A DNA stretch of 64,000 bases. Source: a virus. The stretch lies in UHGV virus genome UHGV-1440165; one strand, 5' to 3'. How positions within the stretch are numbered: the stretch's first letter is position 1; the number at the start of each line of letters is the position of its first letter. The translations under genes and the position numbers were made by a program. Below the pieces are notes generated by a model that did not search any database, was not told where the DNA came from, and saw only the letters and a list, made by a program, of their open reading frames with translations. This document shows, one piece after another, positions 1 to 64,000 of this stretch.

Positions 1-310
1 TCTGTTCAATGGTTACATCCTTCGGCATGGCGTGGATGTAATAGATCGAGCCTTCGAAGTAGACGTCCACCAGTTCATCTGGTATCTCGACGCCACCACT
101 GGCATACTCTTCGATCATCCTGAACAGAGACTCTGGTTGCTCGCTGGCGATCTTATGCGTAACAGTCGCCGAAAGACCGTCGCCCGGTTTAACAGGCCTG
201 GTGTATTCAGTGAGGAATACATTATGGCCGCTGCCGATGATGTGCTCGGCGAATTTGGAGGACGCCTCAGCAGCGTTCTCCGCATGGTAAGAAACGACGA
301 CTGTAAACAT
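1..310 (-). CDS. partial CDS (N-terminal ~103 aa; remainder beyond window start), hypothetical protein
   Basis: Open minus-strand frame from ATG at 310-308 to position 1; start overlaps stop of upstream gene (TAATG); absent from ORF track because no stop inside window. Confidence 0.4.
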   Translation of the reverse strand, partial: MFTVVVSYHAENAAEASSKFAEHIIGSGHNVFLTEYTRPVKPGDGLSATVTHKIASEQPESLFRMIEEYASGGVEIPDELVDVYFEGSIYYIHAMPKDVTIEQ

Positions 311-852
311 TAGAACTCCAGGGTCAGAGGGGTTTCTGCGGACTTGTCGTAATCCGCGCCGCCAGCAGCGCGCAGACGATTGCGATCGTTCTTGCGTTTG
401 TGTGCCAGCATGTACGTCTCAATGTCGATCTCCATATAAGAACACGCAGCGTTCAGGAAGAACATGAGAGTCTCAACGCAAGGATCGTTCATGAACTGCC
501 CAAGGCGGTATGTAACATCGCGATGCCCGGCAACGTATGGTTTGAATCCTTCAATTAGGATTTCAAATTCTTCTTCGATCTCGCCTTTGGTCCGATCCAA
601 TAGCACGAAGCACAGCATGAAGTGAACCACGTCCACCAGTTCATAAACTGCGTTCGCATGATGAAACCCGATGTCATTGCCATAGACCTTCCAGTCACGG
701 GTAGTTTCGTCAAGGAACTCTGCCCACTCACGATAGATGGAGTTGATGACTGCGTTCTGACTCCATACGTTCTTCCACTCTTCCCCAAAGTAGGCCACGT
801 TGGTGGCCTTTTGGAGTTCGAGCAGGCTTTTGATATGCCCTGCTGTGATCAT
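310..852 (-). CDS. dNTP pyrophosphatase, T4 gp56 (dCTPase/dUTPase) family
   Basis: Segment YELVDVVHFMLCFVL resembles T4 gp56 FELVDIFHFVLNMFV; acidic all-alpha NTP-PPase-like composition; sits next to dNMP kinase as gene 56 does in T4. Confidence 0.55.
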   Translation of the reverse strand: MITAGHIKSLLELQKATNVAYFGEEWKNVWSQNAVINSIYREWAEFLDETTRDWKVYGNDIGFHHANAVYELVDVVHFMLCFVLLDRTKGEIEEEFEILIEGFKPYVAGHRDVTYRLGQFMNDPCVETLMFFLNAACSYMEIDIETYMLAHKRKNDRNRLRAAGGADYDKSAETPLTLEF

Positions 853-1418
853 TTACGTTCTCCGTAGAATTTAACGAACGGTGCCCAACCATCAAATGGA
901 TTGAGGAATTCGTAGTCCACTTTCATCTGGTCAATGAAAGCCTCTATATCGTCCTCTATGATACCAGCGCGGTCGGCCTTTGAAATGCGGGTGATAGGGC
1001 ATTTCGTACTCAGCGCCCATTCATATTCCTGAGGGGTGCGCAGATCGCTCACGATATAATGGACGTCAGGGTTCTGCTCTACCAGAGGAAGCTGGAAGCG
1101 CTTGAAGAATGCCAGGAACAGATCAGGCTGTACGTAACGCAAGCCCGTATCGCTGCCTAGATGAAGCCAGATCTGCCGTGGGGTTAAGCCCTTGGGGTTA
1201 TCAGGGTGGACGTAAGGAACGTCCTTCACGGCATCCTCCACCTCCGCTGGAAGCCATGGATAGATGAAGTTGGCAACCCGGCGCAGTTCGTCTGAGAACG
1301 AAAGGCGCTGGATATCCATATCGCCCTGTAGATGGTGATAGCTGATGAGGGACTCCAAACAGAAGTCCTTACCGGAGCGCTTGCGCCCCGTAAAGAATTC
1401 AAGGTTAGGATACATCAT
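849..1418 (-). CDS. deoxynucleoside monophosphate kinase (T4 gp1-like)
   Basis: N-terminal P-loop FFTGRKRSGKDF comparable to T4 gp1 FLSGVKRSGKDT; size 189 aa. Confidence 0.7.
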   Translation of the reverse strand: MMYPNLEFFTGRKRSGKDFCLESLISYHHLQGDMDIQRLSFSDELRRVANFIYPWLPAEVEDAVKDVPYVHPDNPKGLTPRQIWLHLGSDTGLRYVQPDLFLAFFKRFQLPLVEQNPDVHYIVSDLRTPQEYEWALSTKCPITRISKADRAGIIEDDIEAFIDQMKVDYEFLNPFDGWAPFVKFYGERK

Positions 1419-2464
1419 TCTTTATCACCCAGGAACTTAGGATCAACAATCTTGCGGTCAACCGGGGAATGGGTGAGCGCGACGTTCAGGGACTGGTCAC
1501 TGACGTTATCCAGATTGATGAGCTTACCACTCAGCTTGCACCACAGGCAGTATGCCATATCCAGAATTAACCCGGCATCGGCTCCGTGTTCGTGTAGAGT
1601 TTTCATAACGTCTAACCATGATGAACCTTTGGAAATCACTTCAACGATATCGGCGAACATGACTCGGATACGTGTTTGATTCCCAGGGACACCAAACAAA
1701 ATAGGGGAGAAGTAAGAACCCGTGTGGAATACACTGGTGGCAGGAGTAATTTTACCCAGCTGCTTCTGGCTGACTTCATTGTTGTAATAATGAAGGTTGT
1801 TAGAGAAGAGGCGGTACAGCCCAACTTCCACATTCAGCACCCTAGCGACGATCTCTTGGAGGATGGAGAATTCAATGAAATTGATTGAACTCATGCCCCA
1901 CAGAACATCCTGAGATCGGTTGATGACTGTTAGGTTCAGGCGACCATCCACGATAGAGAACAAAAGGGCTAGGTTACACACCATATCCTTGGTCTTTGGT
2001 TCCCCGCTTTCGTTGGACCAGATCAGACCAGAGTCCGAGTCAAGAGCAGGGTCATAGATGGTGAGGTATGCTTGGCGACTGTTTGGATTTTCTTTCAAGC
2101 GGCGAATCACACTGTCAATCTGACCATAGGCGTACAGGCGCGGTCCATAAGCAGCTCGCCATGTAGTGCCGTTATCAGAGAAGTTGACAGCGCGAGGTAA
2201 TACACGGGAAAGGAACTCAACGTCATTGCGCCCAGCAAGCACCCAGAAAGTCTCACCAATGGCAGCAACAGCAGAAGAGTTGCGCCCTTCCACGGATAAC
2301 CAACGGTCGCGTGGGTTCTGCACGGTGATCGTCACACCGTCAAGGAAGCGGGTGCCGTCAGTGTTGATCTCCGCGTTACCAGGATCAGATTCAATCCCGT
2401 GCTCACGGATAGCCAAGACAGCCTGTTTCAGCATGTCATTGTTGTTTATTGCTTTGATTTCCAT
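1415..2464 (-). CDS. thymidylate synthase-family enzyme, possibly a pyrimidine (dUMP) hydroxymethylase
   Basis: ThyA-like motifs (NPNSRQAYLTIYDP; nucleophile Cys in DMVCNLAL; RSQDVLWG); 349 aa is longer than canonical ThyA; RBS GGGAG upstream; TAATG coupling to neighbouring kinase. Confidence 0.6.
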   Translation of the reverse strand: MEIKAINNNDMLKQAVLAIREHGIESDPGNAEINTDGTRFLDGVTITVQNPRDRWLSVEGRNSSAVAAIGETFWVLAGRNDVEFLSRVLPRAVNFSDNGTTWRAAYGPRLYAYGQIDSVIRRLKENPNSRQAYLTIYDPALDSDSGLIWSNESGEPKTKDMVCNLALLFSIVDGRLNLTVINRSQDVLWGMSSINFIEFSILQEIVARVLNVEVGLYRLFSNNLHYYNNEVSQKQLGKITPATSVFHTGSYFSPILFGVPGNQTRIRVMFADIVEVISKGSSWLDVMKTLHEHGADAGLILDMAYCLWCKLSGKLINLDNVSDQSLNVALTHSPVDRKIVDPKFLGDKE

Positions 2465-3126
2465 TAATCGATACTCCCAAAATCACGACAGAGGAATGCC
2501 ATCACAGCCTGGTCTACTGTTAGACCGTGAGACTTCATCATACCTGCAGCCACCGTAGGGAACAAGCCCTTATGGCGCTGGCGGTGGTCTTGAACGCGCT
2601 CCCACTTCTCGACCACCAGGCTTTCATTGAAGTCCGCGCCGCCGTTGCGTGATTTAACACGGGCGATGCAGGTTTCAAGAGGCGTGTCCATGAAGAGCAC
2701 AACCAGTTCGCGCGGTGGGCGCGTCAGGCGAGGGATCCAGGAACTCAGCAGAGTTGAAGGAATGATGCCTTCGAAGATCACATCGTATCCCAGATACTCT
2801 GGCTGATCAGCGATGCTCAGGGCGAAGAGCATTTGTTCAGTATCCTTCAGGGAATCAACTCCCTTGGACTTCGACTTGTCATATTTGCCGATGCAGACCA
2901 CATTGAAAGAAGGGCAGACGGTCAGCATAATCTTTCCGTTGTGGGTCACGACATATGCCTGAGGATCCCTCTCCGCCAGCTGGGAAGGCACGGTAGATTT
3001 ACCGCTACCATTCGAGCCTTTGACGTAATAGAGTTGCCCTCGTGCTGGGTATATGCCCTTGACGACAGGCGGCTTAAAGAATGTGTGGACGGGGCGCTTC
3101 AACAGCCCCTTCAGGGAATAGGACAT
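2464..3126 (-). CDS. P-loop kinase (Walker A GSNGSGKST), candidate nucleotide/DNA 5-hydroxymethyl kinase
   Basis: Walker A motif; ORF-track start is TTG, ATG with GGAG RBS at 3126 preferred; translationally coupled to TS-family gene. Confidence 0.5.
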   Translation of the reverse strand: MSYSLKGLLKRPVHTFFKPPVVKGIYPARGQLYYVKGSNGSGKSTVPSQLAERDPQAYVVTHNGKIMLTVCPSFNVVCIGKYDKSKSKGVDSLKDTEQMLFALSIADQPEYLGYDVIFEGIIPSTLLSSWIPRLTRPPRELVVLFMDTPLETCIARVKSRNGGADFNESLVVEKWERVQDHRQRHKGLFPTVAAGMMKSHGLTVDQAVMAFLCRDFGSID

Positions 3127-3201
3127 AGACTGCTCCAATAAACAAAAGGAGCTGCTATTATAGCAGCCCCTTCATCTATTGAACAGCTTCTGAACTTAAA
3201 T

Positions 3202-4116
3202 TTAAGCAGCAGCTTTCGCTTCGGCCAGCGCCTGTGGCAGCCATTCATTGATCGCCTTAACCAGAGACTCAGCATCGGTCTCTTTGATTTTCTGGCGCTT
3301 GGTGAAGGACTTGCCGTTCACGTACAGGCTGAAGCCCCAGCCGCCGGAAACGATAGGCGCGACATCAACGTATGTGTTGGTGCGGGCATGCAGGTTATCC
3401 GGGTTGGCCAGTTCGGTGACCGGGAACTGGAACCAGCGCATGTCTGGGTTCACGTAGCTCAGGAAGACGCCTGGGACAACGCCTGCTTCAATAGCAGCCA
3501 GAATCGGACCGTGGGTAGATGCGCGAGCCGCTTCAACCATTTCTTCACGTTTGGTGTGGCGACGTTTACGCTCTTCAAGAGCGGCCTGCGGAGTGAGGGT
3601 CTTACCCTTCGCCGCTTCTTTCAGCATTGAGGAAGCCAGGGAACCCACTTTGGCGTCGGACGGTTGATCACCTTCAGCCAGAGCAGCATTCACCGCATCT
3701 TTGACGGCATCGGTTGGTTCCGCCGGATCAGCTGGCTCCTGTGCCGCGCCGTCAACGGTTTCAGCCGCTTCTTCACCACCTTCACTACCTGCCACGCCGC
3801 CAGCGTCGGCATTGGTGTTGTCGGCAGATACCGGGACGTCTTTGGTCACGTCTTCGGCGTCTTTCAGGGCTTGCTCGGAATCAGCCTGCTCTTTAGCACG
3901 AGCCAGCGCTTCGGCTTGCTCTTCCTGCTCTTCTTCGCTCAGGCTGGCGATAACTTCGAAGCCGTTGGCGGACTGAAGAACACCTTCCACCATACGGCGC
4001 AGGGTGACGTTGCCGATGATCAGGCCAGCTTCTTTGATTTCAGCCTGGATGGCAGAGACGTCTTTACCTTCAAGATCAAATTTAGAACCAGATTCTACAT
4101 GAAGAATATATGACAT
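3202..4116 (-). CDS. hypothetical protein with acidic low-complexity central region
   Basis: Internal ATG (MSYILHV) at 4116 preferred over ORF-track start; D/E/A-rich centre. Confidence 0.5.
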   Translation of the reverse strand: MSYILHVESGSKFDLEGKDVSAIQAEIKEAGLIIGNVTLRRMVEGVLQSANGFEVIASLSEEEQEEQAEALARAKEQADSEQALKDAEDVTKDVPVSADNTNADAGGVAGSEGGEEAAETVDGAAQEPADPAEPTDAVKDAVNAALAEGDQPSDAKVGSLASSMLKEAAKGKTLTPQAALEERKRRHTKREEMVEAARASTHGPILAAIEAGVVPGVFLSYVNPDMRWFQFPVTELANPDNLHARTNTYVDVAPIVSGGWGFSLYVNGKSFTKRQKIKETDAESLVKAINEWLPQALAEAKAAA

Positions 4117-4254
4117 AATAAAAACCCTTTCGTTATTAAGACCGTCTTCGCGGCATATTGCTGTTCTGACTGTGTAGTGAGAACATAATATACTGCATTT
4201 TTCATAGATGTAAACCACTTTTTATTGAAAAGAAGTTAACACCATCGTGTTAAA

Positions 4255-4280
4255 CAGCGCCCAGCCAAGCGGGGCGCGAA
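4255..4280 (-). terminator. GC-rich hairpin (GCGCCC...GGGCGC) downstream of 4323..5075
   Basis: Inverted repeat in intergenic region. Confidence 0.3.
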
Positions 4281-4322
4281 CTTGCGTGAATAATAACTTT
4301 CAACGTCGATATTGAAAACAAA

Positions 4323-5075
4323 TTATTCTTTGGTCAGATAGAAGTTCGGAACTTCAGGACATGCCTCTGGGAGATAGTACCCCACGACACCCTGCTTCAC
4401 TTTCTTCTCAATGTCATCACGGATTTTGCGAACAACTTCTTCCTTCTGCTCGTTGGCCATAACTTCCTCCATGGCACTGTACAGAGAATCAACGATGACG
4501 CTGACATAGTTGTGGATGGCGCGACAAGTGTTCTGGTCATAAACCATATCCGGATCGATCTTGAGATCAACCTGATCGCGTCCGACCAGCAAATGCCCGC
4601 CAGACACGTTAACAGTGTGTTTGAACACATCACTAGATTTCATGACCACGCCATCGGCCTGTGCCAGGTAGAACTCAGTTTTAGAGAAATTCTCCAGAAC
4701 TTCGGCCGGGAAATCGATTTGGATGTCACTACGGTGGCGGCCAAGGTAGTACAGGCAATGTGATAACTTGGAACACGCTTCTTGCGCCATCTTCATGTGC
4801 GCTTTGGCATGTTCATAACCAGCCAGGACGTCGCGGACAAAGTCTGCAACTTCTTGGTTTCCGTATTTGACTTCGTCTTCGAAGTCCATAGCAGTAGGAC
4901 TGTCCGGCTCAATACCCAGCATGTCGAACAGGTTGCGTTCGCGAACAGATTTACCCTGGCGGTCGAAGCCGAGTTTACAACCGACTTCAAACCCGGTTGG
5001 TTCGAAGGTGGTCAGTTTCACATCAAGGCGAGCTGGTGTAAAGTCCAGCCCGAACAGACGATATAGTTGTGACAT
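4323..5075 (-). CDS. hypothetical protein (250 aa)
   Basis: Long ORF in operon context. Confidence 0.55.
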   Translation of the reverse strand: MSQLYRLFGLDFTPARLDVKLTTFEPTGFEVGCKLGFDRQGKSVRERNLFDMLGIEPDSPTAMDFEDEVKYGNQEVADFVRDVLAGYEHAKAHMKMAQEACSKLSHCLYYLGRHRSDIQIDFPAEVLENFSKTEFYLAQADGVVMKSSDVFKHTVNVSGGHLLVGRDQVDLKIDPDMVYDQNTCRAIHNYVSVIVDSLYSAMEEVMANEQKEEVVRKIRDDIEKKVKQGVVGYYLPEACPEVPNFYLTKE

Positions 5076-5139
5076 GTTATAGCCTCATGGTTGAAGGAAT
5101 TACCCGTTCGCGAATTATCACTCGGAACGGGTTATAGAA

Positions 5140-5841
5140 CTATTTCTTGTGTACTCGGCGGGCATCTTTCCAGACAGACATCTGGCTCTGTTTCTGGAAG
5201 CGAGCGGTGCGCATGAAGAGCACGATTTCCCAGTATTGTGGCTCAATCTCATAAAGCTGAGAGCGGAACTGATCGGCGCGGTACAGCTTCACACAGTGAT
5301 TGTACAGCGGGTGGTTGGCGAAGCGCTTCAGGGCATCCCAGGTGAGTTTCAGACGCGTCTTTGAGCGGTATGCCCGTTCGTTGCGCAACTTGATCAGATC
5401 CTCGAACACCAACAGCCTGAGCTTCGGTGGCAGGTAGTGCATGTTGAGTCCCCAGAGATAGGTCACACCCCTCTCCCCGAAGTTAATGCCGTCGCCCTTC
5501 GCAAAGTTGAAGAAGAACACCAGTGGATACATGTCCCAGTACGGCAGTTCATTCTTCGTCAGCGCATCGTATTTGAAATAGAACATACGCCCGATCATGT
5601 ACCGCACACCCTGTACCGGGCGCTTGTGATCAGCGAACGCCTGCTTCATGTGGTTTGGCGACAGGTTTGCATCCTTGGACACACGTTCCATGAACCACAC
5701 GTGCGAACGGCGGATGTTGCGCTTCGCCTCTGGACCGAAGTGTTGACGGTACTTGCGGATGTAACGCTTCACCAACTCGGGGGCGTCCATCTCGGCCGGG
5801 AACAGCAACGGATCTTCTTCGCCAGCTGTGTTCTTTGCCAT
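5140..5841 (-). CDS. hypothetical protein (233 aa), aromatic-rich
   Basis: ORF with GGAG RBS directly upstream of ATG. Confidence 0.55.
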   Translation of the reverse strand: MAKNTAGEEDPLLFPAEMDAPELVKRYIRKYRQHFGPEAKRNIRRSHVWFMERVSKDANLSPNHMKQAFADHKRPVQGVRYMIGRMFYFKYDALTKNELPYWDMYPLVFFFNFAKGDGINFGERGVTYLWGLNMHYLPPKLRLLVFEDLIKLRNERAYRSKTRLKLTWDALKRFANHPLYNHCVKLYRADQFRSQLYEIEPQYWEIVLFMRTARFQKQSQMSVWKDARRVHKK

Positions 5842-5852
5842 TTGTCAACTCC

Positions 5853-5860
5853 TATAAATA
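5853..5860 (+). promoter_or_regulatory. T4-type late promoter box TATAAATA
   Basis: Exact TATAAATA ~35 nt upstream of the GTG start at 5895; gp55 late sigma homologue encoded in window. Confidence 0.5.
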
Positions 5861-5894
5861 ACAACAGTTATCATATTTAAGTGGAGTCCTCATC

Positions 5895-6842
5895 GTGGAA
5901 GACTATCGCAATTTCATCACCCAATTGTTGCAGCGCGGGATATCGCGGAAGAACCGTTTCCGCGTCACCATCCCCCTGCCACCGGGCGTGTTCGATTCAA
6001 ACGCCACCCTGAGCAATGACGGGGATGCTTACAAATCAAGTTCATCATCGTTTGGCGACTTGTTTAAGGAGTCAGCCCGTATTGTAAACGCTTTCTTTGG
6101 AGGGACAAACCAGACGGCGCGTTCCCTTCAGATGATGTGTATGGTCGCAGGTCTGCCGGGGGTCGGCGTCGACACCACCCCAATGAACAACAACGGCAAC
6201 CACATCAAGATGCCAAACAACAAGTCCAACGTCGATCTGGATCTAACATTCCTCATTGCCAACGACTACTATGAGAAGTCGGTCATGGACAAATGGAAGA
6301 ATCTGATCTTTGATCCGTACACAACTAAGATGGGTTATTACGAAGACTTCGTGACTGACATCTGTATCGAGCAGATGGATACAGAAGACCAGGTTGTGCA
6401 CCGGGTGTACATCGTGGAGGCGCATCCGATCAACTTCAGCACGATTGACCTTGACAAGGGTGCAACAGATCAGTTCAACCAATACAACATCACATTCTCT
6501 TACAACAAAGTGTTATCGGAGACTGAGTATGAAACACGCAGCCTTGCCAGCGATTTTCTTCCTCTTGGGATTACTGACGCTCTTGCCAGTGGAGATTGGG
6601 AAACTGCGGCCTCAAAAGCCGGGCAACTTTATCGCAAGGTGAAGGAAGGCAACTTCACAGGGGAAGCGCTCCTGGCGTACAAGCAGCTGGATCAACTGGT
6701 AAACAATCTGGCTGGCATCAGCCTGCAGGACTTCGAGCGCATCTCTATCGGCATCTCTCGTGACATCATGGGGAATGATAACCTGACTGCAGCTGAAAAG
6801 ACCAGCCTGCTGGGTATCCTCCAGGACGTCATGGGCAAATAA
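5895..6842 (+). CDS. baseplate tail-tube family protein (gp48/gp54-like)
   Basis: N-terminal NRFRVTIP resembles gp19/gp54 family NLFQVEIS; GTG start with AAGTGGAG RBS; late promoter upstream; terminator downstream. Confidence 0.45.
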   Translation: MEDYRNFITQLLQRGISRKNRFRVTIPLPPGVFDSNATLSNDGDAYKSSSSSFGDLFKESARIVNAFFGGTNQTARSLQMMCMVAGLPGVGVDTTPMNNNGNHIKMPNNKSNVDLDLTFLIANDYYEKSVMDKWKNLIFDPYTTKMGYYEDFVTDICIEQMDTEDQVVHRVYIVEAHPINFSTIDLDKGATDQFNQYNITFSYNKVLSETEYETRSLASDFLPLGITDALASGDWETAASKAGQLYRKVKEGNFTGEALLAYKQLDQLVNNLAGISLQDFERISIGISRDIMGNDNLTAAEKTSLLGILQDVMGK

Positions 6843-6864
6843 AAAGCCCCTCACGGGGCTTTGT
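6841..6864. terminator. bidirectional rho-independent terminator (AGCCCCTCACGGGGCT)
   Basis: Perfect stem flanked by A-run and T-run; stop codon of the minus-strand membrane gene lies inside the loop. Confidence 0.65.
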
Positions 6865-7255
6865 CTTCTGAATACTTCTTGTATTCTTGTCTAGTTCCGT
6901 ACTCCACTATGCGATACAACAGAATCACAACAGCATGGGACACCGCCAAGAAGGTGTAACCTGCCCAAGCAAGCAGAATGAAAATGATGATCGCCTTCAC
7001 AGTTCTTGCAACCCATTTGTACGGCTTCCCCAACTCTGTCATCTTCAACAACGCGCTCGGGTCGGTCTTGGCATGGGAAGAAACGCAGAGATAGAGAAAA
7101 GACAGAACTATCAGCAGAATAATATTCAGACAAGTAACTGCTACTGCGACTGTCGGGAAAGGCGTTATTCCCAATGGTGCGATAGCGGATAGAAGAGATG
7201 AGACCAACAATAAGAAGATCAGTTGTCGAAGAACAGACAAGAACAAAGTTTTCAT
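6851..7255 (-). CDS. integral membrane protein (about 4 TM segments)
   Basis: Hydrophobic segments throughout 134 aa. Confidence 0.55.
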   Translation of the reverse strand: MKTLFLSVLRQLIFLLLVSSLLSAIAPLGITPFPTVAVAVTCLNIILLIVLSFLYLCVSSHAKTDPSALLKMTELGKPYKWVARTVKAIIIFILLAWAGYTFLAVSHAVVILLYRIVEYGTRQEYKKYSEDKAP

Positions 7256-7269
7256 GGTATAGATGCCTC

Positions 7270-7296
7270 AGAGAAAGCCCTCCGAAGAGGGCTTTG
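7270..7296 (-). terminator. rho-independent terminator (AAAGCCCTCTTCGGAGGGCTTT) after SSB gene
   Basis: Stem-loop immediately downstream of 7301. Confidence 0.6.
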
Positions 7297-7300
7297 TGGT

Positions 7301-8344
7301 TTAGTTGTTTTTCAGGAACTGCTCGAATTCTTCAATTGAACCAGTTTCTTTCGGGTTCGGTTGAGCACCCGGATTGTTCACAGCGGCCTGGGACGGCTGA
7401 GCCTGCTGTTGGTTCAGGCTGTCTTGAGCAGTTGGCTGCTGATTGACAGACTGTTGAGCCGGAGCCTGGTTGGTAGGGGCATGGGCCATAGTGGCCGCAC
7501 CACCTTCAACCAGAGGCTGGCCGTCAGGGATTGCCAGCACTTTGCGCAGACGTTTTTCCAGATCTTCGTAGCTCTTGAAGTTCGCCGGATTGAAGAACTC
7601 AAACAGGCTGTGTTCACGAGACCAAACGTCTTCCATGTAGGCTTCGTCTTCGCTCAGTGGAGCCGGAGCAGCCCAGCTGACGTTGGAGAAGTTGGCCACC
7701 AGACCTTCCCAGTTCCCGAACTTCTTCTGCTCGCCGAAGAGCTTGAGGTTCAGGTTCGCACCTTCCCACAGATCGAACGGGTCGAATTTAGGGTCGGTTG
7801 GGAACTTAGGATTCTGCGCCTGGTCCAGGATTTTCTTGATGGCGTTACCAAACTCCAGCAGGAAGACCTTGCCGTTGTTTTCCGGTACGTTGACATCTTC
7901 GATCACCAGGATGTTGGCGTAGTATTTGGTGTCCGGCAGACGTTTCTTCAGCACGTCCTTCAGCTTTTCGTCGTTCGTTTCTTTCTGTTGCGCCCACAGC
8001 GGACGGTCATGGTCACGCACCGGATCGTCGTTGCCGAACGTCTGAGGTGAGTTCTCAATGTACCAACCACCAGCGCCCTGGAACTGGTGCTTCATGATCA
8101 TGGCGCAAGGGGTCAGGATCTGATCTTTATCGATCGTACCTTCTTCCTGTGCCTTGAGGTCTACCAGCGGAACTGGCAGGAAGCGGATGGTGTTCTGAGA
8201 GATACCATCTTTGTTCCACGTCCATTTCCAGATGCGAGGATCCTTCTGGAAACCAGACTTCTGACCTTGCTGAGCCAGACGCGCTTGCATCGCGTCGGTC
8301 TGCTGGCCACGGGACTGTTTCAGACGATCGAATAAATTACCCAT
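7301..8344 (-). CDS. single-stranded DNA-binding protein (T4 gp32-like)
   Basis: NTIRFLPVP matches gp32 AVIRFLP region; size 347 aa; acidic/Q-rich C-terminal tail. Confidence 0.75.
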   Translation of the reverse strand: MGNLFDRLKQSRGQQTDAMQARLAQQGQKSGFQKDPRIWKWTWNKDGISQNTIRFLPVPLVDLKAQEEGTIDKDQILTPCAMIMKHQFQGAGGWYIENSPQTFGNDDPVRDHDRPLWAQQKETNDEKLKDVLKKRLPDTKYYANILVIEDVNVPENNGKVFLLEFGNAIKKILDQAQNPKFPTDPKFDPFDLWEGANLNLKLFGEQKKFGNWEGLVANFSNVSWAAPAPLSEDEAYMEDVWSREHSLFEFFNPANFKSYEDLEKRLRKVLAIPDGQPLVEGGAATMAHAPTNQAPAQQSVNQQPTAQDSLNQQQAQPSQAAVNNPGAQPNPKETGSIEEFEQFLKNN

Positions 8345-8441
8345 TTCTTAATTCCTCTGTTTCCGCCCCTCGGGGCTATTCTGTTGCATGTATTTTCAGT
8401 TTGTTTCAAGCGGGGTAATTATACCCCGATACTACATTGAA

Positions 8442-8681
8442 TTAACCCTTAAGCACTTGATTCGCTGGGTCAATTTCAATAATGTCATACACGTCTGAGA
8501 ACGTCTTTTTGCCCTCATCGTGCGTATGGTACTCAACCACATATGAGCGACCATCAGGGGTGACATAACGAATACGATCCGTGTTGTCGGCGTTTTCGTT
8601 CAGACTACCCACGCGCCAGCGCATTGAGCCTGGCAGGAACTCTTGGACTTTCATTGCACTGTAAATTGATTCTTTGCTCAT
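8442..8681 (-). CDS. hypothetical protein (79 aa)
   Basis: ORF. Confidence 0.45.
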   Translation of the reverse strand: MSKESIYSAMKVQEFLPGSMRWRVGSLNENADNTDRIRYVTPDGRSYVVEYHTHDEGKKTFSDVYDIIEIDPANQVLKG

Positions 8682-8688
8682 AATATGC

Positions 8689-8934
8689 CTACACTAATTT
8701 CTTCGATTTCAGCACATCTTTTATCAGACGTGCATCGGAGCACTCAGCTGTCAGTCGGGACAGAAGAGGTGCTGTGATCATTTTTCTGACCTTCGTTTCG
8801 TCTATGTCGTTTTCTTCACAGACGGCGACGAGGGTCTCAAGGATTGTTTCCCTGGTACGGGCGGCGCGGAGCAGAACGGCTTCTGAGAAGGAGTCTGCGG
8901 TCAGCACCTGGGCGGGTGATTTATCGTCAGACAT
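8689..8934 (-). CDS. hypothetical protein
   Basis: Internal start MSDDK preferred (track start overlaps neighbour). Confidence 0.4.
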   Translation of the reverse strand: MSDDKSPAQVLTADSFSEAVLLRAARTRETILETLVAVCEENDIDETKVRKMITAPLLSRLTAECSDARLIKDVLKSKKLV

Positions 8935-9172
8935 CGATCGTGTTCTCCTTGCCAGAACCCTTCTTGATCGTGCGCAGAACGTCCTTGAAACCGTCCGGCG
9001 CAGACTGTGGTCCCTTAACCCCAGACACGATCTTAGGAGCACCCACCACCATTTTAATCTCCCCTCCACACTCAGTGCAAGGGTTGGATTCAGGCTTGTG
9101 GCGATCAGCGATAGATTTACGCAATGTCATCTCGTTGCCACAGCCTTTGCATTGATAATCATACAGCGGCAT
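8927..9172 (-). CDS. zinc-ribbon protein (FmdB-like CxxC...CxxC)
   Basis: YDYQCKGCG...CTECGG. Confidence 0.5.
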   Translation of the reverse strand: MPLYDYQCKGCGNEMTLRKSIADRHKPESNPCTECGGEIKMVVGAPKIVSGVKGPQSAPDGFKDVLRTIKKGSGKENTIDV

Positions 9173-9473
9173 GGAACACCCCCACAGTTGTCAGCACAAA
9201 ACGAACCATAATGATAACCAGCAGCGCCACTGTAGAAAACACGATGCGTTTGATCATTTTGTCACGGATCTGAATGAACTGATAGGAGAGGATGGCCTCT
9301 GCCTGTTGATCAGCACGCACGTTCGTGTCACGATGAGGCGACAACGTGTAGAAGTTGATCTGGTACACATATGCGTGAACCAGAGTGAAGAATGTCTTCA
9401 CCCAGACCAACACAACCACCAACAACAAGGCGAACGTCAAAAAGTTCGCCAACAACCAGTAATCGACCATCAT
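9159..9473 (-). CDS. small membrane protein
   Basis: Two hydrophobic helices. Confidence 0.45.
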   Translation of the reverse strand: MMVDYWLLANFLTFALLLVVVLVWVKTFFTLVHAYVYQINFYTLSPHRDTNVRADQQAEAILSYQFIQIRDKMIKRIVFSTVALLVIIMVRFVLTTVGVFHAAV

Positions 9474-10060
9474 ACACCTCTGTTGAAGTCTGGATTATTC
9501 TCAATGAAGTAAGAGCCGCAAGACATGATTGCAAACGAATCCACGAGGTCATCGATTGGCTTGGGATCCTTAACTTCCAACATGTCCATTATACCGCGCA
9601 TATTAACATTGAACAGCGACTCGAAGTGGGAGATCATGGCGAGTTTATCCGCGTTGCCCTTGTCCGTGAACATCTTTTTCACATGTGTCGGCGTGACGAT
9701 CTGGAAGTCGAAATTGTTCCGGCGCAGGGCTTGCTTCAAAAGAGAAGTGTTCTCTGCGGTCTGACAGATATTGTTGGAGTTCTTTGAGTTCCCCATGGCA
9801 TACCCTTCGAGGGTAATGACATCAGGCTTCTCAGTCAGCAGTACAGCCTCAGCCCATTTGCAAATGTTGTAGAAGCGCTCTTCTGGCGTCTCCCACTTCG
9901 GTTGCTTGAGGATCAGGATGTTCTGGCGAATTTGGCTGCAGTACTTCTCCACGGTGTAATACGCGTAGAAGTTCAGGTGGTCAAAATCAAGAGGGTCTTT
10001 GTCGTCCCAGATACAGATGGACGGGCAACCGTATGAGTAGTCAATTCCGCAATATTTCAT
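9470..10060 (-). CDS. RuvC-like Holliday junction resolvase
   Basis: N-terminal CGIDYSYG and C-terminal DDLVDSFAI resemble RuvC catalytic motifs. Confidence 0.5.
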   Translation of the reverse strand: MKYCGIDYSYGCPSICIWDDKDPLDFDHLNFYAYYTVEKYCSQIRQNILILKQPKWETPEERFYNICKWAEAVLLTEKPDVITLEGYAMGNSKNSNNICQTAENTSLLKQALRRNNFDFQIVTPTHVKKMFTDKGNADKLAMISHFESLFNVNMRGIMDMLEVKDPKPIDDLVDSFAIMSCGSYFIENNPDFNRGV

Positions 10061-10111
10061 GTAAATAGCCCATAACGAAGTTTCATTGGTGTATGGGCTA
10101 TTTACGCCGGA

Positions 10112-10621
10112 TTAACGGGTGATGATTTTACCTTCAGGCAGGATCAGGCCTGGATGGTCCAGGTTCTTCTGCATCTGCTGGATGCTCTGGAGGATCACGG
10201 TGGTGTCAATATGGCGTTTCACTTTACGCGCTTCCTCGCCATAAGAAATCTGCCCCTGGGGGTCGATGTAATGAGCTGACACAACCCGCAGATCATAGCC
10301 ACATTTCAACATATACTTGGCAATGTTGCTAACTTCCAGCGACAGTGATTCACCATCCACGCCGATGTTAGCCGAATAGATGACCGCGCCGTTTTCTGCC
10401 GCCTCTGGATCGAACATCACCATACCAGCGATCGTCTGGATCAAAGGAACTCCCTCGGTATCGAAAGCTACCTGATCGAACGCGCCGATGAACTCATCCG
10501 GCACTTTACCTTCGGCGTCAGAAACTGTATGTTTCATCAGGTCCAGAACGTGTTGCTGTACTTCCTCAATCGGAGCACGTTCAACGGGTTTTTCGTTTTG
10601 CATTACTTTTCTCCAGTTCAT
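10112..10621 (-). CDS. hypothetical protein
   Basis: Start at MNWRK with GGAG RBS preferred. Confidence 0.45.
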   Translation of the reverse strand: MNWRKVMQNEKPVERAPIEEVQQHVLDLMKHTVSDAEGKVPDEFIGAFDQVAFDTEGVPLIQTIAGMVMFDPEAAENGAVIYSANIGVDGESLSLEVSNIAKYMLKCGYDLRVVSAHYIDPQGQISYGEEARKVKRHIDTTVILQSIQQMQKNLDHPGLILPEGKIITR

Positions 10622-11111
10622 AATCGCGCTCCACAACATATTGGTAGACACGCATCTTAATATAGTCGGCACCGCCTGCTGAAGACAGCACCCTCCATCC
10701 ACTACTGAGGGCATTCATCTTATATTGACCAACACCCTCTTGAAAATAACTTTTAATCTGTTCCAGCTTTCGCCCACGATGATAATAAGAGATGAGTTCG
10801 CCGATGACAATACATTCTGGATAATGTTTGTCCAATGTATTGATGTTGCGGTGGACATACACGGGCAAAACTTCCTCATCATCGATAGGGCTGTACAATG
10901 GGTCGACGATGATTACATTCAGACCATAACGCAGCAGATCTTTGACGCCCAGTCGACAGAACTTATAATCTTCGTGCTTCATCGCCACATATTCGATATT
11001 CTCTTTCTGAGCATAATCCGTCAAGAAAATAAAGAAGTCTGTGTTGGGATCTGGATATTGTATCGACAATTCCTTGCCGATTTCACTAAAACAAAATCCG
11101 CGCATTTTCAT
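10581..11111 (-). CDS. hypothetical protein (176 aa)
   Basis: ORF. Confidence 0.5.
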   Translation of the reverse strand: MKMRGFCFSEIGKELSIQYPDPNTDFFIFLTDYAQKENIEYVAMKHEDYKFCRLGVKDLLRYGLNVIIVDPLYSPIDDEEVLPVYVHRNINTLDKHYPECIVIGELISYYHRGRKLEQIKSYFQEGVGQYKMNALSSGWRVLSSAGGADYIKMRVYQYVVERDYELEKSNAKRKTR

Positions 11112-11118
11112 TCCTCGT

Positions 11119-11126
11119 TATAAATA
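11119..11126 (+). promoter_or_regulatory. T4-type late promoter box TATAAATA
   Basis: Exact TATAAATA ~30 nt upstream of ATG at 11156. Confidence 0.5.
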
Positions 11127-11155
11127 TCTGTACAACTATACTGTGGAGACATATT

Positions 11156-11962
11156 ATGAAATTGCCTTCATTGCCCAGAACGGAAAAGACGTTCAAAAGT
11201 GATTTTTGGCCGAGTGTTATCAAATACCGCGCTTTCACTGCCGGGCAACAAACCCTCATGCTGCAGGTGGCAGATCCAAACACTCCGGTAGCCGAACGCG
11301 CCGAGATCATGGAGAGCCTGTTTGCAGATTGTGTTGAAGCTGGAGCACCGTTCAACAAATTACCCATCGGTGTGGTTGAAGAAGTGTTCATCCGCATGCG
11401 CAGTATCGCTATTGGCGAGCTGATGAAGATTCGTTACAAGTGCAATAACCCTATCGAAGAAACAACCGACCTCGGTGATGGCGAATCCAGAAAAGAAATG
11501 GTTCCGTGTGGGCAAGAACTGACTCTGCCGATCCCCCTCTTGAACGTGAAATGCGTGGCAAAGGAAGGGTTCAAAGAGGTCTTCGACCTGCCTGGTGGTT
11601 ATCACCTGAAGATGCGCCAGCCGTCCTTCGCTGATGCCACCGCGCTGTCCGAATCGGCAAGTGTTGAGCAAATGCTGGCCACCTTTATCGACTGCTTGTA
11701 CGATGACGACGGCCAGGTGTGGAGTGTTGAGAACCCTGATGAACCGGGTATCAAGCCGGAAGATGCTATCGAGCGCCGTCGTGTCAAAGAAGCGTTTATC
11801 GAATGGGTGAAAGATAACCTCGAATCAGATGTCATCGAGGATATCACCAAGAACTTCTTCCATAAGATTCCTCGCATCCACTACAAGAACAAGATCAAGT
11901 GTCCAAAATGTGGTAAAGAACACCCGATCGAGTTCAACAGCATTAATGAAATTTTCATCTAA
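11156..11962 (+). CDS. putative baseplate protein with C-terminal CxxC (late gene)
   Basis: Late promoter; located upstream of gp5-like and gp25-like genes; C-terminal KCPKCGKEH. Confidence 0.35.
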   Translation: MKLPSLPRTEKTFKSDFWPSVIKYRAFTAGQQTLMLQVADPNTPVAERAEIMESLFADCVEAGAPFNKLPIGVVEEVFIRMRSIAIGELMKIRYKCNNPIEETTDLGDGESRKEMVPCGQELTLPIPLLNVKCVAKEGFKEVFDLPGGYHLKMRQPSFADATALSESASVEQMLATFIDCLYDDDGQVWSVENPDEPGIKPEDAIERRRVKEAFIEWVKDNLESDVIEDITKNFFHKIPRIHYKNKIKCPKCGKEHPIEFNSINEIFI

Positions 11963-12105
11963 TGTTTGAAACTGATTTGCTATCCTACTTCGTGATGTGT
12001 GATGAATTGAAGTTACACGGCTATAACATATTCGAAATCAACGAGTCGATGCCATGGCACCTTGACTTGTTAACCGAAGCCCTCCGGGTCAGGTTATCTA
12101 AGAAG

Positions 12106-12128
12106 AACCCCGCATAAGCGGGGTTTTT
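12106..12128 (+). terminator. rho-independent terminator (AACCCCGCATAAGCGGGGTT + TTTT)
   Basis: Stem-loop plus T-run after 11156..11962. Confidence 0.7.
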
Positions 12129-12468
12129 ATTGGCTTAACTGTAAAACAGGTTAATGCCGCTCCTCTTTACCCGAAATTGTTATAATAGGCGTGTTCCTGA
12201 GTTAACAATTGGCGGTCTCTGGTTTTGAATCAGATTGTCAATTAAAAACCATTTTTCAAGGGATGTTCTGAGGTGTACAGTTATTGCCTCGCTCTTATGC
12301 CTCCATGGCATTGGAATGGTGCTGCCTGCATAAGGCGGTCTGATGAGCGAAGCGAATAGGATCGAATAAGACAATAACGGAACGGAAGCAGAGCTTCCTA
12401 TAGTATATAAGGCAAAATCCGTTGCGCATAAATACCTTCAAATCCTTGTTTGACAACTGGAACACAAC

Positions 12469-14079
12469 ATGTTAGACAAAATGAAATGGTTTTATGGCAC
12501 GGTTGAAGACGTCAACGATCCGGACCAAAACGGGCGCGTGGCCGTCCGCATCTATGGCGTACACACAGACGATCCAGTCCTCCTGCCTACCGATAAACTC
12601 CCATGGGCGAAGGTGTTAATGCCTGCATCGAATGCCTCCTCGGCTGGTTTAGGCTGGTCACCGACTGGTATTATCGTTGGCACTGAGGTCATGGGGTTCG
12701 CCCTGGACGATGCGTATCAGAATCTGCGTATCACTTGGACATGGCCGGGGGCTTCTCCTACCGATGGGGCAGACACAAACCCGCTGGCTCTGGGGCAGGT
12801 TGTGCAATCTGTCGAACGTCAGGCGTACAATGCTGTGACGGACGTGCCTGTGAAGGAAGAAGACACACCGCCACCGGACCCCCAGCCTCCTGTTGGTGGA
12901 TATGATCCTGAAAAATGGATGACTATCGCTCGTGGTGAATTGGGTGTCAAAGAGTACGCTGGCAAGTTCAATAACAACCCACGAATCGTTGAGTACCACA
13001 AGACCACCTCCCTCGGCGCATCTGAAGATGAGGTGTCATGGTGTGCGGCGTTCGTCGGTTGGGTTATGCTCAAGGCCGGATTTACGTCTACGCGCTCTGC
13101 TCTTGCCCGATCATACCTGACATGGGGTAGTCCACTGTCAGGACCACAATATGGCGCTATCGTAGTGTTCCGGCGCGGGAACAACCCTACGTTCGGTCAC
13201 GTGGCGTTTGTACAGAAGTTCGATGCCAACTATGTGTGGTGTCTTGGTGGCAACCAGTCTGACTCCGTGAAGGTGAGCCGTTTCAGCCGATCTTCAGTTC
13301 TGGGCTACCGCTGGCCGGGTCCGACTAACACTACCGCAGCAGCCCCAGCACAACAGAACGGGAAGTGGTCTGAACCTATCCCAGACCGTACTCCAAAAGA
13401 GCAGACGACTCCGCCTCCTTCCGGGCGTGTGCAGGATATTGACAACACTGGCGAGACTATGGTTCCGGCAGCGGGTGGTTCCAAATATCCGTACAACAAT
13501 GTCATGGCTTCACGTGCGGGGCACATCATGGAAGTGGACGACACTCCTGGTGGTGAACGTCTCCACTGGATGCACATGTCAGGCTCGTACAAGCAGATGC
13601 TGCCGGACGGGGATGTTGTCAACAAGTCGGTCAAAGACCACTATGACCTGACTATGTTCAACAAACGCTATTATGTTGGCGGCGATCACAACCTGACTAT
13701 CAAAGGGACTGAGGTGCAGCGCAAGAACGGTGAAGTCTATCACCTGCACTCCAGCAATTACTCAAATGTGGTTGCAGGCACGGCGCTATTAAAGTTCAGC
13801 GATCTGGTCGAAATGCAGGCACAGAAGATCTTGCGTATCATCTGTGAGACTCTTGAAGTTGGCGGTGTTCTGAAAGTTCCTAAGCTGCTGGTCACAGAGA
13901 TCATCGCCGATAAACTGACGGTGGCACAGACAATCAACGGCAACATCATATATGCTGAAGGTGCTGGTCGTGCTTCTTCTCTGTCGGGTGCAACCCCGGC
14001 CAGCCCTACGGGTCCGGGTGAGATAGATATCAAGGCAGAGCTAAAAGACAATGGTGGTAATTTCTCCTCAGGGGAATAA
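12469..14079 (+). CDS. baseplate central spike / tail-associated peptidoglycan hydrolase (T4 gp5-like)
   Basis: N-terminus WFYGTVEDVNDP...RVAVRIYGVHT matches gp5 OB domain (WFVGVVEDVMDP...RVKVRVYGLHT); central CHAP/TIGR02594-like peptidase segment (EVSWCAAFVGWV...GHVAFV); C-terminal repeat region. Confidence 0.8.
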   Translation: MLDKMKWFYGTVEDVNDPDQNGRVAVRIYGVHTDDPVLLPTDKLPWAKVLMPASNASSAGLGWSPTGIIVGTEVMGFALDDAYQNLRITWTWPGASPTDGADTNPLALGQVVQSVERQAYNAVTDVPVKEEDTPPPDPQPPVGGYDPEKWMTIARGELGVKEYAGKFNNNPRIVEYHKTTSLGASEDEVSWCAAFVGWVMLKAGFTSTRSALARSYLTWGSPLSGPQYGAIVVFRRGNNPTFGHVAFVQKFDANYVWCLGGNQSDSVKVSRFSRSSVLGYRWPGPTNTTAAAPAQQNGKWSEPIPDRTPKEQTTPPPSGRVQDIDNTGETMVPAAGGSKYPYNNVMASRAGHIMEVDDTPGGERLHWMHMSGSYKQMLPDGDVVNKSVKDHYDLTMFNKRYYVGGDHNLTIKGTEVQRKNGEVYHLHSSNYSNVVAGTALLKFSDLVEMQAQKILRIICETLEVGGVLKVPKLLVTEIIADKLTVAQTINGNIIYAEGAGRASSLSGATPASPTGPGEIDIKAELKDNGGNFSSGE

Positions 14080-14151
14080 CCTGGTATAGTTTAGCGGCAG
14101 AGAGGCAGCACGTCTCTCTGCTCCTTCTAGGCATCCTCAGGGGGTGTGTAA

Positions 14152-14532
14152 ATGAAAGAGTACAAAGATGTCGATCTGAAGTTTGGGATGCACCCGGTCA
14201 CCAAGGACGTCACCATGAAGTCTGGGGTGTATGCTGTGCTTCAATCCGTGAGGAATATCACGATGTCCGCTGTTGGTGACTGGCCGACATATCCTGGTAT
14301 CGGTGCAGGGCTTTACGGTCTTCTGGGTGAGAACACGAACCCGACGATTCAGGTGGACGTGGCGAAGAAAGTAGAGGACGCCATTGCCCTGTATGAGCCT
14401 CGAGCAGAGGTGGATGATGTGAGCGTGTCCCTGTCAGATGATTATCATTCTCTGGGCGTGACCATCAGATTCTATGTGGTCAACAACCCAGAGCCGATAA
14501 CAGACACAGTCTGGTTGAAGCGGACGAACTGA
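14152..14532 (+). CDS. baseplate wedge protein (T4 gp25-like)
   Basis: VEDAIALYEPRAEVDD...IRFYVVNNPEP matches gp25 VRNYEPRIDK...IRFSVIDNPDD. Confidence 0.75.
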   Translation: MKEYKDVDLKFGMHPVTKDVTMKSGVYAVLQSVRNITMSAVGDWPTYPGIGAGLYGLLGENTNPTIQVDVAKKVEDAIALYEPRAEVDDVSVSLSDDYHSLGVTIRFYVVNNPEPITDTVWLKRTN

Positions 14533-14922
14533 TTAACTGGCGTTGGGTGGTGTGAACATAGGCTTCAGGACGATAGTCATTTTGAAACCCACCAACAACG
14601 CAAATCTGTACTTCACGCCATCCTCCCGGAATTCGTGTGCGACTGGTTCTAAGAACAGGTCATATTTCTGAAGATCGACTGGCTTGTCAATCATGAACCT
14701 CATCATCATTGACGATTCTCTTGGCTTGAAATTCTCCGTGCGATTGAAATCAAATGCCCAGTATTCACTGTCATCAATCGCACATGAGACTCCCTTCCCA
14801 ACTTTCTTCCCACCCTCGTACACTGGGATTGTTTCCCCGGCGGCCAAGAGTTGGTGCAGAACACGGAAAGTGTTCAATTCTGATCTTGGAAGAATAAACT
14901 TCGCGTCAAGAGGATAGTTCAT
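14533..14922 (-). CDS. hypothetical protein
   Basis: Internal start MNYPLD preferred. Confidence 0.4.
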   Translation of the reverse strand: MNYPLDAKFILPRSELNTFRVLHQLLAAGETIPVYEGGKKVGKGVSCAIDDSEYWAFDFNRTENFKPRESSMMMRFMIDKPVDLQKYDLFLEPVAHEFREDGVKYRFALLVGFKMTIVLKPMFTPPNAS

Positions 14923-14927
14923 GATGG

Positions 14928-15389
14928 TTACTCCGCGAGGGTGATCACAACCATATTTAAGACAGTGTCGACAGCGCGGCCTGTTTCCTCTTCGTGGAGG
15001 GTTTCGGCGCGGAGGTGAACGTCGGTGATGAAATTGTCTATGTGCATTGACGTCAGGTACGGGCGGTGCTGACATACAGGTCGATTAATCAGAACGTATT
15101 CGCGCAGAATGCCAAAATCTTTCTGCGAGCACCCGGTGGTATCGATGCGCAGGAAGCGCTCATTGTGACTCGTCTTTAGTTCAGTCACTTTGCCGAGGTA
15201 GACCAGAGGTCCATTGAGACCGATACGGAACATGACATCAACCACAGACTTGAAGATTTCGCGTTCAATCAGTGCGGTGGGTGACCAGCAGATCTCTTCT
15301 TTGTCGTCGGCGTACAGGGTGTCGATCACCAGAGGGAGCTGAATGTAACCGAAGTTGTGCAGTGGGTTGGTGAGTACTTTGTTTGTCAT
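14928..15389 (-). CDS. hypothetical protein (153 aa)
   Basis: ORF. Confidence 0.5.
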   Translation of the reverse strand: MTNKVLTNPLHNFGYIQLPLVIDTLYADDKEEICWSPTALIEREIFKSVVDVMFRIGLNGPLVYLGKVTELKTSHNERFLRIDTTGCSQKDFGILREYVLINRPVCQHRPYLTSMHIDNFITDVHLRAETLHEEETGRAVDTVLNMVVITLAE

Positions 15390-15400
15390 GATATAGTTCC

Positions 15401-15634
15401 TTATTTCACATATTCAAGGGCTTTGGACAGGCCAAAGCGAAGACGTTCACGAGCAACCTTCAATTCCTCTCGGTCTTCCCCTTTGTTGTCGTGGTTCATG
15501 ATAATTTGGTAGTTAACCGCCGCACGAAGGGCACGGAGTTCCCCCACCCAGTAGGCTTTGTCGGCAGCACAGCCTTTCTTGGCAACTTTGGCGTGATAAG
15601 TCATTGAGGCATTGTAGACTTCGGAGTCTGTCAT
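15401..15634 (-). CDS. hypothetical protein
   Basis: Start MTDSEV with AGGAA RBS; promoter upstream. Confidence 0.45.
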   Translation of the reverse strand: MTDSEVYNASMTYHAKVAKKGCAADKAYWVGELRALRAAVNYQIIMNHDNKGEDREELKVARERLRFGLSKALEYVK

Positions 15635-15685
15635 GGTGTAGTTCCTGCTGTTCAATTTGTGGCGAATGCCAATGAATTACTGGGA

Positions 15686-15714
15686 AGTATAGGGGAGGGT
15701 GTTTCAAAAGTAAA
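15686..15714 (-). promoter_or_regulatory. sigma70-like early promoter TTTACT-N17-TATACT
   Basis: Hexamers with 17-nt spacer immediately after terminator hairpin. Confidence 0.5.
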
Positions 15715-15737
15715 GCCCCTCATTGAGGGGCTTTGGC
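15714..15737 (-). terminator. rho-independent terminator (AAAGCCCCTCATTGAGGGGCTTT)
   Basis: Stem-loop after glutaredoxin gene. Confidence 0.6.
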
Positions 15738-15740
15738 AGA

Positions 15741-15965
15741 TCAGCGTTTGAGGCTGGCGGCGAGTCCACTAACGTCGGTCACGGTCTGGTCAGCGAGGAC
15801 GATAACAGGCATCGACATGCGCTGCTTACCCGTCAACTTCTGAAGTTCTTCCAGCTGATAATCCTTGTCCAGCTTCAGAATCTTGTGGTCCAGCCCTTTC
15901 ATCTTGCACAGATTTTCAGCTGTAACACACTGCGCGCAACCTTGTTTAGAGTAGATCGTAATCAT
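15741..15965 (-). CDS. glutaredoxin/NrdH-like redoxin
   Basis: CAQC active-site motif, 74 aa, directly upstream of nrdB/nrdA. Confidence 0.65.
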   Translation of the reverse strand: MITIYSKQGCAQCVTAENLCKMKGLDHKILKLDKDYQLEELQKLTGKQRMSMPVIVLADQTVTDVSGLAASLKR

Positions 15966-15974
15966 TTCTCACCT

Positions 15975-17078
15975 TTAAGCGAATTTGAGACCGTCGGATA
16001 CTGAACCAGTCAGTACACCCATCAGATAATCAGGAGCTTCCGCTTCCTGCAACGCGTACTGCATTGTCTTATTATTTAGCCACTCGTTGATCCATGGCAC
16101 TGGGCATTCCTTACGTGGTTCCCCAGGATATGGGTGTCCGATAGCGCCCATGCGGTGGGTGAGCAACCAGTCTACCATATGGTGTAGGATCTTCGCGTTC
16201 AGGCCAAGCATGGAGCCGTCCTGGAACAGATAGTCAGCCCATTGCTTCTCCTGATTACCCACGTCCAAGAACATCTGGGTCATCTCACCACGCAGTTCCT
16301 CACGGATGATTTCGAAGTCAGGGTCCATACCAGGCAGGCGGTTCAGCAGAGTCTGGGTAAGGATCAAGTGGTCTTGCTCATCACGGGCGATCTGGCGGAT
16401 GATTTTAGCGTTGCCTTCCATCTTCTTCTGGAACTGCGTGAACGCCCAAGAGCATGCAAAGGACACGTAGAAGCGGATGCCTTCCAGTGTGTTGGCAGCA
16501 AACAGAGCACGCCAGAATGCGCGTTTGGCATTCATAATGTCTTCACGAGTAAAGGCGCGACCAGCCATACGCATACCACTGTAACGAACCATATCGTCAT
16601 AGTGAGTACTAATCTGATGAGCGCAGTCCACGATCTCTGCAACGTCTAACACGTGGTCAAACACGATACCAGGATCGTTCACAGTGTTTCGCAGGATGTG
16701 GGTGTACGACAGGGAGTGAATGGCTTCTTGACGTGTCCACTCAAGGACGGCGAACTGCATTTCAGGGGTAGACGCCCATGGACCAAACGCCTCGAACGGA
16801 GCCGCGCCCTGGATAGAATCCAGCATGGTCTGGCGCTTCAGGTTGCTTTCATAGATGCGCTTTTCAGCAGGTGTGAGTGTTGCATAGTCGGCCTTGTCCT
16901 TAGTGATGTCTACTTCTTCCGGACGCCAGAACTGGCTGAGGCCTTTCTCATACCACTTCTGTACGAATGGCCAAGCTACGATGTCATAGCGCTGAATGCT
17001 CACCGGATCGCCGAAGAACGGCAGGCCAGTGTTGTCAGAGCTTGGGTCGAATACGGAGAATTGTTTCTGTTCGCTCAT
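15975..17078 (-). CDS. nrdB: ribonucleotide reductase class Ia beta subunit
   Basis: Ferritin-like di-iron R2 motifs, 367 aa, adjacent to nrdA. Confidence 0.9.
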   Translation of the reverse strand: MSEQKQFSVFDPSSDNTGLPFFGDPVSIQRYDIVAWPFVQKWYEKGLSQFWRPEEVDITKDKADYATLTPAEKRIYESNLKRQTMLDSIQGAAPFEAFGPWASTPEMQFAVLEWTRQEAIHSLSYTHILRNTVNDPGIVFDHVLDVAEIVDCAHQISTHYDDMVRYSGMRMAGRAFTREDIMNAKRAFWRALFAANTLEGIRFYVSFACSWAFTQFQKKMEGNAKIIRQIARDEQDHLILTQTLLNRLPGMDPDFEIIREELRGEMTQMFLDVGNQEKQWADYLFQDGSMLGLNAKILHHMVDWLLTHRMGAIGHPYPGEPRKECPVPWINEWLNNKTMQYALQEAEAPDYLMGVLTGSVSDGLKFA

Positions 17079-17148
17079 GTTTCTTTCCTGATGAATAAGG
17101 GGTGATCTCTCACCCCTGATGATATAACGGTAGCAGGTTTAGACCAAC

Positions 17149-19428
17149 TCAGACAACACAGGTGTCACAAACTTCTTCAGCCTGTTTCAGCTCTTCGTCT
17201 TCCTTGGCGTCCTTGTTCGTGTTGTAATACAGAGTCTTGCCGCCCCACATATAGAAGGACAGGATATCCTGCATCATCTTGGCACGAGGAATTTTGCCAC
17301 CCGGGAACTTCTCTGGGTCATACCAGGTGTTGGTGCTGATGGCCTGGTCAACCCAGCGCTGAATAACAGCAGCGGTCTTCAGGTACTCGATGCATTCCAG
17401 GTCCCACTTCAGGTCATACAGCGGTCCAAGGGTCTCTACATCCGGAACAACCTGCTTGTAAGTGCCGTCCTTGCTACCCTTAATGCTTACCAAGCCCTTC
17501 GGCGGCTCAATGCCGTTCGTTGCGTTGAGGACTTGTGAGGAGCTTTCGGTAGGGGCTACTGCCAGCAGGGTGGCGTTGCGGATACCATAGGTCTTCAGAT
17601 CATCCTTCAGTTCTTCCCAATCCAGACCGTATGCCATGCCTTCCGGCTTCTTACCATTCGGCAGGATATCAAGTGGAAGCGGCTGAAGATCGGCAGTCAC
17701 CTGACCCATACCATGAATGGTCGCACGTTTGCATGCACCGAACTTCATCGCCAGACGGTTGGATGCCTTGACCAGATAGTAGTGTAGGTGCGCCATCCAC
17801 GCATCCAACATCTCGAGACCAGCTGGTGAGCCGTACCCCGTGAAGTTCTTGGCCAGGAAGTGAGCCACGTTCACGATACCAACACCCAGAGGGCGATAGT
17901 CTTCAACAGCTTTACGAGCCTGGATTGCCGGATAGTCTTGATATTCCAACAGCATGTCCAGCGCAGACACCAACACGAACGCCACGTCTTCCATCTCAGT
18001 CGGGTCTTCGAACGCCGTCAGGTTAAAGGAAGCCAGGGTACACAGAGCCACGCGCCCGTTTTCATCGTTGTACTGCTCAAACTCACGGGTCGGCAGGGCG
18101 ATTTCAAGACACAGGTTGGAGCTGTAGATGGTGTCGAGGTTGAATGGGCTGTATTCATTCATGTGATCGACAAATGCGATATAGATGCGGCCTGTGTCTG
18201 AACGCTGGTCTAACAGCATCTGGAACACTTCTTCAGCCTGCAGCTTCTTAGAACGCACCAGACCAGCATCGGCGGCCTTGATCATGTTCTCATACAGAGT
18301 ACGGAACTTGTCAACGTCGGCGAAGTATGCTTCGTACATTTCGCGGTTGTCTTTCGGGTCGAACAGATACAGAGGCTGCTTGGCAACCAGGCGCTCAAAC
18401 ATTACACGATTGATCTGAATACCGTAGTCGATACGACGTTCGCGGTTCTCTTCAGTACCACGGTTGTTCTTCAGAACAACGACGTCATCGAACTGGTAAT
18501 GCCACAGAGGGATATAAGCTGTTGCTGCACCACCACGAATGCCGCCCTGAGAGCACGACTTCAGCGCCCCAGTGAGGTACTTGATGAACGGGATCAGGCC
18601 TGTGTGAACCATCTCTCCGCCGCGAATAGGACTGCCAATCCCACGGATAGCCCCGATGTCGAAGCCGATACCCGCACGTTTGGACACATAGTCAACGATG
18701 GTCTTGGCTGTTGCGTTGATAGAATCCAGGGTGTCACCAGTTTTGATCAACACACAGGAACTGAACTGACGGGTTGGCGTACGAACGCCTGCCATGATCG
18801 GGGTTGGAAGACTGAACTTGCCTGTGCTGGCATATTCATAGAACTTCTTCACCATATCCAGGCGGCTGTCTTTGTCCCAGTTGGAGAACAACGCCATGGC
18901 GATGCCCATGTACATGACCTGTGGGGTTTCATAGAAGATCTTGCTGTCCTTCTTGGAACGGTCACGCAGCAGATACTTCTCTGTCAGCTGGCCCATGGCC
19001 GCCCAGGTGAAGTTCTTGTCACGTTTGTGGTTGATAACATCGTTCAGCTCGTTGAACTCTTCGGTAGTGTAGAGATCAAGGAACTCACGATCATACACGC
19101 GCTGTTTGATGTTCTTGGCGAAGATATCCAGCAGGTGAGGCGGCTTGTACTGGCCATAGGCGCTCTTACGCAGATCATATGACTTCAGACGAGCAGCCAC
19201 ATACTGGTAATTGGGTTTGTCTACGGAGATCAGTGAAGCCGCAGCCTGGATGAGGATATCCTGAATGCGATCTGTTCTCATGTTATCGGTGAACTGGATC
19301 TTCGATGCAGCAATCACCTCTGACATTGATACCCCAGGCAGACCATCACACGCACGGTCTACGACAGTGTGGAGTCTTTCAATATCAAAGGGGACAGAAG
19401 ATCCGTCCCGCTTAATGACGTTAATCAT
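17149..19428 (-). CDS. nrdA: ribonucleotide reductase class Ia alpha subunit
   Basis: N-terminal ATP-cone (VIKRDGSSVPFDIERL), 759 aa, C-terminal CxxC tail. Confidence 0.9.
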   Translation of the reverse strand: MINVIKRDGSSVPFDIERLHTVVDRACDGLPGVSMSEVIAASKIQFTDNMRTDRIQDILIQAAASLISVDKPNYQYVAARLKSYDLRKSAYGQYKPPHLLDIFAKNIKQRVYDREFLDLYTTEEFNELNDVINHKRDKNFTWAAMGQLTEKYLLRDRSKKDSKIFYETPQVMYMGIAMALFSNWDKDSRLDMVKKFYEYASTGKFSLPTPIMAGVRTPTRQFSSCVLIKTGDTLDSINATAKTIVDYVSKRAGIGFDIGAIRGIGSPIRGGEMVHTGLIPFIKYLTGALKSCSQGGIRGGAATAYIPLWHYQFDDVVVLKNNRGTEENRERRIDYGIQINRVMFERLVAKQPLYLFDPKDNREMYEAYFADVDKFRTLYENMIKAADAGLVRSKKLQAEEVFQMLLDQRSDTGRIYIAFVDHMNEYSPFNLDTIYSSNLCLEIALPTREFEQYNDENGRVALCTLASFNLTAFEDPTEMEDVAFVLVSALDMLLEYQDYPAIQARKAVEDYRPLGVGIVNVAHFLAKNFTGYGSPAGLEMLDAWMAHLHYYLVKASNRLAMKFGACKRATIHGMGQVTADLQPLPLDILPNGKKPEGMAYGLDWEELKDDLKTYGIRNATLLAVAPTESSSQVLNATNGIEPPKGLVSIKGSKDGTYKQVVPDVETLGPLYDLKWDLECIEYLKTAAVIQRWVDQAISTNTWYDPEKFPGGKIPRAKMMQDILSFYMWGGKTLYYNTNKDAKEDEELKQAEEVCDTCVV

Positions 19429-19513
19429 AGCGATCCTCGGTTTGTGTTATAAGCAGGTTTTATTATACGCCGCCCTCGTAGATTGAAGGCGGCGGGGAGT
19501 GTTGATGAGTTAC

Positions 19514-20356
19514 TTAAATGTCGTACAGATCGTTGACTTCCAGCATCAGGCGGGTGAAGTCGCCGCGCCCGTTGCGATCAGACTTGTCGAACTCGATGAT
19601 GCTGAACGGCTGAACCCATTCAGGATATTCATCACCGACGCCAACACCATCGATCTTCAGGGTTCCGGCCTCCAGCTTGGTGTTGAAGTCACGGAAGGAC
19701 TGAACGTACTTCTCAAGAGCACTGTCACGCAGGCGCTTGTTGGGCTGTTTGATGTCACCGTTGACAAAGATGTAAGTCGAATCGGAAGCACGGGTCAGCA
19801 GGTTCTTCAGCTGCTCCATATCGCATTCCTGGGCTTCTTCAATGATCAGGAAGGTGTCATCAAAGGTCATACCCTTGATGGTCTCCAGATCCTGGATCTC
19901 AATGATCCGCTTCTCCCACAGATAGTTGAAGAACCCGTCGCTGCCCGTATCTGTCTTCAGCACCTTCTTCAGAGTCTGAATCAGGGGCATCAGATATGGC
20001 ATCAGCTTTTCGTATGTATCACCGGGGCGGAAGCCTGCAGTCTGGCCTGTTGGCAGCGGAGAGCGCGTGATGACGATCTTGCTGACGACTTTATCGATCA
20101 GGAGCTTGGCGGCGGCTGAGGCACCACAGTATGATTTACCTGTACCAGCAGGACCGATTGCGATGGTGAGGTTTTCTTCAAGAGCAGATTGATAAGCGAG
20201 GTTCTGATTCTCTGAGAGGCCATTGAACGGAGCGATTCTGAAGTCACCTTTGGAGAACTTCATCCAGTCATCTTCTTTCTGGACAGTTTCTTTCCGACGT
20301 GCTGACTTGGTTTTGCCCGCTGGCTTCATACTTACAACTTTGGTGGCAGATTGCAT
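19514..20356 (-). CDS. phoH: PhoH-like ATPase
   Basis: Walker A GPAGTGKS and PhoH-like downstream motifs; start at MQSATK with AGGAAGG RBS. Confidence 0.75.
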   Translation of the reverse strand: MQSATKVVSMKPAGKTKSARRKETVQKEDDWMKFSKGDFRIAPFNGLSENQNLAYQSALEENLTIAIGPAGTGKSYCGASAAAKLLIDKVVSKIVITRSPLPTGQTAGFRPGDTYEKLMPYLMPLIQTLKKVLKTDTGSDGFFNYLWEKRIIEIQDLETIKGMTFDDTFLIIEEAQECDMEQLKNLLTRASDSTYIFVNGDIKQPNKRLRDSALEKYVQSFRDFNTKLEAGTLKIDGVGVGDEYPEWVQPFSIIEFDKSDRNGRGDFTRLMLEVNDLYDI

Positions 20357-20434
20357 GGGAACCTTCCTATATCTAAGGGGTGTCATCACCTTTAATTAAG
20401 GCGACACACCCAGCATACCCGAGGCTTGGATAAA

Positions 20435-20457
20435 GAAAAAGGCCGTTTCCGGCCTTT
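20435..20457 (-). terminator. rho-independent terminator (AAGGCCGTTTCCGGCCTT)
   Basis: Stem-loop after endolysin gene. Confidence 0.6.
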
Positions 20458-20460
20458 GAG

Positions 20461-21255
20461 TTAACTGAAGCTTTTGTATGCCGCTGCGAGCTTCGTGTCG
20501 TACTGGTTCTTGGCGTATGCTGGGCCATTGTAGCGCCGCGCAAACTCCGCCCAGTTCTTGTCTTTCAGAGCCTGCCAGAGCTTGGCATCGGCCTTGATGA
20601 ACTTCACGAATGCCAACAGATGAGCGCGTTCGCCTGTCAGGAAGTCATTGAACATCTCCTTGGCGTTGGCATACCCACAGACCTGGCAGTTGAAGCCCAT
20701 GATCTGGAAGAGGCCGTAAGAGGCGCTCTCGTACGCACAATCCTCATCGATGTTGATGGCCGCATGGAGTCGATCCAGTTCTGCGTCGCCGCCCGTGTAC
20801 CCGCCCGCAGCCGGACTGACCAATGTTGGATACATCTGACCCATGGCATTCGCCCGAGCCTGACCGAACTTCGCCATCAGTTTTTTGTACATGATGTGAC
20901 GTTCGAACAACGTTTTTATCTTGCCTGACTTGGTGAAGCCCGTGCCACGGGATTCGACCTGGTTGACCGCCTTCACAGAAGCGAGGTCGACACCCAGCTG
21001 ATTGGCCGCCTCGATAAGGTCGGCCTCAGTCAGGTGATCCTGATGCGCTTCCCCGGCGTTGCGAATGGCATAGGAGGTCTTTGGACCCACGATACCATCA
21101 ATGACAAGCCCCGCACCCGCCTGAACAGTCTTCACAGCGTTCTCTGTTGCCTTACCAAAGATGCCGTCAGCGACGAGAGTGAAGCCGATTTTGTTGAGGC
21201 TATCCTGAAGTGCCTTCACTTCAGTGCCACGGTTGCCAAGTTTTAGAATGGCCAT
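20461..21255 (-). CDS. modular endolysin: N-terminal peptidoglycan-binding domain plus C-terminal muramidase/transglycosylase-like domain
   Basis: PG_binding_1-like repeats (GxxVxxLQ...DGxFGxxT); catalytic-domain-like SYGLFQIMG; GGAGG RBS before ATG at 21255. Confidence 0.65.
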   Translation of the reverse strand: MAILKLGNRGTEVKALQDSLNKIGFTLVADGIFGKATENAVKTVQAGAGLVIDGIVGPKTSYAIRNAGEAHQDHLTEADLIEAANQLGVDLASVKAVNQVESRGTGFTKSGKIKTLFERHIMYKKLMAKFGQARANAMGQMYPTLVSPAAGGYTGGDAELDRLHAAINIDEDCAYESASYGLFQIMGFNCQVCGYANAKEMFNDFLTGERAHLLAFVKFIKADAKLWQALKDKNWAEFARRYNGPAYAKNQYDTKLAAAYKSFS

Positions 21256-21314
21256 AAGAAAATACCTCCGCAATGAATGCGAAGGTATTTAAAGTGAAAG
21301 TGAACTACTTGAGA

Positions 21315-21593
21315 TTACATTCCAGATAAGAAGTGCGATATTTTCTCGACCATATGGCGAAGTCGGATATATGCTTCTGCTGCCGAAGGTTCGGATCTCA
21401 ACTCTAGAGGGATCCCGACGATATGAGCCGACCAGCGTTTGGTGGTTTGATGGTATGTTAACAGAACCCCAGAACGCCCCATCTTGATGTCTCGCCCTTC
21501 GACATTCATCAATACAAGCCAGTCATCGTGTCCTAACGATACTTTCAAATCCCATTTAGCCTGCCTGATCAATTCAATGTTAGCCATTTTCAT
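21315..21593 (-). CDS. hypothetical protein
   Basis: ORF. Confidence 0.4.
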   Translation of the reverse strand: MKMANIELIRQAKWDLKVSLGHDDWLVLMNVEGRDIKMGRSGVLLTYHQTTKRWSAHIVGIPLELRSEPSAAEAYIRLRHMVEKISHFLSGM

Positions 21594-21778
21594 CTTGCTA
21601 CCACCACAGGCATGACTTCGTTGAAGGACGTACGAACTTCAGTGTCGTACCCGTATTTTTCCAGGACTGCTAACATCGCCTGCTCGAGTTCCTCTTGGAA
21701 CTGAGGGAAGACTTTGTTCGGAATGCGGTCGGCAACCCAGAGAGCGCCTGAAGAGGCTTGAATGACCACACGGCTCAT
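21590..21778 (-). CDS. hypothetical protein
   Basis: ORF, ATGA overlap with neighbours. Confidence 0.4.
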   Translation of the reverse strand: MSRVVIQASSGALWVADRIPNKVFPQFQEELEQAMLAVLEKYGYDTEVRTSFNEVMPVVVAR

Positions 21779-21975
21779 GCTACTTCCTCCCTCTGGAGTT
21801 TAGCGACAGCAGAGGCGATGTCCATCACTACTTCCTGGGCGTCCTTACAGAAGCCTACTGCCAGCCCGAGGGAGAAATCGAACGCGCTCGGGGAGCTTGA
21901 GTTCACCATGTTCGGGTTCCGGTTGAACAAAGTGAACGCGATATTGTTGATGCACATTTCGTATGCGGTCATCAT
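21775..21975 (-). CDS. hypothetical protein
   Basis: ORF. Confidence 0.4.
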   Translation of the reverse strand: MMTAYEMCINNIAFTLFNRNPNMVNSSSPSAFDFSLGLAVGFCKDAQEVVMDIASAVAKLQREEVA

Positions 21976-22000
21976 GACCTCCTACCAAAAATCTGAATAA

Positions 22001-22020
22001 GGAGGGGAGTTTCCTCCCCT
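22001..22020 (-). terminator. rho-independent terminator (GGAGGGGAGTTTCCTCCCCT)
   Basis: Perfect stem, U-run on minus strand; same core recurs at 47551. Confidence 0.65.
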
Positions 22021-22025
22021 TTCGA

Positions 22026-22514
22026 TTAAGCCAGTTTGCTTACCAGGGTCTGAACGTCTTTGGCGGTCAGTTTACCCATTTTGACGTACTGAGCTTTTGC
22101 TTCGCCACCAGCAGCTTTCACGATGTCGGTGTTGTCGTAGCCCTTCTTAGGGAAGACCATCACAGAGAAGGAACCGTTGTTCAGCGGGTTCAGCTGGATG
22201 CGACCTTTGCCGACTACGATGGTGCCGTAAGTTTCGGTGTTCGCTTCGACAACGTGGATGTCGTGGCCCAGGTCTTTCAGCATGCCAACTTTGTCGGCAG
22301 TCTTAGAAACCACAGCTTTGTCAACCACAACCTGCTCTACCAGGGTGAAGCCGTTAGTCGCTTTCACTTTACCGTTCAGCAGGTTCATGAAGGAAGTCTT
22401 GCCACCAGTGAAGCCAGCTGCCTGAGCGATGCGGAACATTTCAACTTTAGCAACTTCGGTGTTCAGTTCGAAAGAGATGGTGCCGTTGGTGATCAGAGTT
22501 TTGGTAGTAGCCAT
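22026..22514 (-). CDS. hypothetical protein (162 aa), probably abundantly expressed early protein
   Basis: Start MATTK with GAGGAA RBS; own strong promoter and terminator. Confidence 0.55.
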   Translation of the reverse strand: MATTKTLITNGTISFELNTEVAKVEMFRIAQAAGFTGGKTSFMNLLNGKVKATNGFTLVEQVVVDKAVVSKTADKVGMLKDLGHDIHVVEANTETYGTIVVGKGRIQLNPLNNGSFSVMVFPKKGYDNTDIVKAAGGEAKAQYVKMGKLTAKDVQTLVSKLA

Positions 22515-22587
22515 GATGTAATTCCTCATAATGTAGTTGGTTCGTTTCACTTTTCATTCGGCGGTGTGTTGCCGCCCTATGTGAACT

Positions 22588-22616
22588 ATAATAGGGCACC
22601 ATTATTGAAGAGTAAA
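22588..22616 (-). promoter_or_regulatory. sigma70-like early promoter TTTACT-N17-TATTAT with AT-rich upstream region
   Basis: Hexamers and spacing read directly; GC hairpin (GGCGGCAACACACCGCC) lies just downstream at predicted transcript 5' end. Confidence 0.55.
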
Positions 22617-22660
22617 GTCTTTTTCAATAATTTTTTAAAATATTTTTGAAGTATTTTAAA

Positions 22661-22681
22661 AGGCCTCATTCGACGAGGCCT
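22661..22681 (-). terminator. rho-independent terminator (AGGCCTCGTCGAATGAGGCCT)
   Basis: Stem-loop plus T-run on minus strand. Confidence 0.6.
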
Positions 22682-22710
22682 GGAGGGAAGGTGATGTGAA
22701 GTAAAAAGTT

Positions 22711-22917
22711 TTAGCTCGGACGAAATCTTACAAACTCGCGAGCCAATTCGGCCTGCTCAGCACTGATGGGAACCCCATGAAAGTCTACCTGACCATTCTT
22801 CCAGCCGTGGATGAAACTCGGGGATTCATCGCCAGACAGGGCATACCCCTTGCGGGACATCTCATACCCGCGCTGGATCTCACTGTCGTCCAGCTTGTTC
22901 AGTTCTTCTAGAGTCAT
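22711..22917 (-). CDS. hypothetical protein (68 aa)
   Basis: ORF. Confidence 0.4.
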   Translation of the reverse strand: MTLEELNKLDDSEIQRGYEMSRKGYALSGDESPSFIHGWKNGQVDFHGVPISAEQAELAREFVRFRPS

Positions 22918-23975
22918 CGTACTTTCCTCAGTTCGGCAAATTGTAATGATGCGGCCATACCCTGGTAGACGTTCTGAGCAATCAGCTTCAGGAGGTCTCG
23001 TATGGCCATGTTACCCTTCGAAGGCATAACCATATCGTTGATGTCCTTCCACGGAATGTTCGGTGGGAAGAGGACGACCTTGACACCTTTATCTATCATC
23101 TTCTGAATACCGTCGCACACTTGAGGGTTTCGGTACTGGTTGTCAGGGATATAGATGTCTCCCTTCACGCTCAGCAAATCCGCATCAGCTGATGCAAGAC
23201 AGTTGGGTAGGAACAGACTGTCAATCGGACCTTCCACGACCAGCTTGGTCTTGTGAATGTTCACCCGGTCTTCACCATACACCTTCGTGTCTTCATCGCG
23301 GGGCTTGACAGTAGAATACCGGAGCACACCATCACGCACTTCAAATGCACGCCCCTGAACGACCTTCATGCGACCATCCTGAGTCCAGAATGGGATTACC
23401 AGGCGCTCGTCATCGGGGATTTTCAGCTGCTTCTCAGGGTTCGTTTCGAACTGGAGTAGATCCTGGCGGAAGTGCTGGGTGTAATACAGGAGGGGCAACG
23501 TGCTCTCCGGCATTCCCCTGCCCTGTACGTACTGTCGAGCCTTATGGTCAGGCGGTAGCAGATCAAGTCTGAGCATATTGCCGAGGAGGCTCTCGTCGCG
23601 TTTAGCCTCCATTGAACCGATACGGGCTGTCTGTGTCAGCTTTGGCAAAGGCTTCAGCGCCGGGAGCGGCTTGGAAGATGAATCACCCAGCAGACGGAAC
23701 TTCTCCATGTTGTACTCGGTGGACAAGCGTTCATCAAACTTCTTCAGCCAGAACTCAAACGCCCAGCCGTTCATCTGGTTGCAGTTGTGGCACTTGAACC
23801 GGAAGCAGTCATGGTCCCGGTCGAAAAAGAAGTACCCACGACGCTTGTTGGCAGACTTCGTGGAGTCACCACACAGGGGGCAGCGGAAGTTCGCAACCGA
23901 TCCCACGCGCTCCCACTTGAACTTGTCAAGGCGCGGTGACACGTTGTTGATAAATTGCTCGTCAAGAAATTTCAT
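22914..23975 (-). CDS. DNA primase (T4 gp61-like, zinc finger + TOPRIM)
   Basis: CPLCGDS...CHNC zinc finger near N-terminus, TOPRIM-like VVEGPIDSLF; start at MKFLDE overlapping upstream stop (TAATG). Confidence 0.65.
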   Translation of the reverse strand: MKFLDEQFINNVSPRLDKFKWERVGSVANFRCPLCGDSTKSANKRRGYFFFDRDHDCFRFKCHNCNQMNGWAFEFWLKKFDERLSTEYNMEKFRLLGDSSSKPLPALKPLPKLTQTARIGSMEAKRDESLLGNMLRLDLLPPDHKARQYVQGRGMPESTLPLLYYTQHFRQDLLQFETNPEKQLKIPDDERLVIPFWTQDGRMKVVQGRAFEVRDGVLRYSTVKPRDEDTKVYGEDRVNIHKTKLVVEGPIDSLFLPNCLASADADLLSVKGDIYIPDNQYRNPQVCDGIQKMIDKGVKVVLFPPNIPWKDINDMVMPSKGNMAIRDLLKLIAQNVYQGMAASLQFAELRKVR

Positions 23976-24586
23976 TAGATCTTCGGCCTCTGGAACACTT
24001 CGGTCACAGTATAGTCTACACCACGACTTTGAGCTATACACAGTTGTCGCCAAGCCCCATACAGGATATTCTGCTCCCCGGCAGTGTTGCGCTCAAAGTG
24101 GGCGAAGCCGTCAAGGAGTTCCATGTAGCTGCGCATATGCCGGGTAACGGTTCTTCCTCTCTTGATCTGTTCATCAAGATACTTCTGATAATGCTCTGGT
24201 GATGACAATGAAGAGTACTGCATGTCTGGCACATGAACTGGCATCAGGGACTTGCGGGGTGTGAAGTAGAACAACCCCCACTTTGGTGGCAGGTCTTCAA
24301 CCCTGATCACGTCCTGAGGGCAGACATAAAAGCGGTATGCGCCCATTCCTGTTGTGGGGTCCATCCGATGGGGCTTCTTCTTGTCAGTGAGGAAGTCGGC
24401 GCGGGACACCTTCACTTCCATCAGGACAGAGCACCCACCTGAACGAAACCCGATGGCATCAGGTGATTCTTTGTTGTCAAACGAATTTGGCTCGATGAAG
24501 ACAGCGCCGCAGTTCATGCGACCGCGCAGGTAGTTGGCCGCGATCTCACATCCTTCACGATGTGTCGGGGTAAAGATTTTGCTCAT
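23975..24586 (-). CDS. PD-(D/E)xK nuclease-fold protein
   Basis: SPDAIGF...VLMEVKV motif; GAAAGGAAAGG RBS. Confidence 0.4.
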   Translation of the reverse strand: MSKIFTPTHREGCEIAANYLRGRMNCGAVFIEPNSFDNKESPDAIGFRSGGCSVLMEVKVSRADFLTDKKKPHRMDPTTGMGAYRFYVCPQDVIRVEDLPPKWGLFYFTPRKSLMPVHVPDMQYSSLSSPEHYQKYLDEQIKRGRTVTRHMRSYMELLDGFAHFERNTAGEQNILYGAWRQLCIAQSRGVDYTVTEVFQRPKI

Positions 24587-24643
24587 TGTCCTTTCCTTTC
24601 GGTGAATAATGAGCAAAATTATATGCCTTTATTTTGTATTGAC

Positions 24644-24997
24644 TTACGACAGCTGCTTCAGTTTGTAGATCGTCTGATAACACAGCGTCTTGATTTCATC
24701 AAGCGTGTTCTGAAGGTGGGAGTCACACTGCCTGTAGATGCCATCGACGTCTATCACCACGCTGTTGACATAGGAGATAGGGTCTGGGTTATAGAGCTTG
24801 ATGTTCTCAAACGACGGAACGTACTGGCCACCCGCACCGATGTATGCTTCGGTAAACGTGTCCAGCAAGTCCTCCAGTTCCCCGTAGAACTCCCCGAGAG
24901 CTTTGTGCTTGGCGTAGGACGTTGTAACGAAGTGCAGGGCATGAGAGTGGGCTATAGCAAGCAGTCCACGGTTGATGAAAATACTCGCGTTAACCAT
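24644..24997 (-). CDS. hypothetical protein (117 aa)
   Basis: ORF. Confidence 0.45.
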   Translation of the reverse strand: MVNASIFINRGLLAIAHSHALHFVTTSYAKHKALGEFYGELEDLLDTFTEAYIGAGGQYVPSFENIKLYNPDPISYVNSVVIDVDGIYRQCDSHLQNTLDEIKTLCYQTIYKLKQLS

Positions 24998-25086
24998 GAT
25001 TTGTTTCCTGTATTGTGAACCATCTAGTATTTAGTGTTAATGGGTCCATGAGGTACTATATAGAATAATATAACTGGAGAACGAAA

Positions 25087-25692
25087 ATGAAAACTTTTCA
25101 AGACTTTCTGACCGAAGCCGCGCCGCCGATGTTTGTTCATATCAAGGCAGACAAGATCGGCAAATCCACCGAAGACAATATCGGTACTTTCTTGCGAGTT
25201 AGTGTTAGTGGCGACAAAGCCACCTTTGAAACCCCTGACGGTCGCAAGATAATCCTGACGGGTGCTAAAGACATCATCTCGGCATCTGGCCTGAAAGATG
25301 GGCAGTTTGCCAGTGCCCAGATGATTGACAAGGTTGATACTGACACCGCTGTCAAGTACAACAAATCAGGCAAATATATTGACTTGTTGGATGTCAAATC
25401 AGGTATGGGTAATTCCTTTATCTCCATTGACGGTAACAAGCAATGGAAAGAAATGACCGAAGGTGGTTGGTATGCGTATAAAGGCGGTCGCCCCGGCTTG
25501 GCTCGTTATAAGATCGCTATGGTTATGGGACCTCATGCGGGTATGCCATCTCCTGGGGAAGATATTGAATACGAGTTACCGAATGGCGGCAAAGAACGCG
25601 GAACCGTCATGAAACTGAATGGTGCATCCAAGCTGATGGATGTCAAAAACGAAAAAGGTAAGAAAGTACAAGTCAGTATGTATGTGAAATAA
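25087..25692 (+). CDS. putative internal head protein with T4 IP-like capsid-targeting N-terminus
   Basis: N-terminus MKTFQDFLTEA resembles T4 internal-protein CTS (MKTYQEFIAEA) with LxE protease-site-like motif; K/G-rich; terminator downstream. Confidence 0.45.
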   Translation: MKTFQDFLTEAAPPMFVHIKADKIGKSTEDNIGTFLRVSVSGDKATFETPDGRKIILTGAKDIISASGLKDGQFASAQMIDKVDTDTAVKYNKSGKYIDLLDVKSGMGNSFISIDGNKQWKEMTEGGWYAYKGGRPGLARYKIAMVMGPHAGMPSPGEDIEYELPNGGKERGTVMKLNGASKLMDVKNEKGKKVQVSMYVK

Positions 25693-25694
25693 CA

Positions 25695-25722
25695 AAACCC
25701 CGCGAAAAGCGGGGTTTATTTT
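25695..25722 (+). terminator. rho-independent terminator (AAACCCCGCGAAAAGCGGGGTTT + ATTTT)
   Basis: Stem-loop plus T-run. Confidence 0.7.
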
Positions 25723-25752
25723 ACGACTCACCCGGTTGCAAAGTTCACCCTT

Positions 25753-26322
25753 CTACACAGGCTTGACGCCGAGGAACTTGGCGATATCAGCAGCCAGGTT
25801 TTTACCCTTGCTGATGTCGTGTTCTTTACCGCCGACAGTAACGATTACATATGGATCGTCTTCACCGCCGAAGTTCACAGACACAGCCTTACCATGGCCA
25901 GGGATGCCAGAGTATTCGAACTCAGTACGACCACTCTTGCGAGACTTGCCAACACCCAGTGCTTTACCGATCATCTTGTCCATGTTCGCCAGTTCCTGAG
26001 CATAGGCTTCAGTCACCTGGCCTTTGTCAGCAGACTTGCCAAAGAAGAATTCGAAACCGTCATGGACAGCAACGACTTCCTGACCTTGGGAGATACCGTG
26101 AGTCTGGTCTGGGGTCAGTTTCACCTTGATGGTGTTGCCGTTGGTTAACTCCAGGTTGTAGACATCCGCCTGATTGTCAGGAGTGATCTGGGTCACGGTA
26201 GCACCGGAGCACCACTGAGTGCCATCGGCCTGTTTGGTGATGGATACGCTTTTGCCTTGGACACCAGCATGGGTCTGAGGCTGTGCAGCTTGCTCTTTAA
26301 AATATTCGATAAAAGGTTTCAT
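25753..26322 (-). CDS. putative internal head protein (CTS-like N-terminus MKPFIEYFKEQ)
   Basis: Start with GGAGAGA RBS; N-terminal motif shared with neighbours. Confidence 0.4.
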   Translation of the reverse strand: MKPFIEYFKEQAAQPQTHAGVQGKSVSITKQADGTQWCSGATVTQITPDNQADVYNLELTNGNTIKVKLTPDQTHGISQGQEVVAVHDGFEFFFGKSADKGQVTEAYAQELANMDKMIGKALGVGKSRKSGRTEFEYSGIPGHGKAVSVNFGGEDDPYVIVTVGGKEHDISKGKNLAADIAKFLGVKPV

Positions 26323-26353
26323 TGGATCTCTCCTCGGGGATTTAGATGTAATT

Positions 26354-26369
26354 AGCCCCCGGAGGGGCT
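26354..26369. terminator. hairpin AGCCCCCGGAGGGGCT between convergent genes
   Basis: Inverted repeat. Confidence 0.4.
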
Positions 26370-26394
26370 TTATTCTGTTCAAGACCAGCTAGTT

Positions 26395-28398
26395 TCACCA
26401 AACATTCAGAAATAGTGCATGACCCATACCGCCGTTTGACTGAAGAGACCATTTTCCTGTTTCTCTTCCCAGGCGTTCTATGTTGTTGAGTTGGTTTATC
26501 GACAATTCAGAAGAGTCGAATAATACCACATCACGTTTTTTGGGTTCTCTCAAATAAGGTCCGAGATCAATATCAATCATCCGGTTTATAAATTCTACTA
26601 CTTCGGCTTGTTTCTTTGGTAATGTGATATCCGGCCTGTTTGTCACTTTCTCCAAGCGTCTATTTTCTGCGCTTATCATGGACAGCATAATTTGTGTAAC
26701 TTTGCCGTCAGACAAGTTGTAATCGTTCCAAATCACTTCACCTTTATCCGTGATGGTTATATCATTCAAGAAAACCTGGTTTGGGTTGTATGTCTGACTT
26801 TTCAACTGTTGGAGGTTTCTGGAAAGATATTCCATTTTTGATGAGATTTCATCGATCATGGATTGAACAATATCTTTCTTCAAAGTAAGTTCATAGGTCT
26901 TCGGATTGTTCAGGGTACGCCCTTTCTGGGAGACAATTGGGGTGAATGCAACTTTGCCTTTGTCATGATAATAGGTTACGTTGGTTATCATAGAAGTACC
27001 GGCATATTTTCCGGTTTCAGGGAAATTGATTCCAGACCAAGTGATGGACATGCCGTTCTCTGTTTCCCCGAACACTGATGCGTTTTTCGGGATTCGCAGA
27101 TCTTTAGAACTGATTGCATTTGGATTCGGTTCTGCTGCTTTCGCCTGAGGAGCCAACTGATCGATAGCACCCTGTACCACTCCAGTCAATTTGGATGGTT
27201 TGGTGATGTCGATGTCACGGATTACGATAGGCTGGCCGATGGTTTGCCCACCAGGTCCCAATTCTGTAACTGCCTTGACTGTCAAGACAATCGGATCACT
27301 CCCTTTGATGATGCCACGGTTGATTGTGGCCACCACTGCAGATTTACCGCCGAATGTCAAGCTACCAGAGGCCATTGTCATAGAGGATACGCCGCGAAGA
27401 TCATTCACTTTGTAGAATGCGTTCACCAGAGCACGCCAGCGGTCTGTTGTGAGTTCGGCTGCCGTGGTTTGAGCAGGAGCCACAGCCCCAACGCCAAATT
27501 CAACATAAGCCACAATCTTACCACCAGACTTCAGTTCCCAACCCATGCCCTGGCGGTCAGAAGCCGCCATGATTTTGCGATCCACTTCCCCACGACCAAC
27601 ATACTCTTTGTCGAACACAGTTACCTGGGCGATGGTTTGGGTGCGGGCAATCTTCGCCATTGCGCCATCTTTGACCATGATGGCCAGGTCGTTGGAACTC
27701 AGAGTCACATCGTTGGCACCGACCACCTTCACAACAGAACTGAAGATGCCGTTGGATTTTGCCATGACGGAAATGTTCCAGTCTGGATTGTTGGGCGAAG
27801 CCCCCACATCCGGAGTATTGTTCTGAACCGGAACGTCGCCGACCTTGTCTGGATCATCCCAGGTGATGCCCTGCATCTTCGGACCGTCGAATACCTGAGC
27901 CGGATCTTTGCCCTTGCGGACCAGCCACACATAACCACGGTCAGGGACAGGCGCGTAAGTCAGGTCCATGACGTTCAGTTTCTGTTTCAAACCAGACTGA
28001 CGGATGATCTTTGGAATCAGGGTCATACCGCGATCCAGGGCTTTCTTGGAGAAGTTCACAGCATAGCCATCGATAGTCTTGCCAAGAGGAGTCGCCATGA
28101 ATTGTTTGGTCGCTTCGATCATGGAGGCGATGACGCGCATTGGGTTCTTGAAGCGAGCAATAGCGTCAGGGTAGACGGAGCCGCGCTTCTGGCCTATGAA
28201 GACCTGGCGGACATTCTTGCCCAACCCCTGTGGGGTATAGAACTGGATGCGGTATTCTTTTTCATCTTCGTCGATGAAGGTGAAGAACACATCGCCTGCG
28301 TTCTTCTTGCCCATGGTCAGCTCATACGGAGCGGAGTTGAACGCTTCGTCCAACTGATCTCTTTCCTGCATGAACTGGAGGAAACTTGGCTTTGACAT
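26395..28398 (-). CDS. large hypothetical protein (667 aa) with CTS-like N-terminus; candidate capsid-packaged, injected protein
   Basis: N-terminus MSKPSFLQFMQE...LDEAF; size similar to T4 Alt (no catalytic motifs confirmed). Confidence 0.4.
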   Translation of the reverse strand: MSKPSFLQFMQERDQLDEAFNSAPYELTMGKKNAGDVFFTFIDEDEKEYRIQFYTPQGLGKNVRQVFIGQKRGSVYPDAIARFKNPMRVIASMIEATKQFMATPLGKTIDGYAVNFSKKALDRGMTLIPKIIRQSGLKQKLNVMDLTYAPVPDRGYVWLVRKGKDPAQVFDGPKMQGITWDDPDKVGDVPVQNNTPDVGASPNNPDWNISVMAKSNGIFSSVVKVVGANDVTLSSNDLAIMVKDGAMAKIARTQTIAQVTVFDKEYVGRGEVDRKIMAASDRQGMGWELKSGGKIVAYVEFGVGAVAPAQTTAAELTTDRWRALVNAFYKVNDLRGVSSMTMASGSLTFGGKSAVVATINRGIIKGSDPIVLTVKAVTELGPGGQTIGQPIVIRDIDITKPSKLTGVVQGAIDQLAPQAKAAEPNPNAISSKDLRIPKNASVFGETENGMSITWSGINFPETGKYAGTSMITNVTYYHDKGKVAFTPIVSQKGRTLNNPKTYELTLKKDIVQSMIDEISSKMEYLSRNLQQLKSQTYNPNQVFLNDITITDKGEVIWNDYNLSDGKVTQIMLSMISAENRRLEKVTNRPDITLPKKQAEVVEFINRMIDIDLGPYLREPKKRDVVLFDSSELSINQLNNIERLGRETGKWSLQSNGGMGHALFLNVW

Positions 28399-28443
28399 TT
28401 TATATCTCCTGATGGGAATATGGCGGTTTCCCTTAATTAGCGA

Positions 28444-28671
28444 TCAGCCGCGCAATTGATACTGCATGATTCGTGAAAAGCTATCGCTTGTCAGGACGCA
28501 TCCTTCAACGATTTCCACAGAAAGATCCTGATCCACCCGATAACGCTTGCCATTCAAATCAAAGTAAACATAGAAATAACCGCGACGTTCCACCATATCC
28601 AGATTACTGATGCTTGAAACTTCTGGCAATTTGGTGATGATCGACTGAACGATATAAGACAACACATTCAT
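28444..28671 (-). CDS. hypothetical protein
   Basis: Start MNVLSY with AAGGAA RBS. Confidence 0.4.
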   Translation of the reverse strand: MNVLSYIVQSIITKLPEVSSISNLDMVERRGYFYVYFDLNGKRYRVDQDLSVEIVEGCVLTSDSFSRIMQYQLRG

Positions 28672-28693
28672 GATATAGTTCCTTCGGTTCAAA

Positions 28694-28927
28694 TTAAAGA
28701 GAGGCTTCAGATTTCACAACAGCTACCAGGGCGGCAATTTTCTTGCTGCTGGTAATCTTTTTACGGCTACCCTGGTTGCCCGCTTTCGGGGTGTTCAGCT
28801 GTACTACTGGGGTGTCAGTCTCGGCACCGTAAACGTGGTAAAAACCTTCACCTTCAACAGTAAATGTAGCGTGGGAAGCAAAGCGGCTAACTGCTGGTAC
28901 AAAGTAAAAACCGGTTACTGTAGTCAT
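28694..28927 (-). CDS. hypothetical protein (78 aa)
   Basis: Start MTTVTG with AAGGAA RBS; own promoter. Confidence 0.45.
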   Translation of the reverse strand: MTTVTGFYFVPAVSRFASHATFTVEGEGFYHVYGAETDTPVVQLNTPKAGNQGSRKKITSSKKIAALVAVVKSEASL

Positions 28928-28975
28928 GGTGTAGTTCCTTCGTTTCAAGTTGGTGTCGTACTGCTTATGTATTGA

Positions 28976-29004
28976 AGTATAGGGAAGGTTATTGAAGAAG
29001 TAAA
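28976..29004 (-). promoter_or_regulatory. sigma70-like early promoter TTTACT-N17-TATACT
   Basis: Directly follows terminator hairpin GGGGCTTTTGCCCC. Confidence 0.55.
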
Positions 29005-29022
29005 GGGGCAAAAGCCCCTTTT
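29005..29022 (-). terminator. rho-independent terminator (GGGGCTTTTGCCCC)
   Basis: Stem-loop after 29035..29673. Confidence 0.55.
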
Positions 29023-29034
29023 ATTGAATTATTT

Positions 29035-29673
29035 TTACGGTGTTGGGTTCACAACAGGAATATGGAATCTGATTCCAGCGATGATGTCCTTCAGCTGAGG
29101 TTTCCAGCCAGCCACCAAGCGAGGGAGAGCGACAGAACCGGGCTGAACTAAAATGATGTCGCTGCCTGTGATGTTGTGCTGAGGGAATTGGGCAAGATAT
29201 TGCTCCATTGTGACGCCCGGATCAATCAGAACAGGACCAACATCAGATGATGCATAAGTCGCACCCAGACCGTCAACACCCCATGCCAAGATACCCCAGT
29301 CAGGGATGTTGGCTTCAGATGTGATGGTGAACCCAAACACGGTGTTCAGCGAGGTGAAGGAGTAGACGTCGTGAGTGATGTCATACACCAGATACCCCTT
29401 GGCCAGCATATCGGCAAAGATCGCGTCTGTGTCTCCCGCCGCTGGAGTCGGTACGGTAAACAACAGCTCACCAGCCGGAGGAACAGGATACGTGCCGAGG
29501 GCATAGAGGCACCATGCGTCAATGCACTTCTTAATGAATGTCTCTGACGCCACATAATCGGCAAGGCGAACCGTGCCTGAGTACTCGGATACGATGATGC
29601 CTTCCTTCGCGCCCTGTAGAGCAATGAAGACCAAGATATGTTCATATCCGGTCTGGGATGGAGTGATGTTCAT
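29035..29673 (-). CDS. hypothetical protein (212 aa)
   Basis: ORF. Confidence 0.5.
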   Translation of the reverse strand: MNITPSQTGYEHILVFIALQGAKEGIIVSEYSGTVRLADYVASETFIKKCIDAWCLYALGTYPVPPAGELLFTVPTPAAGDTDAIFADMLAKGYLVYDITHDVYSFTSLNTVFGFTITSEANIPDWGILAWGVDGLGATYASSDVGPVLIDPGVTMEQYLAQFPQHNITGSDIILVQPGSVALPRLVAGWKPQLKDIIAGIRFHIPVVNPTP

Positions 29674-30287
29674 TATCTTGTCCTCTTCAGTTTCTCTATT
29701 GTGCGCTTGTTCATGGCGATCACCTGAGGGTCCACCTCAGAGATTGAGCGCCCTTTGAAGGACACACATTTCTGAAGATATTTAGCTTTCTTCACGACGT
29801 CAGCAGCATATGCATTGGACGCAGAATTACGGGCGAAGCCAGCATTGTACGAGGAGAGGGATTTGCGGACATTCTGTTTGTGATAGGTCAACCAGAACTG
29901 CATCTCATCGAGGGCGGCCTGAGCAGCATATTCCTGATCAGTCAGCAGCTTGACAGCAACATTGGCATAACACTTGCGATTCTTACAACCTTCGCGATCA
30001 CCAACAGTCTTCACCTTATTCTGAAAGGCTCCCATGTTGGCCGCCTTGAGGCCGTATCGCATTGACACTACATCTTCACCAGCGCGGCTCTCTCGCCAGG
30101 ATATGGCAGCCAGGGTGTAACCAAGATCTTGTGTCTTGCCTATGTGATAGGCAGTTGCCAGCGTATTAAGTTGTTGCTCAGAGAAATCATAAACACATTG
30201 ACTTGTATTTTGGGAAGCGTGCACATTCCCGCTGGCAATGGTAAAGGTCACGGATAAGGCCATGGCCTTCAACGTTGTCATCGTCAT
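29673..30287 (-). CDS. secreted protein with signal peptide; possible transglycosylase-like fold
   Basis: N-terminal signal peptide (cleavage near VHA-S); WRES motif; function uncertain. Confidence 0.4.
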   Translation of the reverse strand: MTMTTLKAMALSVTFTIASGNVHASQNTSQCVYDFSEQQLNTLATAYHIGKTQDLGYTLAAISWRESRAGEDVVSMRYGLKAANMGAFQNKVKTVGDREGCKNRKCYANVAVKLLTDQEYAAQAALDEMQFWLTYHKQNVRKSLSSYNAGFARNSASNAYAADVVKKAKYLQKCVSFKGRSISEVDPQVIAMNKRTIEKLKRTR

Positions 30288-30386
30288 GATGGCGTTCCTT
30301 ATGTGGTTTGTCGACTTGCAGCTCGATTGAGCCTCCTGACAGGGGTTAAAAGATAAAGGGCACGTGATATTTAGTGCCCTTCAGCC

Positions 30387-30671
30387 TCATTCGTAGATGA
30401 GGTGGTAGGATTCCTCGATACACTCCAGCCAGCCATAGACGAACTCCATCGGGTCATCCCAGGCCGTATTGGTCGCGACGGTGAAGTTGCCGTCCAGGAT
30501 CTGCATATCGTGGTACTTGTTGAAAGCGAGCACAGCGTCAACCACAATCAGGCCGCCTTGCTCAAGATAACGATTCGGATTGACCGTCACCTGATAATGC
30601 GGGTTCCGGCGGTTCCATATCTCCACAGCAATGTCACAGGATTCCTGAATTTCATCTTTGTTTTCTGACAT
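30387..30671 (-). CDS. hypothetical protein (94 aa)
   Basis: ORF. Confidence 0.45.
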   Translation of the reverse strand: MSENKDEIQESCDIAVEIWNRRNPHYQVTVNPNRYLEQGGLIVVDAVLAFNKYHDMQILDGNFTVATNTAWDDPMEFVYGWLECIEESYHLIYE

Positions 30672-30981
30672 ATGTTTGTCTCAGGTGTTCAGTAAAGGAT
30701 TTACCCAGCTTGCGGAATAGTTTAATACGCCCGATGACTTTGACGTAAACATCTCCGTGACAGGGGTGCGGCTTACACCAGCACCCCAGGATCTTCCCAT
30801 CAAGCTCAAGGAGTTCATCCTCGGTGATATCCCCTTCAATCAGGCGCACATACAGATCGTCCTCAAACAACTCTATGCAGTTGCCCCGCCCGTGGTCTTT
30901 GACCTCGAATGGGTTCCCCCATTTACCGGGACGACCGATGTAGATGTCGTATGGCTCCTTCTTGAAGTGGACGACTTTCAT
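30652..30981 (-). CDS. DUF4326-family protein
   Basis: Characteristic pattern VHFKKEPYDIYIGRPGKWGNPF ... GCWCKPHPCHGDV. Confidence 0.6.
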   Translation of the reverse strand: MKVVHFKKEPYDIYIGRPGKWGNPFEVKDHGRGNCIELFEDDLYVRLIEGDITEDELLELDGKILGCWCKPHPCHGDVYVKVIGRIKLFRKLGKSFTEHLRQTYVRKQR

Positions 30982-31146
30982 TTCAGGATTTGACCTGCAA
31001 GTAGATAACAGAACCAGACAGAGAACCCGAGATACCCCAGTGCTTTCAGGTAGTTTTTCCTTTCGGTTTCACGAGAAAATGCAATGATGTCAATGATGCA
31101 TGCAAAGATCAGAATAGCCAGTTTAATTTGTTCGTAGTTCATGATC
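30982..31146 (-). CDS. small membrane protein (~54 aa), not in ORF track; coordinates approximate
   Basis: Hand translation MNYEQIKLAILIFACIIDIIAF...; ATG overlaps stop of gp46-like gene (ATGA). Confidence 0.3.
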
Positions 31147-33481
31147 AATCCTTCTTGATAACTTCGGTCAGGCCGTTGCGCAGGCCATAGCGAATATTGT
31201 GTTGGAAGTATTCCTGGAACTCCTGCTCACGCTGGCTGATGACAAACAGGTTGTTTCCGCCGAACTTATGCTTCAGCATCTCAACCGATTCCTGCACCCC
31301 GCGCTCACTCATGTTCTCAAGGATTTCGTCCAGGACAAACAGATTACATTGCACCGATGCCTTGAGGTTAGCCACGTCACGCAGAGCTAGTGTCACCGCC
31401 AGGTTCAGGCGGCTCCGCTGGCCAGTAGACAGGGAGAAGATGCTCTGCCCCTTGCGGCCTGCTGCACTCATGGTGATCTCAAAGGTATCGTCAACAACGA
31501 TGTCCAGGAACATATTGAGGGCTTCAAGATACTCGTTGATCTTGCTATTGAGGAATGGCAAGTACAGGGCGATGATGCGCGCCTTGGTCTGATCATCCTT
31601 CAGGAAGAACAACAGGTGCTGTAAGTCCTGGAGTTCCTGGTCAGCATCCTCGCCGCGCTGGTATAGATCTTCCAGTTCACCCTCAATCGAGGAGATGGCA
31701 TTCTCCAGGTCGGCGGTAGGCGTCGGCTGTACGGCCAGTTTACGCTCCAGGTCGGCAATGGACGCCACGAGAGGAGCACGACGGGCTTTCATCTCGGCGA
31801 TCTTATCATCGACGGCTTTAATCCCGCTGACGGCATTCTCTCGCGTTTGTTGTAGTGACGCAGTGATATCATCGAAGCGCACATTCAGTGCCTTGCGGAT
31901 ATCAAGGATCTTCTGCTGGCATTCACGATTCAGAGAGTTGCACTCAATCGTGGCTGCATCATGGAATCCCTGAATGTCACGGCGCAGTTGCTTGATGTTA
32001 TCAACGATCTCATCAGCCTGTTTGCGCATGGCGTCCAGTTCAGCATCCAACACAGCAATGTCCGCAACCAGCTTGTCGTCCTGAGCCTTATGGTCATCAA
32101 TCAGGGCAGTGACTTCGGCGGTGACTTTATCCAACTGGTTTAACTTCGATTGCAGTTCCTGGATCTGAGGATTGTACTCGCTCTCAATGCGCGCTTTGGT
32201 ATCGTCGGACACCAGCTGGGTACACGTCGGGCAAGTCCCCATGTCGTGGAAGCGCTTGATGGCTGACTGATGGCCGTCCATTTCTGTTTGGAAACGGATG
32301 CGGAAGTTCTCACCCTGTTGGCGGCGCTGGATAGCAGCGTTCAGGGCGTCCAGGTTTGTGTTGCGCTCGGTGAGCAGAGTGTTTTTGCTTTCGGCTACTG
32401 TAAAGGCGCGGTCACGCAGGACCTGAAGATCATGCTCAGCAGCAGAAACCTCGATGCGTTCATAATCGTCGGCCTTTTCCTGGGCGACATCCTTCACCGC
32501 CTGGATCTTGGCATCAAAGTCTTTCTTGACAGCCTCGATCTCCACCATGGATTCATCATGCAGGCGGCTTTCTACCGTCTTCATTTCCTGGGTGGCTTCA
32601 AACTCAACCGCAGTGAGGCGGGTGCGCTCCTCATTCTGTGCGGCGATGTCAGCGTCCAAGGACTTCAGGGCTTCCTGTTGCTGTAAAAGGATATCAGCCG
32701 ACTGCTGCTGGATCAGGGCGTTGGATTGCTCAATCTGCTGCAGCTGCGTTTTCTTGTTCGTGTGGTCAACAACCTTCAGGGCGCACTCATTGGCGATCGT
32801 GTCCAGCTTTTCGTTCGCTTTCTTGATGGACGCCTTGACATCTTCATTCATCAGGCTGAAGAAGCCCAAGTCCCAGATAGTCTCCACCATGGCGCGGCGG
32901 TCGGCGGTGTACATCTCGGTGAACGGAATGAACTTCTCTTTACCCAGCACCAGAGAGTTCTCAAACATCTTCTGGTCCACTCCGATGAGGTTCACGATGT
33001 ACTTGTTCATGTCGGCTTTGGCTGCTTCGTTATCGATCTGCATCCATTTGCCGTCCACCATCTGATGGACTTCAACAAAGTCAGGCTTGATGCCACGACG
33101 AACCTTCCATTCGCTGCCACGGCAGGCAAACTCCACCTCACCCACACATTCCTTGCGGCTCTGTGAGTTCACCAGGCCTGCCTTCTTCTCCTTCTTGCTG
33201 TACGTGTCGTTGTACAGTACGAAGAACAACAGCCATACCAGCATCGTGGATTTACCCGCGCCGTTATCGTCAGACGTGACGAGGGTGGCCGGGTTGCGCT
33301 GGTAATCGATCTCCATGAACTGATTGCCGATGGAGCGGAAGTTCTTGGCGCGGCCTTTGCGGAAGGTCAGTTTGTGCGTAATGTTGTCACACACTTCAAA
33401 TGGGACTTCGACCTCAACCGGAGTGTCGGCTACCTTCAAAAGATTGCCAAATTTGGCCAGGATATCTGTGCTCTGAGTCAT
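31145..33481 (-). CDS. Rad50/SbcC-like recombination ATPase (T4 gp46-like)
   Basis: Walker A DDNGAGKST, long coiled coil with zinc-hook CPTC, signature LSTGQRSR, Walker B LFVLDE. Confidence 0.85.
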   Translation of the reverse strand: MTQSTDILAKFGNLLKVADTPVEVEVPFEVCDNITHKLTFRKGRAKNFRSIGNQFMEIDYQRNPATLVTSDDNGAGKSTMLVWLLFFVLYNDTYSKKEKKAGLVNSQSRKECVGEVEFACRGSEWKVRRGIKPDFVEVHQMVDGKWMQIDNEAAKADMNKYIVNLIGVDQKMFENSLVLGKEKFIPFTEMYTADRRAMVETIWDLGFFSLMNEDVKASIKKANEKLDTIANECALKVVDHTNKKTQLQQIEQSNALIQQQSADILLQQQEALKSLDADIAAQNEERTRLTAVEFEATQEMKTVESRLHDESMVEIEAVKKDFDAKIQAVKDVAQEKADDYERIEVSAAEHDLQVLRDRAFTVAESKNTLLTERNTNLDALNAAIQRRQQGENFRIRFQTEMDGHQSAIKRFHDMGTCPTCTQLVSDDTKARIESEYNPQIQELQSKLNQLDKVTAEVTALIDDHKAQDDKLVADIAVLDAELDAMRKQADEIVDNIKQLRRDIQGFHDAATIECNSLNRECQQKILDIRKALNVRFDDITASLQQTRENAVSGIKAVDDKIAEMKARRAPLVASIADLERKLAVQPTPTADLENAISSIEGELEDLYQRGEDADQELQDLQHLLFFLKDDQTKARIIALYLPFLNSKINEYLEALNMFLDIVVDDTFEITMSAAGRKGQSIFSLSTGQRSRLNLAVTLALRDVANLKASVQCNLFVLDEILENMSERGVQESVEMLKHKFGGNNLFVISQREQEFQEYFQHNIRYGLRNGLTEVIKKD

Positions 33482-33482
33482 G

Positions 33483-34598
33483 TTATGCGTCCAATTTGTT
33501 CAGGCGTTGTTGGGCAGCATTGTAGAAATGCTCTGCCAGTTTACAGACGTTGTCAGGGCGCTGGATGTTGTTCCCGGCGCGGATATCCTTCTTCAGGACT
33601 TCCACCGCATCGGTCGCCACCATCTCTTCGGTGACCTCAACCTTCTCAGCCGCCACTGTAATCGTCCGGTCTATGAAGTTGTAGTCAATGCACTTGCAGC
33701 GCTTCATTGCATCACAGAACTTTTCATAATGCTTGGCGTTGTCACGGTTCTGTACGATAACCTTAACGATTTGCCCTTCAATACCCAAGCCTGTGTTCAG
33801 CCATTCCGGGTCGATCCAGTTGCCTTCTTCATCGGAGGACAACTTGGTGTAGTCATACTCCACGAACCGGAAGAGCGTCTGGTGCTCGGCGTTCGGGATA
33901 AAGATCTCGCCACCGCGCATGTCGTCTACATAGAAGCCCCGGTTGGTGCCGTCTTTGTAGTCTTCCCAGTTCAGGTGATACGGAGTCCCAATATACTGAA
34001 TGTTACCTTCCATCGAACGGGTATGGAAATGCCCTGTGTCGACCCGGTCAAACTTGGAAAGCAATGCAACGTCGATCTGACCGTGATCACAAGTAGAGGA
34101 CTGGTACATTTTGAACCCTGCCAGCTCCAGATGCGCAAAACAGTACTTGGCGTCTGTATCTTGTATCGCCTTAATAGACGCATCATAGTTCTCCTTGTTG
34201 ATCCACGGTAGGAGCAGGGTCTTAACGCCCTCGATCATTACTTCAGTCGGTTCACTGTAATAGTGATAGACATCTGGGTCGAGTTCGTTCAGGTAGGACG
34301 GCCAGTTGATGCGGTTGGACTCTTCCAGGGTGATGTCATGGTTGCCCACGATGCCATTCCACTTGATACCAGCAGCTTTCAGCGCAGGAGTGAGTTCGTC
34401 CTTCAGCCAGTCTTTGTCGCGCCCGTACATGAATTTGCGGACATCAAAGGTGTCACCAAACTGCCAGATCTCTTTGATGTCAGAGTCAACAAGCTCAGGG
34501 ATGAAGTAATTGATGAGATAGTTCTTTATGAAGTCGCGAACGTAACGGGAACCATTACGGCTCCCGATATGCAGATCGCCGATTTTAGCAATCGCCAT
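33483..34598 (-). CDS. Mre11/SbcD-like nuclease (T4 gp47-like)
   Basis: Calcineurin-like phosphoesterase motifs GDLHIG, GDTFD, GNHD. Confidence 0.85.
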   Translation of the reverse strand: MAIAKIGDLHIGSRNGSRYVRDFIKNYLINYFIPELVDSDIKEIWQFGDTFDVRKFMYGRDKDWLKDELTPALKAAGIKWNGIVGNHDITLEESNRINWPSYLNELDPDVYHYYSEPTEVMIEGVKTLLLPWINKENYDASIKAIQDTDAKYCFAHLELAGFKMYQSSTCDHGQIDVALLSKFDRVDTGHFHTRSMEGNIQYIGTPYHLNWEDYKDGTNRGFYVDDMRGGEIFIPNAEHQTLFRFVEYDYTKLSSDEEGNWIDPEWLNTGLGIEGQIVKVIVQNRDNAKHYEKFCDAMKRCKCIDYNFIDRTITVAAEKVEVTEEMVATDAVEVLKKDIRAGNNIQRPDNVCKLAEHFYNAAQQRLNKLDA

Positions 34599-35326
34599 TA
34601 TTCTGTTTCTCCTTCGTTTTCGTCCAGATCGAATTGGGTGTTGCCGAAGTCTTGATCTGAATTGTCTTCGGCCTGCGCTGTTACCGTATTCTTACCTTGT
34701 GACATGTATTGAAGTATGCCTTTCGCGATCTTTTTGTTCGATTCGGCGGCTCGGGCGTTCTCTACCTTCTCCCGCTCCTTCTGTCTTTGGGCATCCTTCT
34801 TGTTTTCGAAGTTTCCGATGCGCTCGCGGAAGTCCATGCCAATCCCAGTGGCATCAACAAAGATCTCTTGTTGGAAGTCAGGATCATCGGCCAGGCCTGC
34901 AAATCCACCTGCCTCTTCAAAGGAACGCAGCTTGATGTATGTGTGCTCTTCTTCTATGTTCAGCTTGCGGGCAAATGAGCGGTCAGCGCACATGGTCACC
35001 CAGGAGAAGAAGTTGATCTTGCCTTTGCGCCCGACGTGACCAACATCGAAGGTGTGGAGATAGCGAAGGATGTTGACTACAGCTTCAGACACCATGTCAT
35101 CGCGGTACGGATAATCGCGGTAATTGTAGCGGGTGCTCATCTTGCTGATGATGCGCTGGACCTGGACTGCAACGTAGTTGGGGATCTTGGGGAGCGGTGT
35201 GCCTTCAGTTAATGCCTTCTTGCGAGCGGGGATCCAATCACGAAGGATACTGATGACACGCTCGTTATCTTCGTCCGTAAAATATTTGACGACATTCTCG
35301 CCACGATCAACATAATTCATACCCAT
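34598..35326 (-). CDS. late-transcription sigma factor (T4 gp55-like)
   Basis: Region similar to gp55 core; gene order 55-47-46 as in T4; TATAAATA boxes present in window. Confidence 0.55.
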   Translation of the reverse strand: MGMNYVDRGENVVKYFTDEDNERVISILRDWIPARKKALTEGTPLPKIPNYVAVQVQRIISKMSTRYNYRDYPYRDDMVSEAVVNILRYLHTFDVGHVGRKGKINFFSWVTMCADRSFARKLNIEEEHTYIKLRSFEEAGGFAGLADDPDFQQEIFVDATGIGMDFRERIGNFENKKDAQRQKEREKVENARAAESNKKIAKGILQYMSQGKNTVTAQAEDNSDQDFGNTQFDLDENEGETE

Positions 35327-35337
35327 TGTGGGAACCC

Positions 35338-35865
35338 TCAGATACCGATAAATTCATCAAAAGATCCAACAACCTTCTTCACAGAGATCTTGTCGTTCTC
35401 AATCAGGAAGTTGCTGTCGTTCTTGGCTGCGGTAGCCCATGTGTCCGCGAGTTCATTGCCTTCAACACCCGCATGACCTTTGACCCATTTTAGTTCAACT
35501 TCACAAATTGAACTAACGAGATCATATATTCTGAACAGATCTTTTATGAGTTCAACATTCTTTTCCGGGAACCCCTGATACTCCCACTTGGCTCGCCATT
35601 CGGTGACGCTCTTGATGGTGTATTGACTGTCAGACCAAATTGTTGCCTTTGGTATCCTGCGCTCACCCTTTCCCGAGAATGCCCACAGTAGCTTCAATGC
35701 GTTGGTCACACCCAACAACTCGGCGATGTTGTTGGTGGACGGAGGAGGTAGGTGGCCGAAGAACACCTTCCATTGCATACCCGATATCGGCCTGATGGCA
35801 AAAGCCCACCCTGCAGCCTGATTTGTCCGAGGGTTAGAACCCCCGTCAGAAAAGATTTCAATCAT
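35338..35865 (-). CDS. rnhA: ribonuclease H (RNase HI type)
   Basis: SDGGS, TNNIAELLG, SDSQY, KGHAGVEGNELAD catalytic motifs; start at MIEIF. Confidence 0.75.
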   Translation of the reverse strand: MIEIFSDGGSNPRTNQAAGWAFAIRPISGMQWKVFFGHLPPPSTNNIAELLGVTNALKLLWAFSGKGERRIPKATIWSDSQYTIKSVTEWRAKWEYQGFPEKNVELIKDLFRIYDLVSSICEVELKWVKGHAGVEGNELADTWATAAKNDSNFLIENDKISVKKVVGSFDEFIGI

Positions 35866-35867
35866 GA

Positions 35868-35875
35868 TATAAATA
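35868..35875 (+). promoter_or_regulatory. T4-type late promoter box TATAAATA
   Basis: Exact box ~36 nt upstream of ATG at 35911. Confidence 0.5.
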
Positions 35876-35910
35876 TCCCAAACTGGTTTTATAGAAAGAG
35901 GAATGAAACT

Positions 35911-36678
35911 ATGGCACCCCGCGCATATCGTTTCAGTCTCACCGCCCCGCAGATTGAGCAATTGCTCCTTTCTATCAATGATGCTATCAAGTCAGAAGAT
36001 ATCATCTATGATTATGCTACAGGTGGGACTGTTGGGCAAGTCGCAGCAGCGTCTGCCGTCAAGAACATGTGGCTCAAGCTCAATGAGATGGTGACAGGCC
36101 AAGGCCTCAAAGACGCCATCAACAGTGCTGGCGACAGCAACGTGTTCACCGACTATTATAAGTCTCTTCTGGATCGCGAAGGCTGGAAATTTATTGGCTC
36201 CCCAGCAGATATCCTGGCTCGAGACGATATCGACACCACGAACTTCACGGGCGGCGAAGTCATTCTACTTCAGAAGAACGCCTCAGGCAACCCTGAGTTC
36301 CAATACTGGAAGCGAACTCCCGTCGCGGGTGGTGACCCTACCTTCGCCTGGGCTTCGGTCTATGAAGGGAACTCCAACGACTCAACAATCGAAATCCCGG
36401 TGATCGGCACGAGCGTCCTCAAAGACATTCCCAAGGCTCTCTTCCATATGGTGGAGTTCCGAGTTCATGTCTATGACGAAACGCTGGGGCACTGGCAGGA
36501 TACAGACGGCAAGGTCGGTTATCGTGGTGAGGATCTGTTCTACAGCACGTACAATCATGTGCAGACCAAACCGCTCGCCACCATTGACTTCAGCCAAGAC
36601 ACAGACAGCATGAAGATCTCCGTGACTTCCCTGGAGCCGAATGTCAAATGCCATCTGTCGTTTATCGCTGGTTACTAA
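35911..36678 (+). CDS. hypothetical late protein (probable virion component)
   Basis: AAGAGGAA RBS; late promoter; plus-strand like other structural genes. Confidence 0.45.
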   Translation: MAPRAYRFSLTAPQIEQLLLSINDAIKSEDIIYDYATGGTVGQVAAASAVKNMWLKLNEMVTGQGLKDAINSAGDSNVFTDYYKSLLDREGWKFIGSPADILARDDIDTTNFTGGEVILLQKNASGNPEFQYWKRTPVAGGDPTFAWASVYEGNSNDSTIEIPVIGTSVLKDIPKALFHMVEFRVHVYDETLGHWQDTDGKVGYRGEDLFYSTYNHVQTKPLATIDFSQDTDSMKISVTSLEPNVKCHLSFIAGY

Positions 36679-38393
36679 ACCTCAAACACGGCATCGGTAA
36701 ACCAGGCGGGGAAGAACTCTGGGTTGCGCATCATCAATGATTCAAAAGACGAATCAAGGATGTATGTCGCAGCCCAGTCATTCACACCCCTGACCGAACG
36801 CCCGCACATCTGAACGATACGCAGCACCGCCATCCTGAAGTACGCCGAAGGGTCTACACTGTTGACATGAGCTACAAGCGGGTCACCCAGGTAGTCATAA
36901 GGCACTTTGATCAGGATTTGGAAGCGGCTGTAATCGCCTTTGAAGTCATACCCCTCTTCCATAGCCGGACTGGCAATCACACAAGGCTGCTTGGTCCGGA
37001 ACGCATGTTCCATGATATCCATCAGGGCTTTGCGAGTACGAGGCACATGAATGATGTTCCGGTACTTGCTGAACTTCTGTAGAGCCAGGGCACGGTCATA
37101 GCTAACGGTGTGGATGATACCGGACTGGCCGGGATGAAATGCGATGATCTCGTCCACGTACTCAGCCAGCTTCTTCATCTCGTAGTCGCCCATGTTCGCC
37201 GTCATCTTCATGACGGGCATGTAGTTGACCTTGCGATTCTCAATCGGGATAGGGTTGCCGATCTGAATCTTGTGGTACTCGCCATCACGGATGCCCAGTG
37301 ACCGGGCGTACGAGTCGATCCCGCAGATGGTCGCCGACATATGAACATGGTAATCGCCCTTGCGAAACAGGCCGAACTGGGACACATCAGACGCGATGAC
37401 AGGCTTGAACTGAATCATGCCCTTGTCCTTCTCCTGAACGATGAAGGTGCTGGCGTTGGTCTGTCCCATGATGCCGCAGTAGTCGCTGAGGTTGTGAAGG
37501 GTGTCTATGATGTCCGACAGCTTCATCACCTGGGCTTCCGTCAGGCGCTCGTCCTCGACCAGTTCCTCAAGAGTTTCCAGCAGGGCTTCAACCTTATCAT
37601 GCAGGTCGTCAAAGATTGCATGCATCTCACCTGTCAGCGAGTACAGCTTGCCCAACTCATAGTTCTCTGTGCGGATTACGATATCTTTGATGATCTCCAC
37701 GATAGGCACTCCCTCGGGGATCGTAAGCAACCCTTCCACAGCCTTTATGCTGTATTCCATGATCGTGTGCTCTAGGAGCGTAGAGGGCATCTTATGGCAC
37801 TCGTCAAGGATCAACATATCGGCACGGTTTTCTGGCTTCATACAGATCGTCGTACACATCTCCACCATCATGGCGGCGTTGGTGCAGCGCAGGGAGGAGA
37901 CGTCTGTCCACTGACGTCGCGCCTGAACATATGGGCAACGATTCTTGCTGCAGTGGCCATCCCGGCATGCCATACGGCACTGGATGGCGTTGTAGTACAG
38001 GTCAGGGCTGATATGGCAACGATAGTTCTTCTTGCCTTTCAGGATGTCTATCACCACTGCCCTTTCAGCCGCATACTGATCTTGCAGCCCTTTGGTCGGT
38101 GTCGTAATAGACGTGCGGAACTGACCATATGGGTTGCGCTCAAGAACCAGGTGGCGAAGCACATTATGAATAGTAGTACCGATCAGGGATTTACCCACAC
38201 CAGTTGGAGCCTCAATGATCACGTGTTTGACCTTCTTGTTCACGAGGGCATCAACGGCTTCAACGATGCATTCCATCTGGCCGGGGTTGGCGGTGTCGTA
38301 TGGGAAGAACTCAGTAGCAAGAGACTTGATGCGGTCTATGCTGACTGGTCCGACGCCATCGAGCGCCTTGGTGTATTGGTTGAATGCTGTCAC
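36675..38393 (-). CDS. DinG/Rad3(XPD)-family ATP-dependent helicase with Fe-S cluster domain
   Basis: Walker A EAPTGVGKS, DEAH-like LILDECH, four-Cys cluster CRMACRDGHCSKNRCPY. Confidence 0.65.
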   Translation of the reverse strand: MTAFNQYTKALDGVGPVSIDRIKSLATEFFPYDTANPGQMECIVEAVDALVNKKVKHVIIEAPTGVGKSLIGTTIHNVLRHLVLERNPYGQFRTSITTPTKGLQDQYAAERAVVIDILKGKKNYRCHISPDLYYNAIQCRMACRDGHCSKNRCPYVQARRQWTDVSSLRCTNAAMMVEMCTTICMKPENRADMLILDECHKMPSTLLEHTIMEYSIKAVEGLLTIPEGVPIVEIIKDIVIRTENYELGKLYSLTGEMHAIFDDLHDKVEALLETLEELVEDERLTEAQVMKLSDIIDTLHNLSDYCGIMGQTNASTFIVQEKDKGMIQFKPVIASDVSQFGLFRKGDYHVHMSATICGIDSYARSLGIRDGEYHKIQIGNPIPIENRKVNYMPVMKMTANMGDYEMKKLAEYVDEIIAFHPGQSGIIHTVSYDRALALQKFSKYRNIIHVPRTRKALMDIMEHAFRTKQPCVIASPAMEEGYDFKGDYSRFQILIKVPYDYLGDPLVAHVNSVDPSAYFRMAVLRIVQMCGRSVRGVNDWAATYILDSSFESLMMRNPEFFPAWFTDAVFEV

Positions 38394-38439
38394 TTGCTTC
38401 CTCCTATGGGATTCGCCTTTAGTTTAACCGATTCCCAAG

Positions 38440-38470
38440 AACGAAAAAGCCGGAGCGTTTGCCCCGGCTT
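38440..38470 (-). terminator. rho-independent terminator (AGCCGGGGCAAACGCTCCGGCT + TTTT)
   Basis: Stem-loop plus T-run after HU gene. Confidence 0.6.
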
Positions 38471-38521
38471 TCTCTTTTGCCATGCCCTGCGTTGCAGAGC
38501 CAGGCCGCGCGTCAGATAGAA

Positions 38522-38800
38522 TTACTTGCCGTTGGCAGCGTTCTTCAGACCTTCGCCCACTTTGAATTTCACAACGTTTTTCGCCGCGATCTGAATGGTC
38601 TGGCCGTTCAGAGGATTGCGACCTTCACGAGCTTCTTGTGCTTTAACTTCGAACGCGCCGAAGCCGACCAGCTGTACAGACGCGCCTGCAGCAACTGCAG
38701 TTTTAACGCCGTCGATAAAGGATGCCACTACTTTCTCCGCTTCGCCTTTGGTGATGTTCTGGGTCGAAGCAATGTGGGCAACAAATTCAGTACGATTCAT
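38522..38800 (-). CDS. HU/IHF-like DNA-binding protein
   Basis: MNRTEFV...GFGAFEVKAQEAREGRNP...; GGAGAAA RBS. Confidence 0.75.
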   Translation of the reverse strand: MNRTEFVAHIASTQNITKGEAEKVVASFIDGVKTAVAAGASVQLVGFGAFEVKAQEAREGRNPLNGQTIQIAAKNVVKFKVGEGLKNAANGK

Positions 38801-38894
38801 CTGGATTTCTCCGTTTGGGTTAATGTTTACTTTCATGTTCACTACAAGAGGACTACAGCTTACCTAACAAAACATATTGAATAAAGCGAAATTA

Positions 38895-39143
38895 TTAGTT
38901 TTCCGCCATGACTTCATTCGTCATCGTTCCCCTGCACCTACAGTGTTCACAGACCACGGCAACGCAAGGCTTAAACTTCTGAACACTGGCGACGGGGACA
39001 TTCACCGCATTTGGAAAAACTGGAATCTCTCTGGCTTCAATCCGTTGCTCAGAGAGACGGTCTTCATCCAAGAAGGTGACTGTCTTGTGCGGACAACGCA
39101 TTGACGCTTCACCTTCCCAGGTGATTACTGTGTTTGAGGTCAT
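38895..39143 (-). CDS. small Cys-rich protein (putative zinc-binding)
   Basis: CPH...CVAVVCEHCRC. Confidence 0.4.
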   Translation of the reverse strand: MTSNTVITWEGEASMRCPHKTVTFLDEDRLSEQRIEAREIPVFPNAVNVPVASVQKFKPCVAVVCEHCRCRGTMTNEVMAEN

Positions 39144-39427
39144 GATTCTACCTCCGATTTGGAGATGAATGATTCCATGTCTGACCGGGAAATAATCGTT
39201 TCTACACGATCTTCATCGATCAACATTTCGTTCAGAAGGTCATAGCCCAGCACTTGCACACCACGAACACCCCAAGACCTTTTCTTCAGCTCTGCCTCAA
39301 TACTCAGAACTCTCTGAACCGTTAGACCGCCGGAAGAGAATGGAACCGGATAGAAGGTGGAGCACATTTGCGCGCTGCCATTTAATCTATAGCGAACCAG
39401 CAGAACATCACACCATACACCAGCCAT
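39140..39427 (-). CDS. hypothetical protein (95 aa)
   Basis: ORF. Confidence 0.4.
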   Translation of the reverse strand: MAGVWCDVLLVRYRLNGSAQMCSTFYPVPFSSGGLTVQRVLSIEAELKKRSWGVRGVQVLGYDLLNEMLIDEDRVETIISRSDMESFISKSEVES

Positions 39428-39428
39428 G

Positions 39429-40091
39429 TTACACCTCCACCGCGTGGGACTTCAGGAGTTCGTCAATCGCTTTCTGTCCCATGTAGGAGAACGGGGTGCG
39501 CTGGTAGAACGCCCACAGTACCAGCTGAACAACGGCACGGGAACGGGTTTCAGCCGTCATCACCAGGTCACTGAAATGAGGAGACTCGGCTGTCCATTGG
39601 ATCACTTCGCCGAAGTCCTGATTGCAAGTCACAGAGATGCGGAACTTGTTGCACAGATCGTCGACTTCTTTGTAGGCATCGGTGGACACTCGGAGTTGTT
39701 CCGCATGCATCCAAGGGGTTGTGACGATCCTTTCACCCAATGTCTTGTCCGAAATGAACCATTCGACCGTTTTGTCAGATTTGGAGAATCCGTTGATGCG
39801 GTAGATACCGCCTTGTGACTCCATACTGCGCATGGCGTGATAGCGAGCATCGATTTCGTTGTTATGCATGGCATTGAAGTCAATGAACACGCGCCGCGCC
39901 AACACATCGTCCTCCGGCTGAAGAGCCAGGAAATCGTTCAGGCGGCTATAATGGAGGACATTGGAACCGTCGTGGCCATGTGTGCAATATGCGTAATAGC
40001 TGCCGATACGGGCGTGGGCAACATAAGACAACGGGGCGAAGAATAATCCGTCAGGATCAGGTCCGACGATGATAGAATAAAGTTTTTCCAT
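39429..40091 (-). CDS. hypothetical protein (220 aa)
   Basis: Start MEKLYS. Confidence 0.5.
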   Translation of the reverse strand: MEKLYSIIVGPDPDGLFFAPLSYVAHARIGSYYAYCTHGHDGSNVLHYSRLNDFLALQPEDDVLARRVFIDFNAMHNNEIDARYHAMRSMESQGGIYRINGFSKSDKTVEWFISDKTLGERIVTTPWMHAEQLRVSTDAYKEVDDLCNKFRISVTCNQDFGEVIQWTAESPHFSDLVMTAETRSRAVVQLVLWAFYQRTPFSYMGQKAIDELLKSHAVEV

Positions 40092-40146
40092 GATATAGTC
40101 TCTCAAATGAAAGGCGGCCTTATGATAAGCCGCCCGAGATTATTGA

Positions 40147-41064
40147 TTATTGGAAATCGCCAACATACATGTTCAGCTTGTCATCCCACTCCACGACGAC
40201 GCGGATCGTTCCGGAATCTTCAGGGAAGGTCAGCTTAGAGCACATGGCGCGGTTGACATAAGTCCCGCTCTGGTTGACGTTGTAGTCCTTCCCAGCACAG
40301 ACACCGAAACGTTTGAAGTCACGGGTCACCATCATGTTCAGAGTTGTCCAAGGGAGTGCATCGCGCAGGGCTTTACACAGGATGATCTTTCCATCCGGTC
40401 TGAAGGAGACAAACATCTCATTGGCAACCCGGCGGCGAGCAGGCGGTTCAAGTTCGCGCAGGGAGATGAATTCAGAGGGATCATCCAAGGCACCCAAGGC
40501 ACCCAGGGCGACCATGTCTTCGCGAACTTTACTGACAACTTCAGTTACTGCGGACACGACTTCAACAGCCGGATTCGCCTTAAATGGTTCAACAGTCTTG
40601 GACATCTTGGATACAGACATCCCATCACCCTTGCGCTTCTCCGCATATTGCTCGACGGACTTGTCGCTCACCGGAGGCAGTTTGGTGGCAGGGGTTATAA
40701 CCGGGCTTGCATCTGGTTTCGACTTCGGGGTGCTACGAGCCAGGCGAAGATTTTCTTGGGCTTGCAGAATACGCTCTTGTCGTGTCTGTGGAGCCTTTGG
40801 TGAGATCTTCGTACTGAAGTCAGAAACACCGACCCAGTCACCCTGGTCATTGCGCTTGGCAACCAATGTCAGTTTGTGGATGATGCCCTGCAGCTTGCTT
40901 TCACGCAAATTGTCGGCATACCAGAACCTGGCGCCCATCTCGAACTTCTCGGCGAAGATGACACGAGCGTCTTCATGTACGAGCATCACTCGAGCCGCGT
41001 TGGGAGCGAACGTTTTGTTCTTTTCAATGATCGCCGCAGCGATAGTTTTCGTCAGGAGCATCAC
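40147..41064 (-). CDS. hypothetical protein (305 aa)
   Basis: ORF. Confidence 0.5.
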   Translation of the reverse strand: MMLLTKTIAAAIIEKNKTFAPNAARVMLVHEDARVIFAEKFEMGARFWYADNLRESKLQGIIHKLTLVAKRNDQGDWVGVSDFSTKISPKAPQTRQERILQAQENLRLARSTPKSKPDASPVITPATKLPPVSDKSVEQYAEKRKGDGMSVSKMSKTVEPFKANPAVEVVSAVTEVVSKVREDMVALGALGALDDPSEFISLRELEPPARRRVANEMFVSFRPDGKIILCKALRDALPWTTLNMMVTRDFKRFGVCAGKDYNVNQSGTYVNRAMCSKLTFPEDSGTIRVVVEWDDKLNMYVGDFQ

Positions 41065-41111
41065 GATGTATTCCTATCGGTTCAATTGGAGGTTAAATTT
41101 TACCCTGAAAT

Positions 41112-41444
41112 CTATTTTGAAACGCCGACAAAGTCCTGGGCAATTCCCCGACAATACATCAGGTCGGTCTTCGTTTGTGGGCTGTTTTCTGCCGCCGACA
41201 TCATCATTGGCAGGTCCAGCGCATTCTCTATCTGGTCAACGCTGAACAGGTCAAGGCGCTTCAGCTCTCCCTCGAAGTCGGACAGGAGAATAGACGTGTC
41301 TTTGTCGTCCGGATGGAATTGCTGATACGTCTCCATCCAGGCAGCGCATGTATTCAGTTTGGACGGCGGGGCGGCATGTACCCCGCCGATATAGGCAACC
41401 ACGACAGCCAGGATTAACAAGAGGATGATTTTACGAGTCATCAT
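41112..41444 (-). CDS. small secreted/membrane-anchored protein
   Basis: N-terminal hydrophobic signal IILLLILAVVVAYIGGVHA. Confidence 0.5.
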   Translation of the reverse strand: MMTRKIILLLILAVVVAYIGGVHAAPPSKLNTCAAWMETYQQFHPDDKDTSILLSDFEGELKRLDLFSVDQIENALDLPMMMSAAENSPQTKTDLMYCRGIAQDFVGVSK

Positions 41445-42127
41445 TCGTTCTCCTTCATCATGTTATCACAGTCGACACGAGTCTGTTGCAGCTCACGCGA
41501 CATACGAGGATCGTCGAGGTTCACACTCAGATTCGTGGCCAGATCTTTCAGGCCGTTCTGAACACGATCCTCATAATAGTGGTCGTTCTCAACCAGCCAG
41601 GCTCTGAGGCCAAGAGCGCGGGTACGCCATTGTTTCTTCAGAACACGGTCGGTTGTTTGTTCGGCACTGTACTCAAAGACCTTGATGCACTGGTTGCCAT
41701 CGTCGATAAGGTTCAGGTGACGGCGGCCAATCTGCACACCCTTCTGTAATGCCGGAGAAGGGAGCGAACGGCACTGTCTGACGGTCATGCGTCCTTGGGT
41801 GCCCATACGCCCAGTCATGATCAGATCGCTGGCCTCCATGCCTCCACGGTTAAATTCGTCGTCATTGAGGTAGCCCTTGAGGTTATAGGCTCCCTGTTTG
41901 TATCGGTTGAACTCAATCCCGGCATTGACAACAGCGGTGGAGACGTTGCCTGTGTTCCAGAGTTCAGCAAAGTTCTCTATGGATCCAGACTTATCGATTG
42001 CGACTGCCTGGGAGAACCCAGCGCAGTAGGAAAGATCAGACCACAGTTTGTCACCTGTGGTGTTCAGCTTGGCAGCGGCAGGGAGTGCCAGACCTGCAAG
42101 CACAACCCCAAGGATTAAACGTTTCAT
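41441..42127 (-). CDS. secreted (periplasmic) protein
   Basis: Signal peptide MKRLILGVVLAGLALPAAA; AAGGAGAA RBS. Confidence 0.55.
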   Translation of the reverse strand: MKRLILGVVLAGLALPAAAKLNTTGDKLWSDLSYCAGFSQAVAIDKSGSIENFAELWNTGNVSTAVVNAGIEFNRYKQGAYNLKGYLNDDEFNRGGMEASDLIMTGRMGTQGRMTVRQCRSLPSPALQKGVQIGRRHLNLIDDGNQCIKVFEYSAEQTTDRVLKKQWRTRALGLRAWLVENDHYYEDRVQNGLKDLATNLSVNLDDPRMSRELQQTRVDCDNMMKENE

Positions 42128-42211
42128 GGTGATTCTCCTTATTTCATTGGATGAAATGATAGGCGGCTCACCATGCTGAGTAAAGGGTTTCAATAAACTA
42201 TCGTATTCAGA

Positions 42212-42670
42212 TTAGTACCGACTATCACTGACCGTCCGGTACTTCACACCCTTGAACTGCTTGGCAACCTTGACGAACTCCATCGCAGGCATGTCCACTT
42301 TGTAGACCTTGATGCGCTGACGGTCATCCATGTTCAGAGCAGCCACATAGCGGTGGGAGCCGTCGACCACATAGTTATCAGAAGACACCCAAACCCGACC
42401 CATGGGCTTCTTGTTTCTGATGTTCTTCATGATCTTCCAGACCTTCATCTTGTTGATTTCGTTCTGGGTGAGACGGAGCGATTTGATAGGAACCTGGCCA
42501 GCATCGATAGTGATGCCGAGTTCCTCCAGGTAGTCATGGAAGGCATCCTGTTTGTCATCGTCGATTTGTGGCATAGAAGAACGCGAAAGCCCGAGGTTTC
42601 CAACAGGAATCCTCAGGCCGTTGATAATGTTCAACCAGTCTATGAAGGAAGACATGAACATGAGATTCAC
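42212..42670 (-). CDS. ParB/Srx-like nuclease domain protein
   Basis: VVDGSHRYVAA resembles ParB/sulfiredoxin-fold DGxHR motif. Confidence 0.4.
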   Translation of the reverse strand: MNLMFMSSFIDWLNIINGLRIPVGNLGLSRSSMPQIDDDKQDAFHDYLEELGITIDAGQVPIKSLRLTQNEINKMKVWKIMKNIRNKKPMGRVWVSSDNYVVDGSHRYVAALNMDDRQRIKVYKVDMPAMEFVKVAKQFKGVKYRTVSDSRY

Positions 42671-42685
42671 CTCGGGATATGAATT

Positions 42686-42802
42686 ATCCCTTAGTTAGTC
42701 GTGAAATGTCTTGGCGAGAAACCTCCCGACATATTCACAAAAGGCAATGATCACTAAACCCAATCCGCAACCAATAAGCCAACCCCAAAATTCAATGTCC
42801 AC
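42686..42802 (-). CDS. small hydrophobic protein (~38 aa), not in ORF track; coordinates approximate
   Basis: Hand translation MVDIEFWGWLIGCGLGLVIIAFCEYVGRFLAKTFHD; ATG overlaps upstream stop (TGATG). Confidence 0.3.
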
Positions 42803-42804
42803 CA

Positions 42805-43092
42805 TCACACCTCGTCTTCTTCAGGTCCACCGTCAATCAGGATACGAGCGGTGTCGAAAGTTTCCCCGCCCGTGTTCAGCAGCTTGGTCAGATCGTCAAG
42901 ATATCGGACCGTGCCAAGATCAGATGACCGCGTTATAAATTCCAGCATACCATACAGGGCTGATTTGAATCGGCTGTTGTCGATATCGTTCTTGATTTCC
43001 ATCAGGCGCAAGATGTTCTCTGACTGAGTATGGCCAACACACGCCTTGTCTCTGATCATCTCCTTGATAGAACTTCTCTCTGTTGGTGTCAT
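42805..43092 (-). CDS. hypothetical protein (95 aa)
   Basis: ORF. Confidence 0.4.
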   Translation of the reverse strand: MTPTERSSIKEMIRDKACVGHTQSENILRLMEIKNDIDNSRFKSALYGMLEFITRSSDLGTVRYLDDLTKLLNTGGETFDTARILIDGGPEEDEV

Positions 43093-43466
43093 AACGAACC
43101 ACCCCCGACAGAGATCAAGAACTCTTCTTCAATGGTCGTGACCGGGCGGCGGTTGCGGGTTTCGATCATGAAGCCCCAGCCGCCGTCGGCGACGTTGCCA
43201 AAGGTCTTGACGCCAAAGGTCTTCTTCCCGTTGGAGCAGGCATAGAAGTCCAGGATGAACGGGCTACCCTGATTGTCGATCCCACGGTTTACGCCGTCCG
43301 CTACACAGCGCTCAATCATCTTCCCGTTCTTATACAGAACGAGGTCTTGGCCATACGCCTTGAAAGCATAAACGCCGTTGGTAGACACTCCGGTGATGAC
43401 AGGAGGAGCGGAAACAGCAGAGAAGGAAGCGCCCAGCAGGGCAACGGCGAGGATTAACTTTTTCAT
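43089..43466 (-). CDS. secreted protein
   Basis: Signal peptide MKKLILAVALLGASFSAVSA. Confidence 0.55.
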   Translation of the reverse strand: MKKLILAVALLGASFSAVSAPPVITGVSTNGVYAFKAYGQDLVLYKNGKMIERCVADGVNRGIDNQGSPFILDFYACSNGKKTFGVKTFGNVADGGWGFMIETRNRRPVTTIEEEFLISVGGGSL

Positions 43467-43518
43467 GATATAGTCTCTTGGTTTCAAATGGGCGGGGTAT
43501 GATTACCCCGCCGTGGGT

Positions 43519-44025
43519 TTATAGGGTAACAAGTGATACGGTAAAAACCATCGTCCCGTCAGTTGCCATTTTTCTTGAAACTGGTATGACGCGAGGCTGG
43601 CAGAATATCCATTCTTTCTCCATGGACGCCAAGTCCAGCATATCCATTTCTGATTCATCGCCTTTGTTCACAAATTTTTCTAGAGAACCATAGACATTAA
43701 GCCCCTCCGGGAGTCCGTTTCGATGTTTGTAACATATGCGGGCGACAGCTCTGGTTCCATACGATTTAGAAAATTGTTTGGCCACATGCTTCAGTTCACT
43801 GAAGCTAAGACAAGAATCCCATGTCTGAAACATGTCTCCTCGTTCAAACATCATCTCCAAACGCGCAACGTCCTCTTTAGGCAACCCGCGATAAAGTGTG
43901 GTCATCTGCGGTTCGCGTAATTCTCGCACCAGACCACGGATGGCAGGGGAAACAGTGCCAGGGCGCATGATGTGGGACTTATCATGGACGAGGTAAAATA
44001 AATCTTGAATTTGTTGATCGGTCAT
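43519..44025 (-). CDS. mono-ADP-ribosyltransferase, T4 ModA/ModB-like
   Basis: R motif TLYRGLPKE (T4 ModA PLWRGVPAE), S-x-S region DSCLSFSE, ExE-like SMEKEWIF, in ModA order and spacing. Confidence 0.55.
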   Translation of the reverse strand: MTDQQIQDLFYLVHDKSHIMRPGTVSPAIRGLVRELREPQMTTLYRGLPKEDVARLEMMFERGDMFQTWDSCLSFSELKHVAKQFSKSYGTRAVARICYKHRNGLPEGLNVYGSLEKFVNKGDESEMDMLDLASMEKEWIFCQPRVIPVSRKMATDGTMVFTVSLVTL

Positions 44026-44084
44026 GATGTATTTCCTTCATTTCAAATAGGCGGGGTAATCATACCCCACCCTAAGTTATAGAA

Positions 44085-44324
44085 TTAACTGATGTGCTTC
44101 AGAAGAGCGAAGAGGATCGCGGCCTTGGCTTTCACCTTTCCGACGACGCCTGTTTCGACATCGACTTCTTCGGCAACCCAATCTTTTCCCTTCTTGCTGA
44201 TGATAACATCGCGGCGCTGGGCATATACTTCTTTGGTCGCATACACACGGCGGAACCCTTTAGCGCGGAGCAAGCCCCAATTGCGATCAATCTCTACTGA
44301 AGTTTCGACCATTTTGTTCTTCAT
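44085..44324 (-). CDS. hypothetical protein (79 aa), basic
   Basis: ORF with own promoter. Confidence 0.45.
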   Translation of the reverse strand: MKNKMVETSVEIDRNWGLLRAKGFRRVYATKEVYAQRRDVIISKKGKDWVAEEVDVETGVVGKVKAKAAILFALLKHIS

Positions 44325-44375
44325 GATATAATCTTACCTTTCAACCTGGTGAACCCATCGTTCGCCAGTTATTGA

Positions 44376-44404
44376 ATAATAGGACATTCTTTAGAGGAAG
44401 TAAA
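44376..44404 (-). promoter_or_regulatory. sigma70-like early promoter TTTACT-N17-TATTAT
   Basis: Hexamers read directly; follows terminator hairpin. Confidence 0.6.
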
Positions 44405-44421
44405 CCCCTAAAAGTAAAAAT

Positions 44422-44439
44422 CCCCAACAAACGTTGGGG
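44422..44439 (-). terminator. rho-independent terminator (CCCCAACAAACGTTGGGG) followed by U-run on minus strand
   Basis: Perfect 7-bp stem. Confidence 0.6.
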
Positions 44440-44457
44440 ATTTAATAAAAGTTATGC

Positions 44458-44682
44458 CTATTTAATTTCTCGGCTTGAATTTTCCAGTTCTAATTTTCTT
44501 ATAGCGGAAATTCTACCTTCATCAGTTGCGGGAAACTCCCAAACAGCACGACGTCCGTTGTGAGTATCACAACTTGCCAGCCAGAAGAAATTAGAGGGAT
44601 CTTTAAACAAGACCAATTTAGGGTTAGCAATATTGTTCAGGCAAAATGGGGCGAGGTCAACAACGCGTGATACAGCAGACAT
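44458..44682 (-). CDS. hypothetical protein (74 aa)
   Basis: ORF flanked by duplicated terminator-promoter cassettes. Confidence 0.45.
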   Translation of the reverse strand: MSAVSRVVDLAPFCLNNIANPKLVLFKDPSNFFWLASCDTHNGRRAVWEFPATDEGRISAIRKLELENSSREIK

Positions 44683-44731
44683 AATATATACCTTCTTTCA
44701 ACGGACGGGAACGCCCCGCCCTATGAATTCA

Positions 44732-44760
44732 ATAATACGTATTTGCCTTATAGAAGTAAA
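44732..44760 (-). promoter_or_regulatory. sigma70-like early promoter TTTACT-N17-TATTAT
   Basis: Same architecture as 44376..44404. Confidence 0.6.
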
Positions 44761-44777
44761 CCCCTAAAAGTAAAAAT

Positions 44778-44795
44778 CCCCAACGTTTGTTGGGG
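44778..44795 (-). terminator. rho-independent terminator (CCCCAACGTTTGTTGGGG)
   Basis: Same stem as 44422 with reverse-complemented loop. Confidence 0.6.
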
Positions 44796-44802
44796 ACTTC
44801 TG

Positions 44803-45126
44803 TTATTTGCGCAGGGCAACCACGAATTCAGCGAGTTCACCCATGGTCGGGTCATCGCCTTTACTGCCCAGCCAGCCGTCGTCTATTTCGACCTGAAACT
44901 CTTCTTCTAGTTCCATTACGATTTCGATAGCATCCAGTTCATCGCCGCCGAGGTCTTTCTTGGTGCGGAGGCCAGCCAGTTTGTCCAGGGCGTCTTCGTT
45001 TTGAGATGCCACGTCGTCCAGCAGTTTGCGCTTGTCATCGTCGCGCCACAGATCCATATTCAGATTCTCTGTAGCGTACTGAGCCAGGTGTCGCATCACC
45101 TCAACATATGTCGGTTTACTGCTCAT
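44803..45126 (-). CDS. acyl carrier protein homologue lacking the phosphopantetheine-attachment serine
   Basis: DLGGDELDAIEIVMELEEEFQVEIDD versus E. coli ACP [26 protein letters not shown]; the DSL serine is Glu here. Confidence 0.65.
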   Translation of the reverse strand: MSSKPTYVEVMRHLAQYATENLNMDLWRDDDKRKLLDDVASQNEDALDKLAGLRTKKDLGGDELDAIEIVMELEEEFQVEIDDGWLGSKGDDPTMGELAEFVVALRK

Positions 45127-45168
45127 GTCACTTCTCCCAAAGAAGGGCGGGTTGCCCCGCCCGTTGGA

Positions 45169-47397
45169 TTAGATTTTGATCTCTTTCTCTGCCAGTTCGG
45201 CAGTGACCTTGTACTTCACGCCATCCACTTCAACTTCCATGGTTGACTCTTCCAGGTCGAGGTCGGTGAACCAGCCATGGCCAGCAACGATACCATACAC
45301 CACTTTAGACAGCGTCTTGTTCAGGGCGCGGACTTCAGTGATGGCCGCCTTGGCAGCAGCGTCGATCCAGTTTTCGATCAGCTGTTTCTGTACGGCTTCA
45401 GGCACAGCAGTAATAGCCGGGGACTTCACGAATGCGTCGTATTCTTTCAGTGCATTGGCGATGAACATATCACCCGCATTGAGAGCCTTTTTATCAGCAA
45501 TCTTCTTCTGTACCGCAGCGATGGACGGCAGAGAAGACGCCCCGGCGATCTTAACGTTCAGCTCACGGCTCATGTAGACGTCCGTGGAGTCCTTCAGCTC
45601 GGTCTTCGGTGAGAAGCCATAATCGCGGATACCAACACTAGACAGGTATTCTGCGGCCGCAGCGCCGTACTGAATAGCCAGACCTTTGGCATTACCCTTA
45701 CCAACCAGGGCGTCGCGATAGAACTTCAGTACCTTCTGCTTGCCTTTCAGGGCTTCCAGGCGAACGTTGTCGGCAAAGAACTGTGCAGCACTGATGTTCT
45801 TGACCATCGCACGGTTGACCAGCGGTACGCTTTCCAGGTTCAGAATGAACACTTCCGGACCAACGAACACGTGGACGCCCATTTCGATCAACTTCTGCAC
45901 AACTTCGATATCAGCCTTGAACGGCAGGGTCTTCACATTGATGATGCCGTCTTTGACGATGGTGTAGTTGCGCCACTGGAATGTGTCCAATTCTTCGGGT
46001 AGACCGAACTTCTTCTGAGCGAATTCGGGCACCGCCACAGTTCCATGCTGGATTGTACGCACACTGATGTTCGGGCGCTCAGAGTTATAGACCAGGTCGC
46101 TGATTGAGATCACGCCCAGATCGTTAGCAGGTTCAAACGACGGTGTCCACTCTTCGTGCTCAGCCAGCTTGAGAGCGAGGGCTTTACGCTCTTCTTTGGA
46201 CTTGGCGTTCGCGATTTCTTCCGCCAGCTTGTCTTCGGTATCATCGGCTTTCTGCACAGTACCGCGACCAATGCTCTTGTAGGAGAACATCGGGTGCTTG
46301 GTGGCAACAGACACGCCAGCTTCGGCCAGGTACGTCAGCACATCAACGACAGTGGTCGCATCTTCAGCCGGAACCATATTGTAGTCGATACCGTCCACGC
46401 CGCGCAGCTGATCATCAACGATGGCCTGGGTCAGATCAACTTTGATGTTGGAGTAGTCCTGCTTGGTGAAGCAGTTGCTGTACTGTTTGATGAAGCGGAC
46501 GTCGCCCGTTTTCTTCAGCGCAGCCCACACCAGGTCGGCGTCCATGATGTGTACGCCGTAGAACGCCAGCACGTATGCTGCCTGGATGTCCGTCAGCGCA
46601 TCAAGCTGGTCGATCATGTTAGGGTTGACGACCCACAGCTTCGTGACGCTCTCAGGGATGCTCACGTGGCCGATAGGATGGTCTTCATCCGGCTGTACCG
46701 CCAGCACGGTTGCTACGCCGTTTTCAACGTAGATGGCGTGAGTGTACACCACAGGAACGTCAACACGAACCTTCGGCACCGAGGACTTCAACACGTTTTC
46801 CAGCTCAGTCTGATATTCAGTCTGTCCTTCGGCGAACACGTGAGTCGCGCCGGAACGCTCGGACATCTGGGCCAGGAGTTCGCGGTTACAGTACCAGCCG
46901 TATTCGATAAAGGTGATGTTATCGAAAACAAATGGCAAGGTTTCGGCGACGGCCAGGATTTCATTGGAGCGCCAGCAGTTGTCATAACCATCGGTCATGA
47001 ACGCCAGGTTGTTGACGTAGCCGGGTTTCTTCAGGCTACGCGCAGTATCTACCGCGAGACCCAGGGGTTCGACGAAGCCAGTGCAACCGGATGGTTGCAG
47101 GAAGCGGTCGATCAGTTTGTTCAGCTCGCTCAGGTCAGACGCAGCACTGACCTGGCGGCCAGCGAACACAGTACCAAAGTCGCCACGGGATGAGAAGTAC
47201 AGGAGGCTCACTGTGTCTTCCGGTTTCACCAGGGAAGGCAGGTTCTCCTTCAGGTGCTTACGGACTTCAGGGAGCGCCCGGTACATGGAACCGGAAATGT
47301 CCACAACGATTACATGGTTGGACGGGGCAGCAGTCGCAACCGCATTCTTAAACTCCAGGGATTCAATCATCGTTATTGCCTTCTTCAGGGTTGTCAT
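45169..47397 (-). CDS. large von Willebrand factor A (vWA) domain protein
   Basis: N-terminal MIDAS motif VVDISGSM; ~740 aa; start at MTTLKK with GGAAGGTGAGG RBS. Confidence 0.55.
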   Translation of the reverse strand: MTTLKKAITMIESLEFKNAVATAAPSNHVIVVDISGSMYRALPEVRKHLKENLPSLVKPEDTVSLLYFSSRGDFGTVFAGRQVSAASDLSELNKLIDRFLQPSGCTGFVEPLGLAVDTARSLKKPGYVNNLAFMTDGYDNCWRSNEILAVAETLPFVFDNITFIEYGWYCNRELLAQMSERSGATHVFAEGQTEYQTELENVLKSSVPKVRVDVPVVYTHAIYVENGVATVLAVQPDEDHPIGHVSIPESVTKLWVVNPNMIDQLDALTDIQAAYVLAFYGVHIMDADLVWAALKKTGDVRFIKQYSNCFTKQDYSNIKVDLTQAIVDDQLRGVDGIDYNMVPAEDATTVVDVLTYLAEAGVSVATKHPMFSYKSIGRGTVQKADDTEDKLAEEIANAKSKEERKALALKLAEHEEWTPSFEPANDLGVISISDLVYNSERPNISVRTIQHGTVAVPEFAQKKFGLPEELDTFQWRNYTIVKDGIINVKTLPFKADIEVVQKLIEMGVHVFVGPEVFILNLESVPLVNRAMVKNISAAQFFADNVRLEALKGKQKVLKFYRDALVGKGNAKGLAIQYGAAAAEYLSSVGIRDYGFSPKTELKDSTDVYMSRELNVKIAGASSLPSIAAVQKKIADKKALNAGDMFIANALKEYDAFVKSPAITAVPEAVQKQLIENWIDAAAKAAITEVRALNKTLSKVVYGIVAGHGWFTDLDLEESTMEVEVDGVKYKVTAELAEKEIKI

Positions 47398-47550
47398 CGG
47401 CCTCACCTTCCGGATTGACCAGCATGTGTTCAACGAATTCGCGATTCAGCTCAATCTGGCTCATCAGCGCATCCGTCGGAGTAAAGCGGCGGTCGAGGTT
47501 ATCGACACCCGCACGTTTAAATGGTTTGGACATTCCTCGACCTCAAAACA

Positions 47551-47568
47551 GGGGAGTTTCCTCCCCTT
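47551..47568 (-). terminator. rho-independent terminator (AGGGGAGTTTCCTCCCCT)
   Basis: Same hairpin core as 22001..22020. Confidence 0.6.
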
Positions 47569-47574
47569 CAGTTA

Positions 47575-49239
47575 TTAGATTTGTGAGGCCAGTTCTGCCA
47601 CCAGAGGAGCAGCACGAACACGCGCATCTTCCAGAGTCTGAGTGTTGAAGAACTTGCCATCACGGTACACCAGTTGGTGTTGGTTGTCGGCGTCTTGCAC
47701 CTGATCAAAGGTGATGCCGTCAACCAACACTAGTTTACCCTGAGAGTCTTTAATGACTTTAAGGAAACCACGCGCAGACTTTTTAGTCCCGCCTTTGTCG
47801 GTCTTCGGCTCTTTGAAGATCTCGCGGAATTCACCGTTCACCTTACCAGCCGTCGCTTTCACTGCCGTTCCAGTACTGTCACGGGTGTTCATCTGGTAGG
47901 TGTAGGAACCAATACCGAAGACCACGTTAATGGAAGCGAAGTTCCGGCCAGCCAGACGACCAAAGATCTGGTCTTCACGTGCCAATGTGATAGAGTCACC
48001 GTAGATCAGACCGATGTGATCGTCCAACAGGAAGTGGCCAGTCTCAGTTTGAGTACCGCCAAAGATCTCCCACAGGCGCTGAATAGAGCCGACTGCTTCA
48101 GAACGGCTGATGATATTACTGTCGTCTGCCATCAGAGAGTTGATCGTACCTTCGCCTGTGATCAGGTGATAGGTGTTCGTCTCTTCGATGTGGATGACTT
48201 CGGTGCTGCTGGACACGCCGCTGATGTTCAGCATAGCGCGGTCTTTGAACCCCTCGATGCGGTAGCCGCCGACGATGTGAACTGGGTCGCCAGAGTCAGG
48301 GCGGATCACGACTTTGCCGTTGCGTGCCATGATAATGTCTTTCAGGCGAGGGAGATAGTCGTCGATGACCTGCCAATAGTCCCACGCATCCGACACAATG
48401 CTGACGATGCCATCAGGATACACGTCCTGCACCAGGCGACGGAAGGTTTCGAATTCTCCATTCTTCGTACCCATGCACATCACGGCGTGTTCGGTGGCTG
48501 CAACGGAGCCAGCAACGACATAGTCTTCATCGATATCCGCGCCGTAATACTCTTCAACGAAGTCCAGGGCAGGGTTGGTGTCAGTGCCTTTGAAGAACAC
48601 CAGATGGCCAGAACCGGAAGACGCCGCGTCATGCCATCCGCTCATACCACGGAAGGAGAAGTCGTGGCCTTGGTAATCGATGAACCAATGGTCCGGTGAC
48701 ACGCCTGTGGCGATAGCGGCTTTCACCATCAGTGCCTTGTAATGCAGGGCGATGGTGGCGTTCGTCATGGGCTTCCAGATCTCAGAGCTGAACACAGTCT
48801 CCAGATAGTTGGTCAGCCAGTAGAACTCCGGCAAGGTGTTGAACATCACATACACCGGAACGCCATACGGGCACATGGTGCCTTCGGGTAGAGCACGGAC
48901 TTCGATAGGCAGATAACCGAGGTCATGCAGGGCTTCGATATGCTCTGTGCCAACACGACCTGGACCCAGTACTTTGTTCATGCGACGGGCATACTTCTTC
49001 AACACCTTGGCCTTCGGGCGCTGGAAGAACGCTTCGTCAAACAGTTCGTGGAACCAGGTCATGAAACCCTGGATGCCCCAGACCACCACGCCGTTCTTCG
49101 GCAGGTGAGAGTTGAATAATTTGTTGGAACGCGGAGTCCCGTTGGAGAACACCAGCTCACTACCTTCAGGGAACTGATAGATGTGCCCTGATTTGTAGAA
49201 GTCGATTGCATGAATTGGGTCTAAGTGGCGCATGCTCAT
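47575..49239 (-). CDS. nicotinamide phosphoribosyltransferase-family enzyme (NadV/NAMPT-like; candidate NARP1 Namat)
   Basis: Full-length NAMPT-like sequence (554 aa) read from the translation; no single motif checked. Confidence 0.75.
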   Translation of the reverse strand: MSMRHLDPIHAIDFYKSGHIYQFPEGSELVFSNGTPRSNKLFNSHLPKNGVVVWGIQGFMTWFHELFDEAFFQRPKAKVLKKYARRMNKVLGPGRVGTEHIEALHDLGYLPIEVRALPEGTMCPYGVPVYVMFNTLPEFYWLTNYLETVFSSEIWKPMTNATIALHYKALMVKAAIATGVSPDHWFIDYQGHDFSFRGMSGWHDAASSGSGHLVFFKGTDTNPALDFVEEYYGADIDEDYVVAGSVAATEHAVMCMGTKNGEFETFRRLVQDVYPDGIVSIVSDAWDYWQVIDDYLPRLKDIIMARNGKVVIRPDSGDPVHIVGGYRIEGFKDRAMLNISGVSSSTEVIHIEETNTYHLITGEGTINSLMADDSNIISRSEAVGSIQRLWEIFGGTQTETGHFLLDDHIGLIYGDSITLAREDQIFGRLAGRNFASINVVFGIGSYTYQMNTRDSTGTAVKATAGKVNGEFREIFKEPKTDKGGTKKSARGFLKVIKDSQGKLVLVDGITFDQVQDADNQHQLVYRDGKFFNTQTLEDARVRAAPLVAELASQI

Positions 49240-50090
49240 TTTACACGTCCTGTATTTTCAGTTTTGAAAGGAAGACCGTCGGCGGTGATGTTCTCCCACC
49301 AGACAGTGTCGGCATACACAGCATCGTAGATCCCGTCGAAAACAGAGAGACCTTTGCTGAAGATGCCATGGGTAACGAAGAGCGTCATGTGCTTAGGCTT
49401 GTGCTTCTGAAGCTCTTTACCCAGCTCAACAAACGTGCGCCCACCGTCGCAGATATCATCAACCACAACCAGATAGCGGTCTTTGATCAGTTCAGGGTTT
49501 GTAATACTCACCCCAATGATTTCACCAGTCTTGGTGTCACGGTTCTTGTGTCCGTAGACAACAGGAACGCCATCCAATGACAGGCTGAGGGTTTCGGTCT
49601 TCTTCGCCGCGCCGCCGTCAGGGGCTACCAGCACAGCATTGTTCCCACGGATGAACCAGCCCAGATACTGGCGCACGATGTGATCTTGTGGGACCACATG
49701 GACGTTGTTGATCAGGGAAGACACAACATGGCTGTGAGGGTCTTTGATCGCCACGCGGTCAAAGTTCATGTTGTTGATGAACTCAGCCGCCCACTTCACG
49801 GACAGAGGCTCGCCGAAGTCGCAATGGCGGTCCTGGCGAGCATACGGGAAGTAAGGGATATACGCATGGAAGGTAGTCAGACGGTCCACGTTACCCAGGC
49901 CGCGCACGGCGTTTACCAGAAGCGCCAGCTCAATGAAGTCGGCTGATGATTTGATGTGAGCATCAATCACCACGTTCTGGACGTGACCGACAGGGATGCC
50001 AGCCTTTTGGATCTTGATATGTTCCTCACCACCTGGGAAGGTGAAGTGCTTGTAGAACACATCTTGGTCGTTCAATTTCAAACGAAACAT
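49236..50090 (-). CDS. ribose-phosphate pyrophosphokinase-family enzyme (Prs-like; candidate NARP1 Adps)
   Basis: PRPP-binding motif VVVDDICDGGRT; 284 aa; ATGA-coupled to NAMPT-like gene. Confidence 0.75.
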   Translation of the reverse strand: MFRLKLNDQDVFYKHFTFPGGEEHIKIQKAGIPVGHVQNVVIDAHIKSSADFIELALLVNAVRGLGNVDRLTTFHAYIPYFPYARQDRHCDFGEPLSVKWAAEFINNMNFDRVAIKDPHSHVVSSLINNVHVVPQDHIVRQYLGWFIRGNNAVLVAPDGGAAKKTETLSLSLDGVPVVYGHKNRDTKTGEIIGVSITNPELIKDRYLVVVDDICDGGRTFVELGKELQKHKPKHMTLFVTHGIFSKGLSVFDGIYDAVYADTVWWENITADGLPFKTENTGRVK

Positions 50091-50200
50091 AATGTAGCCT
50101 CATGGTGTATTGTACAGCCGTATTATACTGTGATGCACAAATTGAAACGCCCAGCAAATATACCGGGCGTTATTGTTATTGAAGGAGTTTGCTGATTCAG

Positions 50201-50995
50201 TTATTTGTAGGAATCGACGATGGCCTTGAACAGCGCGTCCTTCTGATCAGTTGGGATATAATTCGCCGGAGCCAGCAAGAGTCGCCTTATGTGTTCACAG
50301 CAGTCTTTCTGTTCTTCAGCGCTCATCTTATCCCAGGTGACAGCATTGAAGTAGATCCCGCCCTTGTAAGCCGCCATGCACGTCTTGGCCAGGCGAACAA
50401 CGAGTTCGGAATACAGCTCATCGGGATGCATGTATGAACGCAAATATGCTTCCACTCCAGCTTGGGCTGTGCTGTTGTGTAGATCGTTGTATCGTTCATT
50501 GTCGGTGCGAACCAAGCCAGCAACGAACCCTCGACTCGGATCTCGTGGATGTCGGAACACGAAAGACTGGCCGTGGCCTTGTAGGAATTCCGCCCCAGCC
50601 ATCTGATTTATCGTCCCTCTTTCGGAGACATACTGGAAGATGTCTATCTTCGCATCGGCGGTAGCCACCTCCAGCATCTGCTTCTCTACGACGGCGCGGT
50701 AGGCTTCCAGTTCCCACAGCTGGGAAAAGGTCTTGTCATAGGCCAGCTTCTTACCCAACTCTTCATCAAAGTTGGCGGGGTCGATAGAGGTGGAGCTATT
50801 CTTACCCCAAACGACAAAGCCGTTGTCCATCTTGAAGTGGCAGGTTATAACGCGATGGCCGCCGACTTCACGGTCTTCATAGATGACTTCGGCAATGTGG
50901 GACTTCAGAAGATCTGGGGACAGCCTCAGACCTTCTCGAACAGATTTACCCTTCAGTTCCACACCTTTGGGTTCATTACGATTGATGGTTGCCAT
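50201..50995 (-). CDS. hypothetical protein (264 aa)
   Basis: ORF. Confidence 0.5.
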   Translation of the reverse strand: MATINRNEPKGVELKGKSVREGLRLSPDLLKSHIAEVIYEDREVGGHRVITCHFKMDNGFVVWGKNSSTSIDPANFDEELGKKLAYDKTFSQLWELEAYRAVVEKQMLEVATADAKIDIFQYVSERGTINQMAGAEFLQGHGQSFVFRHPRDPSRGFVAGLVRTDNERYNDLHNSTAQAGVEAYLRSYMHPDELYSELVVRLAKTCMAAYKGGIYFNAVTWDKMSAEEQKDCCEHIRRLLLAPANYIPTDQKDALFKAIVDSYK

Positions 50996-51017
50996 AATAG
51001 TTTCCTCAGATAAAAGA

Positions 51018-51039
51018 AACCCCGCACAAGGCGGGGTTA
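51018..51039 (-). terminator. rho-independent terminator (AACCCCGCCTTGTGCGGGGTT)
   Basis: Stem-loop plus U-run on minus strand. Confidence 0.6.
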
Positions 51040-51059
51040 CTCAGGCCGGAGCCGACAGA

Positions 51060-51431
51060 TTATTTCAGCAGCGCTTCCAGTTCTTCAACAGATTTGCCTT
51101 CCAACTCCTGCTGTTTCTTACGCTGGATCAGCTCCAGGATAACCTGGTTGTTCGCCTTACGCTCTGCCGCGTCTTTGCTGTCATCACGCTCTTTCAGCTT
51201 GACGCCGATGATGTGCTTGACAACGTCGAAGCGCAGCTGCAGTTCGGAGTCAACGTTGCTTTTGGTGCCGATGAAATCTTCTTCATCGGTTTCCGCTGCC
51301 TTCACCTGACGGCTCAGGCTTTTCGCCATTTCGTTCAGGGCAGTCAGGCTCAGGTCCCAAACCTGCTCAACAGACAGCAGACCTTTGTTAGACTCGAAGC
51401 GCAGTTTCAGACGGGTTACTTTATCAAACAT
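51060..51431 (-). CDS. hypothetical coiled-coil protein (123 aa)
   Basis: ORF. Confidence 0.45.
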   Translation of the reverse strand: MFDKVTRLKLRFESNKGLLSVEQVWDLSLTALNEMAKSLSRQVKAAETDEEDFIGTKSNVDSELQLRFDVVKHIIGVKLKERDDSKDAAERKANNQVILELIQRKKQQELEGKSVEELEALLK

Positions 51432-51477
51432 TTTACTATCCTCAATGATGAATGGGTTACAGTTTCAAATCAGGGTT

Positions 51478-53496
51478 TTAGAACACAACTTTCACAGTAC
51501 GGTTGAACGAGCCGCTCACCTTCACGAACACGTGGTTGCGTTGGGTGGTAGAGAAGCCCAGTCCGGACAGCTGCTCAGTGCTTGGCTGTACCTTAATCTT
51601 ACTACCTAACATTTCAAAAACCTTACGGTGTTTATCCAGTTCCGGCTTCAGATATTCGTTGTAGAAGCCACGGGTGCCGACCGGGTTGGCACAACCTTCC
51701 AGGATGAAGAACACGTGCTTGTTGCCCGTCTGCTCGCCGTCCCAATGGTTTGGTGAGTTCAGAACCAGTTGCACCTTCTGGAAGACTGAGGTCTTGATAC
51801 CCCAGATTTCCTGGGAGCGAGCGTCGTCTTTCAGGGTCGAACTGATGCCTGTCAATTGTCCAGCGCGGACGTGGAGCACAACAGCCAGGGTGCGGTCTTT
51901 ATGCTTCAGACCGGGATGTGAGAAGCGCTTGGTCTGCCCTTTGTATTCGACTTCAATTTCAAAGCCCATATCGCAGGTTTCACGCTGGCTGAAGTTGGTG
52001 ACATAGAACTCATAGTCGCCATCGCGCAGCTTGCGCTCATCGCTGAAGAAGATGTTCTCGACCGGGCGACGATTTGGATCAATACCGTCCATGCCGTTCA
52101 TGTCGATGTCCAGGGTTGCGCCAGTTGCTGAACGACGGTTGTGGTAATACACATGGTTGTGCAGCGGATCGTTCATGCTCAGGTCCAGGTCATCGTTGTT
52201 GTGCCAAGCCAGGGACACCCGGAGGAAGCTGTCAACGTTGCCACCAGCGGTCTTCACGCGCTCTTTGATGGAGTCAGCCACTTCACCGTTGTATGACCAG
52301 CTGAAGCCGTTGTTCCACTTGAACAGGTTAGGAGCGCCAGCGGTAGCCGGAGCAATCAGAGACATCAGGTTGCCAGTGTGGGAGTTCTCAACCAGCACTT
52401 CCAGGGAATGCGCCTTTGGCAGCACGTTCGTCAGGAAGTCATCGATAGTGATCTCTTCAACCTTATCCAGGGACTTGGTTGGAGTCTTCACTTCAGACGC
52501 CAGCTGAGCAAACGGGTCCATCTTCTTCTGAGCCGCCAGGTCGGCGAACAGAACGTTGTTGATGGTCAGATCGTCATACACGGCATAACGGCGACCCAGT
52601 GAATCGGTCAGACCCAGCGCTTCAACTTCTTTCTGCGCGTTTTCGATCATCGACTTGGTCACCAGCGCAGTTGGGCGCTTGTAGTTCGTCGGAGCTACTT
52701 TGGCTTCGAAAGACTTGACGGCGGTTTCCAGGTCGCGGCCTTCGTTGAGGTCTACCAACAGAGAGCCAATCACGGTATTACGAATGCCGTGAGGGGTATG
52801 ACCGTTCGCACGATAGCCAGTGCGCCAAGCCCACAGAGCGCGTTTCTCTTCTGCAGTCTGTTCGTACAGGGTCTTGTTCACCACGAACGCCTGCACTGCC
52901 GCCTTGTGCTCTTCACCGCGATACAGAGAATTCTGATCAATCAGTTCCAGGACGATTTCGGCCGATTCCAGAGACAGCTCACGCAGACCGCGCTCAAACA
53001 CTTCGATCGCCTGGCGGATTTCACCCTTCTTAGAAGCGATGCCATCAGCGCGCAGAACATAGCTGCCCAGCAGATCGGCATGGAAGTGGTTATAAGTGCG
53101 CACGTTGCCGTCTTTCATTTCGTGATTCGACTCAACGCCGACTTTCTTGGTGTCGTTGAAGTATACGTCGACGATTGCGTGCTGTTTAACATACGCCGAC
53201 AGCGCCGCCGCAACAACATCGTATTCGTTACCCAGCTGAATGCCGTCCCAGATAGTAATCATTTCGTAATCAGGGGTGATGGTGACCACGCCGCCGATGT
53301 TACGGATGAATTGTTTGCAGCAGGTGCAGTCGTGCTCGGTGCGCTCACGGTAAAGCGGGTTAGTGCCCGCAGGGAAAGAAGACAGATACAGATCCCACAG
53401 AGCATCTTTATCGGTGTTGGTCATGAACAGACCAGTTGCTGACATGGCCAGCACGTTGTTGTTTACGGCTACTGCGAAGGGCTTGAATTGTGACAT
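51478..53496 (-). CDS. large hypothetical protein (672 aa)
   Basis: AGGAAG RBS; N-terminal HDCTCC cysteine cluster; no family recognised. Confidence 0.55.
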   Translation of the reverse strand: MSQFKPFAVAVNNNVLAMSATGLFMTNTDKDALWDLYLSSFPAGTNPLYRERTEHDCTCCKQFIRNIGGVVTITPDYEMITIWDGIQLGNEYDVVAAALSAYVKQHAIVDVYFNDTKKVGVESNHEMKDGNVRTYNHFHADLLGSYVLRADGIASKKGEIRQAIEVFERGLRELSLESAEIVLELIDQNSLYRGEEHKAAVQAFVVNKTLYEQTAEEKRALWAWRTGYRANGHTPHGIRNTVIGSLLVDLNEGRDLETAVKSFEAKVAPTNYKRPTALVTKSMIENAQKEVEALGLTDSLGRRYAVYDDLTINNVLFADLAAQKKMDPFAQLASEVKTPTKSLDKVEEITIDDFLTNVLPKAHSLEVLVENSHTGNLMSLIAPATAGAPNLFKWNNGFSWSYNGEVADSIKERVKTAGGNVDSFLRVSLAWHNNDDLDLSMNDPLHNHVYYHNRRSATGATLDIDMNGMDGIDPNRRPVENIFFSDERKLRDGDYEFYVTNFSQRETCDMGFEIEVEYKGQTKRFSHPGLKHKDRTLAVVLHVRAGQLTGISSTLKDDARSQEIWGIKTSVFQKVQLVLNSPNHWDGEQTGNKHVFFILEGCANPVGTRGFYNEYLKPELDKHRKVFEMLGSKIKVQPSTEQLSGLGFSTTQRNHVFVKVSGSFNRTVKVVF

Positions 53497-53611
53497 GATG
53501 TAGTCTTCCTGTTTCAGTTCAAATGTGCGCCCCGTTTGCCAGGGCGCTTCGTTTAAGTGAGGTCAATAATACGTTGAAAAGAGTTATTGAAGAATGAAGT
53601 AAAGGGAATCT

Positions 53612-54832
53612 TTATTCAGGTTTCTTCAAACGATCAAGGAGATTGACAGAGCTGCGACCGAGCACAACTTCATCACAGCGCTTCTTGTAAGCACCACTTC
53701 CGTCATAACCGACCTTACCCCGAGGCTTATCTCCCCGTTGAACGGCTTCTACGCAGCGGGTGTACTTGCTCAGTTCACAGAACATGTTCTCCAGCTGCAT
53801 GACGTTCATACACTGATCTTCCGGGGCTTCAGCCGACCAGAACTGCTCCCGGACATAACCATAGTCCCCGTAAATCGAATCCTGGTGGTCACGCAGCCAG
53901 AAGATACATTCTTCATGCGTCATGCCGTCCTTGTTCAGGAACAACAGGTCGATCCCAGCGCGGCAACCCGGTCCAGCGATAGTGAAATGGTTCTCACTGA
54001 ACGGATACTCAGGAATGTACGTGAAGTCCACCCAGATCTGATAGGCCAGGAATGGACCCAAGCCTTCGATTTCGTCGTACATGGCCTGGTAGACTTCATC
54101 CGGAGATTCGCATTCCAGCAGCCGCTCGAAGTAATCAGGGTGCTTGTTGACGAATGCCCTCAGAGAACGGATGACGCGCATCGGCATGTACGGTTCCCAA
54201 CCCTCAATGGTGTAGAAGTCCGGCTCTGCTTCAGCAATTGCCTTCGCTTCTTTATAATCCATATTCTGGGTTGAACCGTCTTTGCAGATCAGATTCACCA
54301 TCATCCCACCGAAGCGCTGCTCCTTGTGGTTGACAACCAGCTCAGGGAAAGCCAGGCATTGCTTCAGGCCGCCCGTGTTGAAAGCATTGGTGAAGACTTT
54401 GCCGCCGTTGGCCTCGAACTTCTGTAAACGTTCGCGGGTCGCGTCAAGGTTGATCTTGGCGAAGTCGGAGATCGTCATCGCGCCGCCGATAGCCTGGATC
54501 GGATCCCAGAGGTTAAACATGCGGAACAACACGCAGTTGAACATCTTATCCGGCATAGACAGCGCATCGTTGTTAACGATGTTGTTGATTAGGTTGAGAG
54601 ACTGCCTGTCGTGCTCTCTCCGGACGTTGCAGAACTTGACCTGCCGTAGTATGGCATTATCCGTCCAAGGAGCAGGAAGACGCTGGACGTCCTTCTTAAC
54701 GTGGATCTTGTATCGCTCGCTCATCCATTCGTAAGAAAGACGACGATGAAACGGACTGAGCACGGGCTTGGCGGACTTGATTTTATCTTCGCGGACACCA
54801 CAATAAGGGATGTCACGGGCTTTATCTTTCAT
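53612..54832 (-). CDS. hypothetical protein (406 aa), candidate DNA-modification enzyme
   Basis: Start MKDKAR with GAGGA RBS; family not confirmed. Confidence 0.5.
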   Translation of the reverse strand: MKDKARDIPYCGVREDKIKSAKPVLSPFHRRLSYEWMSERYKIHVKKDVQRLPAPWTDNAILRQVKFCNVRREHDRQSLNLINNIVNNDALSMPDKMFNCVLFRMFNLWDPIQAIGGAMTISDFAKINLDATRERLQKFEANGGKVFTNAFNTGGLKQCLAFPELVVNHKEQRFGGMMVNLICKDGSTQNMDYKEAKAIAEAEPDFYTIEGWEPYMPMRVIRSLRAFVNKHPDYFERLLECESPDEVYQAMYDEIEGLGPFLAYQIWVDFTYIPEYPFSENHFTIAGPGCRAGIDLLFLNKDGMTHEECIFWLRDHQDSIYGDYGYVREQFWSAEAPEDQCMNVMQLENMFCELSKYTRCVEAVQRGDKPRGKVGYDGSGAYKKRCDEVVLGRSSVNLLDRLKKPE

Positions 54833-54901
54833 GGTATCCTCACAGAATACGAAAACAGAGGCCATTATAAGCCTCTGCTGTTTAGTGAATAACTGGTTGT
54901 C

Positions 54902-55774
54902 TTAATCGATACGGGTCAGCTGGGTGATCGATGGAGTGATCGGAGTAGCGACGAACACGCGGACGTTAGCTTTCCATTTACCCCAGATCAGTGGCACGTC
55001 TGGCATGTTCTCTTTGTCAAACACAAACACCGGAACATAGCTTTCCATCGCTGTATCAGCATGCGCCTGGAAGCCAGGTTCCATGTACTGCATGATAGAA
55101 CGGACGAAGTCGAATGGGGCGAACCCGACACCAGCTTGTTCGTTGAAGCCGATCTGACCAGAATCGGCAGTGGCGGTCAGGATGATCTCAGTGATCTGAT
55201 GCTTAGGGGTAGCCGTCAGCATATCGGAGAAGTCAGGCTCTTTGAAGGTGGCCATGTTCTTCAGGAACTTCCCAGCCGGGTACTCTTTACCGTCGACGGT
55301 GATGGTGTCAACCACCTTGATGCAAGCCTGAGGGAATTCGCCTTCGATGCGCAGACTTTCACGTGGGAAGCCTTTATCGTAATAGTAGTCCAGCGCTGGC
55401 ACAACTTCATCCATGCTGCGGACGAACTTGCTCATGTTAGAGGCATACACGCGCTGTAAGCATTCATCGCCGTCGAAACCAGCAATGTGCGCCACGCCGT
55501 CGTTGACAGTTGTGATGTCGCCCTGGGCATCCATGATCTGGCGCATGATGTCTTTGGTGTCTACGATGGCAGGGGCGTCGCTCGGCTTAGGATTGACCGT
55601 CAGAGTCAAAGTCACATCGTGGTCAAAGAACGCCGCTTCCAGCAGTTCACGAGTTTCTTCCAGCACCAGTTTGGCCTGGTTGCGGATCTTTGCGAAGTTG
55701 GGCGACGTCACATCGCCCTTTGCATTACCGAAAGCCAGATTCAGTTTCACGTTCTTGTCAAATGTAGTTGTCAT
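54902..55774 (-). CDS. hypothetical protein (290 aa)
   Basis: Start MTTTFDK. Confidence 0.45.
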   Translation of the reverse strand: MTTTFDKNVKLNLAFGNAKGDVTSPNFAKIRNQAKLVLEETRELLEAAFFDHDVTLTLTVNPKPSDAPAIVDTKDIMRQIMDAQGDITTVNDGVAHIAGFDGDECLQRVYASNMSKFVRSMDEVVPALDYYYDKGFPRESLRIEGEFPQACIKVVDTITVDGKEYPAGKFLKNMATFKEPDFSDMLTATPKHQITEIILTATADSGQIGFNEQAGVGFAPFDFVRSIMQYMEPGFQAHADTAMESYVPVFVFDKENMPDVPLIWGKWKANVRVFVATPITPSITQLTRID

Positions 55775-55790
55775 AATATAGCGACTCCAG

Positions 55791-56255
55791 TTATTCGCTT
55801 TTGGCCTTCGTAGGCCGGATGATGTATTTTGGAACCAGCTTCCATTCAGGAACCTGATCATGTTTGACCACTTTGATGCGAGACATATCGGCGGCCTCAG
55901 TGATCTGCTCAGGGTTCAGAACCTTCAACATGTTCCACTGCTCCAGCAGCTTGATGATGCGGTTCATTCGCAGGATGTCCTCACGGTTGAAGCCGTTGTA
56001 GTGGCCATCCAGCATGAACAGATGCTTGAAGTGAACGATATAATACTTGCCATACTTATGAAGAATATGACAAGTCTGGTACAGAGTATTCGGCTCTTGG
56101 CGCGTGTTTACCCCAATTCGGCTCAGTGTTTCCTTGATCCCCAGGAAGATCCCTGGCCGATCTTGGTTCAATTGAACTTCAACCATACAATCAACGATGC
56201 TGGCCTCATCGTTGACGGCTGAAATGTTCAATATGTCTAGCGTATTGCGCGCCAT
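55791..56255 (-). CDS. regA: translational repressor RegA
   Basis: TLYQTCHILHKYGKYYIVHFKHLFMLDG matches T4 RegA VLYQSCHILQKKGLYYIVHFKEMLRMDG; C-terminal EWKLVPKYIIR matches. Confidence 0.8.
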   Translation of the reverse strand: MARNTLDILNISAVNDEASIVDCMVEVQLNQDRPGIFLGIKETLSRIGVNTRQEPNTLYQTCHILHKYGKYYIVHFKHLFMLDGHYNGFNREDILRMNRIIKLLEQWNMLKVLNPEQITEAADMSRIKVVKHDQVPEWKLVPKYIIRPTKAKSE

Positions 56256-56284
56256 GACTTATTCCCCTTTTACAATAGTTTGAA

Positions 56285-56707
56285 CTACTTAGCCTTGCGC
56301 GGTTTCGCTTTGGCGTTCAACTCAGTACGTCCCATCTTCTCGCGTATCTCGGCCAGGACTTCCTGCGGCAAGAAACGGACGTACTCGGATGCCTTCTCCA
56401 TACTGATGTAGAAGTATTCGGACAGCATCTTCACATCAGGGTCTACAGCGCCCTTCTTAGACCATTTGTCATAACGTTTACGCGCCGGAATGGAATGAAA
56501 GGCGTATGACCATTGCATCCATGGAGTGATAGCATGCAGCTTATTCATCTGCTGTGCAAACACCAGAGTATCTTTGCTCTGGGCGAGACCACGCCGCGTC
56601 ATGAACGGGTCGAACCCCTTCTGCACTTCCGGATCATCGGTTTGCAGAAGGTTCTCTTTGCTGCTGTTCAGGGCAGACAGATAATCGAACAATCCAGGTG
56701 CGGCCAT
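56285..56707 (-). CDS. clamp loader small subunit (T4 gp62-like)
   Basis: Position between regA and gp44; ARKRYDKWSKK resembles gp62 RGKRYGKWAKL. Confidence 0.5.
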   Translation of the reverse strand: MAAPGLFDYLSALNSSKENLLQTDDPEVQKGFDPFMTRRGLAQSKDTLVFAQQMNKLHAITPWMQWSYAFHSIPARKRYDKWSKKGAVDPDVKMLSEYFYISMEKASEYVRFLPQEVLAEIREKMGRTELNAKAKPRKAK

Positions 56708-56711
56708 AGTA

Positions 56712-57701
56712 TCACTTCCACTTGATGTTGAGCATGATGTTGGTCAGGAAGTACACGGCATGCAGCCATACGTCCCCAACCTGACGGTGCTCAATTTGAG
56801 ACTGACCGCAGACACAGACAAGGTCAGGGATAGACTCAGTCTGTACAGACATCGGCTTCTCTTTGTCCTGTGGTACACAGAACTGGAAGAAGCGGGAATA
56901 GAAGTCTTCGGTGATGTAGTTCTGATTGTCAGTCACCCACTGCTTCATGCCAGCCCAGTCATTGGCTTTCAGCATGCCGACCAGAGTGCCGAGGTCAGCC
57001 GCTTTCAACACAGCCAGGGCGCGTTCGTCAATCTTACCGAACGTGGTGACGTTGTCCTGCAGCGTACCCATGATGCGGCGGTTGTCGGGGAAATGGCGCT
57101 TAACGATAGCAGCCAGAACCTGTGGAACGAATTCAACGTTTTCGGCTCTGAGGATTTCAACGCAGCGCAGACAGAATTTACCCTGAACTTCCAGCGCTTC
57201 CTGCTCGTTCCAGATGAAGTCGATCTCACGGCAACGCGAGCGCAGAGGTTCGTTGACACGCTGCTTGGCGTTCGTGGTCAGGATAAAGGAGCAGTTCTTT
57301 GAGACCTTCTCTACGATACCCTTCAGGGATTCCTGCGCCGACATAGACAGGCGCTCAACTTCGTCGAGGATAACGACTTTGCGGCCGCCGAAGACGCTCA
57401 CGCCCGTAGAATACTGAATGACGCGATCACGGATAACATCGATGCTGTTGTCCAGGGATGCGTTGATAAACAGAGGTTGCTTACAACCGATCTCATTACA
57501 CACGGCCAGAGCAGTAGTGGTCTTGCCCGTACCCGGCTGAGGGGAGTAGAACAGCATGGACGGGATGTTGCCGCTGCCGCTGGTAATGTACCCATGGATT
57601 TTAGCGCGGACGTCCTGAGGGATGATGATCTCATCGAGGTTGTCAGGTCTGTACTTGTTCTCCCACGCATATTGGTCGGACACGATAGTGATATTGGACA
57701 T
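56712..57701 (-). CDS. clamp loader large subunit, AAA+ ATPase (T4 gp44-like)
   Basis: Walker A PQPGTGKTT; Walker B VVILDEVE; RFC-like. Confidence 0.8.
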   Translation of the reverse strand: MSNITIVSDQYAWENKYRPDNLDEIIIPQDVRAKIHGYITSGSGNIPSMLFYSPQPGTGKTTTALAVCNEIGCKQPLFINASLDNSIDVIRDRVIQYSTGVSVFGGRKVVILDEVERLSMSAQESLKGIVEKVSKNCSFILTTNAKQRVNEPLRSRCREIDFIWNEQEALEVQGKFCLRCVEILRAENVEFVPQVLAAIVKRHFPDNRRIMGTLQDNVTTFGKIDERALAVLKAADLGTLVGMLKANDWAGMKQWVTDNQNYITEDFYSRFFQFCVPQDKEKPMSVQTESIPDLVCVCGQSQIEHRQVGDVWLHAVYFLTNIMLNIKWK

Positions 57702-58357
57702 TATGAATTCCCATGATATAGTTTACAGAATAGAACCCAAGCACTGTCATTATATGGGTTCCAACCTTCTTTGAATTTGTTTATCATACTCATTGCAGTG
57801 TTCTCTTTTATTGAGAACAAACGAGCAATTTTACGACAACCATCTCCGGTTTTCAACCAATGTAAGTAAACATCGCCCGATTTCAACCACATTGGTCTAG
57901 TGTTATGCAACAACGCAGCCCCTGTGTCCCAAGGGTTTATACCGAACACCGGATGAGAAGAACCTTTCCTACCGTTCATCGGATGTTCTTTCCCTTTCTT
58001 TCCTTTTAGCCAACCAGGCTTTCCCCTTCTGTGATGGTTTGGTCCTGCTGCTCTTCCGTTAGCCACAGAACACCCTTCCGGTTGAAACATCAAGTTTAAA
58101 CAGAGAGGATTTTGTGAATGTTCTGAAATGAGTTTCTGTTCTTTCCAATATGCATCTTCTGGAGAGTCGAACAATTCTACAAATATCACATCAAAGAAAT
58201 CAGAACCTTTCTTAGATATGATTTCCTTGACCGTTTGTGAAGAAGTGAAATACGAAGTGAACAATTGTAAAGGATGCGCACCCAATTTCGTTCTAGAACC
58301 AAAATAGAAAGAACCATCCTTTCCTAACAAATGATATACAAACGGTTGGTTCCTCAT
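57701..58357 (-). mobile_element. free-standing GIY-YIG homing endonuclease gene (Seg-like)
   Basis: N-terminal VYHLLGKDGSFYFGS (GIY-X10-YIG spacing); inserted between clamp-loader and clamp genes. Confidence 0.5.
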
Positions 58358-58436
58358 TTCAGCCTCTTGTAGAAGAATCATTTCAAATGGGCGGGAAAGC
58401 CCCGCCCACACATTATAGCATCAGGCTGGAGATTGA

Positions 58437-59105
58437 TTACTCAATCTGCGCGCCGACGAAGTAATTGATCGTCGCGTCGGAGGACTGGAAGTTAACCATC
58501 TGCAGTTCAGCACAGGCACGGAGCGTGTAGTTGCCTTCGATCATCTTCAGGTTGGCAACGTCCAGAGGCATAACAAAGTCGCTCATGGCGGTTTCGCCCA
58601 GCTCTACGGTGTAGTTGTTGGAGTTGTCCAGGCCAGTAGTAGTCGCCACCATGCGGGTTTTGCCACCCTGAGCAACCAGGCGAACTGTTTTGTGGCCGAG
58701 GGTAGAACACGCACGAGTCAGTTCTTTCATCTTCTCTGGAGTGATGATCGCTTCAAAGTCGACGGAAGGCAGTTCGATGGTGTCAGCCGGGACCACAGTC
58801 AGTTCTTTGGCGGAACGCCAGAACTGCAGTTGAGAGCTTTCGCCTTTCAGCAGGATGTAGTCCTGATGGAATTCGGCTTTCGCGCCTTTAAAGGAAGGCA
58901 GACGCTGAATGGCCAGCAGCTTGGTCAGGTCCAGAATAGGGAATTCAAACGGGAAGTCTTCTTCGATCTGCGCAACGGCGATCACAGTAGAAGAATCGTT
59001 GATGCTGCGCAGCATTTTACCCGGTGTCAGAACGATAGAAGGGTTGATGGTCTCAAAGTTGGCCAGCAACTGAAGTGTACGTTCGGAGAGAGTGATCTCT
59101 TGCAT
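58437..59105 (-). CDS. sliding clamp (T4 gp45-like)
   Basis: N-terminal LLANFETINPSIVL resembles gp45 LLKNFATINSGIML; 222 aa; gene order 45-44-62-regA. Confidence 0.65.
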   Translation of the reverse strand: MQEITLSERTLQLLANFETINPSIVLTPGKMLRSINDSSTVIAVAQIEEDFPFEFPILDLTKLLAIQRLPSFKGAKAEFHQDYILLKGESSQLQFWRSAKELTVVPADTIELPSVDFEAIITPEKMKELTRACSTLGHKTVRLVAQGGKTRMVATTTGLDNSNNYTVELGETAMSDFVMPLDVANLKMIEGNYTLRACAELQMVNFQSSDATINYFVGAQIE

Positions 59106-59211
59106 TTATGTATCCTCAAAATATAGTGGGGGTTCAAGTCATGTTCGACGCAATCTAGTATCGCTGTGTTGTGCTTATAGAACAAGTGGCAAATTGCGCT
59201 ACGCGTTATAA

Positions 59212-59230
59212 TAAATGCCTTCGGCATTTA
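59212..59230. terminator. hairpin AAATGCC-TTCG-GGCATTT (UUCG tetraloop) in AT-rich intergenic region
   Basis: Inverted repeat read directly. Confidence 0.4.
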
Positions 59231-59383
59231 TGGACTTTATTAAAGATAATAACCTTTATTATTCCTATTCGCTTCGCTCATAAAACAAATACTCGTTGCT
59301 CGTTAACACTCACAACTCGTATAATACCACGCCAGATGTTCAACAAGAAAGCAGTTTTTATTCAACAGCAAAATTAATTTAAT

Positions 59384-59412
59384 TTGGTCTAAACATGTAC
59401 GCGAAATAATAT
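59384..59412 (+). promoter_or_regulatory. sigma70-like promoter TTGGTC-N17-TAATAT for 59448 gene
   Basis: Hexamers and spacing. Confidence 0.4.
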
Positions 59413-59447
59413 GTATGTCAGGTTAACCCAACACACGAGAGTAATAT

Positions 59448-59825
59448 ATGAAACAGTTCGTAGGATTGTACGCAGTGGGATGCAGCAAGCCAGATGCTAT
59501 CCTCACCGCAGGGGAATTTGTTACAGGAACACCAGTGTATCTGTCACAGCTGGCGTCTGATAAGAACTTACCATCGGAACCGCGCTTTGTGCCACTTGGC
59601 CTGATGACAGGCATGAAAGTTGGCTTGTACATTGGTGTCGTTACCTTCAACGATGGTATCGAAGCGAAGGTGCTGCCATTCCAACTCAACAGTGAGCAAA
59701 CACTGAAAGAAACGATTGCTGAGCATCTGAATCCTCAGTGCCTGGCTTCCCTCGATAAATTGTTCGGCGCGGCGGGAGATGAAGGCGAGGCCACCCCCGC
59801 CTATGTGAATCAAGATCAATCGTGA
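59448..59825 (+). CDS. hypothetical protein (125 aa)
   Basis: Plus-strand ORF with own promoter; 3' end overlaps convergent UvsW gene. Confidence 0.45.
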   Translation: MKQFVGLYAVGCSKPDAILTAGEFVTGTPVYLSQLASDKNLPSEPRFVPLGLMTGMKVGLYIGVVTFNDGIEAKVLPFQLNSEQTLKETIAEHLNPQCLASLDKLFGAAGDEGEATPAYVNQDQS

Positions 59826-61324
59826 TTCCCGAGCGCCACCTTCATGAATTCCACGGGGTGACGCTCTGTTAGATAGAATTTGTATCGCTCTTGAGAATGC
59901 CTCACAGCGTGGTTCTGGGATCCTTTGTACGATGCATTGTCGACTAAGTCCCAGATCCATGCAACATCCTTAGAGGAGTGCTGGCGCATCAGACGGCCTA
60001 ATGTCTGTATGACACGGATGTATGACTTGCTCGGGTGAGCCAGTACCAGGTGATGTAGCTTTTTGATAGACACGCCCTGCTGCATTGTGCCATACGATGC
60101 CAACAGCGTGATATCCTCGCCATCTTCCATCGCTTTCTGAATACGCCGACGATCCTCGATCTTCACTTCACCGTTGATGACGAACACGTTGGGTTTCACC
60201 GCGCTCAACATCTCGTACACCACCATCATGTGGGCATCAATACGCTCAAACATGACAGCCACGTTCCCATTGAGGTTCAGTGCCATCTTCGCAATCACTT
60301 CGTTTCGTGACTGATGGGTGATGAGGTATTCAATTTCCTTGCTGTATTCCCCGTCCAGTGTCATTGCGTCGGCGATGGTATGCCTCAGCTCAATCATCTT
60401 GACTTTGATGTCAGTGGCGTAGCCCAGATTAATGAGGTCGCGAGCCGTGATGATCTTGTGATAGGTGCCGAAGTGAGCGACAACCTGCAGCCCAGCAACC
60501 TTCGTGTTCGCAAGCGTACCTGTCACGCCCAGACGCTGGTCGGCATAGATGCAGTTGTTGAGGATGTAGGACAGCTTCTCCGACTTGGAGGTGTGAACTT
60601 CGTCCACCACGATATCACCGAACTGATGGAACCATTCCTTCGGCTGATCTTGTATGCCCTGCCAGGTGCTGATTACAATCGGCTTGGTGATGTTTTTAGT
60701 CGCGCCCTCAAAGATCAGCTGAGTGTTGACAACAGGCTTCCAATCAGTCCCGTGGGAGTATTCTTCGAAGTTGTCATACAGCTGCGTAACCAGGTGGATT
60801 GACGGCACCACGATAAGCGTCCTCAGATTGCTTTCCAGAGCTTCTCTGCGTTGCCTGTAGTACCGCGCCATGACATACAGAACAAAGGACTTCCCGGCAC
60901 TCGTAGCCAGCTCACAGACGCATCTGGTCTGACGCATCGCCTTGGCTATCGTGTCAAACTGGTAATCACGGGTGATCGCATCGATGTACTCATGATTCTC
61001 TGTCCGGACTTTGGCATGCAGGCTGTTGATGAATTCGTGTATCTCTTCATCAGGAATGTTCTGAACGTATTTCAGCGCCGGGTCCAGCTCAATAGTGTAG
61101 CCGTTCTGTTTGCAGAACTTGAACACCTCGAACAACAGGCCGATGTCGATAAGGCCGGAAGATTTGGTGAACAGACGGACAATCCCATCCCATTTAGAGA
61201 ACGGGTTCGGAGTGTAGTTTGGGTCTTCGAATTTGAAGTAATCGTTCAGCTCTTCCCTGATAGAAAGATCTGCGATGCATCGCATGCGGACTTCGTTAAC
61301 CTTAACAATCTGAACGTCTGCCAT
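59816..61324 (-). CDS. uvsW: SF2 DNA helicase UvsW-like
   Basis: DExH box VVDEVH, helicase motifs, ~503 aa, adjacent to uvsY as in T4; start at MADVQ (coordinate +/-1). Confidence 0.65.
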   Translation of the reverse strand: MADVQIVKVNEVRMRCIADLSIREELNDYFKFEDPNYTPNPFSKWDGIVRLFTKSSGLIDIGLLFEVFKFCKQNGYTIELDPALKYVQNIPDEEIHEFINSLHAKVRTENHEYIDAITRDYQFDTIAKAMRQTRCVCELATSAGKSFVLYVMARYYRQRREALESNLRTLIVVPSIHLVTQLYDNFEEYSHGTDWKPVVNTQLIFEGATKNITKPIVISTWQGIQDQPKEWFHQFGDIVVDEVHTSKSEKLSYILNNCIYADQRLGVTGTLANTKVAGLQVVAHFGTYHKIITARDLINLGYATDIKVKMIELRHTIADAMTLDGEYSKEIEYLITHQSRNEVIAKMALNLNGNVAVMFERIDAHMMVVYEMLSAVKPNVFVINGEVKIEDRRRIQKAMEDGEDITLLASYGTMQQGVSIKKLHHLVLAHPSKSYIRVIQTLGRLMRQHSSKDVAWIWDLVDNASYKGSQNHAVRHSQERYKFYLTERHPVEFMKVALGNHD

Positions 61325-61352
61325 ACAAAATCTCCCAAGATATATGGGATAT

Positions 61353-62099
61353 TTAGTGGTTCGGCCATACTCCGTTCTGTTCTTTGTCCATACGATGGTA
61401 CAGGCGGACACGCTCAAACATCTTGCTCAGGATGTCATCACGGTGGAACTCGATGATGGTTGGGTTCAAAGAGGATTCGTTGGCGATGACGTTTATCAAC
61501 CGGGTGATCTTTACGCCAAACATCTGCTGGAACATGACCGAGTACAGGCAAAGCTGAATGCTGTAGTCCTCGATCATTCCGCGAGTCTTGATGGTATTGG
61601 AAGTCTTGAAGTCAATGATGGCTGGTTTACCCTCATACACCCCGATGAGGTCTACGCGCCCAGCGAGGCCAAGGACTTCGCTATATAATGGGATCTCCTG
61701 AGCATAGATCTTGCTCATCTTGTTCAGGTAAGGGAAGAGTTGCTTGAACATGAACATGTATTCGCCAGCCGCCTCAAGCACTTCTTTCATCGGGCGATTC
61801 TTCAAATACAGTTCACAGGCGAGGTGCAACTTCTCACCACGGTCGGCACACCGCATGGTCTCTAAATCGGCGGCCTCGTGTCCTAGCTTGTCCCTCCAGG
61901 CTTCTAGCCATTCATGGTCCCCAGTACGCCCAAGCATCGTCGTGACCGAAGTCAGTTTGACGCCAGTTGGTGAGACGTAGTGGCGACCATTCTCCGTCGT
62001 GACACATTCCAGTTCTTTGTATGGGAGTTCATACTGCTGGAATGTGTGGTGACGATTTTCGAAGTCGTTCAGCTTACGAAGAGCCTGGAGGGATGCCAT
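61353..62099 (-). CDS. RecB-family PD-(D/E)xK nuclease
   Basis: VDLIG...IIDFKTS...QLCLY motifs. Confidence 0.45.
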   Translation of the reverse strand: MASLQALRKLNDFENRHHTFQQYELPYKELECVTTENGRHYVSPTGVKLTSVTTMLGRTGDHEWLEAWRDKLGHEAADLETMRCADRGEKLHLACELYLKNRPMKEVLEAAGEYMFMFKQLFPYLNKMSKIYAQEIPLYSEVLGLAGRVDLIGVYEGKPAIIDFKTSNTIKTRGMIEDYSIQLCLYSVMFQQMFGVKITRLINVIANESSLNPTIIEFHRDDILSKMFERVRLYHRMDKEQNGVWPNH

Positions 62100-62114
62100 T
62101 ATATATGATCCTTG

Positions 62115-62567
62115 TTATGCACCATCAAGATATTTTCTCCATTCAATAGCGTTCTTCACTTCGTAGCCCAGCTTGTTCAGGCGGTCCAAACAGCTTTCGA
62201 TAAATTTCACTTTGGCTTTCTGTTCCTGAAGCAGGATAGACAGTTCGACGTAATCTTCGTCGGCCTTGATCCACACATCGATCTCTGACTTCAGAGGACG
62301 GACTTTCAATGGACGCTCGGCATAGATGTTGGGTGGTAACTCCCCGGCGTAATAGCGACGCAGGTAAAGATCAATCTGTCGGAAGCGCCCATTGAGGAAT
62401 TCCAGATAGCGCCCTTCACGCAGGTAATGGCGCTGCACGACCATCCATGAGCGCCCGACCTTCAGTGAGATCTGATCGAGGTTCATGTCTTCTGGGTTCA
62501 CCGCAACCAGCGGCTCCAGCTCATCCATGATGTCCTCGGTCTTCATTGTTTGTAGTTGCTCTGTCAT
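62115..62567 (-). CDS. uvsY: recombination mediator UvsY-like
   Basis: Size and pattern (LYLRRYYAGE...) comparable to T4 UvsY; next to uvsW. Confidence 0.5.
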   Translation of the reverse strand: MTEQLQTMKTEDIMDELEPLVAVNPEDMNLDQISLKVGRSWMVVQRHYLREGRYLEFLNGRFRQIDLYLRRYYAGELPPNIYAERPLKVRPLKSEIDVWIKADEDYVELSILLQEQKAKVKFIESCLDRLNKLGYEVKNAIEWRKYLDGA

Positions 62568-62609
62568 AACATATCCCAGCTTGTCAATGTCATAAAATTA
62601 TACCGCACA

Positions 62610-63110
62610 TCACGGATTAGAATCTATCTCACGGCCCACAATGGTGGGGACCATCTCCTGGAACTTGAACGTCACAGTTGAAACCAGCTGAGGAACAGCA
62701 GCGTCCACGTCGACCAACACGTTGTCAAGAGCCGTCGGGCGGGAGTCTTGTAACACCAGAGTCAGGCCAATCGGGCGGTTCAGGTTGTCCAGCAGGTCAA
62801 TGGTGATATCCTTGCTCACAGGCAGATCCTTCCCGACGTTGGAGCGAATCCAGTTGTGTAACATCAGCCACGTTTTCCAGTCCTCATCGATTACGAAAGT
62901 AAATACGACGGGGTCATATGTGATACGTTCCGACGGGATGGAAACGAGAACGTCACCAGGTGATGGACCGTCGATGCCCTCGGAATACAAGCCTGGAATG
63001 CTGAAGTCATGGATGTTACGGGATACAAGTACAAGGTCTCCGATAGATAAACGCCACTTATCGGACGCCGCAAAATTAGGGTTTTCGTTTTTGAATTGTA
63101 CATCAGACAT
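62610..63110 (-). CDS. tail-tube family protein (gp19/gp54-like fold)
   Basis: DPVVFTFVIDEDWKTWLMLHNWIRS and C-terminal pattern resemble T4 gp19 (DDWTVTVMNDEAHDARQKFVDWQS); 166 aa. Confidence 0.4.
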   Translation of the reverse strand: MSDVQFKNENPNFAASDKWRLSIGDLVLVSRNIHDFSIPGLYSEGIDGPSPGDVLVSIPSERITYDPVVFTFVIDEDWKTWLMLHNWIRSNVGKDLPVSKDITIDLLDNLNRPIGLTLVLQDSRPTALDNVLVDVDAAVPQLVSTVTFKFQEMVPTIVGREIDSNP

Positions 63111-63121
63111 AATAGCACCTT

Positions 63122-63790
63122 TTGCTGTGGAGATATTTTGTGACCCTGATGCGCGGGATCAGTAGATTGATGTTGGCATGTGCGATGCTCTTACTCACGA
63201 GCTGTCGCATCTTTGTCACGCCGATCATTTCTGTTTCCGAATTGTGGAACCCGGAAGTGCGCACCCTACCAGTCACCATATCGGCTAATGTCCAGACTTG
63301 CAACAAAGGAATCTTGGACGGCATCGTCCAAGAGTTCCAGAACTTCCAGAAGCTCGTGCCCCTGGGTTGCTTCGAGGAGAACACCAACACCCTCAAACCG
63401 TATTGGAAGACAACCATTCCACTTCTGCGCCGGGGCGATGAAGGGAAGATACCTTACCTGTCTGCCAGTATTTATTACTCCCAGAACAACAGCATCATCA
63501 TCACATTCAATCCATCATTCTATAAAAAACTGAAGCAGCACACTGTGGGGCGTGTTGATGTTGGATCAGAAGTGATTGTTACATTCAAGATCGTGAACGA
63601 CACAGGCAAGCCCGTCCGGATCGCAACTCAGGGCGTGTTCGTCAACAATGATGCCGTTGGGAATGAGATGAACATCTTTGAAGTGAAGCCAGAGGGAACG
63701 ATCTGGGTCAGACTGAGCAATGTGGGAGTGAACTCCCTACTGTTGGATGGCATCGAACCAGTGGGAGTTCTTCCGGCGCGGGAGCGCTGA
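63122..63790 (+). CDS. putative lipoprotein
   Basis: N-terminal signal with lipobox-like LLLTSC; start codon uncertain (63149-63170 candidates). Confidence 0.45.
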   Translation: MLWRYFVTLMRGISRLMLACAMLLLTSCRIFVTPIISVSELWNPEVRTLPVTISANVQTCNKGILDGIVQEFQNFQKLVPLGCFEENTNTLKPYWKTTIPLLRRGDEGKIPYLSASIYYSQNNSIIITFNPSFYKKLKQHTVGRVDVGSEVIVTFKIVNDTGKPVRIATQGVFVNNDAVGNEMNIFEVKPEGTIWVRLSNVGVNSLLLDGIEPVGVLPARER

Positions 63791-64000
63791 TTACTTCAGG
63801 GCGCTCTTCAGATTATCGGAACCGATGTTGTTGATGACGCCTCCGGCACACAGATCTTTAGCCCACTCGGACAGAACATTGGCAAACGAGAAGTTCAGAC
63901 ACTTGCTGACCATGTCTTGGATGTGGGCTAACTCTGCAGCAATACCATTGGCGATGTCTTGACCGATTTGTGCCACCTGAGCAATAGCAGTATTGATGTA
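63791..64000 (-). CDS. partial CDS (C-terminal part in window; start beyond window end), hypothetical
   Basis: Minus-strand open frame running to window edge. Confidence 0.35.
   Translation of the reverse strand, partial: YINTAIAQVAQIGQDIANGIAAELAHIQDMVSKCLNFSFANVLSEWAKDLCAGGVINNIGSDNLKSALK

Follow-up and report, generated by a model that had tools for sequence, protein, structure and literature searches.

A putative ViI-type thymidine hypermodification gene module in an Agtrevirus-like phage of the Ackermannviridae

The window, i.e. the whole stretch of 64,000 nucleotides of UHGV virus genome UHGV-1440165 that was analysed, opens with a group of minus-strand genes whose products belong to nucleotide metabolism and DNA modification families, and two more genes of this kind are found further along the sequence. 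The features discussed here are the following:

1..310, minus strand: phage ACT-like domain protein, fifth coupled gene, partial (PF24021 ACT_phage 4e-38; phrog_3839)
310..852, minus strand: all-alpha NTP pyrophosphohydrolase (dUTPase_2 / T4 gp56 family), 180 aa (PF08761; phrog_173 2e-40)
849..1418, minus strand: T4 gp1-type deoxynucleoside monophosphate kinase, 189 aa (phrog_139 1.4e-46; 91% to the ViI ortholog)
1415..2464, minus strand: predicted dUMP hydroxymethylase (thymidylate synthase superfamily), 349 aa (phrog_3676 4e-162; diagnostic residues; 68% to ViI gp66)
2464..3126, minus strand: predicted 5-hmdU DNA kinase (5-HMUDK; ViI gp67 ortholog), 220 aa (PF18748 1.8e-108; 89% to ViI gp67)
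3145..3173, minus strand: terminator-like hairpin, 13-bp stem followed by a T-rich tail (terminator scan and reading of the sequence)
53612..54832, minus strand: ViI gp160 ortholog (aGPT-Pplase clade 1) (tblastn 82%; PF18723 9.3e-83; phrog_2396)
54902..55774, minus strand: MazG-like pyrophosphatase, ViI gp161 ortholog (tblastn 61% to Vi01_131c; phrog_2144 1.6e-125)

A strong match to a protein family is found for each of the four ORFs between positions 310 and 3126, which marks them as genes rather than chance reading frames. The original prediction had described them as co-oriented and translationally coupled, and the overlaps of starts and stops bear this out: the kinase and hydroxymethylase genes share one nucleotide (TAATG at 2464), the hydroxymethylase and dNMP kinase genes share four (ATGA at 1415-1418), as do the dNMP kinase and pyrophosphatase genes (ATGA at 849-852). 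Another TAATG, at 310, couples the pyrophosphatase gene to a fifth co-oriented gene that is cut by the edge of the window, and this ACT-like gene has orthologs in ViI (Vi01_057c) as well as in both nearest relatives of the phage. The kinase ORF was listed as 2464-3138 (224 aa from a TTG codon), but the true start is the ATG at 3126, which is preceded by a GGAG 6 nt upstream and gives a protein of 220 aa whose N-terminus matches the MSYSLKG of ViI. The hairpin at 3145..3173 lies between the stop codon of the upstream gene (3202) and the kinase start, and it is the predicted 5' boundary of the module; terminator-like sites across the region show no enrichment in comparison to shuffled sequences.

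Judged by sequence similarity, the phage is an Agtrevirus-like member of the Ackermannviridae. Over positions 1-6000 of the window the DNA is 96.7% identical to Salmonella phage pSal-SNUABM-02 (MT857002, Agtrevirus) and 95.1% identical to Yersinia phage CAU_YEP3 (PQ863687), and the hydroxymethylase is 99.4% identical to that of CAU_YEP3. The best-matching record with a genus assignment is an Agtrevirus, which places the phage, in all likelihood, in the subfamily Aglimvirinae. The two relatives differ from the window in that a 573-bp gene for an HNH endonuclease separates their kinase and hydroxymethylase genes; it is absent from the window.

In phage ViI, the gp67 module makes up the 5-NeOmdU pathway together with gp160, gp226, gp243 and gp247 (Lee et al. 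2018/2021); work by others on orthologs has demonstrated the activity of the kinase, the later steps and the presence of the modified base in virions. The gp160 ortholog of the window belongs to the post-replicative part of this pathway. PF18723, the family to which it was assigned, is now named '5-hmdU DNA kinase, helical domain' in Pfam. The adjoining MazG-like pyrophosphatase, for which no Pfam match was found, is possibly a second sanitiser of the nucleotide pool. In tblastn searches of the 64-kb window there was no match for the serine:DNA transferase (PF18724, gp247), the PLP decarboxylase (gp226) or kinase 2 (PF18747, gp243). The relative pSal-SNUABM-02 carries the full hypermodification gene set, with orthologs of gp247, gp226 and gp243 at 89%, 92% and 47% identity to ViI, respectively, the last of these having a 235-aa N-terminal extension, and by analogy with such relatives the downstream genes are probably present in the phage's own genome.

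Even if the module works as outlined below, a phage of the Aglimvirinae lineage might have a different final base, or a different extent of modification, than the 5-NeOmdU of ViI. In the literature no direct analysis of nucleosides turned up for any Agtrevirus or Limestonevirus, and the paper on PP35 states that the structure of the modification is still to be determined (PMC6336734). The extent of modification varies in the family (about 40% in ViI, 16.4% in phiHS2), and the low identity and N-terminal extension of the kinase-2 protein of pSal-SNUABM-02 point in the same direction. On the other hand, the chemistry is determined by the serine:DNA transferase and the PLP decarboxylase, both of which are clearly ViI-like in that relative. 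The same base, moreover, has been measured in Kuttervirus, in the ViI-like Vibrio phage 1.255.O and in a Taipeivirus (bioRxiv 2026.05.19.726188), and we consider a departure from the ViI pattern quite unlikely. A hypermodified thymidine or modification pattern other than that of ViI is openly speculative, and so is the further idea that the gp160-type protein, alone or together with its MazG-like neighbour, carries out the conversion of 5-hmdU (or 5-PmdU) in DNA to canonical thymine which these phages must perform; to both we give a low probability.

For the 349-aa enzyme, the original prediction had noted thymidylate synthase (TS) family membership and a nucleophilic Cys in the motif DMVCNLAL, which is indeed present (C163), and held that a plain thymidylate synthase could not be excluded. 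That caution is excessive. An ordinary TS would make dTMP, the adjacent kinase would act elsewhere and the DNA would be canonical; in favour of this stand the 'thymidylate synthase' label in Pfam and PHROG, the TS annotation of the protein in most database records, and the conserved catalytic core, in which C163, R183/S184/D186, Y106 and H225/Y227 align with C146, R166/S167/D169, Y94 and H207/Y209 of EcTS, and N195 with the uracil-specifying N177. The PF00303 match, however, is limited to residues 67-234 and to a score of 58 bits, and the positions that distinguish the two activities side with the hydroxymethylases. In D160-M-V-C163 an Asp is found three residues before the Cys, as in SPO1-type gp29, M6, T4 gp42 and MilA, where EcTS has a Leu (L143). 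An acidic residue in this place activates the substrate water, and in T4 dCH, where the equivalent Asp is D145, the D145N mutant is inactive (PMC6400193). The catalytic Cys is followed by an Asn (N164), in contrast to His147 of TS. The C-terminal tail with which TS closes off its active site for hydride transfer (PMC6400193) is absent, and an unrelated C-terminal extension of about 110 aa is present instead. The 349-aa enzyme has Ala (A104) two positions ahead of the catalytic Tyr, where the other part of the published dCH signature calls for Ser/Thr. Neither the SPO1-type (Ala) nor the M6 (Gly) dUMP enzyme has Ser/Thr there, while T4 gp42 has Ser and MilA has Thr, so this feature appears to be specific to cytosine enzymes.

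Similarity searches agree with the residue analysis. The closest relatives of the protein outside its own family are the SPO1-type and M6-type enzymes and MilA (blastp bit scores: M6 135, SPO1-type 118, MilA 91, EcTS 56, T4 gp42 38), and the tblastn ranking also places dUMP hydroxymethylases nearer than thymidylate synthases. The best PDB match is the CMP hydroxymethylase MilA (1.3e-17), with 4e-9 for the best TS chain and about 1e-6 or weaker for the others, and among the PHROGs the order is 3676 (4e-162), 5131 of the SPO1 type (207 bits) and 160 (94 bits). A profile comparison of ThyA versus hydroxymethylases had been proposed as a check in the original prediction; in it the protein groups with the dUMP hydroxymethylases and fails every ThyA equivalog of NCBIfam, the best being TIGR03283 (60.6 bits, cut-off 174.55) and the remaining ones giving 16-59 bits with cut-offs of 108-427. 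Compared with ViI gp66 the overall identity of 68% is unevenly distributed, with 83% in residues 1-240 and 33% in the C-terminal third.

The context points the same way. The adjacent gene is the ortholog of a proven 5-hmdU DNA kinase, whose substrate would not exist without a hydroxymethylase. In addition, 3H-thymidine is not incorporated by phage CBA120, and the proteins called 'TS' in CBA120, ViI and AG3 group with the dUMP hydroxymethylases (PMC3184105). No published assay of an enzyme of the window phage, or of any Ackermannviridae TS homolog, was found in the literature. From sequence and context taken together the 349-aa enzyme reads as a dUMP hydroxymethylase, and we consider it very unlikely that it is an ordinary thymidylate synthase. 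That it is a T4-like dCMP hydroxymethylase in a module that replaces C and not T, as the parallel between the pyrophosphatase, dNMP kinase and TS homolog and the T4 trio of gp56, gp1 and gp42 might suggest, is scarcely credible, given that N195 is as in the uracil enzymes while T4 gp42 (D179) and MilA have Asp, that T4 gp42 is the weakest of the matches, and that CBA120 does not substitute hmC (PMC3184105).

The 220-aa P-loop protein is, by its family match and orthology, the predicted 5-hmdU DNA kinase of the module. Its residues 18-212 align with positions 1-195 of the 196 positions of PF18748 HMUDK_HMUD1 (E=1.8e-108, 360.9 bits, cut-off 27), and it is 89% identical to ViI gp67 (YP_004327432) over 220 aa, without gaps and at the same genomic position. 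The Walker A motif GSNGSGKST, already pointed out in the original prediction, is identical in ViI gp67. Since ViI gp67 phosphorylates 5-hmdU in DNA in vitro and appears among the proven 5-hmdU DNA kinases (PMC8989533), the earlier view that the extra kinase fits a 5-hmdU pathway has gained considerable support. The protein also matches phrog_800, 'terminase small subunit' (1.7e-69), the label that RefSeq gives to the orthologs in ViI, Ag3 and others, but a terminase function is highly improbable: the kinase activity of ViI gp67 has been demonstrated, PF18748 covers the protein over its full length, ViI has a separate small terminase adjoining its large terminase (Vi01_162c), and phrog_800 is a 511-position profile in which the kinase occupies positions 3-220 and a gp160-type helical domain positions 355-481, a two-part coverage that reflects the fusion architecture of SP10 gp186 and not a terminase.

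The two remaining proteins were likened in the original prediction to T4 gp1 and T4 gp56, and both assignments hold at the level of protein families. The dNMP kinase shares phrog_139 with T4 gp1 (1.4e-46 and 1.8e-65, respectively), and its P-loop GRKRSGKD aligns with that of T4 gp1 (G-x-K-R-S-G-K-D). The pyrophosphatase shares PF08761 (33.4 bits, cut-off 22.9; 25.4 bits for T4 gp56) and phrog_173 (2e-40; 6e-39 for T4 gp56). Direct BLASTP similarity to the T4 proteins is weak (E=0.008 for gp56, 0.003 for gp1), and in the case of gp56 it is confined to the motif ELVD-x-x-HF; the pyrophosphatase is divergent in its middle part even from the ViI ortholog. We presume that the gp1-type kinase phosphorylates 5-hmdUMP and that the pyrophosphatase is a dUTPase/dTTPase.

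What this analysis establishes is the structure of the genes, their family membership and orthology, and the diagnostic residues; the family matches, the residues and the orthology to ViI support the thymidine hypermodification originally suggested for this locus. With high confidence we regard the module as the pre-replicative half of a ViI-type thymidine hypermodification pathway, together with the first of its post-replicative enzymes. The all-alpha NTP pyrophosphatase would hydrolyse dUTP and probably also dTTP to the corresponding monophosphates, thereby supplying dUMP and keeping U and T out of the phage DNA. The 349-aa enzyme, whose activity we infer, would transfer the methylene group of CH2-THF onto C5 of dUMP through Cys163 and add a water molecule, activated by Asp160, in place of a hydride, yielding 5-hmdUMP and THF. 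The gp1-type kinase would then produce 5-hmdUDP and the NDP kinase of the host 5-hmdUTP, which the phage polymerase would incorporate. Within the DNA, the P-loop kinase would phosphorylate the 5-hydroxymethyl group of 5-hmdU, creating a leaving group for use by the serine:DNA transferase and the PLP decarboxylase, predicted to be encoded elsewhere in the genome. The end product would be 5-(2-aminoethoxy)methyl-dU at a fraction of the T positions, with the remaining 5-hmdU being converted to canonical T.

The module is already known, as it is a published family-wide trait of the Ackermannviridae (Kutter 2011, Lee 2018/2021 and later papers), and the hypermodification genes are conserved in all members of the family (PMC6336734; PMC11721090). 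It opens no new question, the pathway having been elucidated between 2011 and 2021 in work on ViI and M6, and its importance for the window is mainly one of annotation: the 'thymidylate synthase' gene should be relabelled dUMP hydroxymethylase, and the 'terminase small subunit' of many records 5-hmdU DNA kinase. The DNA of the phage can be expected to resist many restriction enzymes and to affect sequencing and cloning, a point of relevance should the phage be used for biocontrol or therapy.

It is useful to compare the module with known systems. The closest is that of phage ViI (Vi01), in which Vi01_058c-061c encode an NTP-PPase, dnk, a 'thyA'/dUMP hydroxymethyltransferase and the gp67 5-HMUDK at 8056-8601, 8598-9167, 9164-10204 and 10204-10866, i.e. 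in the same order and orientation and with the same overlaps of 4, 4 and 1 nt. The corresponding identities to the window are 64%, 91%, 68% and 89%, and gp160 with its MazG-like neighbour is also conserved. ViI is a Kuttervirus, and the window phage best matches Agtrevirus (Aglimvirinae). The SPO1-type gp29 (compared through the Okubovirus Goe10 ortholog, 383 aa) and the enzyme of Pseudomonas phage M6 (about 350 aa) are more distant (34-35% identity, E=1e-34 to 1e-40, PHROG 5131 as opposed to 3676). In common with the enzyme of the window they have a long C-terminal extension, the Asn that specifies uracil, and the motifs K-D-x-x-C-N-L and N-R-S-x-D-x-x-W-G. In SPO1 the modification ends with 5-hmdU, and a 5-HMUDK is lacking. 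T4 follows the same logic with the gp56 dCTPase/dUTPase, the gp1 dNMP kinase and the gp42 dCMP hydroxymethylase, the first two belonging to the same protein families as their counterparts in the window. The differences are that the target base is cytosine in T4 (D179) and predicted to be uracil here (N195), that the T4 genes are dispersed while those of the window overlap as one unit, and that in T4 the hmC is glucosylated, while in the window phage the hydroxymethyl group would be phosphorylated in the DNA.

The ORF listing and a reading of the junctions bear out the original prediction of four co-oriented, translationally coupled genes. In order of transcription these are:

2464-3138 as listed ORF, minus strand, 5-hmdU DNA kinase gene (220 aa from the ATG at 3126)
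1415-2464, minus strand, gene of the thymidylate synthase (TS) homolog (349 aa)
849-1418, minus strand, gp1-type dNMP kinase gene (189 aa)
310-852, minus strand, pyrophosphatase gene (180 aa)

On the reverse strand, the kinase stop overlaps the following start in a TAATG at 2464, ATGA overlaps form the two junctions after it (1415-1418 and 849-852), and a fifth gene in the same orientation begins at one more TAATG, at 310, and continues past the window edge. The true kinase start is the ATG at 3126, the module end originally predicted; it has a GGAG 6 nt upstream, and the resulting N-terminus, MSYSLKG, is the same in the Salmonella phage ViI protein. The quoted motifs DMVCNLAL and GSNGSGKST were found as well. 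Just upstream of the kinase start, a strong terminator-like hairpin (3173-3145, minus strand; 13-bp stem, TATAAT in the loop region, T-rich tail) divides the module from the upstream gene. A sigma-70 promoter scan showed no enrichment; directly upstream of the kinase it yielded no candidate on the minus strand, and no sigma-70-like promoter was found between the hairpin (3145-3173) and the kinase ATG.

The product of the fifth gene (1-310, minus strand), which is TAATG-coupled to the pyrophosphatase gene, is a phage protein with an ACT-like domain (PF24021, 4e-38; phrog_3839); the gene is kept at the same position in ViI and in both nearest relatives, Salmonella phage pSal-SNUABM-02 and Yersinia phage CAU_YEP3. 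Since ACT domains are usually small-molecule ligand binders, we speculate that this protein might regulate the nucleotide module.

The original reading left a choice for the 349-aa protein between an ordinary thymidylate synthase and a hydroxymethylase. PF00303 scores just 58 bits against it, over residues 67-234 only. Each of the seven NCBIfam ThyA equivalog models falls far below its cut-off (best 60.6 bits vs 174.55), and hydroxymethylases are the closer relatives. The top hits in PDB belong to MilA, a CMP 5-hydroxymethylase (1.3e-17), while the best true TS chain is 6auj (4.2e-9) and no other TS chain does better than about 1e-6. A tblastn search of phages placed next after the Ackermannviridae the M6-like phages (5-NedU carriers), the SPO1-like phages, in which gp29 bears the annotation deoxyuridylate hydroxymethyltransferase, and further candidates (1e-25 to 1e-42); T4-type td and gp42 appear at about 1e-6 to 1e-8. 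Pairwise bit scores follow the order M6 (135), SPO1-type (118), MilA (91), E. coli ThyA (56) and T4 gp42 (38). The PHROG order is 3676, 5131, 160; for the SPO1-type enzyme it is 5131, then 3676, and T4 gp42 belongs to 160.

The diagnostic residues were read from an alignment of the 349-aa protein with ViI gp66, M6, SPO1-type gp29, T4 gp42, MilA and E. coli ThyA, the last being identical to PDB 1aob. The proposed signature of hydroxymethylation is an Asp at position -3 from the catalytic Cys, where it activates the substrate water (T4 dCH ternary complex, PMC6400193); the T4 dCH D145N mutant is inactive, and the TS counterpart is Leu143 (PMC6400193). The window protein has D160-M-V-C163, and the Asp is shared by the SPO1-type and M6 enzymes, T4 gp42 and MilA, E. 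coli ThyA having L-A-P-C. The C-terminal tail with which TS seals its site for hydride transfer is absent, and in its place is an extension of about 110 aa, which accounts for the unusual length originally remarked on; the SPO1-type (383 aa) and M6 enzymes likewise carry a C-terminal extension. The preference for a hydroxymethylase over a plain thymidylate synthase is therefore supported by the Asp, the missing TS tail and the relatives. A dCMP hydroxymethylase was rejected on the base-specifying residue, N195, which corresponds to N177 of E. coli ThyA and is Asp in the cytosine enzymes. The Ser/Thr two residues before Tyr is missing from the 349-aa protein (A104); as both reference dUMP enzymes, SPO1-type and M6, also lack it, Ser/Thr-x-Tyr is seemingly specific to cytosine enzymes and was dropped as a criterion for uracil enzymes. 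Taken from sequence, the identification of the 349-aa protein as a dUMP hydroxymethylase is a strong inference.

The 220-aa protein matches the entire profile of PF18748 (HMUDK_HMUD1, '5-hmdU DNA kinase') at 1.8e-108. The syntenic ViI gene, Vi01_061c, encodes YP_004327432, 'gp67', with which the window kinase is 89% identical without gaps. Lee et al. (PMC8989533) include ViI gp67 among the 5-hmdU DNA kinases; in their hands its product on 5-hmdU DNA is the phosphorylated nucleotide that M6 gp54 also makes. Many public records, and phrog_800, name the kinase orthologs 'terminase small subunit'. We rejected this identity, as the small terminase of ViI is a separate protein encoded beside the large terminase, and the label is an annotation error. 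The long profile phrog_800 has the kinase as its N-terminal part, and in its C-terminal part positions 355-481 are matched by the gp160-type helical domain; it appears to have been built around a kinase and helical-domain fusion, the architecture of SP10 gp186 (PMC5889632).

Direct BLASTP of the two remaining proteins to T4 gp56 and gp1 gave motif-level similarity only (E=0.008 and 0.003, respectively), so profile families were needed to confirm kinship. At this family level the names 'gp56-like' and 'gp1-like' hold: the 180-aa protein falls into PF08761 (dUTPase_2) and phrog_173, as does T4 gp56, and phrog_139 holds both the 189-aa protein and T4 gp1. By analogy with hmU phages (PMC8989533, PMC3184105), the substrates would be dUTP/dTTP for the pyrophosphatase and 5-hmdUMP for the dNMP kinase.

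Two segments of the module are hypervariable. Positions 448-606 of the pyrophosphatase gene have no nucleotide match to CAU_YEP3 between flanks that are 93-96% identical, and across their whole length the proteins share 63% identity. The C-terminal third of the 349-aa protein (1415-1741) is 33% identical to ViI vs 83% for residues 1-240, and the entire protein is 99.4% identical to that of CAU_YEP3. The pattern suggests mosaic exchange.

Megablast of window 1-6000 matched 278 phage records, nearly all Ackermannviridae, with pSal-SNUABM-02 (Aglimvirinae, Agtrevirus) first at 96.7% and CAU_YEP3 second at 95.1%. CAU_YEP3 is collinear with the entire window at 86-96% identity with several indels; an identical record is absent, and the window is thus a further isolate of a well-sampled family. 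A tRNA scan of the window found none. CAU_YEP3 is without a two-gene insertion present here:

within 47575-50090, minus strand, nicotinamide/nicotinate phosphoribosyltransferase-family protein (PF04095, 3e-31)
within 47575-50090, minus strand, ribose-phosphate pyrophosphokinase-like protein (PF00156/PF13793)

The insertion matches the variable NAMPT/RPPK pair of Agtrevirus phages, mentioned alongside NAD+-depleting host defence systems (PMC11721090). Another stretch without a nucleotide match in CAU_YEP3, 6865-7273, holds a 134-aa ORF (6851-7255, minus strand) of hydrophobic-looking sequence without a Pfam hit. The 338-aa ORF at 3202-4218 (minus strand) probably starts at the internal Met35 (~4116), because phrog_3905 covers residues 35-338; the middle of its product is a long acidic stretch rich in Ala and Glu.

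Elsewhere in the window, tblastn with the ViI hypermodification proteins located a gp160 ortholog at 53.6-54.8 kb (82% identity to ViI; PF18723, 9e-83), adjoined by an ortholog of the MazG-like gp161 (61% identity to ViI; phrog_2144). The same search gave no match to gp226, gp243 or gp247 in the 64-kb window. The nearest relative has all three, as a PLP enzyme (92%), a kinase 2 (47%, PF18747) and a gp247-type amino acid:DNA transferase (89%, PF18724), from which we infer that a complete pathway is likely in this phage. The relative's kinase 2 (MT857002, locus L006, 2788-4386) is 532 aa long; ViI gp243 (304 aa) lacks its N-terminal extension of 235 aa. Two genes away (L006, 4701-5480) lies an NT5C-family 5'-deoxynucleotidase, which could be a dTMPase.

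The 1-nt TAATG overlap at the kinase/hydroxymethylase junction of ViI is retained in the window, whereas both nearest relatives have a 573-bp HNH endonuclease gene between the two genes (loci L001, 5490-6062, and L005, 4286-4858). Phage CBA120 shows no 3H-thymidine incorporation, and the 'TS' of CBA120, ViI and AG3 falls into a cluster with dUMP hydroxymethylases; the adjacency of the dNMP kinase was noted in the same study, and the dUTPase was suggested to act also on dTTP (Kutter et al. 2011, PMC3184105). The phages listed as having 5-HMUDK include AG3, LIMEstone and SKML-39, and the enzyme was noted to occur together with dUMP hydroxymethyltransferase (Lee et al.). The enzymology of the kinase, the serine:DNA transferase and the PLP decarboxylase has been described (Lee et al. 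2021, PMC8989533), the genes are stated in later papers to be conserved throughout the Ackermannviridae (PMC11721090, PMC6336734), and 5-NeOmdU was measured in a Taipeivirus (bioRxiv 2026.05.19.726188, 2026 preprint). For Agtrevirus or Limestonevirus, no direct nucleoside measurement was found in the literature. What novelty is left concerns which modification this subfamily would carry, and how much of it, and what the gp160-type protein does. The original reading of the module is supported and can be stated more firmly: the module is the ortholog set of a described system, explicitly predicted in the family, and is for this reason already known.

Follow-up and report, generated by a model that had tools for sequence, protein, structure and literature searches.

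HK022 put antitermination RNA and lambda nut/boxB are promoter-proximal, cis-acting phage RNAs that act through the binding of protein or RNA polymerase, and the T4 replication origin oriE maps to the gene 5 region. Of the T4 origins, the more active ones lie near transcriptional divergence points, and oriE is found near repEA and has 12-nt iterons; T4 origins share no common sequence motif and need no specific RNA structure (PMC3016281). T4-like phages also carry PeSL/PmSL, composite promoter-stem-loop cassettes (Arbiol 2010; Comeau 2014, PMC4122927). PeSL are short, lie preferentially in hyperplastic regions beside variable ORFs, and have a simple, terminator-like stem-loop (PMC4122927). For the Ackermannviridae, genome papers describe early and middle regulation as unknown, and report no homologues of MotA or AsiA (PMC3184105).

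In this study we focus on a 64,000-nt stretch of DNA (the window) from an Agtrevirus-like phage of the Ackermannviridae with a genome of 161 kb. Phages of the ViI, CBA120 and LIMEstone type are used in biocontrol and therapy. The gene for a gp5-like baseplate hub and tail lysozyme (tail-spike/lysozyme; 12469..14079, plus strand; phrog_430, E=7e-153) is preceded by a conserved element that is structured on the plus strand. The element is one of three paralogous units, and we hold the chances to be evenly balanced that it is made, from a promoter-like module of its own (P2), as a protein-binding RNA.

An earlier note had described 11963-12468 as a 506-bp ORF-poor intergenic region. Its first 156 bp belong in fact to a conserved, family-wide gene of 51 aa (11962..12117, plus strand), which overlaps the stop codon of the gp26-like gene (TAATG) and has its own stop inside the terminator loop. 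In Vi01, Det7, Taipeivirus, MAM1, Bue1 and Vibrio phages the amino acids are kept and the changes are synonymous. The ORF matches phrog_9633, of unknown function, over its full length (E=3e-37), whereas the match to phrog_634 ('baseplate hub assembly catalyst'; E=7e-4) is confined to the C-terminal 48 residues; it directly follows the gp26-like gene, and its product may weakly be called gp51-like. The gene is annotated as a CDS in LIMEstone1 and pSal-SNUABM-02, and among the records examined those of ViI, T751 and KP6F1 carry no annotation of it, which our analysis corrects. The true non-coding stretch is about 12129..12468 (340 bp). It is not clearly the longest in the window, as had been proposed, since the region upstream of the gp45-like gene (59106..59447) measures 342 bp.

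The intrinsic terminator at 12106..12128 (plus strand), which would end the transcript of the gp26-like gene and the small ORF, proved to be real. It consists of a G+C-rich 6-bp stem (CCCCGC 12108-12113 / GCGGGG 12118-12123), an ATAA loop and a tract of five T (12124-12128), lies at the small-ORF stop, and has a free energy of -20.1 kcal/mol (z=-5.4). Moreover, its stem shows compensatory changes between clades (CCCCGC/GCGGGG, TCCCGC/GCGGGA, CCCCAC/GTGGGG), and a terminator is annotated at the equivalent site in LIMEstone1 and Mutine. A simple terminator scan of the window did not pick it up, most likely because the stem extension swallowed the T-run. Just 3' of the terminator, in a short hairpin (UUAACUG-UAAAA-CAG(G)UUAA, 12135..12154, plus strand), the stem letters differ by clade and complementarity is retained, as read directly from the alignment without a formal count.

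The clades compared were two subfamilies and the genus Taipeivirus. Three-clade identity in the core of the non-coding stretch (about 12280..12400) is 0.73-0.77, against about 0.4-0.8 in the coding flanks, and equals that of the best coding DNA. Matches to the non-coding stretch occur in 272 Ackermannviridae records, and none of the matches listed carries an annotation for it. Its core cannot be coding, because indels of 1-2 nt within it separate the clades and because, among the ORFs on both strands of 12129..12468, none is common to all clades; furthermore, a candidate ATG is lost in Taipeivirus. From this comparison, the non-coding core is judged to be under strong purifying selection. A small protein gene missed inside 12129..12468, for instance at 12180..12374 (minus strand) or 12235..12333 (plus strand), is very improbable. 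Such ORFs, of 64 and 32 codons, do exist, and the minus-strand frame is open in Aglimvirinae and Cvivirinae, but both begin with TTG, the frames are broken in Taipeivirus, the core carries the indels just described, and the likeness of the peptides merely tracks the nucleotide conservation of the helices. The minus-strand ORF had rightly been called spurious, its frame not being preserved in Taipeivirus.

In the core of the gp5 element (R1), the plus strand forms a series of helices. The hairpin Hb with its pseudoknot (12297..12319, plus strand) pairs AUGCC 12297-12301 with GGCAU 12307-12311, and its loop CCAU (12303-12306) pairs with AUGG (12316-12319) over 4 bp. Every pair of both is formed in 100% of 20-25 distinct sequences, including where the letters differ: in Hb, A-U/U-A becomes C-G/A-U in the gp6 paralogue, and a pseudoknot pair changes from A-U to C-G in the gp5 and gp6 copies of Taipeivirus alike. 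Pairing between the CUCCAU loop and the ribosome-binding site of gp6 was considered and rejected, as in Taipeivirus it is the pseudoknot partner, and not the ribosome-binding site, that compensates the change. The next hairpin, Hc (GCUGCCU / AGGCGGU, 12321..12339, plus strand; 100% paired), has conserved G·U and U·G pairs, with double changes from C-G to U-A and from U-A to C-G, and with G·U alternating with A-U. Because of the G·U pairs, its fold is specific to the plus strand. The helices accept G·U but not C·A, its counterpart on the other strand, and the conserved G·U pairs together with the alternation of G·U and A-U favour an RNA on the plus strand.

A count over 20 sequences finds 93% of cells paired; sliding the partners lowers this to 26-48%. 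Three helices pair in full (100%), and 7 pairs differ on both sides, figures that have to be read with the fact that the clades are few and closely related, so that independent compensatory events are few and phylogeny alone can exceed shuffle controls. A repeat with 25 distinct sequences gave the same pairing result. The fold energy of the single sequence is only moderately better than that of shuffles (z=-2.0 for the plus strand, -1.75 for the minus strand). Over the full 240 nt, the consensus from RNAalifold was weak because MAFFT had misaligned the 3' hairpin, and anchored sub-alignments took its place. The earlier note had named comparison across related phages and secondary-structure prediction as checks, and both are in line with it: the region is conserved, its helices covary, and the core contains plus-strand hairpins and a pseudoknot. 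Its proposal of a small RNA or regulated leader fits this non-coding core, with compensated helices and G·U pairs on the plus strand, and falls for the first 156 bp, which are a protein gene.

Tandem sheared G·A pairs in the context 5'-CGAG-3'/5'-CGAG-3' and GCGAAGC mini-hairpins are generic structural motifs that do not define a functional family. The third hairpin of R1, Hd (CUGAU-GA-GC-GAA-GC-GA-AUAGG, 12340..12360, plus strand), is the module common to all three paralogues and has exactly this tandem context, Y-GA-GC-loop-GC-GA-R, with a GCGAAGC tip in the window, in Vibrio phage D533 and in several other copies. Unlike the fixed GCGAAGC mini-hairpin, its loop varies (GAA, UUCA, AAA, AAC, GUA, AUA) and its stem can be extended: in CBA120 and bering, a 15-nt insertion brings complementary bases that lengthen the apical stem. 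The pair flanking the G·A tandem covaries (U-A / C-G), and by eye Bue1 and MAM1 retain tandem-G·A hairpins with unrelated stem sequences. Further downstream lies the 3' hairpin He (GGAAGC-AGA-GCUUCC, 12384..12398, plus strand; -8.1 kcal/mol), followed by UAUAGUAUAUAA. Its stem is swapped for GGAUGC/GCAUCC in Taipeivirus, GGCGGC/GCCGCC in Bue1 and UUAAUUC/GAAUUAA in MAM1. Because He has no U-tract, it is no more than a candidate for the 3' end of the RNA or for a weak terminator.

Part of this sequence also recalls a type III hammerhead ribozyme, since GGCGGU-CUGAUGA-GC-GAA-GC-GAA-U (12334-12356) resembles by eye stem I, the CUGANGA core, stem II and the GAA. This core string occurs only in Aglimvirinae, whereas Cvivirinae have GUUACGA...GAG and Taipeivirus UUCACGA...GAG, with loss of the essential G5 and A14. 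In addition, stem II would measure just 2 bp, the 15.1-16.1 pair would be U·G, and no Rfam hammerhead family is matched even at E<=10. We give the ribozyme next to no credence and regard it as effectively refuted by a core that is not conserved in homologues.

Two promoter-like features precede the core. The extended -10 that had been reported near 12178 is present as TGTTATAAT (12178..12186, plus strand), a perfect match to TGnTATAAT and a candidate promoter (P1) with no -35. Other clades have TGTTATAAC or TGCTATAAC here, and Taipeivirus TCTTATAAT; Aglimvirinae and Cvivirinae retain both TATAAY and its position, Taipeivirus has lost the TG, and Erwinia phage Bue1 is missing the entire segment. 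Enrichment of TGNTATAAY in the window is modest (6 matches, 1.9 expected), with at least one other match inside a hairpin loop. The variable segment that follows (12190..12243, plus strand) is the least conserved of the region, with a three-clade identity of 0.23-0.40 and only TGTTCCTGA and TTGAA kept; in the window, its part at 12207-12243 can fold into a G·U-rich hairpin. A common fold for 12190-12246 was rejected, as the folds of the individual clades disagree (z from +0.4 to -3.9).

The second feature is the P2 module (12244..12281, plus strand), composed of a UP-element-like A-tract (12244-12248), a weak -35 (TTTTCA, 12253-12258), a variable 17-nt spacer and a -10-like TACAGT (12276-12281), which is replaced by TATGGT or TATAAT in other clades. 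The module is found in the gp5, gp6 and gp45 elements of all clades, with the spacing from A-tract to TAnnnT fixed at 26-27 nt, and a search of the genome returned the three elements and one isolated match (L035, about 32161, minus strand). We infer that it is a promoter, although its -35 is poor. Bue1 retains P2 and the core without the extended -10 segment, which suggests an accessory role for the extended -10, and P2 is more likely than the latter to drive the RNA of the element.

As first proposed, a single small RNA of roughly 210-270 nt, or a long leader running into gp5, would start from the extended -10 at 12178; we consider this unlikely. The perfect box and its kept position in two subfamilies speak for it, as does the hairpin that the next 50 nt can form in the window. 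A start there would also place inside the RNA the helices that abut the P2 -10-like box, such as the possible closing helix UUAUUG/CAAUAA of R1. But the TG and even the whole segment can be missing, the two paralogues have no obvious equivalent box by eye, and the first roughly 80 nt of such a transcript would be poorly conserved and without a consistent fold. Unlike in that proposal, the conserved unit starts at P2, a module that is common to the two paralogous elements and is kept in relatives without the extended -10.

Downstream of the core, the late-promoter-like box CATAAATACC (12427..12436, plus strand) lies 33 nt upstream of the gp5 start codon and corresponds to a putative late promoter in the LIMEstone1 annotation. 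The late box noted before gp5 is confirmed as CATAAATA (12427..12434), which is invariant across five clades. Its relaxed form TAAATAYC is enriched in the window (7 copies against 1.75 expected; 0 of 100 shuffles reach 7), one copy being 35 nt upstream of the gp26-like gene and one before gp5. Being recurrent, TATAAATA-like at -10, without a -35 and placed shortly before late genes, CATAAATA would qualify as a T4-type late promoter. A late gp5 mRNA starting from it would exclude the element, which leaves a cis role of the element in late expression without explanation.

A paralogous element, R2, lies upstream of the gene for the gp45-like sliding clamp (59106..59447, minus strand) and is conserved in 272 phage records. 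Besides a P2-type module, it contains a long hairpin (59285-59322, minus strand) that bears two tandem G·A motifs, a tandem-G·A hairpin with the same motif as Hd (59263-59285, minus strand) and a 3' hairpin (59213-59231, minus strand). The second paralogue, R3, is located upstream of gp6, outside the window, and carries an Hd-type tandem-G·A motif. In the R2/R3 comparison all pairs of the long hairpin are formed (100%), and 4 of them differ on both sides; in R2 its outer stem overlaps the TAnTAT box, an overlap at odds with transcription starting 7 nt beyond the box. Each of the three elements stands directly upstream of the promoter of its gene, in the same orientation as the gene. A covariance model run against the genome found only these three copies, which are spaced about 41, 47 and 73 kb around the 161 kb, R2 and R3 being in divergent intergenic regions.

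Among distant Vibrio relatives, phage D533, whose gp26 is only 29% identical, carries GGGG-U-GA-GC-GAA-GC-GA-A-CCCC twice, once at 22 nt from the gp5 ATG on its upstream side and once ahead of gp6; before gp45 it has a simpler hairpin topped by GCGAAGC. The tandem-G·A motif alone is not diagnostic, because its generic pattern is not enriched over shuffles (10 matches in the window against 7.9). Covariance-model matches in IMG/VR outside Ackermannviridae are all weak and high-GC, and were dismissed as chance. A 16-base pattern searched in 596 Gb of bacterial genomes gave, among the matches listed, scattered unrelated and mostly high-GC taxa with no enterobacterial host; these matches were treated as chance, since about 280 are expected by chance by our estimate.

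The shared modules could also belong to a regulatory region that works at the DNA level only, in which packed promoters, operators and protein-bound palindromes are shuffled among three loci by recombination and the RNA has no function. The promoter-like module is two conserved blocks with a variable spacer of fixed length, TATAAT-like boxes directly follow the 3' hairpins, a sigma-70-like TTGTTC-N17-GATACT precedes gp45, and modules have been recombined among loci and clades in a manner that resembles the PeSL cassettes of T4-like phages (PMC4122927). DNA sites normally conserve sequence, however, and the helices keep complementarity while their letters change, with G·U but not C·A tolerated; the A-U to C-G covariation in the Taipeivirus pseudoknots and the insertion that preserves complementarity in the apical stem speak against this explanation too, and we think it improbable.

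The main rival to a protein-binding RNA is an R-loop replication origin or a built-in enhancer of late transcription. RNA from the pre-late promoter would stay hybridised, with hairpins in the RNA or in the displaced sense strand, and its 3' end would prime the leading strand or load the gp45 clamp, which would activate the late promoter just downstream. Every copy points to the next promoter, less than 100 nt away, the three copies are spaced, two of them in divergent regions, and the phage has homologues of gp45, gp55 and gp33 without MotA or AsiA (PMC3184105). T4 oriF and oriG likewise consist of a promoter and a downstream unwinding element with persistent R-loops (PMC3016281). A/T-rich stretches do follow the structured part, but they are short in R1 (longer in R2). 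The cumulative GC skew has its minimum near R3, but the skew is weak and also accounted for by gene orientation, and it was discarded as an origin indicator. Moreover, the conserved G·U pairs favour folding of RNA over DNA hairpins, and the pseudoknot and covarying helices are unexpected for a T4-like R-loop, since R-loop formation in T4 is independent of specific sequences (PMC3016281). On balance this rival appears doubtful. A bolder version, which we rate as decidedly unlikely, is a new class of phage control unit, in which a pre-late promoter and a structured RNA, acting as R-loop or as protein recruiter through the tandem-G·A hairpins, would give the gp45 clamp or the replisome a fixed point of entry directly before the promoters of gp5, gp6 and gp45. 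If true, the early-to-late switch or origin firing would be hard-wired in a T4-like lineage without MotA and AsiA.

Under the preferred explanation of a protein-binding RNA, the element would be transcribed before the late phase from P2, its own sigma-70-type promoter, and a longer form of the RNA may begin at the extended -10. The predicted RNA of about 120 nt, from roughly 12286 to 12403, would fold into the hairpin with pseudoknot, the G·U hairpin, the tandem-G·A hairpin and the 3' hairpin; the 3' hairpins of the elements have no U-tracts, and a discrete 3' end is uncertain. Protein binding is proposed, and not antisense pairing, because the conserved positions are in helices, tandem G·A and pseudoknot and the hairpin loops vary. 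The shared tandem-G·A hairpin could serve, in cis or in trans, as a common protein operator or decoy linking gp5, gp6 and gp45. Judged from their sequences, the three elements are best read as a family of structured, probably protein-binding RNAs or leaders of about 110-125 nt.

Such a family would be new to the RNA catalogues. A scan of the whole window with Rfam 15 gave no match at the gathering threshold, relaxed searches (R1 at E<=10, R2 and R3 at E<=1) returned only terminator-type hairpins or far sub-threshold matches, and a tRNA/tmRNA scan found none. In the searchable literature we found no description of the structured element and nothing relevant on Ackermannviridae transcriptomes, 5' or 3' ends or small RNAs. 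With its unusual tandem-G·A architecture, this RNA family would enlarge a list of non-coding RNAs that is still sparse for phages. Furthermore, three family-wide structured elements before the hub (gp5), wedge (gp6) and clamp (gp45) genes can be tested as candidates either for the regulatory layer that is missing or for replication origins.

Compared with described systems, the elements do not resemble Hfq-type base-pairing small RNAs: their conserved bases lie in helices and pseudoknot, the loops vary, and the 3' hairpins are followed by UAUAGUAU or AUUAUAAC with no U-tract. Like PeSL, they recur between genes as cassettes in which a sigma-70-like promoter is joined to stem-loops, and they exchange modules among loci. 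Unlike PeSL, they are long (about 200-340 bp), number only three, stand before the core genes gp5, gp6 and gp45, and have a pseudoknot and tandem-G·A helices under covariation; with three long and complex copies in a 161-kb genome, all by core genes, they fall outside that class. They share with T4 oriF, oriG and oriE a promoter for a non-coding transcript near divergence sites (here a predicted promoter) and the presence of several copies per genome, and differ from these origins in their conserved helices and lack of iterons. In comparison with put and nut/boxB, the gp5 unit is short, with one gene besides gp5, and a late promoter of its own follows the element, so control of read-through is not obviously needed there. 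By description, the likeness to put and nut/boxB lies in stem-loops placed just downstream of a promoter, co-oriented with the genes, that would act by binding and not by base-pairing.

The segment belongs to an Ackermannviridae genome; in the region studied here it shares 98.6% identity with Salmonella phage pSal-SNUABM-02 (Agtrevirus) and ~90% with Limestonevirus and with Ag3-type phages. Sequence comparison indicates that the locus, flanked by a gp26-like baseplate hub gene (11156..11962) and a gp5-like hub/lysozyme gene (12469..14079), is composed of a missed small gene and one member of a three-copy, family-wide family of structured non-coding elements. The earlier note, whose observation was partly confirmed and whose interpretation was partly supported, had described 506 bp poor in ORFs. 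This does not hold for the first 156 bp, which form a 51-aa gene (11962..12117), and holds for ~12129..12468 (340 bp), the truly non-coding part. Nor does the latter stand out as the longest non-coding stretch in the window, as had been claimed, the region upstream of gp45 (59106..59447, 342 bp) being practically equal in length.

The small ORF overlaps the gp26 stop codon as TAATG and ends inside the terminator loop. Along its entire length it matches phrog_9633 (E=3e-37); there is also a weak match to the C-terminal part of the T4 gp51-type hub assembly catalyst family. Furthermore, the protein is kept with synonymous third-position changes in Kuttervirus, Taipeivirus, Miltonvirus and Nezavisimistyvirus, and also in Vibrio relatives. 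Its first codon, which overlaps the gp26 stop (junction at window 11948..11970), is ATG in Aglimvirinae, ATT in Kuttervirus and Taipeivirus, ATC in phage MAM1 and ATA in phage Bue1 (equivalent regions in the fetched sequences L003, L005, L008 and L009), while the residues just after it (FE.DL) are conserved, which suggests translation by termination-reinitiation at a near-cognate AUN codon. Alternatively, the ORF could be fused to gp26 through -1 slippage at the invariant GAAATTTTCAT (UUC to UUU).

The terminator that follows is real: a CCCCGC/GCGGGG stem with an ATAA loop and a T5 tail folds at -20.1 kcal/mol (z=-5.4 against shuffles), and the stem carries compensatory changes between clades. 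A simple terminator scan did not pick it up, probably because extension of the stem took in the T-run. Both proposed promoter signals were also found, the extended -10 (TGTTATAAT, termed P1) at 12178..12186 and the late box (CATAAATA) at 12427..12434. The late-promoter reading is supported by the enrichment of the relaxed box TAAATAYC, found 7 times in the window against 1.75 expected (0 of 100 shuffles reached 7), and by its presence upstream of the gp26-like gene; the LIMEstone1 authors annotated a putative late promoter here. Two further TGCTATAAT boxes are located at 3140..3180 and 58412..58420 (both minus strand); one occupies the loop of a hairpin (GGGGCTGC/GCAGCTCC) with a T-rich tail after it, an arrangement resembling a terminator, and the other falls within the 25 nt that separate gp45 from the next gene, immediately 5' of a GC-rich hairpin. 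In Erwinia phage Bue1 the extended -10 and the variable segment are both missing altogether, and the promoter-like module termed P2 (12244..12281 in the window) is retained together with a structured core. We thus regard P2 and the core as the likely essential unit, and the extended -10 as accessory or lineage-specific.

The non-coding stretch preceding gp5, whose element is hereafter called R1 (core ~12280..12400, plus strand), has matches in 272 phage records, all Ackermannviridae-like; among the matches listed, nearly all carry no annotation under the match, the exceptions being a terminator in one and a hypothetical protein in another. When the window is aligned with Vi01 and Klebsiella phage T751, so that three clades are represented, the share of columns with the same base throughout is 0.23-0.40 over 12190..12248 and 0.73-0.77 over 12279..12338, the latter equalling the best coding blocks and exceeding the coding average. 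Within the core, 1- and 2-nt indels separate the clades, and a candidate ATG is CTG in Taipeivirus. No ORF common to all clades exists on either strand of R1 in the clade alignment, so the minus-strand ORF at 12180..12374 is indeed spurious, as had been suspected.

In anchored core alignments of 20 distinct sequences (25 after a covariance-model search), four plus-strand helices keep their pairing across clades. Hairpin Hb (12297-12301 with 12307-12311) pairs in 100% of cases; the copy upstream of gp6 has C-G/A-U in place of A-U/U-A at the two outer pairs. The Hb loop CCAU (12303-12306) forms a pseudoknot with AUGG (12316-12319), also 100% paired, in which Taipeivirus has C-G for an A-U pair in the gp5 and gp6 copies alike. 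Hairpin Hc (12321-12327 with 12333-12339, 100% paired) shows double changes (C-G to U-A, U-A to C-G) and conserved G·U and U·G pairs alternating with A-U and C-G. Hairpin Hd (12340-12360) can be written Y-GA-GC-loop-GC-GA-R; two G·A pairs stand side by side in it, the flanking pair covaries (U-A / C-G) and the loop is variable. In place of the 3' hairpin He (12384-12398), Taipeivirus, Bue1 and MAM1 have other complementary stems (three replacements). Taking the helices together, 92-93% of cells pair; sliding the 3' partners by 1-3 columns, as a control, lowers this to 19-53%. The fold energy of the whole region is modestly better than that of shuffles (z about -2), and independent compensatory events are few since the clades are few. 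On the opposite strand the G·U pairs would read C·A and the G·A pairs pyrimidine-pyrimidine; the fold is therefore specific to the gp5-sense strand and favours RNA over duplex DNA. The idea of a small RNA or regulated leader fits the conserved non-coding core and its covarying plus-strand helices, and loses the first 156 bp, which are a gene, and the extended -10, which appears not to be essential.

Moreover, a second copy of the 19-nt Hd heart is found at 59263..59285 (minus strand), in the divergent intergenic region that precedes the gp45-like clamp gene (R2, 59106..59447, minus strand). In R2 a hairpin of ~38 nt bearing two tandem G·A motifs is accompanied by a tandem-G·A hairpin and by an AAAUGCC/GGCAUUU hairpin. 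A conserved sigma-70-like TTGTTC-N17-GATACT lies between this structured part and gp45; in relatives R2 is unannotated, except for one spurious small CDS in Mutine. A third copy, R3, was located beyond the window in the remainder of the closest genome, upstream of the gp6-like wedge gene (MT857002.1 ~67493..67838; 12494..12839 of its fetched part, L036). It combines Hb, the pseudoknot, Hc and Hd of R1 with the long 5' hairpin of R2 (AC-GA-GUUGU-GA-GY-loop-RC-GA-GCAAC-GA-GU), which is 100% paired and has four pairs altered on both sides. In the R3 of CBA120 and bering (L037, ~380-410, and L038), a complementary 15-nt insertion extends the apical stem of Hd, turning the GC-GAA-GC tip into a 7-8-bp GC-rich stem (GCGAGGGC-GUCA-GCCCCCUCGC) with the flanking GA/GA kept. 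A long hairpin bearing two tandem G·A motifs is also part of the Bue1 core, its stems unrelated in sequence. R2 and R3 are each conserved in ~272-276 records; for R3 the identity across the family is mostly 80-90%. Cumulative GC skew reaches its genome-wide minimum ~1 kb or less from R3.

All three elements are co-oriented with the following gene and share a module (P2 in R1) in which a variable spacer separates two conserved blocks. It consists of an A-tract, a T-rich block with TTTC at its end (TTTTCA or TTTTCT in R1/R3, TTTCTT in R2) and a G-TAnnnT box (TACAGT, TATGGT or TATAAT in R1; TATTAT, TAATAT or TACTAT in R2; TATCGT, TATCTT or TATGCT in R3). The distance from A-tract to box is constant at 26-27 nt. 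A search of the genome for the module returned R1, R2, R3 and one isolated match (L035 ~32161, minus strand), while the core covariance model returned R1 and R3, R2 weakly, and no other matches. The module can be read as a promoter in which the A-tract, at about -44 to -40, takes the place of the proximal UP-element subsite and is followed by a weak -35 and a -10; this model predicts ~110-125-nt RNAs at all three loci, ending at the 3' hairpins.

The distant Vibrio phage D533 (gp26 identity only 29%) carries GGGG-U-GA-GC-GAA-GC-GA-A-CCCC after a GTATAAT box, 22 nt 5' of the gp5 start codon, an identical hairpin copy within a long non-coding region upstream of its gp6-like gene, and a GAUU-GC-GAA-GC-AAUC hairpin after a TATATT box upstream of gp45. 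The tie of this hairpin type to the three upstream regions is thus old, which argues for a function linked to gp5, gp6 and gp45 rather than a free-standing small RNA placeable anywhere. The D533 region upstream of the gp6-like gene (L211 39630..40410) spans 780 bp and contains, besides the tandem-G·A hairpin, a second hairpin (GGGUUAC-GAA-GUAACCC) followed by AUAGUCCCUUU, and two ~150-bp direct repeats (CCTCTCCTTGCCTCAGAGCTGTTT...). Elsewhere in D533 (L212 18414..18842), a gene annotated 'translation repressor' (RegA-like) follows the clamp-loader genes, in T4-like order.

That R1 is a functional, strand-specific structured element we hold with high confidence. For its mode of action, we propose that P2 as a pre-late promoter, possibly with P1, would transcribe a structured RNA whose tandem-G·A hairpin would be a common binding site connecting the gp5, gp6 and gp45 loci, and which could act in cis (an insulator or leader for pre-late transcripts) or as a decoy in trans. 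Protein recognition seems more likely than antisense pairing, since conservation falls on the helices, the G·A pairs and the pseudoknot and not on the variable hairpin loops. Our confidence in this specific RNA mechanism is moderate; the chief competing reading, hereafter the rival, is that of an R-loop origin or late-transcription enhancer. T4 oriF and oriG are built of a promoter and an unwinding element near points of transcriptional divergence (PMC3016281), and this build and siting speak for the rival, as do the spread of the three loci round the genome, two of them in divergent regions, and the polarity of an RNA 3' end hybridised just 5' of the late promoter, which by analogy with T4 would be right for clamp loading. 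T4 R-loops, however, require no specific structure (PMC3016281). Genome papers on Ackermannviridae describe early and middle control as unknown, with MotA and AsiA absent (PMC3184105), and no transcriptome study of the family was found in the searchable literature.

Scans of R1, R2, R3 and the window gave no Rfam family match, and no tRNA or tmRNA was present. Against non-Ackermannviridae viral contigs the core covariance model gave nothing convincing, and matches from a pattern scan of bacterial genomes were treated as chance. A hammerhead ribozyme was considered and rejected: GGCGGU-CUGAUGA-GC-GAA-GC-GAA-U (12334..12356) imitates its core, but essential positions are substituted in other clades, and the resemblance is a lineage-specific coincidence. 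An Hfq-type small RNA was likewise rejected, the element having neither seed nor U-tail. The element family lies outside Rfam and is not described in the searchable literature, and it differs from the PeSL cassettes of T4-like phages (PMC4122927) in copy number, length, location and complexity.

Follow-up and report, generated by a model that had tools for sequence, protein, structure and literature searches.

PeSL (promoter-early stem-loop) cassettes have been described in the T4-like phages RB49/phi1, T4/PST and KVP40/nt-1 (Arbiol, 2010, PMC2839356; Comeau, 2014, PMC4122927). Each is a composite of some 100 bp that joins an AT-rich tract to a sigma-70-like early promoter, a GC stem-loop, an SD and a start codon. 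Such units recur in variable regions, between small ORFs whose function is unknown, and their copies bound indels and replacements there; the stem-loop lies upstream of the promoter, between its -35 and -10 boxes or over the -10 box. These traits recur in the window, the 64,000-nucleotide stretch of virus genome UHGV-1440165 analysed here, which belongs to an Agtrevirus-like phage of the Ackermannviridae (Vi1-like), and all three stem-loop placements are found in it or in its relatives. Judged by its sequence, the cassette family that combines a TTTACT-N17 promoter with a hairpin and a translation-initiation region (TIR) resembles the PeSLs, and its -35/-10 consensus is identical to the T4/PST early promoter TTTACW-N17-TAYWAT of PeSLs. 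As a whole, the early-gene spacers are probably best explained as modular, repeated PeSL-like cassettes; this main point, that the cassettes are repeated, modular and apparently recombining, had been overlooked in an earlier sequence-only reading of the DNA. The differences from PeSLs include the phage family, an extra geometry in which the hairpin lies 3-10 nt past the -10 box, within the promoter's own predicted transcript, a portable TIR formed by a conserved TTGAA box with a CTAYAYC spacer, and the existence of promoter-less copies. The searchable literature yielded no transcription start, termination or decay data for any Ackermannviridae.

The GC hairpins also recall the 5'-terminal stem-loops of the E. 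coli ompA 5' UTR type, which were reportedly described as mRNA stabilisers by Emory, Bouvet and Belasco in 1992. At the gene starts 22514, 44324, 44682 and 58357, a GC hairpin is likewise predicted 0-4 nt from the 5' end and is followed by an open RBS, but the hairpin is optional here and, at 53496, lies too deep within the predicted transcript. With intrinsic (Rho-independent) terminators the hairpins share a GC-rich stem of 5-10 bp, a short loop and an intergenic position, whereas those followed by the TTGAA box (TTGAA-type hairpins) lack a U-tract, true terminators of the window having at least five T in 8 nt, and none of them is called by the terminator scanner.

Five minus-strand TTTACT-N17 sites had been proposed (15686, 22588, 28976, 44376 and 44732), and exactly these match TTTACT-N17-TAT[AT][AC]T on the minus (coding) strand, against 0.02 expected from shuffles, with no match on the plus strand of the window. 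The terminator said to precede each of them directly consists at all five of a GC hairpin and a T-run (15712-15734, 22658-22681, 29002-29022, 44410-44443 and 44766-44799, minus strand), and at 15714 and 29004 the -35 hexamer is itself the terminator T-run. The motif is strand-specific and conserved across four genera, and TTTACT occurs in 7 of 35 true intergenic spacers (1.1 expected); a generic sigma-70 scan of the window gave 21 matches, not above the 17-19 found in shuffles. A sixth putative promoter, TTTACT-N17-TATCAT (42156..42184, minus strand), stands before the gene start 42127 without hairpins and is kept in all genera. Leader hairpins are missing in two of the six TTTACT cassettes and are therefore not essential to the promoter; among the five listed promoters, that of 28927 has no leader hairpin and that of 15634 one of 4 bp only.

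All cassettes and units detailed here lie on the minus strand, and the five TTTACT-N17 cassettes are full ones, each with its terminator given above. The cassette at 15632..15734, before a 77-aa gene (15401-15634), further has the predicted promoter TTTACT-N17-TATACT (15686-15714), the 4-bp mini hairpin (15660-15671) and the TIR TTGAACAGCAGGAACTACACC-ATG (15632-15655), and is kept in Kuttervirus. That at 22512..22681, before gene 22026-22514, has an AT-rich UP-like tract, then TTTACT-N17-TATTAT (22588-22616) and CATA, a leader hairpin GGCGG-loop-CCGCC (22560-22576), and an ATGAAA box with two in-frame ATGs (22512-22557); three genera retain it, its loop varying. The cassette at 28925..29022, which precedes the unique 77-aa gene 28694-28927, is full except for the leader hairpin, with TTTACT-N17-TATACT (28976-29004), the unstructured leader CATAAGCAGTACGACACCAAC (28949-28969) and a TIR (28925-28948), and the TIR module alone, TTTGAACCGAAGGAACTATATC-ATG (28669..28693), precedes the 75-aa gene 28444-28671. 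At 44322..44443, before the 79-aa gene 44085-44324, TTTACT-N17-TATTAT (44376-44404) is followed by the hairpin CTGGCGAAC/GTTCACCAG (44346-44368, fold z -2.45) and the TIR (44322-44344); the stem is kept in Kuttervirus with three changes, and in Ag3 the gene is preceded by a different cassette. The cassette at 44680..44799, with TTTACT-N17-TATTAT (44732-44760), the hairpin GGGCGGG/CCCGTCC (44703-44721) and a TIR (44680-44701), precedes a 74-aa gene (44458-44682) found in only one of six relatives, and its stem shows a compensatory G-C to A-U change in pSal-SNUABM-02.

Shorter units are also present. A direct repeat, D1, has its left copy in a hairpin and TIR unit (44023..44078) before the Alt-like RNAP ADP-ribosylase gene 43519-44025, with the box TTCTATAAC and the hairpin GGGTGGGGTA-TGAT-TACCCCGCC (44049-44072, TATGAT in the loop) and the TIR ATTTGAAATGAAGGAAATACATC-ATG (44023-44048). 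Its right copy lies in the unit at 43464..43545, before the 125-aa gene 43089-43466, where the last part of the Alt-like gene contains a promoter-like TTTACC-N16-TATAAA (43518-43545), followed by the hairpin GGCGGGGTA-ATCA-TACCCCGCC (43491-43512, loop flipped, fold z -3.7) and a TIR (43464-43489). The unit at 40089..40135 has the hairpin GGGCGGCTTA-TCAT-AAGGCCGCC (40113-40135), with TATCAT in its loop and a T-rich tail, and the start ATTTGAGAGACTATATC-ATG (40089-40108); in pSal02 and Ag3 the hairpin shows a compensatory G-C to A-U change. The leader at 8345..8440 of a gene-32-like ssDNA-binding protein gene (7301-8344) contains two hairpins, CGGGGTA-TAAT-TACCCCG (8411-8428, TATAAT in the loop) and GCCCC-GA-GGGGC (8365-8376), with the stretch CTTGAAAC (8403-8410) between them. 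The acyl carrier protein gene (start 45126) is preceded by a terminator-like conserved hairpin, GGGCGGG-GCAA-CCCGCCC with TTCTTT (45139..45162), which belongs to the T-run class, not to the TTGAA class.

A second promoter motif of this phage family, TTCAAT[N14]TATAAT, has been published for Vi1-like phages and quoted for EspM4VN (PMC7283392), and several such sites are listed as putative early promoters in the supplementary table of AG3 (PMC3121705). With at most one mismatch it has seven matches in the window (0.17 expected), including 53566-53591, 58412-58437, 19462-19487 and 54864-54889. By their sequences, sites 53496 and 58357 belong to this published motif and not to the TTTACT class. 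The unit at 53494..53603, before the 672-aa gene 51478-53496, has TTCAAT-N14-TATTAT (53566-53591, one mismatch), the conserved leader TTGACCTCACTTAAACGA, the hairpin GCGCCC-loop-GGGCGC (53527-53547, fold z -5.1) and a TIR (53494-53523). Its TTTACT (53598-53603) is out of register and was rejected as a class member because it lies 26 nt from the -10 box. The unit at 58355..58437, ancestral to gp44, here feeds an inserted homing endonuclease (57701-58357) and has ATCAAT-N14-(TGc)TATAAT (58412-58437), the hairpin GGGCGGGG-CTTT-CCCGCCC (58389-58407), 4 nt past the -10 box, and the start region ATTTGAAA...AGAGGCTGAA-ATG (58355-58388). On the sense strand, and only there, distances from TTCAAT to the -10 box have peaks of 8-10 and 13-15 nt; the five TTTACT-N17 sites, with a TTCAAT 8-10 nt from the -10 box, form a class separate from the published motif. 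TTCAAT-N14-TATAAT promoters and hairpins are interleaved variously, with the -10 box in the loop or just before or after the stem, and the accessible literature on the motif does not describe a tie to hairpins.

GC hairpins are present at all seven gene starts where they had been noticed (8344, 22514, 43466, 44025, 44682, 53496 and 58357). Those followed by TTGAA/TTTGA occur at 7 of 26 intergenic against 5 of 117 intragenic hairpins (p=0.0013), and a -10-like hexamer with at least five of six matches ends 0-12 nt upstream of 7/9 TTGAA-type but 3/20 other hairpins (p=0.002). At five sites the hairpin lies 3-10 nt downstream of the -10 box. If the predicted +1 is the A of the conserved CATA, 7-8 nt past the -10 box, the hairpin would begin at about +4 at 22514, 44324 and 44682 and at about +1 at 58357, so that the suggested position at or near the transcript 5' end is predicted for these four. 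It is not supported at 53496, where some 12 nt of the predicted RNA precede the hairpin, too many for classic 5'-terminal protection, nor at 8344 and 44025, and some other listed hairpins have no credible promoter. A -10-like hexamer occupies the loop of 5 of 31 hairpins (0.86 expected; 2 of 445 within genes); as TATAAT or TATGAT it is found at 8344, 44025 and most 43466 orthologues, whose hairpin would thus form only in read-through RNA. Leaders fold at -12 to -23 kcal/mol with stable hairpins and an open TIR, except that 28927 is unstructured (z +1.7) and 15634 weak.

Across relatives, pairing is kept via compensatory and sense-strand G·U changes. In covariation samples of 10-13 related sequences, with two compensatory pairs per helix, 98% of cells pair in the 43466 family and 93% in the 45126 family, slid controls dropping to 33-64%, and the wobble intermediates are exclusively sense-strand G-U pairs. 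The 18 variants at 53496 share an unchanged stem around a hypervariable loop, and in the gp44 unit stems are wholly replaced between genera. A 5'-terminal stem-loop role is plausible at the five sites because pairing is kept, U-tracts are absent and the hairpin follows the -10 box by 3-10 nt.

The hairpin, (A)TTTGAA(A) and AGGA-CTAYAYC-ATG recur in this order at about ten gene starts. YTAYAYYATG has 15 minus-strand and no plus-strand occurrences, ATTTGAA 13 and 3, respectively; TTGAAA is found in 11 of 35 true intergenic spacers (1.1 expected) and GGGCGG in 6 of 35 (0.29 expected). The initiation region had been assigned to all the listed starts, yet 8344 and 58357 lack CTAYAYC, and at 22514 the box reads ATGAAA, not TTGAAA.

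Conservation extends to whole cassettes in Agtre-, Limestone-, Kutter- and Taipeivirus, always on the coding strand, and the 29004 cassette stands before at least three unrelated ORF starts in different phages. In Taipeivirus cp16, the 15634-type cassette is joined to the next gene, and no 15634 gene stands between the two TIR copies. Direct repeats of 57 nt and 47 nt flank the Alt-like gene and the 74-aa gene, respectively; the single unit of pertopsoe matches one window copy in its left half and the other in its right half, and the homing endonuclease sits behind a captured module, its insertion point being the ATG of the gp44 unit. On an author-made ORF map compared with six relatives, a cassette is carried by 6/10 variable but 5/35 conserved genes (p=0.007). 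Together, these genome comparisons suggest recombination between cassettes.

It is unlikely that the GC hairpins are only terminators or attenuators at the 3' ends of upstream transcripts, lying next to promoters through tight packing. RB49 PeSL stem-loops have been shown to terminate (PMC2839356; PMC4122927), promoter-less copies stand directly after stop codons (43466 orthologues, 44025, 40089 and 45126), and T-rich tails and terminator scores mark the hairpins at 45162 and 40135; in addition, a -10-like hexamer in the loop (six hairpins) would leave the promoter's own transcripts without the stem. The TTGAA-type hairpins, however, have only 2-4 U after the stem and fall short of the terminator threshold, the post-stem box is conserved as TTGAA(A) beyond mere T-richness, and the TTTACT cassettes already have a canonical terminator 40-90 nt upstream, with the leader hairpin falling inside the promoter's own predicted transcript. 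The sequence-only claim that the hairpins are not simple terminators is supported for the TTGAA-type hairpins and not supported for 40089 and 45126. Intercistronic processing is known for T4 and T7 mRNAs, and by this precedent the hairpin with AUUUGAA could be an endonucleolytic site (RNase E/G or a phage nuclease), cleavage separating cistrons and leaving a protective hairpin at the new 3' or 5' end. A stable stem does adjoin a single-stranded AU-rich stretch between cistrons, and the sequence is conserved beyond structural need, but RNase III would need longer stems than these, of 5-10 bp, and the TTGAA box without any hairpin (28671, 28927 and 15389) better fits translation initiation, which makes processing quite improbable.

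No more probability attaches to either of the remaining readings. Were the palindromes to act at the DNA level only, as recombination hotspots or cruciforms, RNA structure would be irrelevant; direct repeats at indel borders, the loop reverse-complemented between the 43466 and 44025 copies, itself a DNA-level event, and RB49 crossovers mapped within the stem-loop (PMC2839356; PMC4122927) would fit. The wobbles, however, are all sense-strand G-U and would be A-C mismatches in the other strand or in a cruciform, loops at 45126 are of the GNRA type (GCAA, GAAA), and the hairpin position is consistent relative to -10 boxes and TIR, so this account is hard to favour. Similarly doubtful is a shared translational-repressor operator, UUGAAA...AAGGA-CUAYAYC-AUG with or without the hairpin, defining an early regulon of a candidate RegA homologue (55791-56255). 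About 10-15 starts, all on one strand, retain the G-poor spacer and the box, regA is annotated in relatives, and T4 RegA binds unstructured AUG-overlapping sites of about 30 early mRNAs, including gene 44; yet the AU-rich sites of T4/RB69 RegA, with poly(A) or UAA, do not resemble CUAYAYC, the gp44 start here lacks the CTAYAYC spacer, and the conservation is explicable by common descent, cassette gene conversion and selection for a strong open RBS.

Under the preferred PeSL-like reading, the early and middle minus-strand spacers would be built from a small set of repeated modules. A full cassette would comprise an intrinsic terminator whose T-run abuts or forms the -35 box, a T4-early-type sigma-70 promoter TTTACT-17-TATWMT, presumably active early in infection, a 45-60-nt leader that either opens with a GC hairpin, some 3 nt in from the predicted 5' end, or is a conserved unstructured sequence, and the portable, single-stranded TIR (A)TTTGAA(A)-N3-5-AAGGA-CTAYAYC-AUG, short forms (hairpin and TIR, or TIR alone) joining genes within operons. 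A leader hairpin right after the -10 box would guard the 5' end against 5'-end-dependent decay by RNase E/RppH and would also insulate the TIR, and hairpins without a promoter or with a -10 box in the loop would attenuate read-through transcription. With the same 25-110-nt sequences present at many gene boundaries, cassettes could recombine homologously and thereby insert, delete or swap ORFs exactly at the start codon, and an incoming ORF would already have its terminator, promoter, leader and RBS. The cassettes would thus mark where genes are gained, lost and swapped.

By megablast the window is placed in the Ackermannviridae; its best match is Salmonella phage pSal-SNUABM-02 (Agtrevirus, 94-95% identity), followed at about 90% by the Shigella phages MK-13, ChubbyThor and Ag3 and by Salmonella phage SKML-39, and about 280 Vi1-like genomes match it in all. 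The minus strand carries almost all of its genes, among which annotated relatives identify a set of replication, recombination and nucleotide-metabolism functions (nrdAB, primase, gp46/47, gp55, helicase, gp45/44/62, regA, uvsW, uvsY and gp32). Early promoters in Vi1-like phages were described in the CBA120 genome paper as not identifiable by informatics, with the regulation of early and middle transcription unclear, and the five 'early' promoters of LIMEstone1 were annotated by similarity to T4. A literature search found no mapping of transcription start sites (TSS) or transcriptome for Ackermannviridae, and no description in this family of a leader hairpin, a TTGAA box or cassette shuffling.

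The recurrent early promoter architecture proposed in the sequence-only reading is borne out by motif counts, strand bias and conservation. Its five minus-strand sites (15686, 22588, 28976, 44376 and 44732) are exactly those returned by the pattern TTTACT-N17-TAT[AT][AC]T, for which shuffles give 0.02, and the terminator said to stand before each is found in every case as a GC hairpin with a T-run, the T-run itself being the -35 hexamer at 15714 and 29004. All genera retain a sixth site, TTTACT-N17-TATCAT at 42184, while the TTTACT at 53603 lies 26 nt from its -10 and so is not a member. A generic sigma-70 scan cannot alone validate promoters here, because its counts were not above shuffles. 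TTGAAA as the -35 of a -10 overlapping the ATG was ruled out by a spacing of merely 9-11 nt. The TATAAA/TATAAC boxes before hairpins were likewise rejected as T4-type late promoters: they match TATAAATA at 6 of 8 positions, and the exact motif occurs three times in the window (35868-35879, 5853 and 11119), on the plus strand only, upstream of plus-strand (late) ORFs.

The distance from TTCAAT to the next -10-like hexamer shows two sharp spacings, on the sense strand only. The 8-10-nt class sits within the spacers of TTTACT promoters, and the 13-15-nt class is the family signature TTCAAT[N14]TATAAT, already published in the EspM4VN paper (PMC7283392), so that a TTCAAT box at about -30 was dropped as a new promoter element. 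Several positions of this signature had also been given as putative early promoters in the AG3 supplementary table (PMC3121705). With at most one mismatch it has 7 matches in the window (0.17 expected); the sites before the genes starting at 53496 and 58357 (53566-53591 and 58412-58437), two starts that the sequence-only reading had listed, each carry one mismatch, and the five TTTACT-N17 sites do not fit it. The second published family motif, CTAAATAnCCC, has exactly one match, at 61346-61356 on the minus strand, before the UvsW-like helicase gene (start 61324). Upstream of gp45, a 710-nt AT-rich non-coding stretch (59106-59815) holds several TATTAT boxes on both strands, and the block directly before the gp45 start is kept in all genera; the stretch possibly serves as a divergent promoter or as an origin.

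Whole-window k-mer enrichment was swamped by codon bias and was replaced by counts from intergenic spacers only. Of the 35 true intergenic spacers (3.2 kb), 11 contain TTGAAA (1.1 expected), 7 contain TTCAATA (0.36), 7 TTTACT (1.1) and 6 GGGCGG (0.29). The conserved boxes reported at gene starts are equally clear, YTAYAYYATG occurring 15 times on the minus strand and never on the plus strand and ATTTGAA 13 times versus 3, and a GC hairpin followed by TTGAA/TTTGA is found at 7/26 intergenic hairpins compared with 5/117 within genes (p=0.0013). The anatomy, drawn from every minus-strand spacer and from genus comparisons, shows, at the level of sequence, that the early-gene spacers are a modular system. 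Full cassettes precede the minus-strand genes starting at 15634, 22514, 28927, 44324 and 44682, and consist of the upstream stop, a TTCAATAA-type AT-rich box, the terminator hairpin, TTTACT-N17-TATWMT, a conserved CATA 7-8 nt past the -10, a leader and finally a translation-initiation region (TIR) of the form (A)TTTGAA(A)-N3-5-AAGGA-CTAYAYC-ATG. A GC hairpin opens the leader at 22514, 44324 and 44682; the leader at 28927 is conserved in sequence and folds worse than its own shuffles (z +1.7), and that at 15634 has a 4-bp stem only. Spacer comparison also revealed truncated forms on the same strand, with hairpin and TIR at 43466, 44025 and 40089 and the TIR alone at 28671 and 15389. At 22512-22531 (minus strand) in-frame ATGs at 22529 and 22514 lie 15 nt apart, each with a CTACAT-type spacer in front of it. 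A clear SD (GAGGA) precedes the second ATG only, and the two-ATG layout is kept in Kuttervirus. The terminator stem AGGGGAGGAAACTCCCCT is present in two minus-strand copies about 25 kb apart (21995-22023 and 47548-47569), downstream of different genes.

The substitution patterns indicate selection on the hairpins as RNA structures of the sense strand. In the family at 43466/44025 (13 variants), 98.3% of cells are paired and two pairs are altered on both sides, from G-C to A-U with G-U intermediates; the score was reached by 2/500 shuffles, and all slid controls fell to 39-61%. The 45126 hairpin (10 variants) has 92.9% of cells paired and one G-C to C-G swap, the 44682 stem differs by a G-C to A-U double change between the window and a 95%-identical relative, and the 44324 stem preserves its shape in Kuttervirus over three changes. 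Among 18 variants at 53496, loop sequence and length vary around an unchanging stem. In the gp45-gp44 unit entirely different stems occupy an unchanged position in Agtre-/Limestonevirus, Kuttervirus and Taipeivirus; MAFFT/RNAalifold mis-registers these divergent stems, which makes its pair counts for the gp44 unit unusable. Every wobble intermediate is a G-U pair in the sense strand. Covariation power is limited, since pattern scans of viral contigs gave only 6 and 16 loci. Rfam 15 covariance models at gathering score had no match in the window. Folding of the predicted 5' UTRs, which had been suggested as a check, gave hairpins of -12 to -23 kcal/mol with the TTGAAA-SD-AUG stretch remaining open. 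Two pairs of direct-repeat copies have the same stem and a reverse-complemented loop (43491-43512 and 44049-44072, TGAT versus ATCA; 44418-44443 and 44772-44799, AAAC versus GTTT), a pattern resembling a palindrome 'loop flip' between copies, which template switching or recombination across the arms would be expected to produce.

The hairpins had been read as 5' stem-loops that stabilise the mRNA or act as processing sites, rather than as simple terminators, and a 5' stem-loop role is probable at some sites only. A -10-like hexamer (at least 5 of 6 positions) ends 0-12 nt upstream of 7/9 hairpins followed by a TTGAA box, versus 3/20 T-run or other hairpins (p=0.002), against a spacer background of 13%, and five sites have their hairpin 3-10 nt away from the -10 box. 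From the predicted TSS, the hairpin of the TTTACT cassettes would start at about +4 of the transcript and that before 58357 at about +1, positions that fit a 5'-terminal stem-loop; the 53496 hairpin would start at about +12, too far in for one. A scanner for intrinsic terminators (GC hairpin plus U-tract) skips the hairpins at 43512, 44072, 44721, 44368, 53547, 58407 and 8428 and calls those at 45162 and 40135 as terminators. Cleavage by RNase III, which needs a duplex stem of about 20 bp, was rejected, the stems of 5-10 bp being too short.

Another geometry is seen where a -10-like hexamer lies within the loop, as in 5/31 intergenic hairpins compared with 0.86 by chance and 2/445 hairpins inside genes. 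These minus-strand cases are 3173 (3144-3170, TGCTATAAT), 8430 (TATAAT), 44072 (TATGAT), 50171 (50146-50171, TATATT) and 54881 (54852-54877, TATAAT), with a further one at 40135 (TATCAT). Such hairpins would not sit a few nt from the primary 5' end: RNA started by that promoter would be missing the 5' arm, so any effect of the stem would be confined to read-through RNA. At 3144-3170, 54852-54877 and 50146-50171 the hexamers are perfect or near-perfect and lie in terminator hairpin loops, and before nrdA (19462-19494, minus strand) TTCAAT is in the loop and TATAAT directly after the 3' arm of a terminator stem. Where the -10 is in the terminator loop or abuts the stem, terminator and promoter thus overlap within about 30 bp. 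Taken together, some hairpins are probably 5' stem-loops and others attenuators overlapping promoters.

It seems improbable that the unit of a 5' GC hairpin, UUGAAA, AAGGA, CUAYAYC and AUG is more than a stabiliser with a strong RBS and forms a dedicated post-transcriptional operator of an early-gene regulon, read by a phage factor that times the early-to-middle switch; its reader would be the RegA homologue, or another RNA-binding protein or nuclease, in a family without MotA, AsiA and RegB. The leader of the gp32-like gene (8345-8440, minus strand) has two hairpins kept in three genera, the first with the invariant loop GTATAATTAC and the second, GCCCC-GA-GGGGC (8365-8376), about 20 nt before the AUG and after the conserved ACAGAATA. 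The second is a possible equivalent of the autoregulatory leader of T4 gene 32.

In genome comparisons, the cassettes appear to mark sites of gene gain, loss and swap. Cassette elements accompany 6 of the 10 variable genes, compared with 5 of the 35 that are conserved (p=0.007). For example, what follows the cassette at 29004 differs between phages: ATGACTACAG in the window, ATGACACAACTC in pSal02, Ds9CZ, KpnM-20 and IME250, and ATGAAAATYATCC in Ag3, cp16 and SeHz-1. The 77-aa gene that this cassette precedes in the window (28927) has no homologue among six relatives. A 57-nt direct repeat of a hairpin-TIR unit lies on both sides of the gene for an Alt-like RNAP ADP-ribosylase (PHROG 832), and a 47-nt repeat of a terminator/-35 unit on both sides of a 74-aa gene. 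Phages without the Alt-like gene have one hairpin-TIR unit, and the single unit of pertopsoe is a composite of the two window copies, its left half equal to that of one and its right half to that of the other, a hybrid from which, by comparison, we infer cassette recombination between copies. The 15634 gene, which lies between two TIR copies, is missing in cp16, and Ag3 has a different cassette ahead of the same 79-aa gene. Between gp45 and gp44, a homing endonuclease (57701-58357, minus strand; matching several PHROGs, among them 314 and 25551) has entered precisely at the ATG of the hairpin-TIR unit that is ancestral to gp44; Ag3, Ds9CZ, Kuttervirus and Taipeivirus do not have it. The endonuclease and the ADP-ribosylase are the only cassette-fed genes named by PHROGs, and Pfam has no match for cassette-fed genes.

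At 26395-28927 (minus strand), three consecutive genes (667, 75 and 77 aa) with no homologues, or merely 55-59% identical ones, in six relatives make up a variable block that is specific to the window and has the 29004 cassette at its border. A two-gene module at 47575-50090 (minus strand), comprising a 554-aa gene (nicotinamide phosphoribosyltransferase in relatives' annotation) and a 284-aa gene, is found among six relatives only in Ag3 and cp16, and this distribution together with 91-98% identity across genera suggests recent exchange.

The closest known arrangement is the promoter-early stem-loop (PeSL) of T4-like phages (PMC2839356; PMC4122927), a composite unit of promoter, stem-loop and SD that is repeated in hyperplastic regions, with the stem-loop upstream of, within or over the promoter. 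All of its sequence-level features have a counterpart here. The predicted sigma-70-like early promoter is represented by five sites against 0.02 expected, plus 42184, and TTTACT-N17-TATWMT equals the T4/PST consensus TTTACW-N17-TAYWAT. A stem-loop belongs to the same unit, as a terminator hairpin upstream, a hairpin over the -10 or one past it; in the window, in cross-genus alignments and in the 47- and 57-nt repeats, the unit ends in SD and start codon, with about 100 bp conserved between copies; and variable ORFs are preferred, with indels or replacements bounded by copies (the Alt-like, 74-aa, 15634 and 28927 genes). For PeSLs themselves, recombination between copies has been demonstrated through mini-circles, and promoter and terminator activity in reporters; the comparative counterpart here is the hybrid unit of pertopsoe. 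Three features fall outside the PeSL description: a hairpin placed just after the -10, a conserved TTGAA box, and a G-poor spacer (CTAYAYC) that forms a portable TIR with this box. Because the phage is an Agtrevirus-like member of the Ackermannviridae and not a T4-like myovirus, the cassettes are classed as working like PeSLs and not as members by descent. A PeSL-like modular cassette system is the best explanation of the sequence patterns.

Where informatics had failed in the CBA120 paper, a concrete set of candidate early promoters with their leaders, shared by four genera, is now defined, and PeSL-like cassette shuffling would extend beyond T4-like phages. The cassettes also represent natural parts of about 110 nt for phage engineering, combining terminator, promoter, 5' hairpin and a standard RBS. 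Vi1-like phages find wide use against Salmonella, E. coli O157, Shigella, Klebsiella and Dickeya, and knowing the points at which accessory genes are swapped helps to interpret genome differences among therapeutic isolates.
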